Origin: Lingula anatina
Lineage: Eukaryota; Animalia; Brachiopoda
Length of the DNA stretch: 64,000 bases
NCBI GenBank assembly: GCA_051362555.1
Contig: CM120646.1
Location: 7,874,001 to 7,938,000, forward strand
Direction: 5' to 3'
Positions 1-64,000 of this stretch are shown in pieces (within the stretch, counting starts at the first letter, position 1; each line of letters begins with the position of its first letter). The notes under the pieces are model-generated. The model was not told where the DNA came from. It saw only the letters and a program-made list of their open reading frames with translations, and made no database searches. The translations under genes were made by a program, and so were the position numbers.

Positions 1-588
1 GAAGCTCAAAGTCACACCTTGATAATGTCATTGTCATTTTCAAAAAAAACTGTATAACTTCCGGAAAATTAACTAATGAGACAGATATTCCAACTGTAGT
101 TGTATTTCAGTCCTATGCTTATTTCCTGTAAGTGTGAGACAGAATAATGGGCATGGTTTTCCTTTAACGGTCACTATGATCGTGTTCACTTTATGCGGCA
201 ATCGAATTTTAGTAGCGTTAGAGGCTATTATTGTACCTCGGGACACCCAAATATTGTGTTGCATTTGCTAAAGCCTCGAGTTAGCAGGTGGGCGCAATCG
301 CCATCACTTGCGTGCCGATGCAGTTCGCGACGCTTTCGAATTATAGAGACCATTATCAAGTAGAATTTCACAATCAGTTACTAGAACCCCCTGAGCCTAC
401 TGAGTGGTGTACCCCTCAGTTTGTGTTCCGCAGTGATCTATGGTGAAATTTATATCTGCATGATCATCCAAATGGCTATGCCAGATAAAGCGTGAGAATT
501 AAATTAAACCAACGAGTACTTAATGATTGGGTTGAAAAGTTTTATTATGTTTTGTAGCAAAAGAAATTTCACTTCGAATTGCACCTAC

Positions 589-630
589 CTGTCGTATTTG
601 TAGATTTTGCAGTGTTGTTAGTTGAGGGAT
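589..630 (-). CDS. IgSF gene A, Ser/Thr stalk micro-exon 3 (DPSTNNTAKSTNTT); TM exon presumably lies left of the window
   Basis: tttcAG acceptor, GTAGGT donor, 42 nt, phase 1-1; homologous to the other stalk exons. Confidence 0.75.
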
Positions 631-2885
631 CTGAAAAATCATAAAGAGGCAGTAATTGTTTAACTGATTACCAGCCTAAAAATGTAATTGTTACTGGTCA
701 CTTCATTGGGGTCTTTCTACCCCCTTGCAAAGAAAAAATTTTCAAACATGTGCAGCAATGGAACAAAACACGAAGTTAGGGATGAGGATTATTTTCAAAA
801 TTGGGATTCTCGTAAACCAATGTGAGTACATCACTTCAAATGTTGCCAACTCCTTATGTTTTCAAGACTTTTTGACGCACTTTTATATTACTAGATATTT
901 TACTTTTACGACCTTATGTAAGAGGCATTTTGTACGGGATTTACCTGCCATAATGAATTTGCCTCTGTAAAGACACTTTCCACCCAAACCCAATATAGAG
1001 GTGCAATTGATGTCACAAGCATGTTATTAAAAATATTTACTGCACAGATTGCTAACTGTGTTTGATTATTTTCAGGTCCCACATGAAGAAGCTTGTATAA
1101 AAGTTTCACTCTCCTGGAACCATGAATAATTAAAAATAATTCCAAAGAGAAACATACGTTACTGTCACAAATACAAAACGCCTAACTGTGAAACGTTCTA
1201 CTCACTTTGAAAATTCAGTCATCATTGGTTTTGTTCATTGATTTATCTCCTACAAGTATTACGTTGCTAAAATATTATAATAATCTTCTGTATAGAGCAG
1301 TTAGTTGTTTTTGAGCGACTTTAGTTTGCTTGTCACAGAATATTTAAAAAATGGGGAAAATACACCCTACCGACAGTAAAATAAGCATTAAAAAATGTTT
1401 CCCTTCAAGATTCAAATATTATATCTGATATGTCAAAATATCATGGAACCACAATATATTGTTCGGTCGGCAAAAGAAAACATTGAATCTCTTGCACACA
1501 AGTACTTGAACAAAATGAAACATTTTGACAATTTTTCTATGGAACATACGTTACCTAGCATAAGCCATGACGCAAAGCCCTTTGAGATACAGTTTAAATA
1601 TTTATAAAAACGATTACGTCATGTCTAATTTACCATGACTGAATCACTAAAAATATATATCGGAACGCGGCATAAAAATGAAAATTAAATGGCAAGGAAC
1701 ATACGTTACCGTACGTTTTTGGAACATACGTTACCATATAGGGCTCTTCGCGTAATGTTAAAGACATGGTAAAAATTAAAATTTGAATTTCAGTTGAGAC
1801 AGTCGTGGATTTTTGTTCTATACACATATATGTTTTAAAACATTGAATACAAATTTATTCATTTTTATTTTTTGACACTTCAGCATGTGAAATGCACTTC
1901 TACATGTATATTGGGTTTGGGTGTTTCACCTTCTCACGAATCATTCCCTTCACTTGGAATCGGTGTTTTATTTCATTTTTGTTTTGATTTGCTTTGAAAT
2001 TACCGACCAGGCATTTTAATTTTGACTCAGAAAGTTAAATAAATCCCTATGATAAGCTTCTACGCCTCGATGATTCTGACAGAAGGGGAAAAATTAAAAT
2101 TTCCTAACCACAAGATTGTAGAGACTTGACATTTAATATGGAATATTTTAGTTTCGAAGGTATGCCTTGGTAAAAATGCGTTCATTTTTCAAAAAAAATC
2201 CGATCTCATATAAGATATGTGAATGGACAAGTGTGTAGTCAGGTGTGTCGTTACTAATGAACTGACTACCATGTCTATTGCACTGCTGTATTGTGTATTA
2301 TGCAATGATTTAATTGGGTAGTGCTCTTTTGGACTGGTCCATGCTTGGGTGTGCCAAAGCATGGTTCTGTCAAAAAAGTATCCATATGTCGGCAACACGA
2401 TTTTAATCCCTATTTTCATTTATCAGTCAGTTAAATAGGAAAGATTTGATGAAAAGTGATTTGGAAAAAAAATTCCATATTAAATGTCAAGTCTGTAGGA
2501 TTGATTGTTGCCATGAAGTGGACACCTCGCCTAGTATCCTGTGCTGTGGGAAAATGTCAAATTTACATTTCTAATATCGCTGAACTTAATGCACTTGTAT
2601 TCAACAATAAGTCTTATTGTTTATCCAAATGTGATTGTGACGTCACAAATATGACGTGACAATTCACAATTATAATGTCATAACCGTTATCACTTCTATA
2701 AACAAATAAACTCTTGGTTTAATAAGATGCTGTTGCAGTTGGAGACACTGGGATTTATACTTGCATGATCTTCCAAATGGCTATGCCAGACAAAGCGTGA
2801 GAATTGAATTGCACCAAGGAGTAATTAATTATAAGGTTGACAATTTTGCAGCAAAAGAAAACAATTCACTTCAGATTGCACCTAC

Positions 2886-2927
2886 CTGTCGTATCTGTAG
2901 ATCTTGCTGTGTTGGTAGTTGAAGGGA
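2886..2927 (-). CDS. IgSF gene A, stalk micro-exon 2 (VPSTTNTARSTDTT)
   Basis: ttttcAG/GTAGGT, 42 nt, phase 1-1; flanking intron 2730-3085 duplicates about 440-860. Confidence 0.75.
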
Positions 2928-3342
2928 CTGAAAAAACATAAAGAGGGAATAATTGTTTTCTTAAAGAAAAGTAATTGCTACCATACCTCACGGGGAGCCT
3001 TGACTGCAAGTACTAGTATATTTTCGTAATCCGAATTCCCGTTAACCAATATGAGTACGTCACTTAAAAGTTGCAAACTCTAAAGCATTTTTGAGGGAAA
3101 ATATCATTTAGGGAGGCGTGTGGGAGGCGGAGATACCATTACAGGATTAAGCGGTCTTGCTTTCATGTAGACCCGCCATATTTAGGTCGCGGCCTAGCTA
3201 GCACTCGGCTCTTCGATCTGAATGGTCCCTATCAGAACTTTAACAAATTGTATCCAACAATCAATCTTATTGTTTATCCAGATATGATTGTGACGTCAAA
3301 ACTTTGACGTGAAAATTCATAATCACGTTCATAACCGAATGA

Positions 3343-5559
3343 ACCCTGAAGAGGCCCAGACCAAATTTAGTCCTATGCCTAAGAGGCCCAGACTCCATCT
3401 ATATTAGGGTATTGCTGGGTTTTCCTTCACATAGTGTACATCTTAACCTATGACAGCATGTAACATGATAAACATTTTGGGAAAATATAGGATAAGGAAT
3501 ATATTGGTATCATGCTAATGTAACATTATTTGAGTTTCATTACGTGTAAAATAATACCAAATACAGTTGTTCAAACCTACAAAAATTATGTTGGTCCTTT
3601 CACAGTAGCTTTAAGGCAACTTTTTATCAGGTACAGTGACTTTGATAAGATTGATCATACATTTCAGGTGGGGTTTTCCTTGTGAAAACATTGTGATCTT
3701 CATTAAGTAAATTTTAAGCAATCAGCTGCGAAAAACTCAGGTAGACAACAAGTTACATTGACTGTGATCAGGCTGATCAAACCACCTTTAAGAGTGATAA
3801 AATCTAGATTATTAAAATAACACACTAACAGGGCCGTAGCCTCCGGGGGGGCAGGGGGGGCAGCTGCCCCCCCCTGGGATTTGAGGTGCAAAAAAAAAAA
3901 TAATAATAATCGCAAAGGTAAAAAAAATAATTGCAAAGTTGGTATCAATTCTGTGAGAAAATGCACTCATGGCCACTAGACAATCATTTAACAATCGTGG
4001 GAGGGGGACACCCCCTCCCACACCCTCCCCCCTCGGGGGCTTCGCCCCCTCGTGTCCGCTTACTGCCCCCCCCCCCCTGGCATTTTGCTCAGGCTACGGC
4101 CCTGACTAACAAATGGCAGCCAAACTAATTTAACATTTCTTTAGTAAATTTTACTAAATCAATCTACATGCCTTTTCCTTAAACATTAAATATCATTAAA
4201 AGTGCCATCCTCGGATGTATTTTACAAATCACAGGTAATGAAATACAACCATATCATTTGCCACACCTGTAAGTATCATAATATGTGCCTTGGTCTAAGA
4301 CATCCCCTACACATGCCATACAAACAAACTGGCAGCTTGGCCAATTAACTTGGTCAATTGACTTGCTTATTATGCTGTTAACAATGCAAACACACCATAA
4401 CACTGGTCTCAGCCAGGCCTTAATTAAGATGGGGTCTGGGCTTCTTTACCCTAGGTTCTAGATTTCAGTTTTGCCAGCTCGGTCTTGATTTCACATATAA
4501 CCCATATCAGCAAAACTGGCTCTAGCCACTAGCGTCAACCTATGGGCGTGTTTGGCAAAATTTTGACATATTTGGAAGTCACAAGTCTCGTACGTCGCAG
4601 TTCTGTGCTGCCTTTCCCGCCTTGCGCTGACGCTATCTCGTGCAGACGAGATAAAAAGCTAAGTGGCTGACGCAGAGTTTGAAGTTCGAACTAAGAATAC
4701 CTTGATATCGAAGGTCAGTGCCACAACACAAGCAACTTTCTGCTTTAAAACTGATTTTTGGTGTAGCCATTGCGCAGTCCTTATAGTGGTATCGGGTATA
4801 CTATGTAGTTATCAAACCTGGCACACGACACGTGTATTGTGTTTACATCTCCATGAGAAAATGTTTTTAGATAAGCAAATAATACAAAAACATCTGATAT
4901 ATCTTTTTCTTTTAGAAATACATAATCTATTTTTCAATGTAAATCTTACATGCAGTAAATAAAATTTAATAAAGCTTAATAAAATCTGTTTCACGTTTCA
5001 TTATGGACTAATGACATTCAACTGCAGATTCACCGCGGAGCAGTTCTTTTTAGTAAACGGATACGCAGCTACTCGGATGTCTTCGCACTCGACAATAACC
5101 TCGGACGTGATACAATGGCATCCGTAGCACGATTTGAATGTTGGCAAGGAACTGCTTTCGGTCCCATGCCCACTGGGAAGACTAGTCGCAGTTTAGGACC
5201 AGGTTTGGATAGCTCAGAGACAATGTGCAATTTCATTTTATCTGAGTAGTCTTTATGATACTGCACAAAAATTCCATTTTCGGGAACTTGTTTCTCTGTG
5301 CATAGATCCTGGTTGAGTGAAAAGGCAGTCAATTTGATGCATATTCTTACACCTATATCGTCCGAGGTTTGTATGGAGCTTGCGGAGTCAGCCGAGGATT
5401 GCCGATTGACATTGTCGCTGTTCCTAAGGGCCACTGTGAAGCTATCCCATGAAAGCTATCCCATGAAAACGTTTGAATAGTTAGCAAACTAGCTTCACAG
5501 TGGTCCTTACACTCAGGGCAGGCTTCTTAGGCATAGGATTAGATTTGGTCTGGGCCTTT

Positions 5560-5560
<1 letters not shown>
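3343..5560. mobile_element. Non-autonomous TIR DNA element (~2.2 kb) with a nested MITE
   Basis: Inverted pair AGGCCCAGACCAAATTTAGTCCTATGCCTAAG (~3351) / CTTAGGCATAGGATTAGATTTGGTCTGGGCCT (~5526-5557); internal 5070-5410 is related to 24950-25040; exact ends uncertain. Confidence 0.5.
3829..4104. mobile_element. MITE, CAGGG termini, 5-bp TSD (hAT5-like)
   Basis: TIR CAGGGCCGTAGCCT...AGGCTACGGCCCTG, flanked by ACTAA on both sides. Confidence 0.85.

Positions 5561-5562
<2 letters not shown>

Positions 5563-5622
<60 letters not shown>
5563..5622. repeat. (TA)n microsatellite
   Basis: direct reading. Confidence 0.95.
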
Positions 5623-5625
<3 letters not shown>

Positions 5626-5824
5626 TTCAAACACAAATCAAAATACTTTCATATTAACAAACAAAGATCCGAAGAACTCTACTACAGTACAGATAGAATG
5701 ACATTTACAACTGATAAGAAATCCACCAGTCAACCATGAAAAAGGTTCCATAGCAAAGTCACATAAACAAAAACAGAAGATTTTGAAGCACTAGAACACT
5801 GAATGCATTCCAAATGGTACCTAC

Positions 5825-5866
5825 CTGTCGAATTTGTAGGTTTTTCTGTGGTGGTTGTTGAAGAAG
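5825..5866 (-). CDS. IgSF gene A, stalk micro-exon 1 (ASSTTTTEKPTNST)
   Basis: ctttcAG/GTAGGT, 42 nt, phase 1-1. Confidence 0.8.
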
Positions 5867-6027
5867 CTGAAAGAAAGCATTAAAAACGATACTTGATATA
5901 CATTCACCTTCTAGCCCATTAAAAACTGGAATTATAGACATCAGTTATCCAGTGATCAGTACACAAAGCGGAAAGCGGAATGGTTCAGTATTGTGCAGCG
6001 CTAAAATGAATCACGAAGTCAGTGAGC

Positions 6028-6133
<106 letters not shown>

Positions 6134-6250
6134 TCAGTTTGAAAAAAAGGATCTACCCCCCTGACAATTGTCTCCTGTCTTCGGGCAACATATTGACACA
6201 TTCTCTTCAGCTTTTGACATCTACCTTTTTGTGTACAAATTTGGACATAC

Positions 6251-6562
6251 CAGCACTTCCAGGCACAGTGATTTTTGTAGTGGTCTGACTTATGAGTGAG
6301 TCGTGCAGGAGCTTGCAAATTAATTCCACTGGATCTGCTTGGGTTGCCATCACTTCTACTGCACTTTCGACCAGAAAGGTGTCTCCCTGGTTTTGCACAT
6401 TTCCAGAGGTTTCATTTAACGTGACCTGCATCTGGTCAGAACCCTTTACTTTAAACCATCTTATCTCAGGTGCTGGTCTGCCGCCATCAGAAGAACAAGT
6501 CACCCGGTAGGTATCTCTGGCAACTTGGGGTCCTCGTGTAATCTGGGGTGGGTTCGGTCGAT
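6251..6562 (-). CDS. IgSF gene A, C2-set (CD80/nectin-like) Ig domain exon
   Basis: YRPNPPQI...VTCSSDGGRPAPEIRWF...LICKLLHDSL...VPGSA; C-x3-GGRPAP-x3-W and C-x3-H motifs; AG/GT; 312 nt, phase 1-1. Confidence 0.92.
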
Positions 6563-7012
6563 CTGTAAATGATACAAATAAGCAAAAATATGTGCTTTCC
6601 TAAGTTGTGGGATCGTGTCATGTTGACGTCAATACCAATTTTAGTTTTTTAGTCTATCATTAGTCATTTGTCTATCATGTTTTAGTTTCTAGGTATAGCC
6701 TTTCCGTTTTAGAAGGTCTTTGCATATTTGGACAGTAACGCCAGTGCGTTTTGATAGGAAAAAATGGTGTGATATGTTTTTGGACTGGCCCGATATGTAG
6801 ATTAAAGTCAAAAAGGGATAACATATAATGGCTTTTATTACATATATTTGCCTATGCTTTTAACAACTGTTAGTAAATTACTGCTAGACAAAAAATATGT
6901 ATAGGCAGCCGGCTTGCGTTTCGCTTTATACCTTCCAAATACTTATAATGAATAGATACAGCTTTCTTGACATATGTTTTCACATTTAAATATCACAATT
7001 TTTTTTACTTAC

Positions 7013-7088
7013 ATAGTAATTTAAGGACGTGTGCGGAAGTTGTAATAGCGGGGTCACTGGGTATGGTGGAAACTTTGCATTTATAGTT
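7013..7088 (-). pseudogene. Orphan 3' end of a V exon (NYKCKVSTIPSDPAITTSAHVLKLL) with intact GTAAGT donor
   Basis: Aligns to the F strand, FG loop and G strand of the paralogous V exons; no in-frame acceptor. Confidence 0.8.
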
Positions 7089-7283
7089 TAAACTCAAAAA
7101 GTGATCGTAATAAAGATTTCATAATTGTACTGATGGAAACCAGTTTGTAGCTTGAAAAGCGGTCCAGGTGTTAAGCATGCGAAGGTTTTTGAGAATGTGT
7201 CAACACCTTCATACACTGTAAGACTGCTTTACATCCAAACATTTCATTATTCCATAAGATATGTCAGAGTGACTTTTACTTAC

Positions 7284-7658
7284 ATAATAATTTTAGGTTC
7301 TGCGCCGAAGACACTGACATGGGTATCTTGACTATGGTTGTTATTTTGCAGTAATAGCTCCCCTCATCTGCCAATGTGACTGTTCCAATTGTCACCGTGA
7401 ATGATGGATCCGAGACTGTAACCGTCACGTCAGTTCTATTGGAAAAAGAGTTCTGCAGCTGATAACTCCCATCAGAAATCACTATTCCCACTATTTGGTT
7501 TGAATCGGTCGTTCCATCTTTATAGAAATATACGACCTGCATCGTCTCTCCGGGATCCACTGTGTAACTGCACACAAGGTTCACTGTTGGTGGGATGCCG
7601 TTGTCAGGATTCATGATCAACCCATTGGGAGGTAAATCAGCTAATGTTACCTCCAAGC
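7284..7658 (-). CDS. IgSF gene A, V-type Ig domain exon
   Basis: GLEVTL...LVCSY...FYKDG...LADEGSYYC...NLKLL; D-x-G-x-Y-x-C motif; AG at 7659-60, GTAAGT donor; 375 nt, phase 1-1. Confidence 0.93.
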
Positions 7659-8229
7659 CTATATTGTAAAAACAAATACCTATAAAGAATTTTATTTAAA
7701 AATCCAGGGAAATGTTTAGCAATAAACCCCCCAATTATTCAATTTGTATTTGGTGTTTATTTCAGTGGTCAGTGTCATACCAGTAGGGTATTTATAATAC
7801 ATTAACTCTTGCAATTGGTTTATATTGTAAAGTGCAAGTTCACTCATTCGGGTTACTGCTTAAACGCTGACAGGCATTTAACTCTCTCTATATATACATA
7901 TCCTTTAATATAACTGCTTAGTTCATAAAAAGTTGGCAAAGCTTAAACTGGGTTCCCATCTCTAGATCAATCTAGCATGATCGGTCCATCTCCATGGGGT
8001 TTCTCGCTTAATTGCTTTCAGCTTAAGAGGCTTAGATGTTTGGGACGCCTACTAAAGCTGCTAAACGATAGTTAGTTACCCCCTGTCGGGTTCAGTAGGC
8101 GTGACAGACATCTTAGCCGCTTAAATTAATTGCAATAAAGTGAGAATCCCCTTGGAGATAGTTCAATCCAAAGTTAGTATGATAGTCTTTGGGAATGGTC
8201 AAACGTAGGTCAAATAGTCAAACGCCTTA

Positions 8230-8819
8230 AGGCCCAGTCACAATGTCGGCGATCTGTCGGGGATTAGTTTTGGCCGGGGGTCGTCGTAGAAAATAAAGAA
8301 TCCTTGAACAATCCTAGCAATAATCCTAATAAAAGTGGAGCAGTCACATTGTCTGAGATTTTTTCAAGGATTTTAACCCGGTTTTGTCGAAAAATCGTGG
8401 GATTAGCCTCCGATCGCCTCCGATTGCATCGGAGGCGATCGGAGACGATATCTGCGAGCGTCTTTTCTTGTAATTTTTTCCCCCTGGGTATATGTGGGGG
8501 AAAAGGTAAAAGGGAAAAGGAAAAGTCTCAGATTATTCGGAGGATGCCACCGATTAATCGGAGGGCATCGTAAGTCATCGGAGATTGTGTCTGGGATGCC
8601 CAAAATGGGTGAAAAATCTTGCGAGCAATCTTAAAATTTTAAGTTCAAAGTTGGGACCGCGACGGGTGTGGCGATGTCTAAAAAATCTGCGACAACCCGC
8701 AGGCGTCCGGAGAGCGCCTCCGACGGGTGCAAAATCGTGAGATCTGTCTCAAGATTTTGTTCAAATTTCCCGGGTTTTACCCATCCCCGACGCATCGCAA
8801 CTGATTTGTGACTGGGCCT
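8230..8819. mobile_element. PIF/Harbinger-type MITE in intron 1 of gene A
   Basis: TIR AGGCCCAGTCACAA...TTGTGACTGGGCCT, TTA TSD; paralogous introns show the empty site gccttatcat. Confidence 0.85.
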
Positions 8820-9360
8820 TTATCATTCAACTATGACATCTATCTTCTATCGAGTGCGTAGTACTTCTACCATGCAGGAAGTATTTTTACAAGCCTTCTC
8901 ATTACACATGTAGCTTCATGCTGAAGAGCGTTTAAAAGATTTTGATCTTTTCTTTTATCATTGATGTAGGAAATTGTCATCATTTTGGATAAAATGACAT
9001 ATGAAATCACTTTTGCTCTTCATCTTTTGAAAAACAGCCTATCAACAAGGCGATCTCCTTGTTGTTTATACAAAGACTATGGCTGTATTCCCAGAGCTTT
9101 TAGATCGATCTATCCCCGCGGGGAGTCTCACTAGATTACTGTCAGATAATCCGGCTTAATTGTCCGTCCCGCCTACTACAAGCTGTAAGGGGGTAATTAA
9201 CTTTCGTGTCCGCCCGGCTGACAGCTATTTAGCGTGAACCCCCAGGGAGTTAGGTCGATCTAAAGTAGATCGATCTAATCTCTGGAAATGGGGTCTATGT
9301 CAACAAATCTTCAAGCTATTAAATACTTTGAAAGTACAGAACAACACGTTTAGTTCCTAC

Positions 9361-9415
9361 CTTTAGTTGGATGTGGAGTTACAAACAGCAGCACATAAAC
9401 ACACAATGTCTTCAT
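9361..9415 (-). CDS. IgSF gene A, leader exon (MKTLCVYVLLFVTPHPTK-G)
   Basis: ATG, hydrophobic core, AG|GTAGGA donor, 55 nt, phase 1 matching the V exon; repeated upstream of the other V exons. Confidence 0.88.
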
Positions 9416-9515
9416 CTTCCTCCGTTGTGTTGCCTTTAGCCGCAGGTTCTTCCTGGGTTTTTTTATTGAGAGCTAAAAATAACATACCAGTTGCTACCCG
9501 ATAATCAACAAAGTA

Positions 9516-9532
9516 CAACTAACACAATTAAC
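9516..9532 (-). promoter_or_regulatory. Conserved upstream motif CAACTAACACAATTAAC (+ strand reading), ~100 nt 5' of the leader ATG
   Basis: Copies at about 9516, 11185, 14361, 15600, 24271, 37158, 42088 and 47023. Confidence 0.55.
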
Positions 9533-9686
9533 ACGTGGTATACAGAACGTAATTCTGGAAAAATTACAACATCGGTAAATTACTACACTTAAGGGCGGAT
9601 CAATGTTATTCTGTTTTTCGAAATATGATAAAAAAAAGGGCAAATAATATTGAAACGCAATAAATAGAAAAGTAACATCCACAGTT

Positions 9687-9873
9687 CAGGCCAGTAACCA
9701 GGGGGGTTTGGAAAGAACTGCCCTTTTTTGTCAGGAAAAGGTCCAGTCTGGATCAAATTTGATCCAGGTGGTCAATAATAGGTGCTGTTGAATAGGTGCT
9801 GATAGGTTTCATTGTAAAAGGTCCACTAATTCAGAAAAAGAAACTCATATTGATTTTACTGGCTACGGGCCTA
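9687..9873. mobile_element. MITE, CAGG termini, 5-bp TSD
   Basis: CAGGCCAGTAACCAG...CTGGCTACGGGCCTA, flanked by CAGTT on both sides. Confidence 0.7.
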
Positions 9874-10321
9874 CAGTTTCATTACACGGGTTTTTAGAAA
9901 GTCAACCCAACCATGGCTGTGAAGTACACATATATAGAGGGTAAAATGCTTTGTATTACGCTCGGTGTAACAGTAATCCAAGTCAAAGAGCCAAAATACC
10001 AAAGGAATATAACAGAACATTATTTATTATTTCAAATTATTAACTGTCTTGATTTGCCTTAAATCCAAGAGCAAATTTCCATTTTGGGGTTATTTTTCAA
10101 TTTATGTTAGTGTGAACCGAAAAATTAATCTAAGGACGGAGATCCCGTGTTTTGTGAAAAGAGATATTCCCCTCATTTGAAGAACTAAGAAGGTCAATGA
10201 CACATGTAAAATATGCTTTTATTACAAGAAAAATACACAAAATAAAATTAATGAAGAAAAACTATGGGAATTGTGTTGTTTTTGTCAAAATGTTACTAAA
10301 ATGTTAGGAATGCACGTCCCA

Positions 10322-11100
10322 TTCACTGTGTAACTACAGACCCACTGTTGGTGGGATGACGCTCTCAGGATTCATGACCAACCCACTTGGAGTTAAATTA
10401 ACTAATGTAGCCTGTTAAACTATATTATAAAAACCAATTAAATAAAAATATAAAGAATAATATTTAAAAATTCTGGTGAAGTGTTTGTCAGTATATCCCC
10501 CAATTATCAATTTGCTTTCCAAAGTGTTAATTGCAGTGTTAAGTGTCACAATGTGGTGTGATGTGATGTGATGCAATTGGTTTATATTATAAAATGCCAA
10601 TTGCCTCATTTGTTGTCGTGTCTTGTGTTGACAGGCTTTGAGCTGTAGACTATATAACTGCTTCGTTAAAAACAGTTCACAAAGTTTACACATGTACGTG
10701 CAGAAAGGTAAATATATTCATGTTATTTTATTGGCTTATCATTCAACTTTTATCGTGAGCTAAGTACCATTACAACGCGGGAAGTAGTATACGATCCTTC
10801 TCCTTAATAACATGTAGCATCATGATTATTAAGAGAGTTATAAAGGTTTTTTTTGTATTGCTGGTGCAAAATTATCATCAGTTTGGTTAATGATGGCGTA
10901 TGCAGTCTTTTTTGTTCTTCATCGTTTGAAAAACTGCTTCACTTGAGAGTTCTATGGAGGAGATCCTCTTTTTGTTTATACAGAGATTAAGTCGAAAATC
11001 TTCAAGGGATTAAATTATTTTAAAACACACAACGACACGTTTAGTTTCTACCTTCAGTTGGATAGAATTACAAGGAGCAGCACGTCTAAATACCTAATAC
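10322..11100 (-). pseudogene. Relic IgSF gene: degenerate leader (~11052-11100, ATG deleted), intron 1 and 5' fragment of V (10322-10415)
   Basis: Homology to the gene A leader, intron 1 and V start; truncated just after the CSYTV codons. Confidence 0.75.
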
Positions 11101-12279
11101 CTCAATAAGCTGCAGTTACCTCTTTGGATTTTTATTGATAGCTAAAAATAACATCACCATTGCTGCACGATAATCAACAAAGTACAACTAACACAATTAA
11201 ACTGCGGTACACAGAAAGTAATGCTGGAAAATTATAACATCGGTTTATTTCTGTACTTCAGGGCTGATCGTTGCTATTCTATTTTCCGAAACATATTAAG
11301 GAAGGCCAGATAATATTGAAACATAATAGATAGAAAAATTCATAATTTCTTTGGACAGTTTTTCATAAATTCAACCCAGTCCTGGGTGTGAAGTCTAATA
11401 TTAAGTAAAATGCTTTGCATAACGGTGTATTTTAGCACATTTGCATCTAAATTTAATCCTGTTTCAACACAACACCTCCAAAAGGTTCACTGTTCCATTT
11501 CCACTGAAAGCTGAGGGTAGACTACATTTTAGAATACTCGTGAATGGGAAGTAATAGGCACAAAATATTAAGTGTGCACGGTGACCCGCCAACTGACTGA
11601 ATGTTTCAATTAGTGGCACACATTGAATTTTGTCTTTTGCAACTACCACACTGTACAGAGTCTGTATTAAGGCACACTTTTCTCACAAAAGTGGTACCTC
11701 ATAGAAACAATTTATCATAGTGGAACTGGGATTCACTGATGCAAAAAGTAACTGTCAAGTGATTGCACGATGAACGTAAATGTTTTATAAGCGGTTTTAT
11801 TTAACAATAGATGCATACATGAAAACCTGCAACACAAAGTCTTGAGTATGACATCAAGGGGCTTCCATTTCTGAATTAACTGCAAAGTCCCTTTCTACAA
11901 ATTCTAAATTTCACTCAAATAAAACATTTTAATGAATAAACAACAAGAAAACAAGCGAACAAAGGTGAATATCACTTTAACTTCCCAGCACTTTATAGTG
12001 CAGATCTAAATAAACATCAAACTGTTTTCCAAATTAAAAAACAGAATGCACTGTACAATTTATCTTTTCTTACTCAAAAACATTTGGATTAAAATAGTAC
12101 ATAAAGATTAAAACGATTGGTTAAAATTTAACTATATGCTACAAAACATTCGTGAAAATAAACCAAACTAGCAGTAAATAAAAAAAATGCTGACGCTTTA
12201 ATCCTTCACATACACGGATCAACATGCTTATACCTTACTGCAACATTCATCAACCTTTGATAAAGGTAGCTATGAATTT

Positions 12280-13928
12280 TATACAACCTGAAAAGAGAGA
12301 TGAGGCAACAAGCTGGCAATTCTGAAAGCTTGTAATTGGCTAATCACTTTTGAAATCAATTCTTCATTTGAACAAAGCAATATATACCATTTGTGAACGT
12401 TTGTAAGAAAATACAGCTAATCTAAGGCGGTTCTTTACAGTGATATCTTAACAACACACAATATTCCCCTTAGTTGCAGTCAAGTAAGTAAGCATTTAAT
12501 TATGCAAACTGACAGACATCGAAATGTTAGTTAAACAATACCAATACTTTTAGTTTTTGATTAACGAAAGTACACGCTGTAATTTTAAAAATTAAAGTAC
12601 AAATATTCACATTTTACTGCGTTATATAAAATACCCTTGTAAAGCTTCGTGTTTCAAGTTTCATACTCCAAAGATCAGATAAGGTCGACAGAATGTTATA
12701 TATGTATATCATTAAAGTAATTCAACAGTGTAGATTGTGAATCTTTATATTTACATCTATTTACATCTATATTTGGAAGTTATTATTTGCAAATGATCTG
12801 CAAAAACTGCCATATTTGCCAAATGTACGCATTATCTTTCATTCTACGCAATTGGATGATTGCCTATTATTACGGTGTTACAATTTTGCTAATGGCATAT
12901 CAATATATGATACACTCATCATGAGCACTGAGTTTGCTAAACTGGACCTGGGTATCATCATCAAGTGTAATGTAATTATAGGCAACAGAACCATCAGCTG
13001 CAGTCACCGGCAAGATGTTCCCTGCAAGTTCAGTATATGGTTCAGCTAAACGTTTATCCCGATTATCTTGTCGAAGATTATTGTACCCAGTCGTCGGCAC
13101 AGCATAATCATAAACCACATAACCGCCACTAAAGTCAGGGGATGGATCTATTGCGGGGGGTCTACATGTAGGAATTCGGTCGAAAACAGTTCTGCCGTTG
13201 TTTCCGTTTGCTGTCGCATTTTTTGTAATATGATGATGTTCAGATGTTTGTGATTTGAGTTTCCTGGACAACGACCGATTGCGGAATACAAGGTATCCAT
13301 TCATGCATAAAAGACACGTTGCTAGCAAGGTCACAATGATCGAAAATGTCCTCCAAGCAGCACCTGTAATACAACACCTATGCATGTATTCATTCCCGTT
13401 TTACATACTTTCAATTTTGTTAACTAATGTATAGTGTATACATCGATAGCAACAAATTGAATACAAATTTTCAACCAAAATGATAAAAAACAGTATTTTT
13501 ATCATCAGACAAATGAGGTGCAATAAAAAAGAAAAAACAGATTAACCGGCACAGTTTGAGCCACGTTATAGAAAGGATAGACGGGAGGAAATAAATTATC
13601 TGTATTCTGAATACCCCTTTCATCAGTCTATTAAACAGTGTACAGGTGTTGTACTTGAACACAATGCTGATGTTTAATAAAGAAAATTCAGCATAAAATA
13701 TGGACAATGTTATCATACAACTTAACAAGTTTGCCTATTCTGTCTGATCTGAAAAGTAATTACGGAATCAGTTGCACTTGTACATGTTGTGAAAAATATA
13801 CCTTTCCTGGCTTGCGGGATATATTCACCACTCAGTGTTTAATTAGAGCAATGCCGTCAATCCTTTTTGTTATGTTAGTCATCTCAACCTACAGTTATAG
13901 AACATTTATCTCACAGCAAAACACCCCG

Positions 13929-13972
<44 letters not shown>

Positions 13973-14151
13973 GCTTTTGACACGTTTGTGGTACTTTAAT
14001 GTTTTTTATGAAAAATTGAATTTAAGGACTACCGACCTGAGTAGATACGAACAGTAATTGAGGAGTTGCAGTTCCTTTGAAATCCATATTCGTGTAATGT
14101 AGCATTCTGCGCGACCTCTCCGGGATCCACTGTGTAGCTGAACATAAGGCC
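12280..14151. repeat. Segmental duplicate of ~38838-41171 (type-2 TM/tail exon plus V relic)
   Basis: Near-identical by eye; ~450 bp present only in the 39 kb copy. Confidence 0.85.
12900..13363 (-). CDS. Orphan type-2 transmembrane + tyrosine-motif cytoplasmic tail exon (open, 154 codons)
   Basis: tacAG acceptor, phase 1; TM FSIIVTLLATCLLCMNGYLVF; tail TGYNNL-x12-YTEL...VAYNYI; upstream ectodomain exons are broken. Confidence 0.7.
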
Positions 14152-14269
14152 GACAAATCTTCAAACCATTAAATTATTTTAAAGGACAGAAAGGCACATT
14201 TAGTTCCCACCATCAGATGAATATGGAGTTACAAAAAGCAACACATAAATACACCACGTCCGCCTGCAT
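14037..14269 (-). pseudogene. Degenerate V fragment (14037-14151) fused by deletion to a frameshifted leader (14211-14269, +4 nt)
   Basis: Homology to 41057-41171 and to the 55-nt leaders. Confidence 0.75.
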
Positions 14270-14756
14270 CTTCCTGCGTGTTGCCCCTAGCCTCGGGTAC
14301 TTTTTTTTTGGGAGTTAAATATAACATCTCCGTTGCTGCCTGATAATCAACAAAGTAGATCCTAATACAATTAACCTGTGGTATACAGAACGTTATGCTA
14401 GAAAAATTACCACATCGGTTAATTTCTGTACTTAGGGGCTGATCAATATTATTCTGTTTTCTGAAATATGATTAAGAAAAGGCAAATAATATTGAAACAC
14501 AATAAATAGAAAAAAGCATAGTATTCACAATTTCATGAGGCGGGTTTTCAGGAAGTCAATCCAACCCTGGCTGTGGAGTACACGTTTAATATAGATAATT
14601 ATTCTTTCTATTACAACGGGGATGAAATGTCATTTTCAGTTTCTTAATTTTCTCTGTTACCTGGGCGCATATCAGCTAAACTCTAACGGTTAATAGGGGC
14701 TGTGCAAGAGTTCTACAAAGAGGTGCGACTGATTTTATTTCAGACACCCCTTGTAG

Positions 14757-15481
14757 GTGTAACTACACACAAGGTTTAATGGTTGTGGGGTACCTCCCTC
14801 AGGGTTCATGACGTAACCATTTGGAAGGCAAGCCAGCTAATGTTACTTCTTACCCCAAACAAGGGTAACAGGAAAAGGAAAGAAACGAGATATAAATGCA
14901 TTCTTGGGCAGTGTGTAGCCTGTGACGATTGACAAAAATCACGGTGTATCATTCCCAATTGTGCCTAGAGTCTTCATTTTGTTCTTAAAATGCGTTTTCT
15001 TTGCGTTTGTGTTCTTGTTTGAACAGAGGAAGGTATTGATCTGATATCACTATAGTTTAGAAACTTGATCAATGTCAGACCAGTAAAATGAGGTCATGTC
15101 TGTTTATGTTATTTTCTGCAATGACCTCTATCTTAACTCAATCGATTGCTAAGCATTTATACCAATAAGTAATTATGGGACCCCTCCCTGCCAAAATGCA
15201 GCTTTTTTTTTATTCATAACTCTTACAGGGTAATTAGAAAACGAGTCATTAAGTTCAATTTTTGTTTCGATGAAGAATGTACCATTCTGTTGATACATCA
15301 AGTCGTGGGATTCGAGGGGGACGCATCCCCCAGGTATCTATTGTCTCGGACTAGGACAAGCTGAACTATTTTAGTATGGCTAACATACTTTGAAGCACCG
15401 TAAAGAGCATCACTTTTACTTCCTACCTTTAGTTGAATATGGAGCTGCACAGAGCAGCACATAAAGACACCACTCCTTCAT
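14757..15481 (-). pseudogene. Gene-C-like relic: intact leader 15427-15481 (MKEWCLYVLLCAAPYSTK-G), intron 1, and 5' V fragment with lost acceptor
   Basis: Homologous to 36300-37066; V is frameshifted and truncated at the CSYT codons. Confidence 0.78.
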
Positions 15482-15948
15482 GATCCCCCTTTGTGTTACT
15501 TTTCGTTGTTCATACATCAATAAGCTGCAGTCACTTTTCTATTGAGAGTTAAAAATTACGTCCCCACTGCTACCCTATACGCAAAATGGCACCGCAGTGC
15601 AACTAACACAATTAACTGTCGGTACAGAAAGTGATGATGTATAAATTACAGCATCATGGGATTTCTTAGTTGTGAAGGGTTGATCATTGCTGTGCTATTT
15701 TACGAAATATGTTAAGAGAGTGCAAATATTATTAACACATAGCAAAAAAAAAAAAAAATACCCAGAATATTCACAATTTCTTTGCATGGTGCATTCATAA
15801 AACTAAGTCCAACACTGTATGCTAAGCGTAATAAACTTTTGTGTATTTACAGTGCGTTTTAGCATAACTGCATTTAAAGTCAGTTCTGTTAAAATGCAAC
15901 CTTTGTAAAACACTTATTTTTATATTTTCGCAAGGAATTAAAAACTAA

Positions 15949-16775
15949 CTAGACTGCAACTGGCTAAAGCCAGTGGCGAAGGATTCCCCTGCAAAATAGG
16001 CGTGGAAATGCTCTTACAAGGTCATGTGAAGGTCACGGGTTAAATTTGATCCCATATTCTGAAAGAGCATGTGCGAATTGGGGGGGGGGGATCAACAAAA
16101 CATCACTTTTAGCCCACGTCAATAATTCTCCATGAAATAGCCAAATGACCTTGAAAATGAGGGTCAAGGTCAAATTTGACATTTGATTTGGGGGTTTGGG
16201 GTATATGTTTGGGGTAGTTTACTATAGCATGCTATGACCAAAAACCAGTGTTTCATGGAGAAATTGCCAAACTCAAGATTTCTGCAATGTCATAAATATT
16301 TAAAAATCTATATTAAAAAAGTAATTAAGCAGTCGCTACCAAAGTACGGCTAACCTTAGATATATATATAGGGCATCATTTGCCACTATGATTGGGGCTC
16401 TGGGCCTTCCGGTTCTTGAGATCTCGGAAACAAACCTTTTTTGAGCCCGCTTGCTCATTAGCGACCTTGACCTTGACCTACTTGCATAAAAGTAGGTCAT
16501 TATCTGTGGATTTACCTCAGTATCACTGGCCATAAGGCTCTTAGCCATATGGCTTATACTTTAGGCCTAATGGCAATTTCAAATTTTACAATGTTTGCCT
16601 TTAAAAGCCCCTGTGACCTTGAAAAGTAGGTCAAGGTCACTGAAACTGGTTCTGTGGCATATTCTGACCATAGGCTACCTATGATAATTATTTCAGATTT
16701 TTTGCGAAAAAAAAACGCGCGGAAAGAATAATAATACTACCAAAAACAATAGTATTCCCCTATGGGGAATCCTAA
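15949..16775. mobile_element. Helentron/HINE-like non-autonomous rolling-circle element
   Basis: Sub-terminal IR GGATTCCCC/GGGGAATCC, terminal hairpin ATTCCCCTATGGGGAAT, GACCTT repeats; absent from the paralogous site ~37485. Confidence 0.6.
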
Positions 16776-18520
16776 TGATAGAAGTAGCAGAGCCCGTGAA
16801 TGAAAAGCACTTCCGGTCGCACAGCAGTCGCCAGAGGACGCCCAAACAACGGTCATCTGTCTAGCATAATATCGTAGAAAGATCGTAGAATGGTCGCCAC
16901 TGATCGCTGATGAAGGTACAGTAATCACACCCTGGTTGCTCAATGGATGCTCAAATATCGCAATGGACGTTGTAGGCTGCACAGTGGACTCACATGGGAG
17001 TTGAAAGTCATTCAGGTCGCTGTTAATTGGACATGAAATCCAGCCTTGGTCGTTGAAAACACACATAAGGGTAACAGACACATTTACAAGGACACGGTTT
17101 TCTTGCATTGGCGACCATTGAGCGTCCTGCAGGCTACATCTTTGGTCGTAGAGAGTCGCAGAAAGCATGCATTCAGTTATGGGGGCTTTAGTGATACACT
17201 GTATTTTGTCGTGCTATTTCTACACTGTAAAGCATATATCGATTTTATCAATGGACATTTTTTATGTCATTTTGAGTCTGGAGTTCATTGTCGCACAAAG
17301 TGACTGCCAAATAATTGCATGGACGTGGATTTTATCAAAAGGGTTTTATTTAACAACAAATACGCACATAAAAACTTGTGACGCACAAATTGTAATGAAG
17401 AAATTCAAGAAGTTTTCAGTGTTGTTTACTTTTAATTTCATATTATTAACCTTATTATTTACGGATTTTTAATCATATAGAACAATTAAAGGGATTAATA
17501 AAATCGGTTTTAATATAATTTATTCCAATGTTAAAATTTTAATTTAATTTAATTTTGATTTAAAAATCACAGAACAACTTTATAATACATGTATGCCTAT
17601 ACGTAAAATAAAATAACCCATGTAACAGCCAGATAAAAACATCTGTTAATATATAAACGAACTGTTTCTTGGCATCCATAAAAACAAACCAATCTAGCTT
17701 TTAGGTGAAAAATGCTTATGTATTAATTTATCACATACACCGTTCGACATGTATATTCCTCACTGCAATACTTACTTACAATTGATTAAGCTAGCGACAA
17801 TTCCTATAAAACCCATAAGTTTAGGCAACAGGTCGAAGACGCTAAAAGCAATAAATGATGATTTATATATCTAGGAATAAATATATTTAAGCAAAGTAAT
17901 AAGCAACACATTGACACAGTGAAAGCAAATTCTTTGAATCGTCATACGTAATGTGAAAATGCAACGCAGTCTTGGAAAGTAACAAAAGTATTACAGCCAA
18001 TACCAACAAGTTTTCAACAATTAATTGATTTTATTAATGCCTTAAATCACAGATGTGCTCCCTTAACAGTTTAGTCGTAGCTTGCGACACCAAACTAGCA
18101 TGTTATCATAATTCAATACTGTACAGTGTGAAAATACTTAAAATCGGAATCAATTACTATAAAATGTTTTGGATGCGTCATATACTTGTATGCAAGAAGC
18201 ATAACACTTTGATGATTGTATGACATATGCATGTAAATTTAAATGTCTTCAAGTCATTTTGTTATACATTGAACATTGTGGATCTTTTTAATTACGAACC
18301 AAGTACATGTTGAGAGGTTCCTGACTGCATGTATAACGAAACATCTTCAACTATTGTACTGCCACAAAATGTGGAGTTCAAAATCGTTAAATCTGCAATT
18401 TTCATGATAATTTCCTATTATTTAAGGGTTTAATATTTTTACCCTTAGGTATATTATACAATACAATCACTCATCTGGGCCACCTTTGAATTGACTAGTC
18501 TTGAGGTCATCCTTGGAAAA

Positions 18521-18897
18521 TTAAATGTAATTATAGTCACCAATACCATTTGTGGCGGTAGACGGCAATAGGTTCTCTCCAAGTTCCATGTATTGCCCAT
18601 CTGAACGGTTATCCCGCCGAAGTTCTTCGTAACTATTCGCCAATGCAGTATCGTCATAGTCAACATGAACCTCATCAAAACCAGAGGAATGATCTGTCGC
18701 GCGATTCATAGATACTTGGACATTGAATGGACTGTTAACAGTGTTTGTAATAACACTGCCATGTTGCTGTTCAGAAGCTTGTGATTTGAGTCTCCTGGAC
18801 AATGACCGAGTGCGGAATACAAGGTATGCAATTATGCAAAAAAGGCACATTGCTAACAACGATACCACAATGATTGATACTGTTCCCCCATCAATGC
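18521..18897 (-). CDS. IgSF gene B, type-1 TM + cytoplasmic tail exon (ITAM-like YEEL-x9-YMEL, terminal YNYI)
   Basis: tttcAG acceptor, phase 1; TM VSIIVVSLLAMCLFCIIAYLVF then basic RTRSLSRRLK; TAA at 18521. Confidence 0.88.
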
Positions 18898-19402
18898 CTG
18901 AAATACAAAAGATATAATTTAAATGGGTTGCCAAGTATAATCCTTTCTGATTTTTGTTAACTGAAACATAATATACCCATTGGTACGACCACACTAAAAT
19001 ATTCACCCGGAATGTCTAATGATCTACAACGTTCACATTAATTTATAAGGATGGTACAGAAGCATAGTTAGTCGGATGAGAGTGTCCCAGTACCAAGAAG
19101 AGAGGGTGATGGATACAGATTATCGAGTAGAAGTTATCTGACTTTTTTCAACTGAAACATAATATACACATTGGTAGCTCAACTGTAAAATATCAACCCG
19201 GAATGTCTTATGATGTGCCACGTTCACGTTTATGATACCGAAGCATGGTTAACCGTATGAGAGTGTCCCAGTACAAAGAGGATTATCAAGTAGAAGTTCA
19301 CGGTCGGTTACCAAAGCCCCCACCCCGCCCACCCCTTCAACCAACAGGTACTGAGTACTGTACACCTCAGTTTGTGTTCCGCAGTGCTCTTGGTTTAATT
19401 AC

Positions 19403-19423
19403 ATGTTGTTGTAGTTGGAGACA
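19403..19423 (-). CDS. IgSF gene B, 21-nt stalk micro-exon (VSPTTTT)
   Basis: tttgcAG/GTAATT, frame-preserving, conserved at 28884-28904. Confidence 0.55.
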
Positions 19424-19711
19424 CTGCAAATGTGATATAAGAGAAATACAAAACAGACTATAAATGAATAAATAAATATGTAACCAAGTATATTCCCTGA
19501 AAAATAATAAGCGTCACCTAAACTGACTAAGATTGTTTGTATTACAACTGGAAAGGTTGTGGTTGAATGTAAACCTGTATGATCTTCCAATTGGCTATGC
19601 CAGATAAAGCGTGAGAATTGACTTAAACCAACGCGTACCTAATGGTTGGGTTAAAAAAAATTTATCATATTTTGAAGCAAACGAAAACAATTTACTCCGA
19701 ACTGCACCTAC

Positions 19712-19747
19712 CTGCTGTAGATACGGCAACGCTGCTAGTTGAGAGAG
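19712..19747 (-). CDS. IgSF gene B, stalk micro-exon (ALSTSSVAVSTA)
   Basis: ttttcAG/GTAGGT, 36 nt, phase 1-1. Confidence 0.78.
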
Positions 19748-20423
19748 CTGAAAAAACATAAAGAGGCACTTATTATTCAATCGACTACTTTGGGCTTGTC
19801 GATTCCCTTGCAAAGACAAATAATGCAGAAATTTGGAGCAATAGAATAAAACGAGAACTAGTGAGTGTTGGAGTATATTTTTGGTATCAGAACTGTCATA
19901 GATCAATGTGACTATATCATTTTAAATATTGCAAACTTCTAAGAGTTACCAGGCTTTTTGGTCCACTTTTTGAAGGATATTTTACCTTAAAAACGTAATG
20001 TTTAAGGCACTCTATTCGGCGTTTACCTGCCAAATTGACTTTTGAAAATGACAATTTTAACTTACAAACAAATCATTGACGGCAATTGGAATCGATTTGT
20101 TTCTAAATAACTTCTTGTATATTTCAAAAATAACAACCGACGTCAGGCACTTCTATTTTAGGGAGTTTTTATTATAGTTCTTAACGTCTGTATTAAACAT
20201 TGGAAATAATTCATAAGTGTACATTTTATCTAAAATATATCTCTACGGCCCAAGTAGATGTGCATATAATAAATGTATGGATGTGCAGTCCATGTAAATA
20301 GGTCAAACAGGATAAGGTATAAGAAATGAATGGGGGACTTAACACGTCCATTCTTTTTTATCAGGACAAATAGTTTTAAAATAAGCAATTAAGAAAAATA
20401 AATCCAACATAAATTGTACCTAC

Positions 20424-20462
20424 CTGCATTAGTGGATTTCACAGTAGTGGTAGTTGAAGGAG
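20424..20462 (-). CDS. IgSF gene B, stalk micro-exon (APSTTTTVKSTNA)
   Basis: ttttAG/GTAGGT, 39 nt, phase 1-1. Confidence 0.8.
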
Positions 20463-20734
20463 CTAAAAAGGGAATTCAGTCACTTCTAAAGATAAGAAAT
20501 AATAAATGTACCTCATGCACATCCACAAGCCAAGAAGAATGATTTAGAAAAGCAGTAAAATGAGCACGCACAGGTATAGTGTTGAAATATGTTTTACAGA
20601 GTATGTTACAAATAAAGATATAAGCTCTTTGCGGTAAAGTTTAGGTTTTTCCAGCTCTTTATTTTTTGTTCTCAAGTGAAATGAAATGATCAAACTACCA
20701 ATCCGAGTAAAATACACGAACCAAATATACATAC

Positions 20735-21046
20735 CAGCACTCCCCGGCACTATAACACTTGTTTTGGTTTGACTTGTAAGAGAATCGTGCAGTAGTTGGC
20801 AAAAAACTTCAACTGGATCTGCTTGGGTTGCCATCACTTCTACTTCACTTTCCACCAGAAAGGTGTCTCCCTGGGGTGTCACCGTGTTCGAGGTTTCATT
20901 CATCTTGACCTGCATCTGGTTAGAACTTTGCATTTTAAACCACTTTATCTCAGGTGCTGGTCTTCCGCCATCAGAGGAACAAGTTACCCGGTAGGTATCT
21001 GTGGCGACTTGAGGTCCTCTTGTAATCTGGGGCGGGTTCGGCCGAT
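20735..21046 (-). CDS. IgSF gene B, C2-set Ig domain exon
   Basis: 312 nt, AG/GTATGT, CSSDGGRPAPEIKW...FCQLLH. Confidence 0.92.
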
Positions 21047-21223
21047 CTGCAAATCATAAATTATAACATAAAAGAAAATTATCGTAAAGCTCAACAATTT
21101 GTGAAACTACCCCATGTGAACGTTTTAAGTTCTATTTTTTGGTTTGAGGAATATTATTTAGTAAAAGACAAAGCAATTACAAAAGTTTTTATTAGCATGA
21201 ATATTGCACCGACTTTTACTTAC

Positions 21224-21598
21224 ACAGTAATTTGAGGGCCTGGACTGGAGTCGTAAAAACGGGATTATTGAATGGGGCGGAAACTTTGCAGTAAAAATTA
21301 CCCTCATCTGCCAGAGTGACTGTAACAATTGTTAAAGTGAATGATGGATCAGAGACTGTAACCGTCACGTCAGATCTCGTATTATATTCGTTCTGCTTCA
21401 TGGCATATCCAGTAGAAACTTCTATTCCTGCTATTTGGTTTGCAGTGCCCGTTCCATCTTTGTAGAATACGACGTACTGCGCTGTCTCTCCGGGATCCAC
21501 TGTGTAACTGCACACAAGGTTTAACGGTTGTGGGTTGCCGCTCTCAGGATTCATGACGTACCCATGGGTCGGCAAATCAGCTAATGTTACCTCTAAAC
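21224..21598 (-). CDS. IgSF gene B, V-type Ig domain exon
   Basis: 375 nt, AG/GTAAGT, LVCSY...ADEGNFYC. Confidence 0.93.
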
Positions 21599-21944
21599 CT
21601 ATGGTATAAGCACATAGAATTACTATACTCATCAAAAACCCCAGGAAACGTCTAGCAAGAAATCTCTCAATTATCCAATTTGTATCCATGTATCTGAGAG
21701 TGTTCATTTCAGTGGTGAGTGTCACACCAGTATTTGAGGTGTATCAATCATTGCAGTCGGATTAAGATGGAAAGTTGCAAGTTAACCTATTGTGTTGGTG
21801 CATTGTGTTGACAGGCGTTGGACTGTAGTCAATAATACTGTATACCTGCATAATTGATAATTAGTTAGCAAAATTTACACAAATAGGCGCAGAAAGGTAA
21901 AAGGTCATGTTATTCTTCTTGCCTTATCATACCACTATGGCATA

Positions 21945-23803
21945 AGGGAGGTCAGGTCAACTTTGATAGTAACATAAATATCAGCCAAAATGATATTATC
22001 TGATAAAGCAATTTATGAGCTTTCCAAAACATTTTATTTTTTGAAAATCAAGCAAGCCAATCAAAAGTTATCAAATTTTCAAGAATGCTAGTCAGCCACA
22101 AAATTTTGAAAAAGTCTTGTATGCAAGCATTTGTAACAGTGGAAGCCAAAAGTGTCACCTAATTGCCCAATCAATTAAACAAAATTGGCATAACTTTTGA
22201 ATGGAATAAAATATCCATTTGAAATTTTCTGGAAAGTTACACTATGCCAAGAAGAATCTGACAAGATACAATTTTCTGTAATTTATCCATTATTTCCATG
22301 GCAACCATTGCTAAATATCAATAGCGGTCGATACTTTTTTTTTTTTTTCATCCTAAGGCTTCAACATCACTGCCCAAAGGCTACTTTTGGATGAAAATGA
22401 TGCTAAATAACGTGCCGTAATTAAAATAAAAAATAATAGTTTCTAATGTATCTGTTGCTATAGAAATTGTCATTATGATAGCTGTTGCTATGGTAACAGT
22501 TTGAATTATTTTTTACACATTATCATGAATTTTTAAACTGAATATGAAGTGGGAAACACTCTTGGTACTCAGTTTATGAATTTAAGTTAAATAGTAAACA
22601 AATACTCTGTCACTGTTGCCATGGCAACCAATATTACAATGACAATTGCATATACGATTTTAAGGTTTAACTAGTAAAAATGCCAGAATGCACAATGAAA
22701 ATAAATAATATCCGATTTTGGTAAGTTATAATTTTGCAAAAAAAAAAAATTAATTGATATTGGACATCATAGCAGGTAGGTAATACAAAAACCAGCGAGA
22801 TTTTTTGGAGAGAGTTTTAGGAATTTTCTTTCTTTTTTTCTTTTTTTTTTTCTTTTTTTGTGTGTGTTAAGAAAAAATAAATAAATACTTCTTTTGTTCA
22901 CTTTTGTTCGACTTTCATTAACCATTCTAGAGTTATTGCATATCTCCATGATTTTAAGATTCCCCTTTTTATGTTCACTAACGAGTTAGCCCCATCAATA
23001 TCGTACGTAATTTCATACTTTGTTTGAAAAATAAAATAAACTCTATATTCTTGAATTGCAGACGTTTTATCAATATCATTGGGTTTCGTGAACAATTCAA
23101 AGATTTTCTGATTAGATATTCTGATATGTTGATCCTCTTTGGGTGCTGAAAGTACAGTTGCTTTTTCATCAGCAGAACAGCTTGGTGCGTTCGCCATTTT
23201 GTTTGCCGTAAGATCAAAGTCACTGATTTTCTAACGGCTGTTACGGCTCTGTCTTACCAAAAAATGATAAATAGATAACTAAATTGAACCAAGAATTAGT
23301 TTAATTATCTAGGTAGGGGTAACAGAATTTTCAGAACTTCGTTACTCTAACTGTAAAACACGATTAAAAACTTTACAAGCTAGTTGTGGTTGCTGTTTTC
23401 GGTTAAATCAACTTCTGTAACCCCTCAGTCGAACGGTTGGATCATTCTCTGCATGAATATGTGGCCAAATACGACGAAATAACATCCGGGACGCCGTACG
23501 GAGCTTTTATTTTAGAAAAATGGCGCGAAACGCGCAGGTTGAGCAAAATTCTTTAATAGTGGGTACCAAACGAGGAAGTGAAATCACCGGCGATTTCTCG
23601 CAGCATTTTCGTGGCTGGAGGCTAACAACAGAGACATGATACATTGTTACACATATTGTTCGAAAGCCCATTCAATGCACTTTTTAAATATACTTTCATA
23701 TTTATCATAGGACCCAAATCCTGGAAGTAATGATGGAAAACAAACAGCGAGGTTAGATTTCTTCCCGTTTTCGACTGCGTGAGCGGTGTGACCTGACCTC
23801 CCT
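21945..23803. mobile_element. Non-autonomous TIR DNA transposon (~1.86 kb) in intron 1 of gene B
   Basis: TIR AGGGAGGTCAGGTCA...TGACCTGACCTCCCT; TGGCAT repeated in both flanks; absent from the paralogous intron of gene A. Confidence 0.8.
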
Positions 23804-24107
23804 AGTGGCATCAAAAACTTCTATTGGGTGCGTAGTACTCCTACTATGAAGGAAGTATTTTTTACGATTGGCCTCATAATATAACCTAAAGAGCCATAAT
23901 AATTTTTTTTTATCGTAAATGTTAGAAATTGTCATCATCTTGTTTAAAATGGCGTGTGAAGTTGTTTTTGTTCTTTATCTTTTGAAAACGCGCCACGTGG
24001 GGGGTCTATAGAAGCGATCATCCTGTTGTTTATGCGGAGGTTAAGCTGACGAATCTTCAAGACTATTAAATTATTTTAAAGTATAGAATATCATGCTTAG
24101 TCCCTAC

Positions 24108-24162
24108 CTTCAGTTGTATATGGAGTTACAAACAGCAGCACATAAACACACCACGTCTTCAT
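24108..24162 (-). CDS. IgSF gene B, leader exon (MKTWCVYVLLFVTPYTTE-G)
   Basis: 55 nt, phase 1, AG|GTAGGG donor. Confidence 0.88.
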
Positions 24163-24830
24163 TTTTCCTCCGTGATGTTGCCTTTAGCCGCAGGTACAGG
24201 TACTTCCTGGGGTTTTTTTATTGGCAGCTAAAAATAACAACCCCGTCGCTCCCCGATAATCAACAAAACACACCTAACACAATTAACCTGCTGTATACAG
24301 AACGTTATGCTGGAAAATTTTCAGCATCGGTAAATTACTGTAGGCCTACTTGAGAGTGGATCACTGCTATTCTATTTTCCGAAATATGTCAAGAAAGGGC
24401 AAATATTATTGAAATCGCTCTTATAAGGACTTGGCTTCATAGGTACATAAGGAAACTGTCAAGTGATTGCATGATGCACGAAAATGTTTTATAAGCGGTT
24501 TTATTTAATAATAAATGCGTGCATGAAAACCTGCAATACAAAGTCTCTAGTAGAAATTCAAGCGACTTCCATTTATAATATTATTGTAAAATCCCTTTCT
24601 ACAAATCTAATTTGTACTCAAATAATACAATTAAAGGAATAAACAAGCAAACATACGAATAAACAAGCAAGCAAGACTTTAATTTAATATCAGCCTAACT
24701 ATCCAGCACTTTTTAAATTAAAACACAGAACGGATTTTACGATTTTTCTCATCCAAGAACATTTGTCTTCAAATAGGACGTAAAGATTAAAACACTTGGT
24801 TAAAATATAAACTATAAACTACAAAACATA

Positions 24831-25783
24831 GGCCACACTTTTTTATTTTCATGGATGACATCCTGCGCGCGCACCGATTTTCGTCCGTTCTCCAAAAAAA
24901 AAAAAAACACCTCCAAGGAAGTCGGTTGTCGCAAACGTCGTTATTGAATTTGCCGGAAAATGCAATCGGCAATCCTCGGCTAATTCCGCAAGCTCCATAC
25001 TGTCATTGTCGAGCGCGGAGACATCCGAGTAGCTCCGAGTGCGGAAAATGAGCTTTCTGTGCATGCGTATTATCACCACATGGAAATATGGCCGCTTGCC
25101 GTCAAATTCATCTCTAGCATTAATTTCAAAATACACGACAATTAAAGTCATAAAGAGAACGGGGGCCGTCGTTTTGGATTGGTTTGCCATTGATATTGGA
25201 CATGGAGATATCACCCTTTTACAGTTATACAAAATGCTGATCATCACCCGGAAAATTTCAGTGACATTCTGTCCAAAGCAGCACATACCAGGTTTTTTTT
25301 GTAGCGTAAAAAGGGTCGACAAGAGCGTCGTGGTATTTGGTGGACTGAAGGTCGGGCAGGCCACCCGATAGTTGGCTGCTACGTGTGAGTCGAAGTAGAC
25401 AAAATGGCATCGACCGAAATTACCTTTTTTAGATTTGGTAGTACTGTAGGAAGCATAGGCCTATCTTTGCCTCATTTTTTTAACAATTCTGTGAAGTGTT
25501 TACAATGCTTTAATTTTCTGAGAGTACAAATAAAGACACGCTGTTTATTTGATATTTGTTTTATTGATTGCTATACCAACAAAATGCATGAAATAACCTT
25601 AAATAGATTTGGTAATATGCAGCATTTATATTCATGACTTTTTACCTTTCTACGAAGTAGGCCCTATTTACAATGCTTTAATATTTTGAGAGCATGGATA
25701 AAGACATATTGTTAGTTTGATACGTGTTTCTGTGGTAAATTAGTGTTTCCAGCTGTGTACTGAAAACATAACTTTTCTTAAGC

Positions 25784-25816
<33 letters not shown>

Positions 25817-25907
25817 GACTGTTTTTTTTTTTTTTTTTTTTTCGCCCGCTCGCACCCATTTTGGGGTCCCCAGAGGATGTCATCCATAAAAATAAAAAAG
25901 TGTGGCC
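24831..25907. mobile_element. Non-autonomous TIR element, 3-bp TSD
   Basis: ~34-bp TIR GGCCACACTTTTTTATTTT(C/T)ATGGATGACATCCT, ATA on both flanks. Confidence 0.82.
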
Positions 25908-25915
25908 ATAAGTAA

Positions 25916-26225
25916 AACTAGAGAAGCACTCCGAGAGCGCAGACCTCCGCCAAGGCAGCAAAGTCTCCACCCAATGCCGTTTCACCCCTAAATTTTCATT
26001 CTATAATGATTTAGTTTTTTTATATTATTGATTGATTAATGATTCTGATCACTACCAAAAACTAACCATCTGTTCCTTGGCCCACTTCTGACAATTCCTG
26101 AAAATTCCATCAAAATCGGTCCAAAACTTTTTCTGTAATGTTGCTAACAGACAGATAGACATACATGTATAGACAGACAGACAAACTAACGGAACTTAAA
26201 TCATAACCTCCTTGGCGGAGGTAAA
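25916..26225. mobile_element. Helentron/HINE-like short element
   Basis: IR ACCTCCGCCAAGG...CCTTGGCGGAGGT, internal (ACAG)n, A-rich flanks. Confidence 0.65.
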
Positions 26226-26816
26226 AAAAACCTATCTAGCTTTAAGTAAACAATGCTAGCGTTTAATCCTTCACACACACGGTTCATCAGGCTCATACAT
26301 ACAAAATTATCAACGCTTGATAAAGGTAGCTATGGTTCGTATACAATCTGAAAGATGAGGCAAGCTGGCAGTTCTATAAAGTTATAATTGGCTAATAAAT
26401 GATATATTTTAAAATGAATTCTTCATTTAAACAAGGCAATACCATTTGTGAACGACTGTATAAAAATACAATGAATCTAAGGCGGTTCTTTACAGTGATA
26501 TCTTAACAACACATAGTCAGAGTAATAATAGGTAACATTGATTTCTAGGTCTTTCATCAAAATATGAAAATGCAACACGACACGGTGTGTTCACTCCCAC
26601 ACCCGCCAACACACACACACGCGCGCGCACGTGCACACACGTAGACGCACACAGAAATTTCTAGCATAACACATTTCACCTCTTATTGATGTGTTTGTAT
26701 GCAAATATTTGGTATTTTAAATTGACGGGCATATAATTAAGCTCAGTAAGGATGGAATCTAAAAGAAATATAACAAAAATACTTAAATAGATAAATAGAT
26801 ATTAAAAACATATATA

Positions 26817-27050
26817 CACACTGGACAATAGAATTGTCACCCCCTGAATCAGAGTAATCAAAGTTAAAATGCTTGGTCTACTTAAAATGTAACTAATGAG
26901 TATAAAACCACTGTACAATGGAATTGTATTGTTGGTCTTTTTGTGAAATCTGATGTTAATAAAATGAAACCAGGAGCATATCATTCCACTGTCATTTATC
27001 TCCCCCAAAGTATTAGTTCAGTAGGGGTGACACTTCTATTGTCCAGTGTG
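26817..27050. mobile_element. MITE (Tc1/mariner-like, TA context)
   Basis: TIR CACACTGGACAATAGAA(T/G)TGTCACCCC; absent at the paralogous site ~39300. Confidence 0.75.
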
Positions 27051-27976
27051 TGTATCTTAAAAATCGAGAAAAAATATTTTTAAATTTTTTAAATAATTTC
27101 CAAATCCTTATGTAACACTACACATTGCGCTAACGGTTTTAAGTGATTCTTACAGAGCATAAAACCTCAATGTAATAAAAGCCAATCATTTATAAAAGAT
27201 TATTGAGATATATTCCTCAATGCAATACTTACTTACAATTGATTAAGCTAGCGACAATTCCTATAAAACCCAAAAGTTTAGGCAACAGGTCGAAGACGCT
27301 AAAAGCAATAAATGATGATTTATATATCTAGGAATAAATATATTTAAGCAAAGTAATAAGCAACACATTGACACAGTGAAAGCAAATTTTTGAATCGTCC
27401 TACGTAATGTGAAAATGCAACGCAGTCTTGGAAAGTAACAAAAGTATTACAGCCAATACCAACAAGTTTTCAACAATTAATTGATTTTATTAATGCCTAA
27501 AATCACAGATGTGCTCCCTTAACAGTTTAGTCGTAGCTTGCGACACCAAACTAGCATGTTATCATAATTCAATACTGTACAGTGTGAAAATACTTAAAAT
27601 CGGAATCAATTACTATAAAATGTTTTGGATGCGTCATATACTTGTATGCAAGAAGCATAACACTTTGATGATTGTATGACATATGCATGTAAATTTAAAT
27701 TTCTTCAAGTCATTTTGTTATACATTGAACATTGTGGATCTTTTTAATTACGAACCAAGTACATGTTGAGAGGTTCCTGACTGCATGTATAACGAAACAT
27801 CTTCAACTATTGTACTGCCACAAAATGTGGAGTTCAAGATCGTTAAATCTGCAATTTTCATGATAATTTCCTATTATTTAAGGGTTTAATATTTTAACCA
27901 TTAGGTATATTATACAATACAATCACTCATCTGGGCCACCGTTGAATTGACTAGTCTTGACATCATCCTTGGAAAG

Positions 27977-28377
27977 TTAAATGTAATTATAGTCACCAAT
28001 ACCATTTGTGGCGGTAGACGGCAACAGGTTCTCTCCAAGTTCCATGTATTGCCCATCTGAACAATTATCCCGCCGAAGTTCTTCGTAACTATTCGCCAAT
28101 GCAGTATCGTCATAGTCAGCATGAACCCCATCAAAACCAGAGGAATGATCTGTCGCGTGATTCATAGATACTTGGATATTGAATGGACAGCTGTTAACGT
28201 TGTTTGAGTGTTCTGTTACATTGTTTGTAATAACAGTGTTATGTTGCTGTTCAGATGCTTGTGATTTGAGTCTTCTGGACAATGACCGAATGCGGAATAC
28301 AAGGTATGCAATTATGCAAAAAAGGCACATTGCTAACAACGATATCACAATGATTGATACTGTTCTCCCATCAATGC
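27977..28377 (-). CDS. IgSF gene C, type-1 TM + tail exon (8 aa longer than in B)
   Basis: tacAG acceptor, phase 1; TM VSIIVISLLAMCLFCIIAYLVF; YEEL-x9-YMEL, YNYI*. Confidence 0.88.
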
Positions 28378-28883
28378 CTGTAATACAACAAATATAATTT
28401 AAATGGGTTGCCAAGTATAATCCTTTCTGATTTTTGTTAACTGAAACATAATATACCCTTTGGTACGACCACACTAAAATATTCACCCGGAATGTCTAAT
28501 GATCTACAACGTTCACATTTAATTTATAAGGATGGTACAGAAGCATAGTTAGTCGGATGAGAGTGTCCCAGTACCAAGAAAAGAGGGTGATGAATACAGA
28601 TTATCGAGTAGAAGTTATCTGACTTTTGTCAACTGAAACATAATATACACATTGGTAGCACCACTGTAAAATATCAACCCGGAATGTCTTATGATGTGCC
28701 ACGTTCACGTTTATGATACCGAAGCATGGTTAACCGTATGAGAGTGTCCCAGTACAAAGAAGATTATCAAGTAGAAGTTCACGGTCGGTTACCAAAGCCC
28801 CCACCCCGCCCACCCCTTCAACCAACAGGTACTGAGTACTGTACACCTCAGTTTGTGTTCCGCAGTGCTCTTGGTTTAATTAC

Positions 28884-28904
28884 ATGTTGTTGTAGATGGA
28901 GACA
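28884..28904 (-). CDS. IgSF gene C, 21-nt stalk micro-exon (VSPSTTT)
   Basis: AG/GT conserved with the gene B copy. Confidence 0.55.
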
Positions 28905-29192
28905 CTGCAAATGTGATATAAGAGAAATACAAAACAGACTATAAATGAATAAATTAATATGTAACCAAGTATATTCCCTGAAAAATAATTAGCGTCACCT
29001 AAACTGACTAAGATTGTTTGCATTACAGCTGGAAAGGTTGTGGTGGAATGGAAAACTGTATGATCTTCTAATTGGCTATGCCAGATAAAGCGTGAGAATT
29101 GACTTAAACTAACGAGTACTTTATGGTTGGCTTGAAAAGTTTTTATCATATTTTGAAGCAAACGAAAACAATTTACACCGAACTGCACCTAC

Positions 29193-29228
29193 CTCCTGTA
29201 GATTTTGCAGGTTTGTTAGCTGAGAGAG
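29193..29228 (-). CDS. IgSF gene C, stalk micro-exon (ALSANKPAKSTG)
   Basis: 36 nt, AG/GTAGGT, phase 1-1. Confidence 0.78.
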
Positions 29229-29257
29229 CTGAAAAAAACATAAAGAGGCACTTATTA

Positions 29258-32200
29258 CACAGCACAAAAAGTCAATTTTCAGCTCTTTTACTCTTCAGGA
29301 AATGGGTCTGAATATTCTCTTTACAAGCCTTTTCAACGGTGTAAAGCTCTACCGGAAAGGTCAGGGTCTACGGGTTTACTACCCTTTTATGCCTAAGCTT
29401 AAAATTGTAGTTGCACTATTACTACGTCTTTCCGATCAAGTATAGGCGTCTAAAAACAACCTCTTTACAACTCCTTTCCGATCAAATATAGGCGATTTTT
29501 GACACGTCTTTATAACCCTTTTCCGATGAAGTAAATGCGATATGAGGTATGTCATTATAACCCTTTTCCGATCAAATAAAGGCAATTTCAGGTAAGTCTT
29601 TACAACCCTTATCTAATCAAATATGGACGATTATAGTTATTTCGATTACTTATAGCACTGATAATGTTTCAAATTCATGTAGCATTTCATTTAATGAGAG
29701 GAAGGCTTGTGAATTTTCATTTATAGTAATTTATTGCAAAAAACAACAACCATTACAATGCAGTGGGGATTATGTTTATAAAGCGCAACACAGCTACTAT
29801 ATTTCACAAGTGGAAAGTAATCTTACACTAATGTATTATTTTGTACACTCATTATACGCACACCCTAAACAATAGCGAATACCATTTAAAATATACCTAG
29901 TAAAATAATTACGCAAATAAATACGAACCACATTTAAATACGACTTTCCAGAACAAAATCTAAGCAAAAGTACAATTATAGGAACGTCACAGATTCATAA
30001 ATAGAGGCTTTTTCCATTATTTATCTGACATCTGGTAAACATATGAGGAAAACGAAAACGACTACTACTTATCCATCGACTTAATGTATTTGCAGAGAGT
30101 GGCCACTCGTTAAATAACATGCCAATTATGTGTGCCCTAATTGCCCGACCCCGTTTTAAGAATTACACTCATTAGGTATTTTTGTTCACATTGAGTAAGG
30201 CGATGAAGCCAAGTTTCCAAGCAAAGATGAAATATTGTCACCAAAACCCCTACAAAATGCGTAGCCTAAAGAAATAGAATAACATTAAAAATACGGGAAA
30301 ATTAAAAAGAAGAGAAACGCAACACATTTTGTACCTGAAATATCCGACTAACTTAAAGTATTTAATCAAAATCAAATAAATGCTGCTCAAATTCTAAGAG
30401 AAAAATTTACTTTCAGAATAAATCTGTAGAAAATACAGCTAATTATTTCTTGAAGTGTGTGAAACGTTCATGTTATTTAGCGTGATTCGTGAAGCACCCC
30501 ATTCACGCGACTTGTGAATGCAATTGTTTATTCTCCACCCTTCGTGAAACGAAGACATTATACCCGGTGATACGTGATTTTCAGGATATTTTTAAAATGC
30601 CTACTATCAGTGAGATAATAATGCACTGTAATTTGTGCATTGATGATTTAGCTTCCCGCGTACTGTAGTCATTTGGACTTTCAAGAATGGGCCTGAATTA
30701 TTACATATCAGTTTACTTGGGATCACAGCAAAATAATATACAAATATATGTTCAAATATAAGAAGTACTGATCTCATTGTAATAACAATATATATAAAAA
30801 CAGTAAGTAAAAATCAATCACCGTAAAGGAGATATATTAACATTTTTCATGTTGAATACTGTGGTATTATCTAATCTACAACTTTGGATTCTAATCGTCC
30901 TTGCGTGTAAATTATTTTCCACACATCAAATCGCCCTTGCGTGTAAATTATTTTCCACACATCAATTTGAGCACTTCTTTAGCCTGGCACACCCCCGCGT
31001 CAGATATTTCTGCCGTTGCCCCTTTCAACGTCTTCCCTTTGTTCTGTGCTGCTATCGCCCTTTCCTTTTTTCCAGCGCGGTGTCCTTCTTAACGGTTTCT
31101 GTGAAGATATAACGAAATGATATCAAAATATAATGTGTAATAACGTATTAAACATAACTGGGTAAAGGGAACAGCATGTCTGACTAAAAAAAATTCAGAG
31201 AAATATCAGGATTGAGAATTACAAGAATGCATGTAGCCTACCATTACAACAGACATGGAGAATGTAATAAAATCAAAGACTTGGTAATTTATCAACACAC
31301 ATTGATAATCAATTATTAAAGATAAAAATACATGAATATTATGAAAATAACAAAAGGAATAAAACCACTTACTGTCTTCATCCTCTCGTTTTTCCTGTAC
31401 ATATACTCTGTACTCTGTCTCTGTGGCTATCTTCACACCACACCACATCCTCCCCTTTGTAGTTGCGATTTAACATTCGTTGTTTAGGGGTGGTCGGCTC
31501 ATGTCTTAGTTAAACTAACTCTTATCAAAATAACACGATCCAGGTCTGGGCCCCTAGGGACGTGTGTTTTGACAGCGCCCCTGGTTAAAAGCTTTGAGAT
31601 TGTTTTTAAATTTGGGACGTTAGAGTTTAGATTGAAGTATAAAAGTCCCTTAGATGCGTTATCACGTGTTTGTGAAGAGATGACAACGGTGATAGAACGT
31701 GCACGTGTCCGTCTTATAATTCTGATTCGAATTATGTTAGATAACTATTTATTGCCGTATTCAATATTATCGGCTGTTGTTTCACTTCGGTATGATGTGA
31801 GAGAGGTGTCTGGCCTCTGTATGTGTTTGACCTGAAGGCCGACTGTACGAGATACACACAGTGCGGCTGGGGAAACGAAAAAAAAGGGGGGTTGGACTGG
31901 TTGCAGAAAGCGCTTTTCGGTCAACAAGTGACCTTCATCAGCTGCAGAGTCCTGAAAAAAAGAGGGGGGGGACTGTGCTTAAACAAAGAAGTGAGAAACC
32001 AAAACACTTGGTTTAAGCCTTCATCACCGCGTTTGGAGAGAGGTTACATAAAAGATTAAATAGCTTATTGGCCACCATGCTGCTTGTTATATTGACCTCA
32101 GCTCATAAGTCATCTCTCGACCATCGTGTTTCAATGGTACTTCGTGTGAAAACTGTGTTAATTACTGGTAGCAATCCCCATACAAATACAACCGAATCCG

Positions 32201-33858
32201 GCTGTCATCTAAAGCAGGCCTGTCCTTCTCTGTCAAAGTCCAGAACTTATAAACAAAATAGCCGGCGATTTACTTATTTTCATGTGAAAAATGAATTTCT
32301 ATGAAGAAATCAGTATATTGCGATATGATACATTTTCATTAGCAGAAGCCGTGTAAAAGTGATACACGATGTACGTTTAATGTGCAGTGATTCTTCACTT
32401 ACGTGGTTTAACCACCTCCTCTTCGTCACCCACTATGAGCAAGATATGATCATCAATAGAAAAGTACTCCTGTTATATACGTATTACGGCACATCATACT
32501 GATAATGTTTGCTATATATCAACATATTTATCGCTGCTTAACCTTGCAAAATAACAATGGTCTTATAGTTATTCAGTTTTTCAAGCAAGGTTTTTTATGA
32601 CAGCTAGTTTAGAACTAATGGTTTACTTATGGTTCTAGACATGGTCTATCGAGCGAAATCTTATCGTGGGATGTACTACGATCAGTTGTGGGGCAACACT
32701 TATTCATCAAAAAAATTCTAATGCATCTCCAGTCAACATTGGTATTAAAGTATTTTTGTTTTCGTCTTTTAGCTGGATGAAATATTGAAGGAGACCGTGA
32801 CGTACATTGTTGTTAGTCGGGCTTTGTTGAAATTTCCCCGCCACCAGCGCATAGTGTGACACATCTTTATCCTTTTTTGTTTGTTCTCCGCTCAGTGTTG
32901 ATTAAATATTAGAACGTTTAACGGTCACCCGCTGGTTCTTCCAACTCCCTTATTAATTAAAGATTGGTTGCACCACTGCACACGCTGATTCAATGCATAA
33001 GCACTACGTCATTAGTGTAATAAACTTAAGATCTATTTAAACTGCCGCAGTCTATATCGCGATCGACTAAGGAATCTTTATTAATACACCTTATTAATTG
33101 AAAAAAAAAAAATACACTGACTGTGTATCATGATTTCACTGAAATGATTTTTACTCCGGAGACACCTTAAAACGTATCCTATAAAATCCAGATTGTAAGC
33201 GCAAGTGTGATTAACAATTTCTATAGTACAAGCGACAAGTTAAATGCTAGTCAGGTATGTTGCTGCAACCAGAGTTGCATATCCAAGGCCGCGGCCAAAC
33301 TTTTAATAATCAAACAGAATGGCCTTTGACCAAGTCTTATTCATTATAATTCATTGCAATTTTATGGAAATAATGATCATGCTTTAAATATAGACTTTGA
33401 TATCGCTTCTAAGCAATCTGTATTAATTTAAGAGAAATGAAATGATGAATAACAAAATATGATAAGCCCTCGGGGGAAGCTTCCTCAGGAGAGATGTTCT
33501 AATGATCGGGATGATCACGCCTTTCGACAGTATATACATGTAGCGCACCTAAGATAATAAAATGGAATTTTGAAATGAATTAACAATATAAATCTTTCAG
33601 TTCCATTGAAATCTCATGTTCTTAAATGTCAGTCACAATCCAATAACGACCGTCACATAATACCAAGGCGGAAAAACGTTGTTCAGTCGCGAAGAAAGAC
33701 GAACGAGATTACGCCTGTTGAAAGGCCGTGTAAAAGAGAAAGGGGTACTCCTGCGCGGAAAAACGTCATTCAGTCGCGCGTTGTAAAGGCCAGCTTGCAC
33801 TGTTCCGACGTCATTCCGCGGAGGCTGAAAAATCGGAAAGATTTGTTTTTGTGCTGTG
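29258..33858. mobile_element. CACTA/EnSpm(CMC)-like non-autonomous transposon, 4.6 kb, in a stalk intron of gene C
   Basis: TIR CACAGCACAAAAA...TTTTTGTGCTGTG, TTA TSD (empty site ggcacttattattcaatc in gene B), subterminal tandem repeats at 29420-29620 and 33665-33830; no long ORF. Confidence 0.85.
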
Positions 33859-34598
33859 TTATTCAATCGACAACGTGCCGAGAGAAAACTAATTATAATC
33901 CTTGCATCACTGGGGGCTTGTCGATCCCATTGCAAAGAAATAATGCAGAAATGTGGAGCAATAAAATAAAATAAAATATGAACGAGTGAGTGTTGGAGTA
34001 TATTTTTGGTATCGGAAGTCTCATAGATCAATGTGACTATATTATTTTAAATATTGCCAACTTTCAAGAGTTGAAAGGCTTTTTGGTTCACTTTTTGAAG
34101 GATATTTACATTTAAAACTTAATGTTTAAGGCACTCTTTTCGGCGTTTACCTGCCAAATTGACTTTTCCTCTGAAAACGACAATTTTCACTTACTAACAA
34201 ATCATTGACGGCAATTGGAATCGGGGTTTCATTCGATTTTAGTTTGATTTGTTTCTAAATTACTCACCAGTTATTTAGAAAGCTATGTCATCTTGTATAT
34301 TTCAAAAATATCAACCGACGTCAGGCACTTATATTTCAGGGGTTTTTATATAGTTCTTAACGTAAGAATTAGACTTTGGATTATTTCAAAAGTGTACATT
34401 TTATTTTACTTTTAATTCTACGCCCAAGTAGATAAACATATAATAAATGTACGGATGTGCATTCCATGTAAATAGGTAAAACCGGATAAGGCATGAGAAA
34501 TGAATGGGGGACTTAATACGTCCATTCTTTTTTATCAGGACAAATAGTTTTAAAATGAAGCAATTAAGAAAAATAAATGCATCATAAATTGTACCTAC

Positions 34599-34640
34599 CT
34601 GCATGATTAGTTGATTTCATAGTAGTGGTAGTTGAAGGAG
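34599..34640 (-). CDS. IgSF gene C, stalk micro-exon (APSTTTTMKSTNHA)
   Basis: 42 nt, AG/GTAGGT. Confidence 0.8.
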
Positions 34641-34910
34641 CTAAAAAAGATATTCAGTCACTTCTTAAGATACGTGATAATAATTGTACCTCATGTACAT
34701 CCACGAGCCAAGAAGAATGATTCAGATAAGCAGTAAAACGAGCACGCACAGGAATAGTGTTGAAAATGTTTTACAGAGTATGTTACAAACAAAGATATAA
34801 GCTCTTTGCGGTAAAGTTAAGGCTTTTCCAGTACCTTATTTTGGTCCGCAAGTGAAGTGAAATGAACAAACTACCAATCCGAGTAAAATACACAAACCAA
34901 ATATATATAC

Positions 34911-35222
34911 CAGCACTCTCAGGCACTATAACACTTGTCTTGGTTTGACTTGTAAGAGAATCGTGCAATAGTTGGCAAAATACTTGAGTTGGATCTGCCT
35001 GGGTTGCCATCACTTCTACTGCACTTTCGACCAGAAAGGTGTCTCCCTGGGGTGTCACCGTGTTCGAAGTTTCATTCATCTTGACCTGCATCTGATCAGA
35101 ACTCTGCATTTTAAACCATTTTATCTCGGGTGCTGGTCTGCCGCCATCAGAGGAACAAGATACCCGGTAGGTGCCTGTAGCGACTTCAGGTCCTCGTGTA
35201 ATCTGGGGTGGGTTTGGTCGAT
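34911..35222 (-). CDS. IgSF gene C, C2-set Ig domain exon
   Basis: 312 nt, AG/GT, CSSDGGRPAPEIKW...FCQLLH. Confidence 0.92.
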
Positions 35223-36029
35223 CTACAAAGTAGTACAATTATAAGTTACATATGAAATCATATCTTTGCCACTAAACCAAACCAAATGAAACCATATGGT
35301 TTCAAAAACATAGATATAACAAATGTTTTCGTCGAATACATTCAGAATATGATATTTAAGGAAGTATGTTCTGCTTTCTGTTTGTGCTACAGTATATATA
35401 ACCCTTTGTTGTTTCCATCAATAATCATTTGAATATTAATGTAATTGTTTGTGCAAAAATAATGCCCTACACATTACTACTTTATTTGGTGGACTTTTAC
35501 GAACCGGAGTCACGGATAAACAGAGTAAGTTTACGACCAAAATATTTTAGAAGTGCAGTTGTAAAGTTTTTCTTTGGCTGACCAAGTGATTAATTAAGTT
35601 TATCCTTTGTCATGTCGACTCTCTTTGAATCATATAAGAAAATAGTCGAAATTGTTAATATGCGTTATAGGGAACATACGCTTGCTTCATACATGTATGT
35701 AACTTAAACATAATACAACAGACGGTGCGCATGAAACATTCAAGAAGTATGAGAGTCATGCCGACATTTCGTACGAGTCTTTAAGATGACCCATTCATAC
35801 AATTACAGCTATATATGATTACTGGTGAAATGAAAGTGATAACACCTAGAAGATGGCGCACAACCTCTAATGGTAAACGCTATATTATTTCCATATTTAA
35901 GGTTTTGGTCCATGCCTACTAAATTAGTAATGATTTCCTCCCTTATTTCTTCTAAATCATCCTTAACTTTCAATACATCCTCTCTATGGACAGAAATCGA
36001 ACATGCTAATACTTCAGTGATTTACTTAC

Positions 36030-36404
36030 AGAGTAAACTAAGGATTTGCTCGTCAGTTGTCACGGTGGCTACATTGAATTCAGTGTTAACACGACATCTA
36101 TAGCTCCCCTCATCTGCCATGGTGACTCCACCGATTGTTAACGTGAATGAAGGATCAGAGCCTGAAGCCGTCACATCAGCTCTATTGGTATAGCTGTTGA
36201 ATTTCCTGGGAGTTCCATCAGATACCTGTATAGCTACTATTTGGTTTGCTGTGTCAGTTCCATCTCTGAAAAAAACCACATACGACGCCGTCTCTCCGGG
36301 ATCCACTGTGTAACTGCACATAAGGTTAAGTGGTTGTGGGTTGCCGCCCTCAGGATTCATGACGTATCCATTGACAGGCAAACCAGCTAATGTTACTTCT
36401 AACC
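36030..36404 (-). CDS. IgSF gene C, V-type Ig domain exon
   Basis: 375 nt, AG/GTAAGT, LMCSY...ADEGSYRC. Confidence 0.93.
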
Positions 36405-37011
36405 CTAAAAAAGGATATACATCTTTCATTTCAATGGCAAATGTAGCAAATGGCAATCCACCTATATTATCAAAAGAGAATAGAGATATTTATGTTATCG
36501 TGGGAAGCATTCAAGCCTGTGACGATTGATAAAAATGAACAAAATTCTGTGTATCAATCCTAGCAATTGGTTTGAATCTTAAGATGCTAGTTATTTGCAT
36601 TTGTTTTCTTGTTTGAACGGAGACAGGTATTGGATTGTTATAGTAAGCTTAGGTACTTTATCAAGGTTGGGCCAGTAAAATGAGGTCATGTCTGTTTATC
36701 CTTATTTCTGCAACATCCATCTTAATTCAATCGACTGCTAAGCATTTATACCAGGAAGTAATGGTGGGACCCGTCCCAGCCAAGATGAAGCTTTTTTAGT
36801 TACTTTATACCCCTTGCAGGGTAATTATCAAAAGATTTATTATGTTCATTTTTTGTTTTGATGAGGAAAATACCATTCTGTTGATAAATCGAGTAGGGGA
36901 GTTTGAGGAGGACGCATACCCCGGTATCTATGACCAAGGATAAGCTGAAATAATTTTTAGATGACTCATATACTTTGAAGCAGCGTACATTGCAACACGT
37001 TTACTTCCTAC

Positions 37012-37066
37012 CTTTAGTTGTATATGGAGCTACACAGATCAGCACATAAAGACACCACGTCTTCAT
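37012..37066 (-). CDS. IgSF gene C, leader exon (MKTWCLYVLICVAPYTTK-G)
   Basis: 55 nt, phase 1, AG|GTAGGA donor. Confidence 0.88.
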
Positions 37067-39921
37067 CTTCTTCCTCTGTGTTGTCTCTCGTCGAATGTAC
37101 CTTAATAAGCCGCAGTCACTTTTGTAATGAGAGGTAAAAATAACATCCTCCGCAGCACAACTAACACAATTAACCGTCCGTACAAAGTGTGTTGCTGTAT
37201 AAATTGCAGCATCATTGTATTTTTTATTTGTAAAGGGTAAATCATTGCTGTGCTATTTTCTTAAATAAGTGAACAAAGTGCAAATATTGAAACATTTATT
37301 TATAATACAAAGAAAAAAAACAGAACATTCACAATTTTTAATAAATGTGCTTTCAGAAACTAAGCCCGAAACTGGATGCTAAGTGTATTAAACTTATCTA
37401 TATTTACAGTGCATTTTAGCACAACTGCATCTTAAGTCACAAAGAAGCCTCAATAATTTTATTCTCCTCTTTTCACTAAAAAACTAATGGTAGAAGTAAC
37501 AGAACTCGAGACTAAACATTTCAGCACTCCAGGTTGCACAGCAGTCGCTAAAGGACGCCCAAAAAACGGTCATCGGTCTAACAGGAGGCACTAATCGCCG
37601 ATATAGATACAGAAAATGCAACGTTTGCTCAACGGACACTCGAACATGGTAAAGGACTCCGTAGGTTGCACAGTGGATGCACGGGGGAGGCAGGCAAGTC
37701 GTTCAGAAGACGCACAGACCGCCGGCAGTTTTACAGGAAATCTAGATTTGGCCGTTGAAAAGACACATCGCAGCAGAAAAAATAATAACATCACTGGTGG
37801 ATCAACATTATTAAGTCGGTGGGACATAAATGTACAGTATCCAGGGCCACACCTTTCTATCGAAGCCTATAAAGTAGCATATATACTCCCCCAGGAAAAA
37901 GTATCACTCATACCGCAGTTATGAATAGTACTACAAGGTACCCATATATTTAATTTATATATTGCATAACAACTAGTCATCCTATCATCATGTAAAAAAG
38001 GGGTGTGAGTGATGGGACATTGGCCTATCTAGCGTAACCACTGAGACCCAACACCGATTGTCATTTTTTAATGTGGCACGTAATTCAGAGGGATACATTT
38101 TTACCAATCGGCTGACACAGGAGCTAGTTTTGACCCGCCGAAGTGCCAGAAGGTTGGGGTTTTCCATAAGAACCATTCAGAGACCCAACCTACGATTGGG
38201 CAATGATACTGTTCTCAGCTGAAAGCAGGTTCAGCGTTGTCAGAAATGATGTGTTGGGTGTTGGGTGGGGAAGAGCCGATAAACAGTATCTTCCCAATTT
38301 TTCTGCCTCTGTCCCACAGTACGCGCCCCTCCCATACTGTAAGCCATGGTATGGGAATTCTGTCGAAAATATCTTTGGGGACGACATGTTAATTCCAGTG
38401 TTCACTTTCATAATGACATCATGTGATGTGATGTGATGTAATGTAATGTAATACTTTTGGTTTATATTAAACAAATGGAAGTACACTCATTGAGGTTGTG
38501 TTTTGTGCTGTAGACTATCATGTCACTAAATAGTTCATAAATAGACCGCAAAGTTTACACATGTAAGTAAATAATGTCATGTTATTTAATCGCCTTATAA
38601 TTCAACTTTTATTGGATGCTAACTACTCTTACAATGCAGGGATTTTTTGCGATCAATCTCATTTTACAAGGGTTAGCATCATGGTTATCTTAAAAGAAGG
38701 TTATATATTTCTTGTATCATTGATGTATAATTTGTCATCATCTTGATTAATAGGACGTATACGGTGACTTGTTCTTCAACCTTTAAAAATCTGTGCTACT
38801 TGGTGGATATATGGATGAAATTATCCTGTTGTTTATTAATTTTATACAACCTGAAAAGAGAGATGAGGCAACAAGCTGGCAATTCTTAAAGCTTGTAATT
38901 GGCTAATCACTTTTGAAATCAATTCTTCATTTGAACAAAGCAATATATACCATTTGTGAACGTTTGTAAGAAAATACAGCTAATCTAAGGCGGTTCTTTA
39001 CAGTGATATCTTAACAACACATAGTCACAGTGATAAAAAGGTAACCTTGACTTCTAGGTCTTTTATTAAAATGTGAAAATGCAACTTAATGGAGTGTGCA
39101 CCCCCACACCCGCTAACACAAACACGCGCACGTGCGCACACACGTTCACGTACAGACAAATTTCTAGTAGAACACATTTAAATTCTTTTTGATGAATTCG
39201 CATGAAAATATTTGGTATTTTAGTTGTTGGGCATATTATAAAGCATAATAAAATGGTATCTAATAAAATTTTTTAAAAATTATATATTGAAAACAGATAT
39301 CTTAAAAATCAAGAAAAAAGATATGCTAAAGTAATTTCCAATTCCATATGTCATACTACACATTACTCTAACTGTGATTCTTAAAAAAATTCCTAAAGAG
39401 CATAAAACGTCAATGTAGTAAAAACCAACTGATTATAAAAGGCAATTGAGAAAGATTCTAAATAAGAATTGACACAATATTCTATTATATTATAGTTGCA
39501 GGCAAGTAAGTTAGCATTTAATTATGCAAACTGACAGACATCGAAATGTGAGTTAAACAATACCAATACTTTTAGTTTTTGATTAACGAAAGTACATGCT
39601 GTAATTTTAAAATATAAAGTACTAATATTCACATTTTACTGCGTTATATAAAATACCCTTGTAAAGCTTCGTGTTTTAAGTTTCATACTCCAAAGATCAG
39701 ATAAGGTCGACAGAATGTTGTATATGTATATTATTAAAGTAATCCAACAGTGTAGATTGTGAATCTTTATATTTACATCTATTTACATCTATATTTAGAA
39801 GTTATTGTTTGCAATTGATCTGCAAAAACTGTCATATTTTCAAAATGTACGCATTAACGCGTATTCTACGCAATTGGATGTTTGCCTATTATTACGGTGT
39901 TACAATTTTGCTAATGGCATA

Positions 39922-40945
39922 TCAATATATGATACACTCATCATGAGCACTGAGTTGGCTAAACTGGACCTGGGTATCATCATTAATTGTAATGTAATTA
40001 TAGGCAACATAACCATCAGCTGCAGTCACCGGCAAGATATTCCCTGCAAGTTCAGTATATGGTTCAGCTAAACGTTTATCCCGATTATCTCGGCGAAGAT
40101 TATTGTACCCAGTCGTCGGCACAGCATAATCATAAACCACATAACCGCCACTAAAGTCAGGGGATGGATCTACTGCGGGGGTCTAGGGATTCGGTCGAAA
40201 ACAGTTCTGCCGTTGTTTCCGTTTGCTGTCGCATTTTTTGTAATATGATGATGTTCAGATGTTTGTGATTTGAGTTTCCTGGACAACGACCGATTGCAGA
40301 ATACAAGGTATCCATTCATGCATAAAAGACACGTTGCTAGCAAGGTCACAATGATCGAAAATGTCCTCCAAGCAGCACCTGTAATACAACACATATGCAG
40401 GTATTCATTCCCGTTTTACGTACTTTCAATTTTGTTAACTAATGTAAAGTGTATACATTGACAGCAACACATTACACATAAATTTTCAACCAGAATGATA
40501 AAAACAGTATTTTTATCATCAGACAAATGAGGTGCAATAAAAAAAGAAAGATTGATTAACCGGCACGGTGTGAGCCACATTATAGAAAGGATAGAAGGGA
40601 GGAAATAAATTATCTGTATTCTGAATACCCCCTTCTTCAGTCTATTAAACAGTGTACAGGCGTTGTACTTGAACACAATGCTTATGTTTAATAAAGAAAA
40701 TTAAGCATAAAATATGGACAATGTTATCATACAACTTAACAAGTTTGCGTATTCTGTCTGATCTGACGACAAGTAATTACTGATTCAGTTGCACTTGTAC
40801 ATGTTGTGAAAAATATACCTTTCCTGGCTTGCGGGATATATTCACCACTCAGTGTTTGATAAGAGCAATGCCATCAATCCTTTTTGATATGTTAGTCATC
40901 TCAACCTACAGTTATAGAACATTTATCTCACTGCAAAACACCCCG

Positions 40946-40992
<47 letters not shown>

Positions 40993-41932
40993 GCTTTTGA
41001 CACATTTGTGGTACTTTTATGTTTTTTATGCAAAATTGAATTTAAGGACTACCGACCTGAGTAGATACGAACAGTAATTGAGGAGTTGCAGTTCCTTTGA
41101 AATCCATATTCGTGTAATGTAGCATTCTGTGCGACCTCTCCGGGATCCACTGTGTAACTGAACATAAGGCCCATTGTTGATAAAATGCCACATTCAGGAT
41201 CCATGAAAGACCAGTTGGAAGGAAAACCAACCAAAGTAACTTCCAAACCTGTAGTATATGAAAAAGGAATGTCGTAATATAATAAAAACTTGGTAAGCGA
41301 TTTGCAACATACTCTTTTCATCGAATAAGGCAATTCACAATTTCCCATTGCACTCAAAAAAAAGACTGTGATATCTGTGGCGTACTGTATTTTGAAGTTC
41401 CAGCTACTTGTGTAGTCCACTGATAGGTTTTCTTGTTCTTTCTTGCGAGGGCTAGCAATGAACTATGGATTTCAAACAAACTAGTCGAGGAAGTTTGCAC
41501 AGGCTGTTACACAAAAGTGCTAGTTTATCTTGCCATAACCACAATATCAAACTAGTATCAATCACCAGTTCAGCTTTTATACGTACCAGGAAGTGATTAC
41601 GTGATCCCTTCCTATCAAGACGAAAAGTTCCTGAGCAAGTAGCATCATACCTTAAAGTTACTAAAAGAGATATTTTGTTCGCTCATTGTGTTTGATCTAA
41701 AATTTGCCATCTTGGTTAAGACAGGGATAACTTTGGCCTGTCATCTTAGCTATACACATTTAGTACAAGTGTAATTTGGGGTGGCGACCTCCCTTTAGTT
41801 TAGGCACAGTTTAAGCTGATTTTTATTAAGACAAATTACGTACTTTGAAGTACATTAGAACTCATTCACTCCCTACCTTCAATAATATTTGGAGTTACAA
41901 AGAGCAGCACAAAAAAAAAAACACGTCTTCAT
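39922..41932 (-). pseudogene. Probable pseudogene D: leader 41877-41932 (T11 frameshift), degenerate V 41057-41248, type-2 TM/tail exon from 40378 (frameshift, stop at 40170); no C exon
   Basis: First V Cys changed to Phe; 7 nt missing in the tail relative to 12900-13363. Confidence 0.72.
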
Positions 41933-43627
41933 CTTCTTCCGTGGTGTAGCCGTTTGCAGTCCTTGCTTAAATGAAGCCGCAACGAATTACTATATGTTAT
42001 TCCACTTTATTCCATTACAAAGAAAGGCTTAAGATAACGTTGTCAGCAGTACCCGGGGTAATCGACAATCAAATTATCAACTGATCACAGCTAACACAAC
42101 TGTCGGCGCAGTTTGTTGGCAAAAGCGACTGTAGTATTAACATACAACATCTTTGGCAATGCTTGTACACATGGTTTGTCCATTGCTATGATATTTTTCT
42201 CAATGTGTTAAGAAATTAAAACATAAATGGTTGAGAATTTTCACAATTTCATTAGAGAGGATTTCATAAAAACAACCCAACACTTTAAAGTTTGCACAAT
42301 ATTGCAATAGATTTTATTAACAGAAGGTATAAATTAGGTAATTTTAATGGGTATATACAACTATGTATGAATTTAGTATTGTTTCATGACAAAACCTTTA
42401 AAATGTTTGTCTTATCATCCACCCCACCCCACCCATCGAATAAAACACAATATAAGGAGCAAGCAGACAACTGACAACTTAATTAATATAAGATTGAATC
42501 TCTTCAAATCAACTTTAGATCAATTAGCTTTTTCTCACTCTAAATATCTAAAATACAATTGTCAACAAACTGCAACATCCATTTACTCTTAATAAATATA
42601 TATGGATAATCAAAATACAAAAGAAAAATAAGGTAAAACGCTAACAACCAAAGCTGATGTATGGAGCGCCATTCACGCAAAAAATGCAGACGTCAATTCA
42701 ACAATCTATCGGCACTTTTTAACAACCAAAACATACTTTAACTATCTAAACTTAATTCTACTAAATTAGATTTGGTCATTTTAATCATTCGTCAAAACCT
42801 AACAATCAAAACACGATTCAAAAGTCAGTTACTGCAACTCAACAATCAGTCACCGCAACTCAACAATCAGTCGCCGCAAATCAACAATCAGTTACTGCAA
42901 ATCAACAATCTGTCGCGGACTTAACACCAGATGGCGCGCGCGCACCTTCAGCGATCTTAAACGCCCTTGACCTTTTCCAGAGCACAGGCTTCAAACAACT
43001 GCACATGCGCGAAAAGTGCGGTGTTTGAAATAAACAAGTTGGTGAAAGCCAGCACACGAACAATATGTGGTTCCTCTAAAAGAAACCAGACAATTTTTGT
43101 GTTTTTAATCTACAAATACTAAAAAGATCAATTAAGTTAGTAAATAGGCCGGGAACAAGAACTTATTATAAAGTATATTTAATATTAACTATTATTGAAG
43201 ATCATAGTAATAATTAACCAAGTCGCATTTCGATGTACTCCATGCTATGGTCTTTATTCAAAAATAGCATTTTTTATGAGAATACATATTGCATCGTATT
43301 GTTTGGTTCCATTGCTTCGCTTTCAAAAATTAAAACATGCTGTCGGGTCCAACATAAAGATCATACGAAGTCGTACTGTATGACGTAATGTCTTGTAGTC
43401 AAGTAACTTTTGAGTAATGCGGCGGTCTCTGTGTATGACGCCAAGGTAAAAAAATTATAAAAATCATAAAAATTGGAAATCATTTTCCATTTGGAGCAAT
43501 ATACAGAGTAAAATAATAAGATAATACAATAAATAAACAAATTAAGAATTTAGTTTTGAGATCAAATTAAAATGCGCCACTGCACTTGGATAAAAGCTGT
43601 TTAAAAAGCTTTTACTGCCTTTAAAAG

Positions 43628-43900
43628 TTAAAAGTCTACTGTTGCTTGATAAAAAAATAAAAAGAGATGATGCAGGATGGAAAGAGTCTTTCCGATAATC
43701 CTGCTTGCAGTTTTTACAACGTTTGCTAATTTCTTCCTTTTCTCCCCAGCTGTTCCGCTATACCATATTATAATTCCGTACGCTAGAATGCTTTCAATTA
43801 CACACCTGTAAAAATTGACTAAAATAGGCACGCTATCAGTAAAAAATTTCAATGATCTTAAAATATACAGTCTTTGCCGTGCCTTCTTTACACTTTACAC
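43628..43900 (-). mobile_element. Fragment of the C-terminus of a LINE (L2/CR1/Rex-type) ORF2
   Basis: LVNFYRCVIESILAYGIIIWY...VVKTASRIIG resembles the post-RT region of these LINEs. Confidence 0.6.
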
Positions 43901-43959
43901 AGGTAGTTAAAGTTTGCGTCGTGGACCATACAGGTAGATAAGGAAGAATGATATAAAGC

Positions 43960-44238
43960 CTCGGTCACAACCGGCCGTACGGGCTTTTACGGGCTGTTTG
44001 CGTCCAATTTTTGCGCAGAATCTCACGTCCCACGCAAGACAAACTCAAGATTTGAGTACAATTTCCACGGCCATCATTCCTTGCAATTAGCGCCCCTGCT
44101 TGAAAGGAAATCTCATGTGGCTCTTGCTACTCGCAAGGCAGACTTTCCTTTACCTCTACGACTGCCACGGCCTTCGCAACAATCAAAAATCGCAGGGGAC
44201 GTACGGTCCTGAAATTCGTGCGTCCGGTTGTGACCGAG
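43960..44238. mobile_element. Harbinger-like MITE
   Basis: TIR CTCGGTCACAACCGG...CCGGTTGTGACCGAG. Confidence 0.65.
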
Positions 44239-44240
44239 TA

Positions 44241-44386
44241 AGCCTCCAACTCTTAACTCGTCAGCTTCGTACTCCGTAAGCCATACCTTGAGAGATATAG
44301 CCTACGGGAGACATGTAGAAGGAAGCAGCGAGGAAGGAGATTGGAAGCGACGGAGTACGAAGCTGACGAGTTAAGAGTTGGAGACT
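44241..44386. mobile_element. Small palindromic MITE
   Basis: 34-bp perfect IR CTCCAACTCTTAACTCGTCAGCTTCGTACTCCGT. Confidence 0.65.
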
Positions 44387-46100
44387 TCACTTAGAATATG
44401 TAGCTTCCAAGCGTCAACGAATAAATCGTTTAACTGGTCAGTTGTTGAATATAGCAGCGTTACATTGATTTATCCTTGTGGTTGACTTGGTTTCTGGCGC
44501 ACACACTTACGAGTGTAGTTTTAGACATTGGAATCTGGGATCGATCGTGAGAGTGAAAGGTTACTTGTGTAAGTGAGCGTAAGTGAACGATAGTGAGTGA
44601 AAGCTTCCTACGATTTAGTATGTGCAGTACAGTAAAATGCGCTCCAAAGATGAAGTTTAAAAAATTATAATGGCCAAATTCGCCCTCGCACAATAATGTC
44701 CTCGCAGAATGATCGGCAATTAACCTTCTATTCCTACGATTTTGAATTTATTTTGCAATATCATTTTCAATCTGGCACATGAAGAATTTTATTAATCAAG
44801 AGTGGGAAGGGGTGGAAAATCCCCATTGGAGCCAGATATAACACTATAAATAATGGGAATCCACTTAAAATGAAGGTAAAATAAATGTTATTCTAGGGAA
44901 TTCCGACGGATTTACTTTTTAGAACATAAAATAAATAGAACATTTCTGATATAAATTTGCAAAATGACACCAGAGAGCAAATGAAATAAAATCAACTAGA
45001 CGGTAAACACGGACAGGCTTTGCTTTCACTGCAACTAGTTTATTTCAAACACCGCACTTTTCGCGCATGTGCAGTTGTTTGAAGCCTGTGCTCTGGAAAA
45101 GGTCAAGGGCGTTTAAGATCGCTAACGGTGCGCGCGCGCCATCTGGTGTTAAGTCCGCGAATGACCGTTTGCGACAACTGATTGTTGAGTTACGGTAACT
45201 GATTGTTGAGTTGACGTCTGCATTTTTTGCGTGAATGGCGCACCATGCATTGCGCCATTTACGCAAAAAATGCATTGTTGAGTTGCAGTAACTGACTTTT
45301 GAATCGTTTATTGATTGTTAGATTTTGACGAATGATTAAAATGACCACAACTAATTTAGTAGAATTAAGTTGAGATAGTTAAAGTAGGTTTTGGCTGTTA
45401 AATAGTGCCGGTAGATTGTTGATTCGACATCTGCATTTTTTGCGTGAATGGCGCACCATGATTCACGCCATTCACGCAAAAATACATTGTTGAGTTGCAG
45501 TGACTGATTGTTGATTTGCGGTGACTGATTGTTGAGTTGCGGTGACTGATTGTTGAGTTGCAGTAACTGACTTTTGAATCGTTTATTGATTGTTAGATTT
45601 TGATGAATGATTAAAATGACCACAACTAATTTAGTAGAATTAAGTTTAGATAGTTAAAGTAGGTTTTGGCTGTTAAAAAGTGCCGATAGATTGTTGAGTT
45701 GACGTCTGCATTTTTTGCGTGAATGGCGCTCCATACATCAGCCAATGACTTATATCTTCAGAAATCAATTCTCCGTTTGATCAAATTAAGTAATACTACA
45801 GCTTTTTTTCAATGCCATTATATAACAAGAACGAATCTAAGACAGCTTCTAACAGTGATATTGAAGCAACACATAGTCGCAGTATTAACATTCTCTTCTG
45901 TTTTAGGTCTTTCATCATAATGTAAAAACGCAATACAAGTCATGGAATGTAAAAATCTATCGTAGCGCCACATACACAGAGACACACAGACAGACACACA
46001 AACTCACACTGAAAAAAAATCATCTCCACATTTCTTCTAATTTATTTATCCGAATGATAATCTTCGTTTTTTGTCATGTTTTATATTATTTTAATATTAC

Positions 46101-46437
46101 ATTTGTTCTGCGCCAAAGTCGTAACCACGGGATAACTGAATGGGACTGAAACCTGACACATATTGTTCCCCTAATCTGCCAATGTTACTTTGCCTATTGT
46201 TACCGTGAATGATGGATCAGAGACTAACCATCAAGTCAGTTCTGGCGGCAAATCTTCCATCAGAAACCTGTGTGACTGCTATTTGGTTTTTATCGTCCGT
46301 TTCTCCTTTGAAAAAGTCACGTACTGCGCCAGGATCCACTGTTTAATTGCACTCAAGGTCCACTGTTGGTGTGATGCCGCTATCAGGATTCATGATGTAC
46401 CCATTGAATGGTATAGCATCTAAGGTAACTTCCAAAC
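46101..46437 (-). pseudogene. Near full-length V pseudo-exon, leader deleted
   Basis: GLEVTLDAIPFNGYIMNPDSGITPTVDLECN*...VTLAD*GNNMCQVSVPFSYPVVTTLAQN; stops and deletions; upstream motif retained at ~47023. Confidence 0.8.
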
Positions 46438-48563
46438 CTGCATTAACAGTATAATAGGGTATTGTAATATTTAAGTTCGGGAAGCATTTTAGTAGTATAC
46501 ACCTTGACTAAATCAGACGGTAATTTTTTCCATAACCTTCTTAAGATGGGCGTGATACCTGTGGCGGAGTGTATGATAAAAATCCAGTTAATCAACTGAA
46601 AGGCTTTCTTGTTGGAAGGACGCAGGAATTGAATTCTGGAGAACAAACTGATTAATTCAGAAGGTTTAATTCAGAAAAGTTGGTACAGAACGGTAAAATT
46701 AGGCCATGCTAGCTAATCTAATAAATCCACTTTTACATTAAATCATTTTCAATAGAGAGGAAGTTTTTGTACCAGGAAGTAAATATATTGTCACTCCCTA
46801 CCAAAATCAAGCGTTTTGCAAGCCGACAGAACCACTTCTCATGGTTATTAATAATAAGTTTGCCTTATGTGTTTAGTGTAGAACACATCACCCTAATTTA
46901 AAAATTAAATCAGGAATAAGGTTGCGTTGGCCTTCGATTTTCAACACAAGTAAGGTATGGGGAGGCTGTATTCATATTGTACAGTCGCCAATGTTTCTCG
47001 ATTAACAAAAAGATATTTATCACAACTAACACAACTGGCGGTGTAGTTAGTTGGTAAAGGCAATTTCGATATCAAAACACATCTTAGGATTTATATATGC
47101 TATTTATTCCTTAAGCCATTCTTTTAAATATGTTAAGAAAGCGCAAATAGTATTGCAACTTATCACCATACGAAAATAAAGGATATGTGCAATTTCATTT
47201 TTAAATGGTTTGCTAGTACCGAACATAATATATAATTTTTTTCTAAATTAAACAATAACAATAAACATGCTCCTTTCAAAGGGTTTTAGACAAAACACTA
47301 CCTTTTTTCCATTTTGCAATTACCGTACAGTAAAATAAAGTATCTAAATGAAGACACATTTTTTTTGTCTTTCCGACAGTCACCTATTACCAATTTCTCA
47401 ATTTCACAGATTGTCTAAAGTATTGCCTTCCGAAATAAATGTCAAATAATTGCATGGGGGCATAAGTCATTCTTACAAAATTGGCTTTATTCAACAACAA
47501 ATGTTTATACATACATTTGGTAACACATAAAGTCTTATGTTGAAAAAACAGTAATTTCCTTGTCTTACATTTAATTTTAAATCCTTCATCTTCACATGTT
47601 GATTATATATTTCATATGTGCATCAAACTGTCACATCCATGTTTGCTATATCTATTCCTAATCAAAATAATATACCTTCAAATGTTACATCTAAATAAAG
47701 CCCTTGGTAAAAATATAAAGTAGCATTCGTGAAAATATACCAATTTAACGTTTGGTAAAAAAAATCATGCTAATATTTTATCCTTTGCATACACGGTTCA
47801 TTCTTTATTTACACTTAATACAGCTAGCGACAATATCTAAACAAAAAGAACAAGGAAGCAAGCTGACAATTACGAAAGATTTCTCTAAAAACTAGTATCT
47901 TTAAAAGGCAATCCGTTCATTAGTCAAAGCAATACAAGGACATTTCTCAACTTTGTTATAAAAAGCAACAAATCTAAGATAGGTTCCTATTCACAGCAAC
48001 ATCGGACAATGCAGTCACTATGAAAAAAAAATGTCCCTTCATCTCAAATGCATCGCACTCCATGGAATATAAAAACTGAGAGAGTGCTTGTTTTAGATTC
48101 CAACAAGCCGTAATTGCAAGCAGTGACATCTGGTGTCCTGATATCCTTTAGAGTATTCATCCATTCCTATTTTCAATGGTTATCTATTATGTCAATATGA
48201 CCTGCAATAGAAAATAGGTTATAAAGGTCGGTATGTGATTAATTAAAAAGATAGATGTTGATTCATTAATTATAATGTGATACTGTAACAGTCATATCTC
48301 AAACTCAACAAGTAGTCCGAAAATCTGTGCTAGTTTTCATATAAAATTAAATAAATTGTGATAAAATTATATTTTAAAATATATTCTATATGGTAACAAA
48401 ACACTTAAATTCTATTCAATTAACCCTTTCTTTAAGTAATTTTTTTTTTGGGGGGGGGGGGACTTGTTTTATTTGCGAATGACTTATGATGGTGATGAAA
48501 AAAGGATGTTTCCCGTTTCCCTATTCATATGAATCCTTACCTTAACCGTTTGTTTAAATCCCC

Positions 48564-48601
48564 TCACAGTAAAATCTTCATCAACGCCAATGCCGCAAGT
48601 G
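48564..48601 (-). CDS. IgSF gene E, terminal hydrophobic exon (ALAALALMKILL*), GPI-anchor signal
   Basis: ttgttgtAG acceptor, phase 1; AG|GTAAGG donor 23 nt after the stop, and a likely 3'UTR acceptor at ~48203. Confidence 0.7.
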
Positions 48602-49034
48602 CTACAACAAAAATGCAAAGGTAGTTGATGTTTAGGATTAACAGCGGTCTGATAGTAATTTTAGTGATAAGATAAGCCTATTTTCCTAATGTTCTTCATG
48701 ATCAATGGCTTATTTTAAGTTGGTATTTTAATTGCGTTTTGAAATAAACAAAGTAACTGCCTGGAAATCTGGAAGCTACCGTAAACCCTAAGAAGATCAA
48801 GGAATTTCCTGGGCGTCACATTACCAAGGCAAGATTCATAGTTGGTGGATCGAAACTTTATTAGAATCATGTCATTCATTGATAATTCTCTGTGTAAAGA
48901 ACTTTCATGAGATCATAAGAAACCTCGTTCGTAATACTCTGACGTTTGCTTCATTTAACCAGAAAGAGAGAGACTCAGAAAGACAGAGAGAAACAGAAAG
49001 AGGGGAAGATGCTGGGTGAGGAAATCCATCCTAC

Positions 49035-49121
49035 CTATAATACTTGGTCGAACTATTTCACAACTTGAAATATATCCGGTCGTCGTAGTTGGCGCCTGTG
49101 TGGAAGTGGTGCTAGTAGAGA
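49035..49121 (-). CDS. IgSF gene E, stalk exon (VSTSTTSTQAPTTTTGYISSCEIVRPSII)
   Basis: 87 nt, AG/GTAGGA, phase 1-1. Confidence 0.75.
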
Positions 49122-49350
49122 CTTAAATACAGAGAAGCAATACACTTTGATTAAGTGACATTGAGTCTAGAACATTGTCTGACACACGTTTCCGGAAAGT
49201 GCTTTACATACGACACTTTATATTAATATTAATTTTCGGTGTAACTTTTACAAATCCACTTTAGTAAATATATTTCACATAATCGCCAAGACTCGTCAAA
49301 GATGATAAGATATATTATTTTCAGTTATAGAGGATTACTTTTATACTTAC

Positions 49351-49659
49351 CAATTGTTGGGGGCAGCTGTTGTTCTCTACTCATAGGGCTACTTAGAGCT
49401 GGATGTGTCGCTCTACAGATGACTGTCACTGGCTCCTCGTTTGTTGCATTTCGTTCCAGCGTGCTACTGGCGATAAACGTATCCCCGCTTTCTGTGTTGG
49501 TTTGCGGGTTAGCGGCGTTAACTTCGACTTCTGATCCGGCAGCATCTCTTACATACCAAGTAAGCGTCGGTGCGGGTCTTCCCCCGGTTGACTGACACTC
49601 CACTTGATATCTGTTTGGTGCCACTTCACTTTGGGACACTTGGGGAGGTTGTGGCTCAG
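49351..49659 (-). CDS. IgSF gene E, C2-set Ig domain exon (divergent paralog)
   Basis: AEPQPPQV...ECQSTGGRPAPTLTWY...ICRATHPAL; 309 nt, AG/GTAAGT. Confidence 0.9.
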
Positions 49660-50137
49660 CTTAAAGTAAAAAAGAAACATTTTTAAGCGGTGCAAAATAG
49701 TGAGAGAAAGGTAGACGAGGAAGTATTGAAATATGATTAATAACTTTTTGTTACGTTTCATATTTATTTATTTATTGCAAAACCGACAAATCTGAATAAA
49801 TACTTAATTCAATTTTAAAATTATAAATAAGAATACAACAAGTGAAAGGGCGAAAAGAAATAAGAACAAAAATAAATATAAAATATCTGATAACAACAAT
49901 ACAACAGTGATGATAGTGTACAATGAAAGAAAAATGTAAGGTGTCATAAAAAAGTGAAAGTAAACATGGAGCGTGACATTTTAAAACTGTTTCTCTCAAT
50001 CAAAAAATAGTCAAAAATTTTACACTCGGACAAGTATTCAAAACTGGTGCATTTGTTCAAATATATTTTATTTCAAATAATTGTGCATTAATGTTAACTA
50101 TAGCAGAAGTGTAATGCATTCATCAATAGCCACTTAC

Positions 50138-50512
50138 CATACACCATAAGGTTCTGTGGCGATGACGTCACAGTATTCTGTTGGAAGTTTAGGACAACTT
50201 TACAGGTATAATTTCCTTCGTCAGAATACTGCAGAGAGGCTATTCTGAGAGTATATTGTGGGTCATTGGCATTAACTTCGACATCGGATCTACCCTGGTA
50301 ACTGTTCTGTTTCACAGAAGCTCCATCTGCTACTTTAACTACTGCTATTTGATGAGCAGTGTCGGCACCATCTTTGTAAAATGTCACATATTCTGCAGGC
50401 TGCGTGTCGGAGCCTAGGTCGTAACTACATACAAGTTCAGCCGTTGGAGCCGCAGCGGCTTGGTTCATAATGTAACCATTGGGATTCACTCCAGACAAAG
50501 TCACTGTCAAAC
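50138..50512 (-). CDS. IgSF gene E, V-type Ig domain exon (divergent paralog)
   Basis: 375 nt, AG/GTAAGT, LVCSY...SDEGNYTC. Confidence 0.92.
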
Positions 50513-53500
50513 CTAAAATTAAAAGATCAGTCCAAACATTACACACTTTTTCATATGATTTGCTTTAGATATGCTGCAGAAAGTACGCAACTGAACGTAA
50601 CTGAAGCCAAGAGTTTTGCTCATTCAGCGCAAACAATTAAATGTCTGGTCTTTCAATCATGTTAGACAGCTGGAATACATATGTATAAACTGCATCTACA
50701 ATTCATTTACTGACATGGGTTTCTTGGCTTTTTTGACAAAAAAAGACCATTTAAGGGAATGCCCCAGTCGGGTCCACTTTTAACAAGATGTCCAGCTTCC
50801 TGAGATTCACTTTAGCTACAAAACGAAGCATTGCATATTGACATATTGCTCAGGAAGGAAAATGTCAGAAAACTTGACATATCGTTCTTTGGTTTAAATT
50901 ACATGTTAGAGAAACACTCCATTGAAAAACCGAAATGGTCGACTATTATCCACGCCTGTCACTATGGTACATGATGGTTATGAACATCACAATAGTGGAT
51001 ATTGTTAACTTCAGACCATTAGGAATTGGTTACAGTAGAGCAGTAAGCGCTAGTTGTAATCAAATCAGTGCATACACAGTGGGTTGTCTACTGGGGAAGG
51101 GTAATTTCCAATCTTCTATGGTGTTTCACCATCTAAATCACAGTCTGAACCTCCAGCGTTGATCCGGTAGCATCTCTTATATATTTTGCCCTAAATCAGT
51201 TTACATATTTCTCCCTAAATTTCTCCCTAAATCAGCTTGATTTGAACGGGTCAATAAACAAGAAGGACATATCAATCGTTTGAGGTCATGTTTCATTACG
51301 GAATAAGCTAACTCCAATAAGGAATAAGTCAGCTTCTATCAGAAGCGAGTATCACAATACAGCTTAAGATTAAAAATTGTTGTCCGCTTCAATTTATAAA
51401 AAATCGGTCATAATTCATGAAAATAAAGCAGGCATCTGTCTAAAATATTGACATTGCCCCTCGTCTCACCGAAATAGCACAATATTTTACTGAAGTGGGT
51501 AGGACTTTAACAGATTCACCACGTCTTGGCATACGCAAACAGAAATATTGTGAAGACCGACTTCTGATTTGAATTTCTTTTGTGAAATTGGACCCTCTTA
51601 TGAAACACCTGTCGCGTTGACAGCGACCCTTTAGCAGGTGAGGGGGATGCTTTTGAAAACCGAAGTTATGTGGCATTATGAAATTGATTTGGTTGGTACA
51701 GTGACATCATTGTTCCTCTTTCAATTTGTGTGTTTCACTTCGAAGAGACACGAAGAAAAAAGACAGAAAAAACCATACACAATAGACGTAAAACCAAATT
51801 TTCTTATGCACATTCGGTCACGTCCGATGTGAAGTGACATAATTGGAGATTATAATGATTATCGAAGCCATTCACTCATTATGTGGGGAGAAATTATTCC
51901 ATGGCCATTGCTAACAATGTTCCGTTTGGCATATTTAACAAAGACAACGATATGCGAAGTTGGATTCATTTCAAATGAACAGCTTTTTCTTGGTATCCAT
52001 TTCTATGCATATGTTTGTGTTCTACACATGTTTCAAATATCGATTCTTTATGTTTTCGTGTAAAATTATGTTGTTGGCTACTAATTTGTGGGCTGTAAGG
52101 ACGCAGTGGTGAAAACAGGGGCCGGGGGGGTGAGGAGCAAAGCGCCCGCTCCGTCCCCGTTTTATTTAAACGGAGAGTAGTCCTCCATTCCTCAAAGAAG
52201 GGATGAAAAGCAGTTCTACACAAAAACATAATTTTTGTACTTAAAACACCCCGAAACTGTACATCGGTTTCTTTTCACATTCAGTAAAGCGACCGGCACC
52301 TAACTCTCCTGAATTGGTAAGGGAGGACAGCTCTTTATGATATAGTGGTCGGCATAATCGGAGGACCAGCTTGCACTGCCCACTAGATGATTAATTTCTT
52401 TATAAATGTGCTCCAGTTTGCACCAAGTTTTAAATAAGTAAATATATATTCCGAGGAAGCCCTTCCCCATCCCTTCCCTAGCCTGGCCAATGCCCACAGT
52501 ACACTGTATGCGGCATAATCTTGGCTGGGTATTTTAGAGAATGGCATCTGTACTAAAATGGGCTTTTATAATTTTGACCAAAATTACATACATTATTTAT
52601 ATTTTCGTCAAGTGAAACATACTTATATAATTCAAAATAGCTTTCTAATTGAAAAAGTCACATTATTTGACGTCATGTGATGGGCCATCATTATAATCAC
52701 TATAATGACTTCCTCCACTGTCGCTTTAATCTTTCGCATCATACATATCTAAATAAGTATAAAGTGGGTGGGGTGGCGTTTTATATGATCGATAGATCTT
52801 GGAGGTCGACTTATTGCTTAGCGCTATATGGATCGTTTATTATATACTATTTGTTGTTCAGCTGATATTTTATCATTCAATACAAGTAGAGAGCCAGCTT
52901 GTTTCTTCCAAGAATTAGCAACAGCTGATTAGTTTTAACAATGTAAAAGTTGGTGAAGGTAATAATACTGATTAAATGTTGATATCCGTACACGTGCTGG
53001 CGTTACTCGTACGTATACTACATACGTATTACGGACAGCGACCACATTCTTTTAAGATGGAATAATTATTTGTATCGATAAGAAAAATAGTTCTAAATAT
53101 GATTATCCACCAGAAAAAGTGGCCAAACAAAAAAAATCTGCTTGGCTTTTAAACAGACCCTAGATTTTTACGGAATATAAGAGTACGCCCAATGACTGAT
53201 CTAAGTTAAAATGGCGCGTATTTAGTCATCCTATGTGTCACCGAATTTGGCATCTGTCCTCAAAAGTGACCTGAACAATTTAGTCTTAGTTATTCAGATC
53301 GTTTCATCGTTCTTTTTACTTTTATTTGTCATGCACCAATCATCTTCATATTTCGTGTATACGTTTATTTACACTGTGCAACTGCTCCGCGCATAAGTGG
53401 AGTCAAGTGGGTGGGTTGCCTCGTGATTTCTAAGGCGATCTAGCACGTCAACGATAAAGCTGCCATTAAAACTAATAGAAATTTGAACAGCGCCGAGTCA

Positions 53501-53524
53501 GATCTTGAAGTCTGTACTCCTTGA

Positions 53525-53692
53525 CAGGGGCGGATTTAGGCCGTCTTCAGGGTCTTCCGGAAGACTGTCAGATTTTCAAGTTTACATTGACGGGTATTTA
53601 ATGTTTTCTGTCGGAAGACGGTCAAAAATGGAGGATGGATCAACATAGATAATTTGGAAGACTGTCAGAAAATATCTCTGGATCCGCCCCTG
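53525..53692. mobile_element. MITE, CAGGGG termini, 5-bp TSD
   Basis: CAGGGGCGGAT...ATCCGCCCCTG, CTTGA on both flanks. Confidence 0.85.
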
Positions 53693-55994
53693 CTTGATGT
53701 GGACAGGTGGGAGACTAACGCATCACAATGGCATGTGTTTGTTCAGCCTTTGTCCAGCGGTCGGTTTGGGGCATGTCTTCCGTGTGTACACCACACCATA
53801 AGAACAATTACACCTGCTTATCCAATCTTAATCCATGAAAGGATAATAAGATTATCCCCTGGTCTTCGCAGCGGGAATTATCCGTTCAAACTTTCAGATT
53901 TAATACCGCCTGACCCCTGAATGTCAGGTTGAGCTTTGTGACATATATTTGGCGACTGGTTACAGACATATTTTTCGTGCCAGTGTCATTTCAAGAGCGT
54001 TACAGTTTAGATGACAAGTTTAAAAGGCGAGGGTCGTTATCAAAACCGCAGCCGTCCGCACTGAATAAAAAGCAACGCCCCTCAGGTAGAAAAATACCAA
54101 ATCTACACGATGAAATAAATACTTATACATGGCCGAAATCCTGGGTTTTAGAGACTTCAGCACGGAAGTGTCACCGAGCTCTAAAACAGGTGGCACGTGT
54201 CTTTTTGTGGCTGTCTAAATACCTCGTCTTCACAAAGTGTGATGCGTACCCAGGGTAACTATAGCTGAGTGAAATAATAAGGCCATAAATATAAGGGGGG
54301 AGGTCACAAGGGCGACTTAACTTGGGCAGATGACACCTCCGTGGCACTTTACGTACGTTTAAATATATACCTGTGTTGTATGTGTACGTGGTTGTGGCAT
54401 ACCTGTTGCTCTAGCTTATAATAAAGTAAGGCGAGCAACGTATATATCACATACCCATTAAGTAAATTATATTCCATATGCTCTGACCTATTAGCATTGG
54501 GCTGTGGTGCGGCGTCGCTGTATATCTCAATATATATTATTCATAAATATAATCAAATTAAATTAATAAAAGATAAGCCCTCGAACTCAACAAGGAATAA
54601 CTATCTGCTTAGTTAATCTATATTATCTTTATTATTACTTTGATCTTTACGGTGCGGCGTAACTCATTTTCATATATCAGCTGGAATGTGATTTTACCGA
54701 CAGATATTTATAAATAAGCTAAAATGTCAGGCGGTGGAATTCATAATAGTGCACTTATTGTTATCAGTGTTGTATCTATACATTGCGCATTTGGAAAGGT
54801 CACGCTGTGTCCCTGTGTCTTTCACATACTTAAATATAATATAAGATGATTTATAGTACGTGTGATCTGATGTTGAGGAAGAATGCCACAAAGCATCAAA
54901 GTCTGTGCTTGGAATATATATAGGCCTATCCATATTGGTCTTATATAGATTCGGTTTAATTGCATTTCGGATCTAGCTGTTTGTCTTTCTCAGTTTTACC
55001 ATTATGCTGGGTGCAGAATATTCGAATACAATGCACACACCTGCGTACAGCTGAAAATTACAATAGAATTGACTCGACTAAGCAAGTTACATCATGTGCA
55101 TAGCCATTAGTTTGTGTCGGCGTATCGATCAAATACTTGATTGATGCAGTAATCAATAGAACTGTTCGATGAAATATGAATTCCAGCACTTTTATGTCAA
55201 ACGTCAAGTGAAGGCCTGGTGAATGCGGAAGATATTTAGGAGTTTGCATTTTCTTTACAGGGGCTCTGTTTCTTTGATGACAATGCAATTATGTTTTGGT
55301 TACGACAAAGACAAATGCCTACTCTGGGAATTTAGATAGCAATTAGAATCTTGTATATCCGTACCCAAAAGTTCACGTTTTACTATTCCTCTTACAAATA
55401 CAGTGTCACATCCTTTAATTTCTTCTTATTGGAAACAAAACGATGACACAATTCATTAAAATGAAATCGAGTCATACACTTTAAGATGTATTCCAAAAGA
55501 GGTGCACGTATTCAAGTTTTGGAAAGAAAAAATTCTGCATCATCTTCGCCAAATAAAAAATACTGCCTTCTTAGCAGAGAGCAATACATTACTAAATTTA
55601 CTTAAAGACACTTGCAGCCGCCATTTTGATTATGAACATGATACACCTCGATCTATATGTACCTGCATTTTTTTTCTGAAAACATTGCTTTCTTGGGTTA
55701 AATTCAAATTGTAGCTTATTTATCCCTATCATTAGAAGAAAATGCTGAATCCATCTTGTTGGAATACGATATACAAATAAATATCTTCAATTGCCCATTA
55801 CACGCAGTCAACAAATTGGGTTACGAAAAAAAAGACTAGCATCTTTTCTTAAAATTTAGTATGCCTCTAATATTTAGAGGGGGTATCTTATATAAGGGGG
55901 GGCATGGTCATTTCGACATATATGCATCTAGTAACATGCCTATTTATTTGTGGCGGGGAATAATGCCCCCCTTGATGTTTAATATATATCTTAC

Positions 55995-56073
55995 CTGAGC
56001 AAAAATCGGGTTCCCTGAGCAGTAACAAGACCAGCACGTTCAAAAAACCCACACCCTTCATAACCGACTCCAT
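55995..56073 (-). CDS. Probable leader exon of gene E (MESVMKGVGFLNVLVLLLLREPDFCS-G)
   Basis: Signal-peptide-like, CAG|GTAAGA phase-1 donor, next to a CpG-rich segment; unrelated to the other leaders; alternative ATG at 56061. Confidence 0.62.
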
Positions 56074-59000
56074 CCTTTCTACTATCTTTATCACTGTACG
56101 CTGGTTTGTGCGGTCAAAAGTATCGCCGACGCCTACGTCCCTCTAACGGTGTGTTGAAAGTATTCCAAGGCCGGAAAGATAACGCTGCAAACAACTGGTG
56201 TTGGATGTAATAAACCGCCCTCGCTTGGGTATAGAGTAACGCGATGAGCTAGCTAACCGGCGCGTCCTCGTGCGTTACGCTGGCGGACCGATTGTTTGCT
56301 TGATACTATGAGAACTCCCGAGGCGTGTGTATCGACTTTCTTTCACCGTATTGTCCAGCCTGCTAGTTGCAACATAACCCAGGTATGTCGCCTTTTCAGC
56401 TCGACCCACGTCTTTTGTCAGCTCAGTGGTTGAATTAAACAAGATATGTTTGAATGGATATTGTGTTTGGTTTGGGGAGCTGGATGTCGATATGATCTTT
56501 CAACAAAGTCGGTTGTGGGCTTTTCCAAATATTTTTATTTCTTAGGAAATGAAACCTAAAATGGGCGGGAAGTTGAAAGGATGAAGCCACTCGTGATATA
56601 GGAGGAAAATGAGTTGACAAAAATAACAAATGCGTCAGAGTCATCGTTTAATTGTTTCATTTATGTATTTTTTTATGTTAAATGATGGTAAATGACAGGA
56701 AATAAACGAAATAAACCTCGCATCACCTAGAACAAGCTATACCACTATTTGTGCCATACAAACATTGATTCAATAATAATCCTTCGCAATCGGCGTTAAC
56801 GCTTAAATGGCTTCGATATTCGGCCTTAAGCGGATCATAGGTTATTGCCGATAATTTATGCAGAGGAAATAACCCCTTGTTTTGACCCTGTGTGTTTCGC
56901 CAGCTCCTCCCATGTGCCGCCCCTGTTCTTGTAACGCCCCTCCCCCCCTCCAATCCCCTGAAGCCCACACACAAATCTACTCCACGGCCTAGCACAGGCT
57001 GTAAAAGAGCATGTTATACGTCTAAGTGTTAAAGTTAATATCGGTTTTATTTCTTATTCCTGCATACGAACTCACCAGTGCACATCGTCATTTTAGAGCA
57101 AATTGATGTGTGTACTTAATTCCTATTACTGTATCACTATAAGCACTTGTAAATAGTGTGACTAAGAGAGACGGCTATTGGAAGGATGTATTGATATGAC
57201 AGGAATATATTCACCACCCTTACACTTTTAGACGTATAGGGCTGATGTTCGATTTTTTTTTCAAATCGATAACTATGATATGCTTTTCTGTTTTTACGCA
57301 CATGTCATTTTAGTTCTAGATTCAATGAATATTGCTTCCTTTAATCGCCAATACAACAAAACAGGAACGGAAATGACTGGATTTCAGTATGAATGACGAA
57401 AAGGAATAGCATTCAAAATTTTATTGCCGGATTTAATAACCCAAAAGCAAAAGCCGTGGACTTGTAGCTTATCACCGTGACAAAGGAGTAACTTCTTCTA
57501 CAAGTAGCTTTACAACCGAACGTATATTGTAATTGGTGAATCTGTTTTCCTATTTGCCTTTGAGTATCAAATGTTTTATTTAATTTATTATTACCAATGA
57601 ACGTGCAAGAAACAAATTCATGTGCAGGGGTGGGTGGTGAGTTTTTCCCATCCTGAGCTATGATTCACGTTGAAGAAAGTGGGTGGTGCTAGCATGCACA
57701 CACACGCGAGTGCGCGCGCGCACGACTCCTACGAATGTGATAAGAAACAGTGATATACCCCGGTTAGATGCGCTGATTTCTTTTACATAACTGTGTTATC
57801 TACTTGTACAGTATGCTGCTGAAAGATCGATGAGCTGACAAACTGTGATTTCATCTCTGGATGAGAAGTGCTTCTGAAGCATGCTTTTTGACCGCGTTCA
57901 GATTCAAACATTGTACCAGCTGGATCGATCCATGACTGCATTCAGGGTAATCAGCTCCCTGTTAGGAAGTTAACCCCCTAGCATCTCGGGGAGTCGTGTC
58001 AGACATTTAAGCCGATTACAGTGACAGTACTTTGAGAGAATCTCCAGCAGAGTAGGATCGAACCAGCTAGTACGGTGGGTTTATCTGAACGCTCCTTTGA
58101 CGTAATCCTTGACATCCTACAGAAGGACTGGCGGCTGCATATTATCACTATCTGTCTCTTGAGGCCACTTCAGTTTAAGCTTGCGAATAGCGAGAAAAAT
58201 ATGTCTAGAAAAAAATTCTCTGTGGTCCTGGCGATTTTTACGAATGTATCATCCGAGTGGCAGCGAGAGGATATAAATATTTATATCTATTTGCCAATAA
58301 TGTATTAAGTTGTGACAAAAATTATATTCTCATTTGTAGACTCATATACCCGGTATATTATCAATATCTTTGTTCGTACTTTCCCATTAATTACCGGGAA
58401 ATTTGTGATACATTATTCCCTCCATGCAGTGTCAGTAAAGAGTGGACATGCATTCACAACAGACCCCTGGCAGAAGTATGATCAATAACAACTTTTATGA
58501 AATGTCTTGTTGCAGATTTGATACCTGTAAAAGTACAACCGAAGCAACCCTCAGTTATTTTATCTAGAAGTAAGAAAACACAAATAAAACAATTATTTAT
58601 GTACTCCTGGCATCCGGACATGTATAAACGTGCAGTTTTGCTGAGCGGTAAATGGCTTTCACTGGCCACAATGGACACTATAATTTCGATGCGGACAGAA
58701 ATTGCCAGTGTTATTTCCCGGCCTTTATATTTAGCTAAGGGATCACATAATCTCCCAAGTTCGACTGAGTCAAATTCGAGTGTATGTGAATCAGAATGTT
58801 TCCTTACGTAACACGGCTAACGCACCGGAATAATCGAGCCTCTAGGCGACGCTTGTGACACTGGTATTTACTTGAAATAAGTTGTCTTTCAAAACATGTG
58901 GAAAAAGCTGAAACAACGCTGGTTTTCTTATCAACACATCTTAAATGGAGTTAAGGAGAGATGTTATTTATGTGTGAAATTGAATAGAACAAACTGGATA

Positions 59001-59359
59001 GTTTGCACGGTTTTCCAACATATTTGGGGACCCGATGATTTTTGTTTGAAAGTAGCCTTCCGATTATGCACTAAAAACACTCGACTTCCATTCAATACAA
59101 AGTTTTTATGATGTGCTTTTTGATATAAACTTTTCTTTAGCGAAGCCCAAAATTAACAAATGGATTTAATCATAACGATAGATGTACATTTAGACATTTA
59201 TCGCCAGAAGGAAAACCATTAACTTTTACCGATAAGCTATTTGAACACAATATTTAACATGTACATCACTCTGTCAAGATTAAATTCAAGGATAAAACTT
59301 ACAGATACACTTTTGGGACCCATGTTGGTCCAGGTTTATTTACTGGACTAAGGCGCTAT

Positions 59360-59420
59360 CCCCCCCCCCCCCCCCACACACACACACACACACACACCCA
59401 CACACACACACCCACACCGC
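59360..59420. repeat. poly-C + (CA)n
   Basis: direct reading. Confidence 0.9.
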
Positions 59421-60107
59421 CCACCACCACCTCCACCAAAATAATTCCCATCAACCTATCTCTTACATGTTCGCTTTCTGCAAAATGCTCGTCTGGGCAG
59501 ACATAAATCGTAATAAATCAAAATTATAAAGTATGCCTTCAAGACAACAGAACAGGATATTTGATAACAGGGATAAGGAGATGTAAGACAACAAAAAGCT
59601 CTCTGGCACTCCCGTTATGAATCTAGCTGTCAGCTGCGCGCTCATTGATCTCCAAGCGTCGGCGTCTATCATTAACAAGTGTGTGTTTGCACTTTGAAAT
59701 ACGGGCGACAGACAGTGAAACAGACACCAGTCATCTATTTACTATATGTATTCAATCCATTATTCAGCAATTTCTCGATCACATGAGGTACTCTACATAT
59801 GCTAGCTATGCATGCGTCATCCATGGGTGAGACGTGGCGAAAGTGGGTTTCGTATCTCAACTATCGCAATCGCTGTTTGCGTACTTATTAAATTTTCTGG
59901 TTGTGCAAGACTATAGGCGGACGCTGGCGAAGGCAGAAGATAGCCTGGGCTATTTGAAGGCCATCGCCTCCTGTTTTACTTCCTCTGATTTATTTTAATA
60001 GACAGGCATATCTTTAAGGTTGATAATGGAGAAAAATATAGTGCTGGTTCACTTCTTCCTCTTTCAATAAGGTAATATGTGTATTTTGATGACTTTAATA
60101 TTGTACA

Positions 60108-60383
60108 CAGGGGTGGTTCCAGGATTATTTGAAGGGCGCAAAGCTGACCCTCCCCCTTTCCCTTGGCGTGGAGTTCGGGGCCCTTTAACGGGTCCCGAAA
60201 ATTTGGGTATTTTAGAGGGCGAGCGTTGCCATTTGGTACGGTTTAAACCATGATTCAGCTAGTCAAAATACTAATTTCAAGAGGGAACCATTGGTGTGTT
60301 TTTTTTTTTTATTTTTCAGAAATCGAAGGGAGGGGGGAGGGGGGGTCAGGACCCCTCTGACACACACCCTTAATCCGCCACTG
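60108..60383. mobile_element. MITE, CAG(G/T)GG termini, 5-bp TSD
   Basis: CAGGGGTGGTT...AATCCGCCACTG, GTACA on both flanks. Confidence 0.75.
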
Positions 60384-61199
60384 GTACATACTGTATATAT
60401 AGAGTATACATAACCGGTAACATATGTTAGCTCTTGGGTATGTGATAAAAAAAAAGACAACTGATCAAAGAAACAAATCTCAGCAAATACAGGAAGATTT
60501 TAGGGCCATACCCGAGATATAAATACCTACTGATAATCTGCATGCCAAACTGTACAATTTAGTGGCGGCATGGTCTGGGAAAATTGGCCTGGGCCGGTTT
60601 AAATATTGTAACAGCCGTCAGTTGTGGCCATGCTTTGGATTTTCCCTTTATACACACATGTGTAAACACTCACGCATGATCACACAACCACATACATGCG
60701 CATATATATATATACCCGAGATCCTTTAAAAGTAGCAAACATTTTTAATAAAGTATTGTACATGCTATTTACAGTTAACCCGTATAACAATCAAAAAGTT
60801 TGCTACAGAGAATCATATTTTCAGAATACCAATAACATATTTACAACATCCATCAATAAATGTTGCGGTATTTTAGAAATGCATTCATTCACTGTGGTTC
60901 CTTTCCCAGCGATAATTACTTGGTCCGATGGCCTGTATGGCTGGTTTCTGCAGCTGTATATGTGAATGACGGTCACTGGGAAAAGAAGCTCCTCGTCGTA
61001 GAGCGCTTATAGCATAGTGTTCTAGATCTAGATCGTGGTTTTGATTTAACAAGGATTATCTTGTAATCCGTCTGCAAGACTGCAAAGTTTTATGCCTTAG
61101 TAGTAGTATAACATTACGTCTACCTTATCTTTTCAAGAATGTCAAATACTGCCAGTCCCCTGTTGGATCTATCTTGCGCAGTGTAGAAAAGTTGTAAAA

Positions 61200-61378
61200 T
61201 CAATCCCTGACATTTGCTTCGTGTTGAGATACGGTTGTTGTAGTATCCGTTACCTTGTTTCCAAGCTTTGGTTTCTGGAATGTCCATAATCGATAGTGAA
61301 ATACCAAGAAGAGTATAACGCCGGTTAGACATACTGTCAGCGCGATAAGGACCACCGCTGTAACCATCCATCCATTCC
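61200..61378 (-). CDS. IgSF gene F, type-3 TM exon with short tail
   Basis: tttgtttcAG, phase 1: GNGWMVTAVVLIALTVCLTGVILFLVFHYRLWTFQKPKLGNKVTDTTTTVSQHEANVRD*; not in the ORF track; an internal AAG|GTAACG could be an alternative donor. Confidence 0.75.
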
Positions 61379-61709
61379 CTGAAACAAAAAATGTGTTAAC
61401 AATTTCATTTATTGGTTGTATTAATGATTAGAATCATTTAATTCTTCAGGCACAAAACACGTGTCTACCCATGAATGCTTTGCATGGAATGTCTTATTAC
61501 AAATATCCAGTGAAACATTTTCGTTATTGCTTATAATTTTGTTAGAGAATATCATGCAAACTTCGAAAGCACTATCCCACTGGAAATCTTACAGTTTATC
61601 AAAACAACTCCAATTGATAAAAAGCTATTTAGAGTTATTTACTGTTTATAAGGGTATGGCAATTTTACGAAGGGACTATTATCAGTATATGTACCTTGAA
61701 TTGTCCTAC

Positions 61710-61748
61710 CGACTGTTTTTGTTGACGCTATTGAGGTAAGTGTCGCTG
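61710..61748 (-). CDS. IgSF gene F, stalk micro-exon (AATLTSIASTKTV)
   Basis: ttttcAG/GTAGGA, 39 nt, phase 1-1; an alternative in-frame donor would end the exon at 61695. Confidence 0.65.
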
Positions 61749-62121
61749 CTGAAAAGAAATATAGGATATCTCTTTATAGATATGTTTATAGAAAGTTACA
61801 ATGAAGTATATCTGTCCCATTTTACAATATAAAGATATTGTCACCACAGTGGAATACTACTGGATATTATTATATTGTTCTAGTTTTTGTCCTACTTACC
61901 AAAACTGCGCGCAGTTTTGTACATTATATTTTTACTAGAATTCCGTACGTACTGAGTGCTAAGTGGATAGATTTCGTGAAACCAAGACGAGGCAGTGCAC
62001 GTTGTGGCGGTTGGTGGCAGTTTTATCGTTCCGGCAGCAAGCCCAAGGTTATTTGTATTGTTAAGGATACAACTCATCAACTTATTCCAAGTAATATCCA
62101 AAATTTCCCTCGATGATAAAA

Positions 62122-62123
62122 GT

Positions 62124-62183
<60 letters not shown>
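62122..62183. repeat. (GT)n(GA)n compound microsatellite
   Basis: direct reading. Confidence 0.95.
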
Positions 62184-62185
<2 letters not shown>

Positions 62186-62875
62186 AAACATCATCTCCTT
62201 GTCACTAATCACAGAACAGTCTTTAGAGTACTTTCTACGTTTTAACCTCCATTTACATGACATATGTGACCTTTTACTCATAAAAAATGTAATCCAAACA
62301 GATAATCATACATCACGGCACCATTTCTCCAGAATGATAAGACTAGTTCACTTATTCGTACTTAAAAATTCAGCTAACAATATATCACGGTAGATCTCAT
62401 ACATTTAAAAAGAAATAAAGTGGATTATCCTTTTTAAATTGGACAGTGTTTTATTTAGTAGTGATGGTACATTGTCTTCGACTTTCAGGTTTTGTTAAAT
62501 TTCGATATTTGCCAAAAATAAGGTTCTTATACAACAACCACTTCTACACCTATTTACTACTAACGTTGTATAGCGCAACCAGTATGTATAATTTAATTTT
62601 GAGAAATCAGCAATGTGAATCATCTGTATCCTTAATTAAAGATATTACCAATGTACCAACACTACTAAATATACATATTGTGCTATGCTTATATCAGTCC
62701 CGCTTGTCAAAACCACATGAAATGCTTAACATATTTCAATTAGATTTTCTTAATGTTTTAAATGCAACTTTATAAATCTAATAATATTATTTTCTTTCTT
62801 CTTCATTTGGCAATTGATCGATTCAAGAGTGATTAATATAATTAACGTAGTGACACAAGGAAAAAATATAACTAC

Positions 62876-62917
62876 CTGTAGCTTTTGGAGATCTCGAGGT
62901 TGTCGACGTTGAAGGAG
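62876..62917 (-). CDS. IgSF gene F, stalk micro-exon (APSTSTTSRSPKAT)
   Basis: 42 nt, ttcAG/GTAGTT. Confidence 0.78.
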
Positions 62918-63281
62918 CTGAAGTAAAGGATAAGATGATTAATGCATGTGTTTTATCACAGTCAAGTATTAGAAATAAGTACTATATTTGAAACGTTGTC
63001 AACGCCATAAACAGTTTACCGTGTTTCTAAAGTTTCCAAAAACTGTGCATACTTTTCTTCAGATTTAATATACATGTATTTATCCAACATTTCATTTTCA
63101 TGCTCCAGTTTAAAACAGTTGACAAAATTTTGCTAATAATTGAGTTTTTTTAGTAACTAGAGCGATTATAATATTTATCACTAACATAGGTATATGCCGC
63201 TATGCAGCAAGAAGTACTTCGACTATAATGCACGCATTTTCTCAATTACACATCCAAATTAATATCCATGTGTATACATAC

Positions 63282-63593
63282 CGGCACTTTCAGGGACTAT
63301 GATACTTGTCTTGGTCTGACTTGTAAGGGAATCGTGCAGTAGTTGACAAATTACTTCAACTGGGTCTGCCTGGGTTGCCATTACTTCTACTTCACTTTCG
63401 ACCAGAAAGGTGTCTCCCTGGGGTGTCATCGTGTTCGCCGTTGCATTTATGGCGACCTCCATCTGATCAGAACTTTGCATTTTAAACCATTTTATCTCAG
63501 GTGCTGGTCTGCCGCCGTCAGAGGTACAAGATACCCGGTAGGTGTCTGTAGCGACTTGGGGTCCTCGTGTAATCTGGGGTGGATTAGGTCGAT
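63282..63593 (-). CDS. IgSF gene F, C2-set Ig domain exon (V and leader beyond the window end)
   Basis: 312 nt, AG/GTATGT, near-identical to the C exons of B and C. Confidence 0.92.
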
Positions 63594-64000
63594 CTGTAAA
63601 ATGGTAAATTACGTAAAAAGAATAATTTTAGTATCGTTTAAGTCCCATTTCATAAAATTCTCCAAAGTTTAGGTATTTTAACCAAAGATATGTTATGAAT
63701 ATATATAGCTTACTACAACTTCACAAGAGCGTTAACTGCGATATCTCCCCTTCACTACAGTGTCTAAGGTTGGGTTTCTGTTGCTTTATGAATTTTTTAT
63801 AATTAATATTAGCATTGCAATAACTGTCATTTGGTTTGGATAATAAACCTGTTAATGTGAACCTATGATGTTTATAGGTACAAACTGTAAACTCGTTTTC
63901 ATTATTATTTTTTAGAAACTAAATGTTTCTATCAGGAAAATCAATATGTTGTTGGTGAAAAAATACCATCGTGATTTCTTCATATTAAATGCTCAGGTAA

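Follow-up and report, generated by a model that had tools for sequence, protein, structure and literature searches.

A mosaic cluster of leader-V-C2-stalk immunoglobulin-type genes in the brachiopod Lingula anatina

Both vertebrates and Hydractinia have diversified clusters of V-domain receptors that combine ITAM tails with domain shuffling, and the CEACAM family mixes signalling and GPI forms. In the Hydractinia Alr family, the ITAM consensus is Yxx[I/L]x6-9Yxx[L/I], and Alr12A and Alr12B are 64% identical in domain 1 and >90% identical in the remainder (bioRxiv 10.1101/2022.03.04.482883). In primate CEACAMs, gene conversion shuffles the N-domains, its breakpoints falling at the boundary between V and C (PMC8860441), and the GFCC' face is the binding site (PMC9525683). 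Oyster CgIgIT2 is described in a review as an IgSF transmembrane receptor with a tyrosine-based motif that takes part in microbial recognition (PMC11999971).

A tandem gene cluster and its relics

We examined a 64,000-nt window of Lingula anatina DNA (GCA_051362555.1, contig CM120646.1, 7,874,001-7,938,000 of the forward strand). Ig-type genes A, B, C, D and E lie in tandem, all on the minus strand. Splice-site models give open frames for part of A and for B, C and D. Judged from its sequence, the cluster appears to be a brachiopod case of a CEACAM- or Alr-like shuffled IgSF receptor family, and its products are predicted cell-surface receptors. The intact genes, all on the minus strand, comprise the following features.

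9361..9415, minus: gene A leader exon, predicted signal peptide (open frame, splice sites)
7284..7658, minus: gene A V-set exon, 375 nt (splice sites, translation; Pfam V-set E 2.5e-9)
6251..6562, minus: gene A C2-type exon, 312 nt (splice sites, translation)
5866-5825, 2927-2886, 630-589, minus: gene A S/T-rich stalk exons (open frame, splice sites, match to the P0005 stalk)
18521..24162, minus: gene B, 397 aa model (open frame, splice sites; Pfam V-set and C2-set_2)
24162-24108, 21598-21224, 21046-20735, minus: gene B leader, V and C exons
20462-20424, 19747-19712, 18897-18521, minus: gene B stalk exons (first two) and TM + tail exon
27977..37066, minus: gene C, 406 aa model (RefSeq counterparts P0008, P0007)
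37066-37012, 36404-36030, 35222-34911, minus: gene C leader, V and C exons
34640-34599, 29228-29193, 28377-27977, minus: gene C stalk exons (first two) and TM + tail exon
48564..56073, minus: gene D, 295 aa (RNA joints, model; RefSeq P0085, P0009)
56073-55995, 50512-50138, 49659-49351, 49121-49035, minus: gene D leader, V, C and stalk exons
48601-48564, minus: gene D short hydrophobic end, putatively GPI-signal-like
63282..63593, minus: gene E C2-type exon
near 62918 and near 61379-61200, minus: gene E stalk and possible TM exon

The terminal exon of gene A falls outside the window, past its low end, and the V exon of gene E past its high end. Pfam V-set is above cut-off in 4/4 V exons, and C2-set_2 is found in both C exons scanned (B, E 5.6e-10; D, E 3.4e-9). 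The V domains carry the V-set hallmarks, namely the B-F disulfide, C' and C'' strands and the D-x-G-x-Y-x-C motif, with C, DEG and C invariant. The canonical C-strand Trp is Phe in 10/10 aligned V domains, a tolerated deviation that is already known. The close relatives of the cluster proteins are all Lingula anatina proteins, and protein comparisons found no full-length V relatives outside Lingula. The RefSeq names of these genes are automatic only (mucin-5AC, CD80-like, cell adhesion molecule 2-like). A description of the family was not found in the literature searched, which misses most subscription papers; a 2018 survey of Lingula immune genes may list them.

An earlier reading made from the sequence alone had noted that the four intact V exons are each 375 nt long. 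This is confirmed, with AG/GT ends in 4/4, but the equal lengths follow from duplication of a phase-1 exon and are evidence of nothing further; aligning the V exon of D with the others takes a single insertion and a single deletion. Each V type is a stable paralogue identity. Window V domains differ from their RefSeq counterparts by 2-5 residues in the few haplotypes compared (gene C against P0008, 4/124; gene A against P0005, 5/110 in V and 5/103 in C). The FG loops of A and C are identical to those of their counterparts, and that of D is identical to one of two.

Gene D is spliced and expressed, as RNA joints link V to C, C to stalk and stalk to the end, with a loose end at the leader (runs X13-X15). 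Among its exonic read differences (99 found, 40 listed, 32 classified), V has 8 nonsynonymous and 6 synonymous codons and C 6 and 9, which is no clear difference; several of those listed are segregating V changes, from few haplotypes. For B and C, no V-C joint occurs among the reads listed over 17600-37500, a repeat-dominated set. Reads on their exons carry many mismatches and a leader resembling P0004, and likely come from paralogues or distant haplotypes. Splicing of one leader to alternative V exons was considered and rejected: the foreign leader is of the P0004 type, absent from the window, and D has its own leader. At the motif level, the tails of B and C contain an ITAM-like YEEL-x9-YMEL. 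The end of gene D may instead be a GPI-like anchor with no signalling tail.

The cluster also contains relics and broken units.

7014..7088, minus: 3' V relic (F-FG-G, STIPSDPAIT) within the V-C intron of gene A
10321..10420, minus: 5' V fragment, with a degenerate leader near 11100
12900..15481, minus: broken unit(s); leaders at 15481 and about 14262, V fragments 14870-14757 and 14149-14066
39925..41250, minus: broken unit; truncated V 41250-about 41086, frameshifted TM/tail exon 40415-39925
46105..46438, minus: V pseudo-exon with stops and deletions (SVPFSYPVVT)

In 12900..15481 the TM/tail frame is open at 13400-12900 and encodes YNNL-x12-YTEL; this region shares a 95% identical block with 39493-41171. 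A leader relic near 41930 goes with the broken unit at 39925..41250. Three of about seven relic breakpoints lie within 25 nt of a CACAGTG stretch, which by a rough estimate, rather than a formal test, is compatible with chance.

Mosaic ancestry of the V and C domains

The sequence-only reading had contrasted hypervariable V domains with nearly fixed C domains, chiefly from genes B and C. Its counts are right: 42/124 whole codons differ in V and 8/103 in C (Fisher p 1.8e-6), its denominators of 125 and 104 taking in the split codon. As a general claim, fixity of C fails. C identity is 79.6% for A/B and 75.7% for A/C, 86-88% for gene E against B or C, and 36-40% for gene D against the others. 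In gene D, where V identities are 39-44%, V has not diverged further than C (B/D Fisher p 0.28). Over the 78 pairs formed by 13 non-D V-C units from the window and RefSeq, V identity is below C identity in 62, and B/C ranks 5th by size of the V-C gap. Within A-type units V is 81.6% and C 84.6% identical (36 pairs), and within C-type units V is 86.8% and C 82.5% identical (3 pairs). B/C is an extreme pair, and among units of one V type the two domains vary to about the same degree.

The origin of the B/C contrast is visible outside the coding sequence. A gene B block starting at the C exon (17752..21066, minus strand) is common with gene C, matching 27209-29257 at 95.4% and 33914-35244 at 85.9%. 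Nucleotide identity between B and C is 73.3% in V and 91.3% in C, then 90.0, 90.9 and 96.4% in the following introns, 95.7% in the TM exon and 98.6% over 700 nt past the stop. The V-C introns (177 and 807 nt) gave no alignment by global alignment. Constraint on the C protein sequence cannot preserve introns. The V tree and the C tree of the 13 units are mutually incompatible (AU p 1.9e-5 and 8.4e-9), although 10 of these units were modelled automatically by RefSeq, and some of the models span several units and may be chimeras. In RefSeq P0006 an A-type V is followed by a C that is 89% like that of gene E and by the tail of gene E. The identity gradient and the tree conflict place a break at the V/C boundary, with mosaicism at the level of domains. 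Because of this conflict and of the recent 3' block, the cluster genes are mosaics, and the B/C contrast mostly reflects a recent common 3' block on older V exons, not a frozen C domain.

At a finer scale, a polymorphic-site run test on 9 pairs gave no convincing sign of a conversion tract (best p 0.035). A BC-loop stretch of 31-38 nt is identical in A, B and C (permutation p 0.0004-0.004). In codons for the same residue, silent differences between B and C amount to 15/33 on the V front face (GFCC'C''), 9/47 in the rest of V and 14/88 in the C exon (p 0.014). The excess is clear for B/C alone (A/B 5/28 vs 7/46, p 0.76; A/C p 0.16), and a column-wise test of silent divergence on the front face gave p 0.096. 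For B/C it fits the 'peak of divergence' predicted for sites at which selection opposes conversion (PMC3924837).

Variable sites and selection on V

V sites were mapped on the AlphaFold model of P0004, with strands A-G including C' and C''. The earlier reading had placed the differences on one ligand-binding face. The location holds: 44/64 front-face sites vary vs 19/60 other sites (p 6e-5), with a front/back partition drawn after the variable sites were seen. Outward residues vary at 8/8 positions of strands C and F and at 2/10 of strands B, D and E, outward and inward being read off residue alternation on predicted strands rather than solvent accessibility. Within nine A-type V domains the front-face excess is not significant (p 0.25). 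The description 'CDR-like loops' fits in part. All ten peptides quoted for these loops and relics are found, STIPSDPAIT at 7070 in the V-C intron of A, outside the span given. Variation affects not only the C'C''/C'' and FG regions but also strands C, F and G, whereas the BC loop, equivalent to CDR1, varies at 0/6 sites in A, B and C. Altogether 8/16 sites in CDR-equivalent loops (BC, C'C'', FG) are variable vs 55/108 others.

We lean, by a small measure, towards a shuffled and homogenised germline leader-V-C2-stalk IgSF family in which selection keeps V front faces different for separate partners. Germline genes in tandem would encode cell-surface receptors; shuffling and homogenisation of their domains is likely, perhaps through unequal crossing-over or gene conversion. 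Selection likely holds the GFCC'C'' front faces of the V types apart; this face would be the binding surface, with a different partner per V type. The V front-face differences and the likely V swaps onto common stems would probably give each receptor its own partner. B and C could signal via tyrosine phosphorylation of the YxxL-x9-YxxL tail, and D, which has no tail and may be GPI-anchored, could act as a decoy or in adhesion. A role in immunity or self-recognition would fit.

The sequence-only reading had proposed diversifying selection. In its classic form this would be recurrent positive selection (omega>1) on front-face codons, of the kind a host-pathogen arms race produces. Codon models were our own implementation with naive empirical Bayes, run on the three V exons close enough for it (A, B, C). 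Omega is 0.68 in V vs 0.27 in C (p 0.005). Plain site models favour omega>1 in V (M1a/M2a 2dl 10.17, p 0.006; M7/M8 p 0.003; M8a/M8 p 0.0014), with a class of omega 3.2 on 32% of sites, and nothing in C. The uniform-age null reaches 10.17 in 0/102 simulations, the five FG-loop codons have pN 0.48 vs pS 0.10, and M8a/M8 stays significant with D added (p 0.013). Against this, M1a/M2a with D added gives p 0.14, and the signal disappears when the model has gamma rate variation (p 0.69), allows double/triple changes (p 0.66), sets codon frequencies equal (p 0.07) or gives the front face an older class (p 0.56). Across all models that permit variable rates, changes of two or three nucleotides or a second age class, p is 0.56-0.99, although richer models have little power on three sequences. 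Double/triple changes are documented to give M2a/M8 false positives (PMC6332903). Nulls with omega<=1 and older front-face segments reach 10.17 in 8/102 and 16/154 simulations, and nulls of the same type pass the nominal 5% line in 18/102 and 54/154. Front-face omega is 0.70 once the front-face neutral rate is freed. Positive selection on V is plausible, and the arms-race account as a whole seems rather improbable to us.

An account with no selection for difference is unlikely too. It holds that V types are older than the homogenised 3' halves, the exposed front face drifting because it is only weakly constrained, whereas constraint or conversion acts on the back face and BC loop. The best simple fits have a neutral class and none >1, and omega is <1 across the whole domain in all close pairs (0.48-0.63). 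The many relic V and TM exons speak for high turnover, gene D is as divergent in C as in V with no clear contrast between the two in read differences, and old ancestry combined with relaxed constraint at exposed residues would fit as well. Yet this account leaves unexplained why older unconverted segments should coincide with one structural face, and why the exposed residues all differ on the front sheet but hardly vary on the back sheet. Silent divergence argues both ways. In B/C, dN/dS is below 1 with dS raised in V (0.56 vs 0.31 in C), the pattern expected if V were simply older; in A/B, dS is equal in V and C (0.478 vs 0.480), yet V has double the dN of C, which counts against drift. The cluster is a clear example of how mosaic ancestry can inflate both a V-vs-C contrast and a plain M2a/M8 result.

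Function and comparison with known systems

On function, an axis separate from selection, the genes may form an adhesion or wiring code of nectin-like paralogue pairs, homophilic or heterophilic, rather than an immune sensor; we regard this as possible but doubtful. The closest folds are nectins, the best Foldseek matches being nectin-4, nectin-2, BTN2A1 and B7-H6 (E 1e-12 to 1e-10, TM to target about 0.7). Sequence matches include nectin-4, nectin-2, SYG-1, Irre, JAM and CADM4, the few differences from RefSeq counterparts suit a stable code, and D lacks a signalling tail. A Lingula-only lineage, birth-and-death relics and ITAM-like tails point the other way, being typical of immune-type families. 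We tentatively entertain, as a less probable extension, a brachiopod-specific recognition complex independent of Alr and CEACAM, in which V cassettes with selected, distinct front faces would be swapped between activating ITAM, tyrosine-free and GPI-like stems as a lophotrochozoan paired-receptor or self-recognition system. A somatically rearranging antigen-receptor-like (Ig/TCR) locus with true CDRs, suggested by a CACAGTG heptamer in the conserved BC-loop stretch of A, B and C and by the three relic ends within about 25 nt of it, has next to no chance, as it is contradicted by gene structure (every V comes with a leader and a C of its own, the V exon includes the G strand, there are no J segments and D splices V directly to C), the heptamer encodes Y-T-V with no nonamer at 12 or 23 nt after it by inspection, relics retain CAC instead of ending ahead of it, and three hypervariable CDR loops are absent.

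The shuffled IgSF receptor family that we favour can be set against several described ones. With nectin, butyrophilin and B7 ectodomains it shares the two-domain V-C2 fold and Pfam V-set + C2-set_2, but at 15-22% identity, without B30.2 and with Phe for the C-strand Trp. Oyster CgIgIT2 is lophotrochozoan like Lingula, but has five Ig domains and no shuffled V-C2 tandem family (PMC11999971).

Like Hydractinia Alr, the cluster combines clustered invertebrate IgSF genes, an N-terminal V-set, ITAM-bearing tails and exon shuffling. Lingula is solitary. Sequence homology to Alr was not found, and the Lingula genes differ in having V, one C2 and an S/T stalk, canonical cysteines and no I-set/Fn3-like region. 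The extreme allelic polymorphism of Alr is not seen in the few Lingula counterparts compared. The YEEL-x9-YMEL of B and C fits the Alr ITAM consensus (bioRxiv 10.1101/2022.03.04.482883), and the divergence pattern of Alr12A/B is that of B/C.

The top PDB sequence match is CEA (E 2e-12), which reflects generic Ig repeats, not orthology. The likeness to primate CEACAMs lies in tandem IgV-IgC receptors, breaks at the V/C boundary, and signalling plus putative GPI-like forms. In CEACAMs conversion homogenises N-domains, and both positive selection and bacterial ligands have been demonstrated (PMC8860441); in Lingula it is the 3' half that is homogenised, and omega>1 is not robust. With four V types and three tail kinds, the Lingula cluster is a compact testable set, and a brachiopod case would extend the shuffled V-domain receptor design to another animal branch.

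Organisation of the gene array

Small genes stand in tandem on the minus strand of the window and share one plan. Each has a leader, a V exon and a C exon, then between one and three short stalk exons rich in S/T, then a terminal exon. The 375-nt length noticed in the sequence-only reading is common to all four intact V exons, and all have AG/GT ends.

7658-7284, minus strand, V exon of gene A, 375 nt, AG/GT ends
21598-21224, minus strand, V exon of gene B, 375 nt, AG/GT ends
36404-36030, minus strand, V exon of gene C, 375 nt, AG/GT ends
50512-50138, minus strand, V exon of gene D, 375 nt, AG/GT ends

Pfam identifies V-set in all four and C2-set_2 in both C exons scanned. The C exon is 312 nt long in A, B, C and E and 309 nt in D. 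The models of B (397 aa), C (406 aa) and D (295 aa) have open frames and normal splice sites, as does the portion of A inside the window. B and C end with a predicted transmembrane segment followed by a tail with YEEL-x9-YMEL, a sequence matching the ITAM consensus given in a study of the Hydractinia Alr family (bioRxiv 10.1101/2022.03.04.482883). Gene D terminates in a short hydrophobic stretch and is tail-less; its leader and its V-C, C-stalk and stalk-end joints are seen in three RNA read runs (X13-X15). Gene E has two possible ends. The first (62918-62790) reads through into a hydrophobic stretch, as in the RefSeq protein P0006; in the window it lies one frame shift off, at a run of T. The second (61379-61200) is a splice to a TM exon whose short tail has no tyrosine motifs. 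All 10 aligned V domains have phenylalanine in place of the canonical C-strand tryptophan, and also an unusually long A'-B segment before or after the A strand.

Close protein relatives (5, 7 and 6 matches in searches of 5.8 billion proteins) all belong to Lingula anatina. The V domain of B has 79 matches among 1.84 billion representatives; only four, all from Lingula, span the whole domain, the others being short and generic Ig. Near-identical RefSeq counterparts exist for A (P0005, V differing at 5/110 residues), C (P0008, 4/124, and P0007) and D (P0085 and P0009, 2/124 and 4/124). The RefSeq models P0001, P0002 and P0003 contain several V-C-stalk units and are either real read-through receptors or chimeras. 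In P0002, a D-type V is fused directly to a C-type V, and the leader is identical to an orphan leader at 15481.

Broken V exons, leaders and tail exons are found in the spaces separating the intact genes. At 13400-12900, an orphan TM/tail frame that is still open carries YNNL-x12-YTEL and VAYNYI, its V and C exons being gone; its copy at 40415-39925 is frameshifted. A second, differing F-FG-G segment with an intact GT donor (7088-7014), 200 nt behind the V exon of A, looks like what a displaced V exon would leave of its end. An internally repeated element is present in inverted copies (80-95%) at 42653-43049 and 45022-45742, on either side of about 2 kb, an arrangement that looks like a mobile-element insertion. 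High-copy repeats, covered by reads and contigs at great depth, occupy 24900-27100, between B and C.

Divergence and mosaic ancestry of V and C exons

The sequence-only reading had contrasted hypervariable V domains with nearly fixed C domains. Its B/C contrast was reproduced (42/124 V and 8/103 C residues differ, p 1.8e-6), and the peptides it quoted are all present. C is not nearly fixed across the array: its identity falls to 80% for A/B, 76% for A/C and 36-40% against D, where V identity is 39-44%. Four V types emerge when ten V-C units from RefSeq proteins are added to those of the window. Between types, V is far more diverged than C (55 vs 75% identity for A/C-type, 68 vs 85% for B/C-type). 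Within types this is not so (V 81.6 vs C 84.6% in 36 A-type pairs, 86.8 vs 82.5% in 3 C-type pairs). V identity is below C identity in 62 of the 78 non-D pairs, B/C being the fifth most extreme. The original observation is real, but was partly over-read.

Nucleotide identity between B and C rises from 5' to 3': 73% in V, an unalignable V-C intron, 91% in C, 90-96% in the next introns, 96% in the TM exon and 98.6% past the stop. Because these introns match as well as the C exon, the 3' half was recently shared by descent. Maximum-likelihood trees of V and C for 13 units, 10 of them automatic RefSeq models and some multi-unit, reject one another (AU p 1.9e-5 and 8.4e-9). We infer that these genes probably underwent unequal crossing-over or conversion, the breakpoints lying close to the V-C intron. 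Inside the exons, testing for runs of polymorphic sites revealed no convincing conversion tract (best p 0.035 among 9 pairs). A BC-loop stretch of 31-38 nt shows no difference among A, B and C (permutation p 0.0004-0.004); strong constraint on the protein has a share in this identity.

This BC-loop stretch (region 21492-21514, with equivalents at 7558, 36304, 41148, 14128 and 10324, minus strand) encodes C-S-Y-T-V-D-P-G-E-T and is mostly retained in relics. It contains a CACAGTG heptamer without nonamer, and three relics begin or end within about 25 nt of it.

Front-face variation and possible selection

Variable sites were mapped on the AlphaFold model of P0004, a RefSeq protein 86% identical to the V domain of C (mean pLDDT 74.7; mostly 77-95 over the Ig domains, with an early loop at 66). 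Its best structural matches are nectin-4, nectin-2, butyrophilins and B7-H6. As the sequence-only reading had proposed, sites variable among A, B and C gather on one predicted face: 44/64 on strands C, C', C'', F, G and their loops vs 19/60 elsewhere (p 6e-5), with the partition set after candidate sites had been seen. By element, the model gives BC 0/6, C'' 3/3, FG 5/5, C 6/8, F 7/9 and G 8/12. Predicted outward residues are variable at 8/8 positions in strands C and F vs 2/10 in B, D and E (p 0.001). The term "CDR-like" proved loose, the three modelled CDR-equivalent loops showing no excess (8/16 vs 55/108). The modelled pattern is thus suggestive of nectin/CEACAM-type front-face binding, unlike antibody loops. 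Among the nine A-type V domains, variable sites show no significant preference for this face (p 0.25).

By the Nei-Gojobori method, dN/dS lies at 0.48-0.63 for V and 0.11-0.33 for C; omega estimated in a joint codon model is 0.68 and 0.27, respectively (p 0.005). Among the 32 exonic read differences of gene D (from 40 listed of 99), V has 8 nonsynonymous and 6 silent codons, and C 6 and 9.

We lean towards shuffled receptors whose V-type differences are protected by selection against homogenisation. Recombination would reshuffle V types and stems and make 3' halves uniform, while selection likely guards V-type differences, so that silent and amino-acid divergence would peak on the binding face. 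Divergence peaks under conversion are described for opsins (PMC3924837). At same-residue codons, B and C differ silently at 15/33 on the front face, against 9/47 elsewhere in V and 14/88 in the C exon; no such rise was seen for A/B. Each gene may yield a surface receptor binding through the front face of V, with C2 and a glycosylated stalk holding that domain outwards. In B and C, signalling would pass through the ITAM-like tail; D may be a form that lacks a tail and is possibly anchored by GPI. The paralogues may instead make up an adhesion code, a tentative reading but a serious competitor to a role in immunity or self-recognition.

Recurrent omega>1 on V is a less likely but plausible reading. 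In our own implementation of the codon models, plain tests give V a class of omega about 3.2 (M1a/M2a p 0.006, M7/M8 p 0.003, M8a/M8 p 0.0014) and C none; 0/102 uniform-age simulations attain the observed statistic. With D added, p becomes 0.14, 0.03 and 0.013. Support is lost when rates may vary from codon to codon (p 0.69), when double/triple changes are allowed (p 0.66; 0.97 with both) or once the front face is given a second, older age class (p 0.56), these richer models being weak with three usable sequences. Omega<=1 nulls with the older class attain the statistic in 8/102 and 16/154 simulations. M2a/M8 are sensitive to multi-nucleotide changes, according to PMC6332903.

Drift plus old ancestry also seems less likely. 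Raised dS in V with dN/dS below 1, named in the sequence-only reading as a sign of older V ancestry, is seen for B/C (dS 0.56 in V, 0.31 in C) and not for A/B, where dS is equal (0.478, 0.480) and dN is 0.28 vs 0.13. The way the genes are built rules out a rearranging receptor.

Comparison with known systems

The Lingula family appears undescribed in the literature searched, which did not take in a 2018 survey said to cover Lingula immune genes. Hydractinia Alr genes show the same divergence pattern as B/C and have ITAM tails: Alr12A/B are >90% identical except in domain 1 (64%; bioRxiv 10.1101/2022.03.04.482883). In primate CEACAMs the V domains have been shuffled too, the breakpoints falling at the V/C boundary (PMC8860441). 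The Lingula family has no homology to either past the Ig fold; it probably works like both and is a member of neither.

Follow-up and report, generated by a model that had tools for sequence, protein, structure and literature searches.

What does it mean when two receptor genes of one locus share their 3' halves under different 5' halves? The question arises in a 64,000-nucleotide stretch of Lingula anatina DNA (here called the window), where the initial annotation took genes B and C for chimeras of different promoter-leader-V cassettes on one C2-stalk-transmembrane (TM)-tail chassis. Here, we report that gene C, as assembled, is probably a hybrid, with a promoter, leader and V exon of relic type upstream of a C2-to-tail segment for which ectopic gene conversion from the B lineage is the likely source. 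The product would be a predicted ITAM-signalling receptor whose V domain differs. Incongruent trees and intron homology support shuffling, in the germ line, of a 5' recognition cassette onto the shared 3' chassis; only one of the two genes needs to be recombinant.

Genes B (24162-18521, 404 aa) and C (37066-27977, 413 aa) are intact, open gene models on the minus strand with GT-AG introns and a predicted architecture of leader, V-set domain, CD80-like C2 domain, stalk, TM segment and ITAM-like tail, and the closest named relatives of both are Lingula anatina proteins. Gene B comprises a leader exon (24108..24162; 5' cassette of the type of gene A, the 11-kb relic and the 14.2-kb relic in the 5' tree), a V-set exon (21224..21598; PF07686 above cutoff; a third V lineage, 62% alike in amino acids to A and 66% to C), a CD80-like C2 exon (20735..21046; PF08205 above cutoff), three Ser/Thr-rich stalk exons with their introns (19403..20462; modelled exons 20462-20424, 19747-19712 and 19423-19403) and a TM and cytoplasmic tail exon (18521..18897) with the ITAM-like motif YEEL-x9-YMEL. 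Two open reading frames near B matched no family above cutoff. Gene C comprises a leader exon (37012..37066; relic-type 5' cassette), a V-set exon (36030..36404; 86 to 88% alike in amino acids to the V domains of P0004 and P0002), a C2 exon (34911..35222), stalk exons with their introns (28884..34640; modelled exons 34640-34599, 29228-29193 and 28904-28884) and a TM and tail exon (27977..28377) with an ITAM-like motif.

The reference paralogue in the window was the 5' part of gene A (5825..9671, minus strand; leader 9415-9361, V 7658-7284, C2 6562-6251, stalk 5866-5825), with further stalk exons at 2927-2886 and 630-589 and a tail beyond the window that was inferred from P0005. The nearest relative of the 5' cassette of C is a minus-strand relic (14757..15882) with a promoter region, leader (15481-15427), intron 1 and truncated V. 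The C2 exon of gene E (63282..63593, minus strand; 87 to 89% alike in nucleotides to B and C) served as a comparison row; despite the similar C2, its tail is merely 22 to 25% alike in amino acids to those of B and C. Paralogues beyond the window were represented solely by nine predicted protein models (P0001-P0009), several of which, with two to three V-C2 units, may be annotation fusions; P0004 bears the RefSeq name "cell adhesion molecule 2."

In the 5' halves, neither intron 1 nor intron 2 gave a blastn match between B and C. Intron 1 of C matched the relic at 78.8% over 448 bp (blastn), as had been proposed for the interval 14757-15481. The parallel proposal that intron 1 of B resembles that of A held for three blocks of 59 to 191 bp (70 to 81%, blastn), but the relic near 11 kb was at least as similar (72 to 77% in two long blocks). 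A DNA tree of the 5' cassette separated C and the relic from A, B and two relics at 100/100 and rejected B with C (AU, 9.9e-9), as did a protein tree of 14 V domains (AU, 0.0027). In the trees, gene D and the initial V of P0002 served as distant rows; P0006-P0009, the V relics and the incomplete final V of P0003 did not enter. P0004 combines a C-type V with an unrelated TM-tail (24 to 25% alike) that lacks the ITAM pattern. Synonymous divergence (dS) between A and B is even (V, 0.478; C2, 0.480), and between B and C it falls from 0.56 in V to 0.31 in C2 and 0.06 in the tail, although the V-to-C2 step is modest in synonymous sites (34.7/87.7 versus 18/71.7). A mosaic within the V exon of B (C-like front and A-like back), a by-eye impression from the protein, was not supported: its score was reached in 1,178 of 5,000 permutations, and the synonymous distances did not fit.

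In the 3' halves, by contrast with the first two introns, B and C align across introns 3 to 6 (90 to 98% alike), with homology between 21066-19792 and 35244-33914 and between 19775-17752 and 29257-27209. For intron 3, B and C were 89% alike, and none of the five other pairs matched. Differences number 27/312 in the C2 exon, 27/270 in intron 3, 59/669 in intron 4, 10/36 in stalk exon 2, 10/505 in intron 6, 16/377 plus a 24-nt indel in the TM-tail exon and 12/768 in the 3' flank. The best divergence break lies near 19540 (141/1,498 versus 41/1,787 differences) and was equalled in 0 of 2,000 permutations. It divides the shared DNA of B into an older tract, spanning C2 to intron 5 (19541..21046, minus strand; 9.4% different from C), and a young one (17752..19540, minus strand; 2.3% different), which runs from the 3' part of intron 5 past a putative polyadenylation signal at 18035 and corresponds in C to 27209..29021 (minus strand), stopping at a discontinuity at 27209. 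The description of B and C as near-identical from the C exon to the 3' untranslated region (UTR) thus fits the last 1.8 kb and fails for the older part. Two layers of divergence require at least two events, so a single-event reading is not supported. Separate trees of the parts disagreed: those of the 5' cassette and V rejected B with C, and that of C2 grouped them at 88/89, under the star threshold of the tool.

At the 5' boundary, homology had been described as stopping within some tens of bases upstream of the C2 acceptor; the B-C likeness of the 57 nt there was no better than that of shuffles (918 of 2,000), and B-C homology therefore has no measurable extension into intron 2. Across leader, V and C2, informative sites shift from 60 A-like/55 C-like to 8/37 between C2 nucleotides 94 and 102 (22 of 20,000 permutations), and C turns from E-like to B-like near C2 nucleotides 127 to 134 (656 of 20,000 permutations), placing a putative switch from E/P0004-like to B-like sequence at approximately 35130-35085. 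A switch approximately 95 to 135 nt into the C2 exon thus appears to fit these sites better than the V-C intron in which recombination had been proposed. The breakpoint is loosely placed, because all paralogues are conserved over the opening 100 nt of C2 (8 to 12 differences in every pair) and the A/B/C switch was nonsignificant within C2 alone (1,530 of 20,000 permutations).

At the 3' boundary, B is collinear with a third paralogue (12.3-kb flank) on either side of 17752 (0 of 1,000 shuffles on each side), whereas C switches abruptly at 27209, continuing as the flank type found at 39.4 kb (119/149). Downstream of that point, the flank of C (26211..27208, minus strand) shares homology with that of the second tail type (39451-38843), and an older copy of the tract-ending segment survives in it (26363-26211). 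The two parts of C thus have different nearest paralogues and meet at locatable breakpoints with a step in divergence, and the tract is bounded at both ends, with C broken at 27209 and B continuous at 17752. A relic-type 5' part on a B-type 3' part, together with the break from its own flank, makes C the likely recipient. The claim that both genes are chimeras is accordingly supported for C and not for B, which is evenly diverged from A and unbroken at the 3' end of the tract; one recombinant, C, suffices.

Ectopic gene conversion, acting more than once, is the likely mechanism, with parallels in KIR, Ly49 and FCGR2C; among the routes that the initial annotation had offered, conversion of the 3' half fits best. 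The C2 exon is the only large exon common to all paralogues (81 to 91%). The older event would have been primed in this exon, replacing the 3' half of C with B-type DNA and ending by a nonhomologous join at 27209. A 4,601-bp insertion specific to C (29258..33858), which the initial annotation did not mention, would then have entered intron 4. It carries terminal inverted repeats of 13 bp, is flanked by a 3-bp target duplication (TTA) and is likely a non-autonomous DNA transposon; in its seven open reading frames no transposase family was found above cutoff. In the scan of these and the two frames near B, one weak match to SepA fell below cutoff and was disregarded. Finally, a younger 1.8-kb conversion, in either direction, would have re-homogenised stalk exon 3, TM, tail and 3' UTR beyond the transposon.

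An unlikely but still chimeric origin would make C a duplicate of the 3' half of B that captured a neighbouring 5' cassette by unequal crossover, deletion-type fusion or segmental duplication. A plain fusion lies nearby, with the leader at 14.2 kb joined at approximately 14152 to the middle of a V relic (its block, 14153-12471, is 95.6% identical to 41173-39493), and FCGR2C is a product of unequal crossover (PMC6786274). One simple crossover would, however, have brought the downstream flank of B too, whereas the B-like DNA in C is flanked on both sides by non-B sequence, C retains its older copy of the tract-ending segment, and the two layers ask for at least two events. It is distinctly improbable that B was the recipient, or that both genes are recombinant, with the A-like leader and V of B placed on a C/E-type C2 exon. 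The C2 protein of B is indeed nearer to E (88%) and the first C2 of P0002 (84%) than to A (80%), and none of the 10 reference V domains comes close to the V of B (best, 69%); against this, C2 dS is no smaller for B-E (0.54) than for A-B (0.48), A and B have stalk-region introns in common (68 to 82%), and B is unbroken at the tract's 3' end.

Whole-gene duplication followed by fast V divergence under selection, without recombination, would account for the higher dN between B and C in V (0.27) than in C2 (0.04). Introns 1 and 2 are unalignable, however, introns 3 to 6 are well conserved, V synonymous sites are as diverged as they are from A, and intron 1 of C has a nearer relative elsewhere; this non-coding incongruence refutes the duplication reading unless the assembly is wrong, leaving it a negligible chance. 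An assembly artefact, with two haplotypes or paralogues misjoined or duplicated, is very improbable. A difference of 2.3%, as in the young layer, is in the range possible between alleles. Yet B and C differ at 182 of 3,285 aligned columns, their longest exact match is 201 bp, exact matches between any two C2 exons reach at most 51 bp, the transposon insertion is clean with a target duplication, and B-type and C-type 3' bases both occur in short-read contigs from a DNA run (X2). These contigs contain exact B stretches, one of which bridges V, intron 2 and C2 (20976-21366, 0 differences), as well as C-type bases in intron 3 and at 3' sites; at 17816, 18520, 20718, 20743, 20745 and 20763 they carry the C-type base alone and never that of B. 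Reads of an RNA run (X16) were mostly <95% alike (≥99% in 6 of 536); 67 reads had loose ends at 21600 and 18 at 20735, and these ends, translated by eye, correspond to the leader and stalk of P0004.

Both genes follow the ITAM receptor pattern, with a V/C immunoglobulin (Ig) ectodomain, one TM helix (hydropathy) and Yxx[L/I]x6-9Yxx[L/I]; the motif arose by chance in 142 and 149 of 20,000 tail shuffles. It also occurs in P0005 and, with a spacing of 12, in a second tail type (48% alike); P0002 was unmatched. In one word-indexed search, matches to the ITAM-like tail came from Lingula proteins only (2 hits among 262 candidates). The ITIM pattern [ILVS]xYxx[LV] was absent from all seven tails examined, and the V domains of B and C differ; among the genes of the window and the nine predicted proteins, the cluster thus does not match paired activating/inhibitory receptors of the KIR, Siglec or CEACAM type, in which an ITIM-bearing partner has a near-identical ligand-binding domain. 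The C-terminal residues are DYNYI in B and C and EPTTV, which may be a PDZ motif, in P0004. The terms "recognition" and "signalling" for the modules derive from Pfam domains and the ITAM-like motif, by which V would bind ligand and the tyrosine pair would recruit a Syk/Shark-type kinase.

The V-set plus CD80-like C2 architecture resembles Nectin/CADM and B7-like proteins. Nectin/CADM proteins have a V-C2-C2 ectodomain and a PDZ-binding end; B and C have one C2 and a tail matched, in that search, in Lingula proteins only. Weak PDB matches (CEA, CD276, SYG-1, nectin-4, nectin-2 and CADM4; E values of 2e-12 to 1e-3 for P0004) do not establish orthology.

A 2018 survey is said to have covered Lingula immune genes; our literature search, which mostly did not extend to subscription journals, found among the titles listed no description of this receptor family, or of such shuffling, in brachiopods. 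We tentatively raise the possibility, still rather doubtful, that brachiopods evolved an immune receptor complex of their own, shuffled in the germ line. The cluster would be specific to the lineage, with the conserved C2 exon as a recombination hub; no fewer than four V types would be mixed with four or more back ends (ITAM-like tails of two kinds, one PDZ-type tail and a GPI-like end), and repertoires would vary between individuals. If true, the KIR/Ly49 complexes would have a counterpart among lophotrochozoans. Shuffling of ligand-binding and signalling domains is well documented in vertebrate immune receptors, and for the Alr genes of cnidarians it has been suggested. Should the receptors here be immune, the cluster would offer a compact case, open to dating, of how receptor specificity is renewed under a constant signalling tail in an invertebrate that lacks somatic rearrangement.

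In dog CEACAM1/CEACAM28, a 2.3-kb conversion tract is 99% identical inside and 80% and 92% outside (PMC2110893), a tract of stepped identity, as here, within a tandem array of Ig receptors with ITAM tails. In that pair, homogenisation affects the leader and V-like N domain, and it is the tails that differ, the reverse of B and C, which have the same tail and different V domains. Human FCGR2C is a hybrid whose 5' exons come from one paralogue and whose last exons come from a second (PMC6786274), formed by one unequal crossover in an 82-kb duplication, whereas the B/C tract spans approximately 3.3 kb, is bounded on both sides and has two layers. The expanded FcR-like (XFL) family of Xenopus evolved by intergenic exon recombination and birth and death (PMC2413239), but is a vertebrate family with other domain types. 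Among invertebrates, the Alr cluster of Hydractinia encodes single-pass V-set receptors, many with ITAMs (Yxx[I/L]x6-9Yxx[L/I]), for which conversion or unequal crossing over has been suggested (bioRxiv 10.1101/2022.03.04.482883); Alr proteins combine V, I-set and Fn3-like folds and have a shown role in allorecognition, whereas B and C have a C2-set_2 second domain followed by a short Ser/Thr stalk. In primate KIR and rodent Ly49, signalling domains are replaced between tandem receptor genes and domain trees disagree (PMC2213150), so that the ligand-binding domains of one gene are recombined onto the TM/cytoplasmic domain of another, as proposed here for C; there is no sign of homology to B and C beyond the Ig fold, and the KIR/Ly49 swap turns inhibitory receptors into adaptor-using activating ones, whereas the tail that C shares with B carries an ITAM-like motif of its own.

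Genes B and C, two Ig receptor genes on the minus strand, were each modelled with leader, V, C2, stalk and transmembrane (TM)-tail exons. Gene B comprised a leader (24162-24108), V (21598-21224), C2 (21046-20735), stalk (20462-20424, 19747-19712 and 19423-19403) and TM-tail (18897-18521); the corresponding exons of gene C were 37066-37012, 36404-36030, 35222-34911, 34640-34599, 29228-29193 and 28904-28884, and 28377-27977. The predicted proteins were 404 aa (B) and 413 aa (C) long, with open frames, GT-AG introns, and a V-set and a CD80-like C2-set domain above cutoff in both (Pfam). RNA loose ends at 21600, 21046 and 20735 lay ≤2 nt from modelled B exon edges and minus-strand transcription matched exon coverage in stranded-looking RNA runs, the reads at B being mostly <95% alike and therefore derived from its relatives. 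B intron 1 owes its length to a ~2-kb high-copy repeat (21812-23917; contig depth 1400-4300 vs ~50-200 in single-copy-looking stretches). Both tails carried YEEL-x9-YMEL, which satisfies the ITAM definition in the Hydractinia Alr paper (bioRxiv 10.1101/2022.03.04.482883); an ITAM-type motif arose in 142 (B) and 149 (C) of 20000 tail shuffles. The ITIM pattern was absent from all seven tails examined; with no ITIM partner among these tails, the genes do not correspond to paired receptors.

Neither intron 1 nor intron 2 gave a blastn match between B and C, introns 3 to 6 were 90-98% identical, and intron 3 matched in no other pair of paralogues (blastn), so the 5'/3' discordance proposed in the initial annotation is real. 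The promoter-leader tree grouped C with a minus-strand relic (14757-15882; leader, 15481-15427), apart from A, B and two other relics (support, 100/100). Separate trees, suggested as a check, were incongruent: B+C was rejected for promoter-leader (AU, 9.9e-9) and V protein (14 domains; AU, 0.0027) and was a clade for C2 (14 domains; 88/89, under the tool's strong-support threshold). As annotated, C intron 1 resembled the relic at 14757-15481 (78.8% over 448 bp, blastn). The likeness of B intron 1 to that of gene A stood as three short blocks, although a relic near 11 kb matched B about equally. The C V domain shared 86-88% identity with those in P0004 and P0002 (predicted Lingula anatina RefSeq protein models) and 66% with that of B. 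B-C dS was 0.56 in V, 0.31 in C2 and 0.06 in the tail; A-B dS was constant (0.48 in V and in C2).

Homology had been thought to begin up to a few tens of bases upstream of the C2 acceptor, yet the 57 nt at the end of intron 2 were no more alike in B and C than chance (918/2000). Matches over the first 52 nt of C2 numbered 46 (A-B), 44 (B-C) and 47 (C-E). Informative sites placed the switch at C2 nt 94-102 (22/20000 over leader, V and C2; 1530/20000 within C2 alone), and C changed from E-like to B-like at C2 nt 127-134 (656/20000). Conservation across all paralogues in the first third of C2 makes this part a likely priming site and also limits resolution; a switch exactly at the C2 acceptor is a possible alternative. 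The 3' half was not near-identical throughout, as had been supposed: B and C differed at 141/1498 positions between C2 and 19540 and at 41/1787 past that point, and 0/2000 permutations reached a step of this size. Only C carried an insertion at 29258-33858 (4601 bp; 13-bp terminal inverted repeats; TTA duplication), whose ends start CACAG and, we presume, resemble those of CACTA/EnSpm elements. The second stalk exon of B (19747-19712) differed from that of C at 10/36 nt, far above its flanking introns, which would reflect either a local burst or a micro-conversion.

The initial annotation made chimeras of both genes; this held for C, a real hybrid made by a known kind of process, and not for the pair. 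By its sequence, B looks like a long-established, coherent paralogue of A, with an A-like 5' cassette, even dS and common stalk introns. Its tail was 74% like that of P0005, which is probably an allele of A (95% identity in V and in C2). At 17752, where the shared tract ends on its 3' side, B was collinear in both directions with a third paralogue's flank, and C switched at 27209 to the flank type of the 40-kb tail; C also retained an older copy of the terminal segment of this tract (26363-26211). From this we infer that C received at least one transfer. That B was the recipient, or that both genes are hybrids, is improbable: the B C2 protein is nearer E than A, which counts against C as the recipient, but the synonymous distance from B to E is not nearer, and collinearity continues through 17752. 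Plain duplication is scarcely credible for genes so discordant.

The 3' half of C was probably acquired in stages. The earlier event would have been an ectopic conversion with its priming site in C2, which replaced this half with B-type DNA; the transposon would next have entered C intron 4; and a second, more recent conversion of 1.8 kb would have re-homogenised TM, tail and UTR past the transposon, which may have acted as a conversion barrier between these putative receptor genes. Crossover or duplication-fusion is a rather doubtful source of the same pattern. An assembly artefact is very unlikely: the short-read run X2 showed only the C-type base at six sites, and its evidence for the V-C2 link covers B, not C, but the longest exact B-C match was 201 bp, and X2 contigs held exact B stretches, one spanning V-intron 2-C2, with C-type bases also at several 3' sites. 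A 1430-nt X2 contig (record 2) differed from B 19288-19584 at 2 positions (from C at 8) and was then unlike B, near the boundary between the two divergence layers; it might come from a third gene or haplotype in which this tail follows different upstream DNA.

Other V-tail combinations were found. P0004 joined a C-type V to a TM-tail ~25% alike, and A-type V domains occurred with the ITAM-like tail (P0005), gene D's GPI-like end (P0001) and an E-like stalk (P0009), all four being predicted models of which multi-unit ones are possibly annotation fusions. The P0004 leader and stalk fit RNA loose ends (by-eye translation), and its tail may end in a PDZ motif. Within the window, the C2 of E was 87-89% like those of B and C, and its tail only 22-25%. 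Gene E (63593-61200, minus strand) has a B/C-like C2, a divergent TM and a short tail; just past its stop lie two in-frame tyrosines at degenerate-ITAM spacing, so the tail may be truncated. The reading frame of the gene D model (56061-48560, minus strand) is open; its leader is distinct and its V and C2 are divergent. The protein ends in a short hydrophobic stretch, a putative GPI signal that also closes P0001, which carries A-type V-C2 units. A second fusion, at 14152, joined an A/B-type 14.2-kb leader and intron-1 start to a mid V relic; its block (12471-14153, V relic and tail) was 95.6% identical to 39493-41173 and bears a second tail type, YNNL-x12-YTEL. This tail exon is open in the 13-kb copy and apparently frameshifted in the 40-kb copy. 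P0002 (XP_013384541.1) runs relic-type leader (identical to the relic's), D-type V (96% identical to D), C-type V-C2, A-type V-C2 and B/C-type tail; this string stems either from an annotation fusion, from a highly divergent haplotype or from splicing that reads through successive cassettes.

Self-comparison of the eukaryotic window (G+C, ~36%) gave a tandem array of minus-strand genes and relics. The cluster has undergone birth-and-death turnover, as further V relics show, each truncated or interrupted by stops (46117-46439, 41136-41258 and 10321-10610). Gene A intron 2 contains a V-exon remnant (7088-7014), a 3' end that retains a splice donor of its own, which suggests that a V was replaced or duplicated earlier in this gene. 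A stretch of ~3 kb flanked by long inverted repeats that contain 21-bp tandem units (42653-43049 and 45022-45742) is likely another DNA transposon. Five proteins matched the B V exon; each is a Lingula anatina model, and they lie together on a single 656-kb contig. With the identities of A, D and the relic leader to P0005 and P0002, these matches make L. anatina or a near relative the likely source of the window. No publication on the Lingula receptor family was found in a literature search that left most subscription journals outside its coverage, and the family, a group of brachiopod receptors with ITAM-like tails, is apparently undescribed.

The genes are not members of the KIR, Ly49, FCGR2C, CEACAM28, XFL or Alr families. 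The process at B/C is like the signalling-domain replacement of KIR and Ly49 (PMC2213150), and those of FCGR2C (PMC6786274) and Xenopus XFL (PMC2413239) are comparable, as is that of CEACAM28 (PMC2110893), with polarity reversed relative to B/C.
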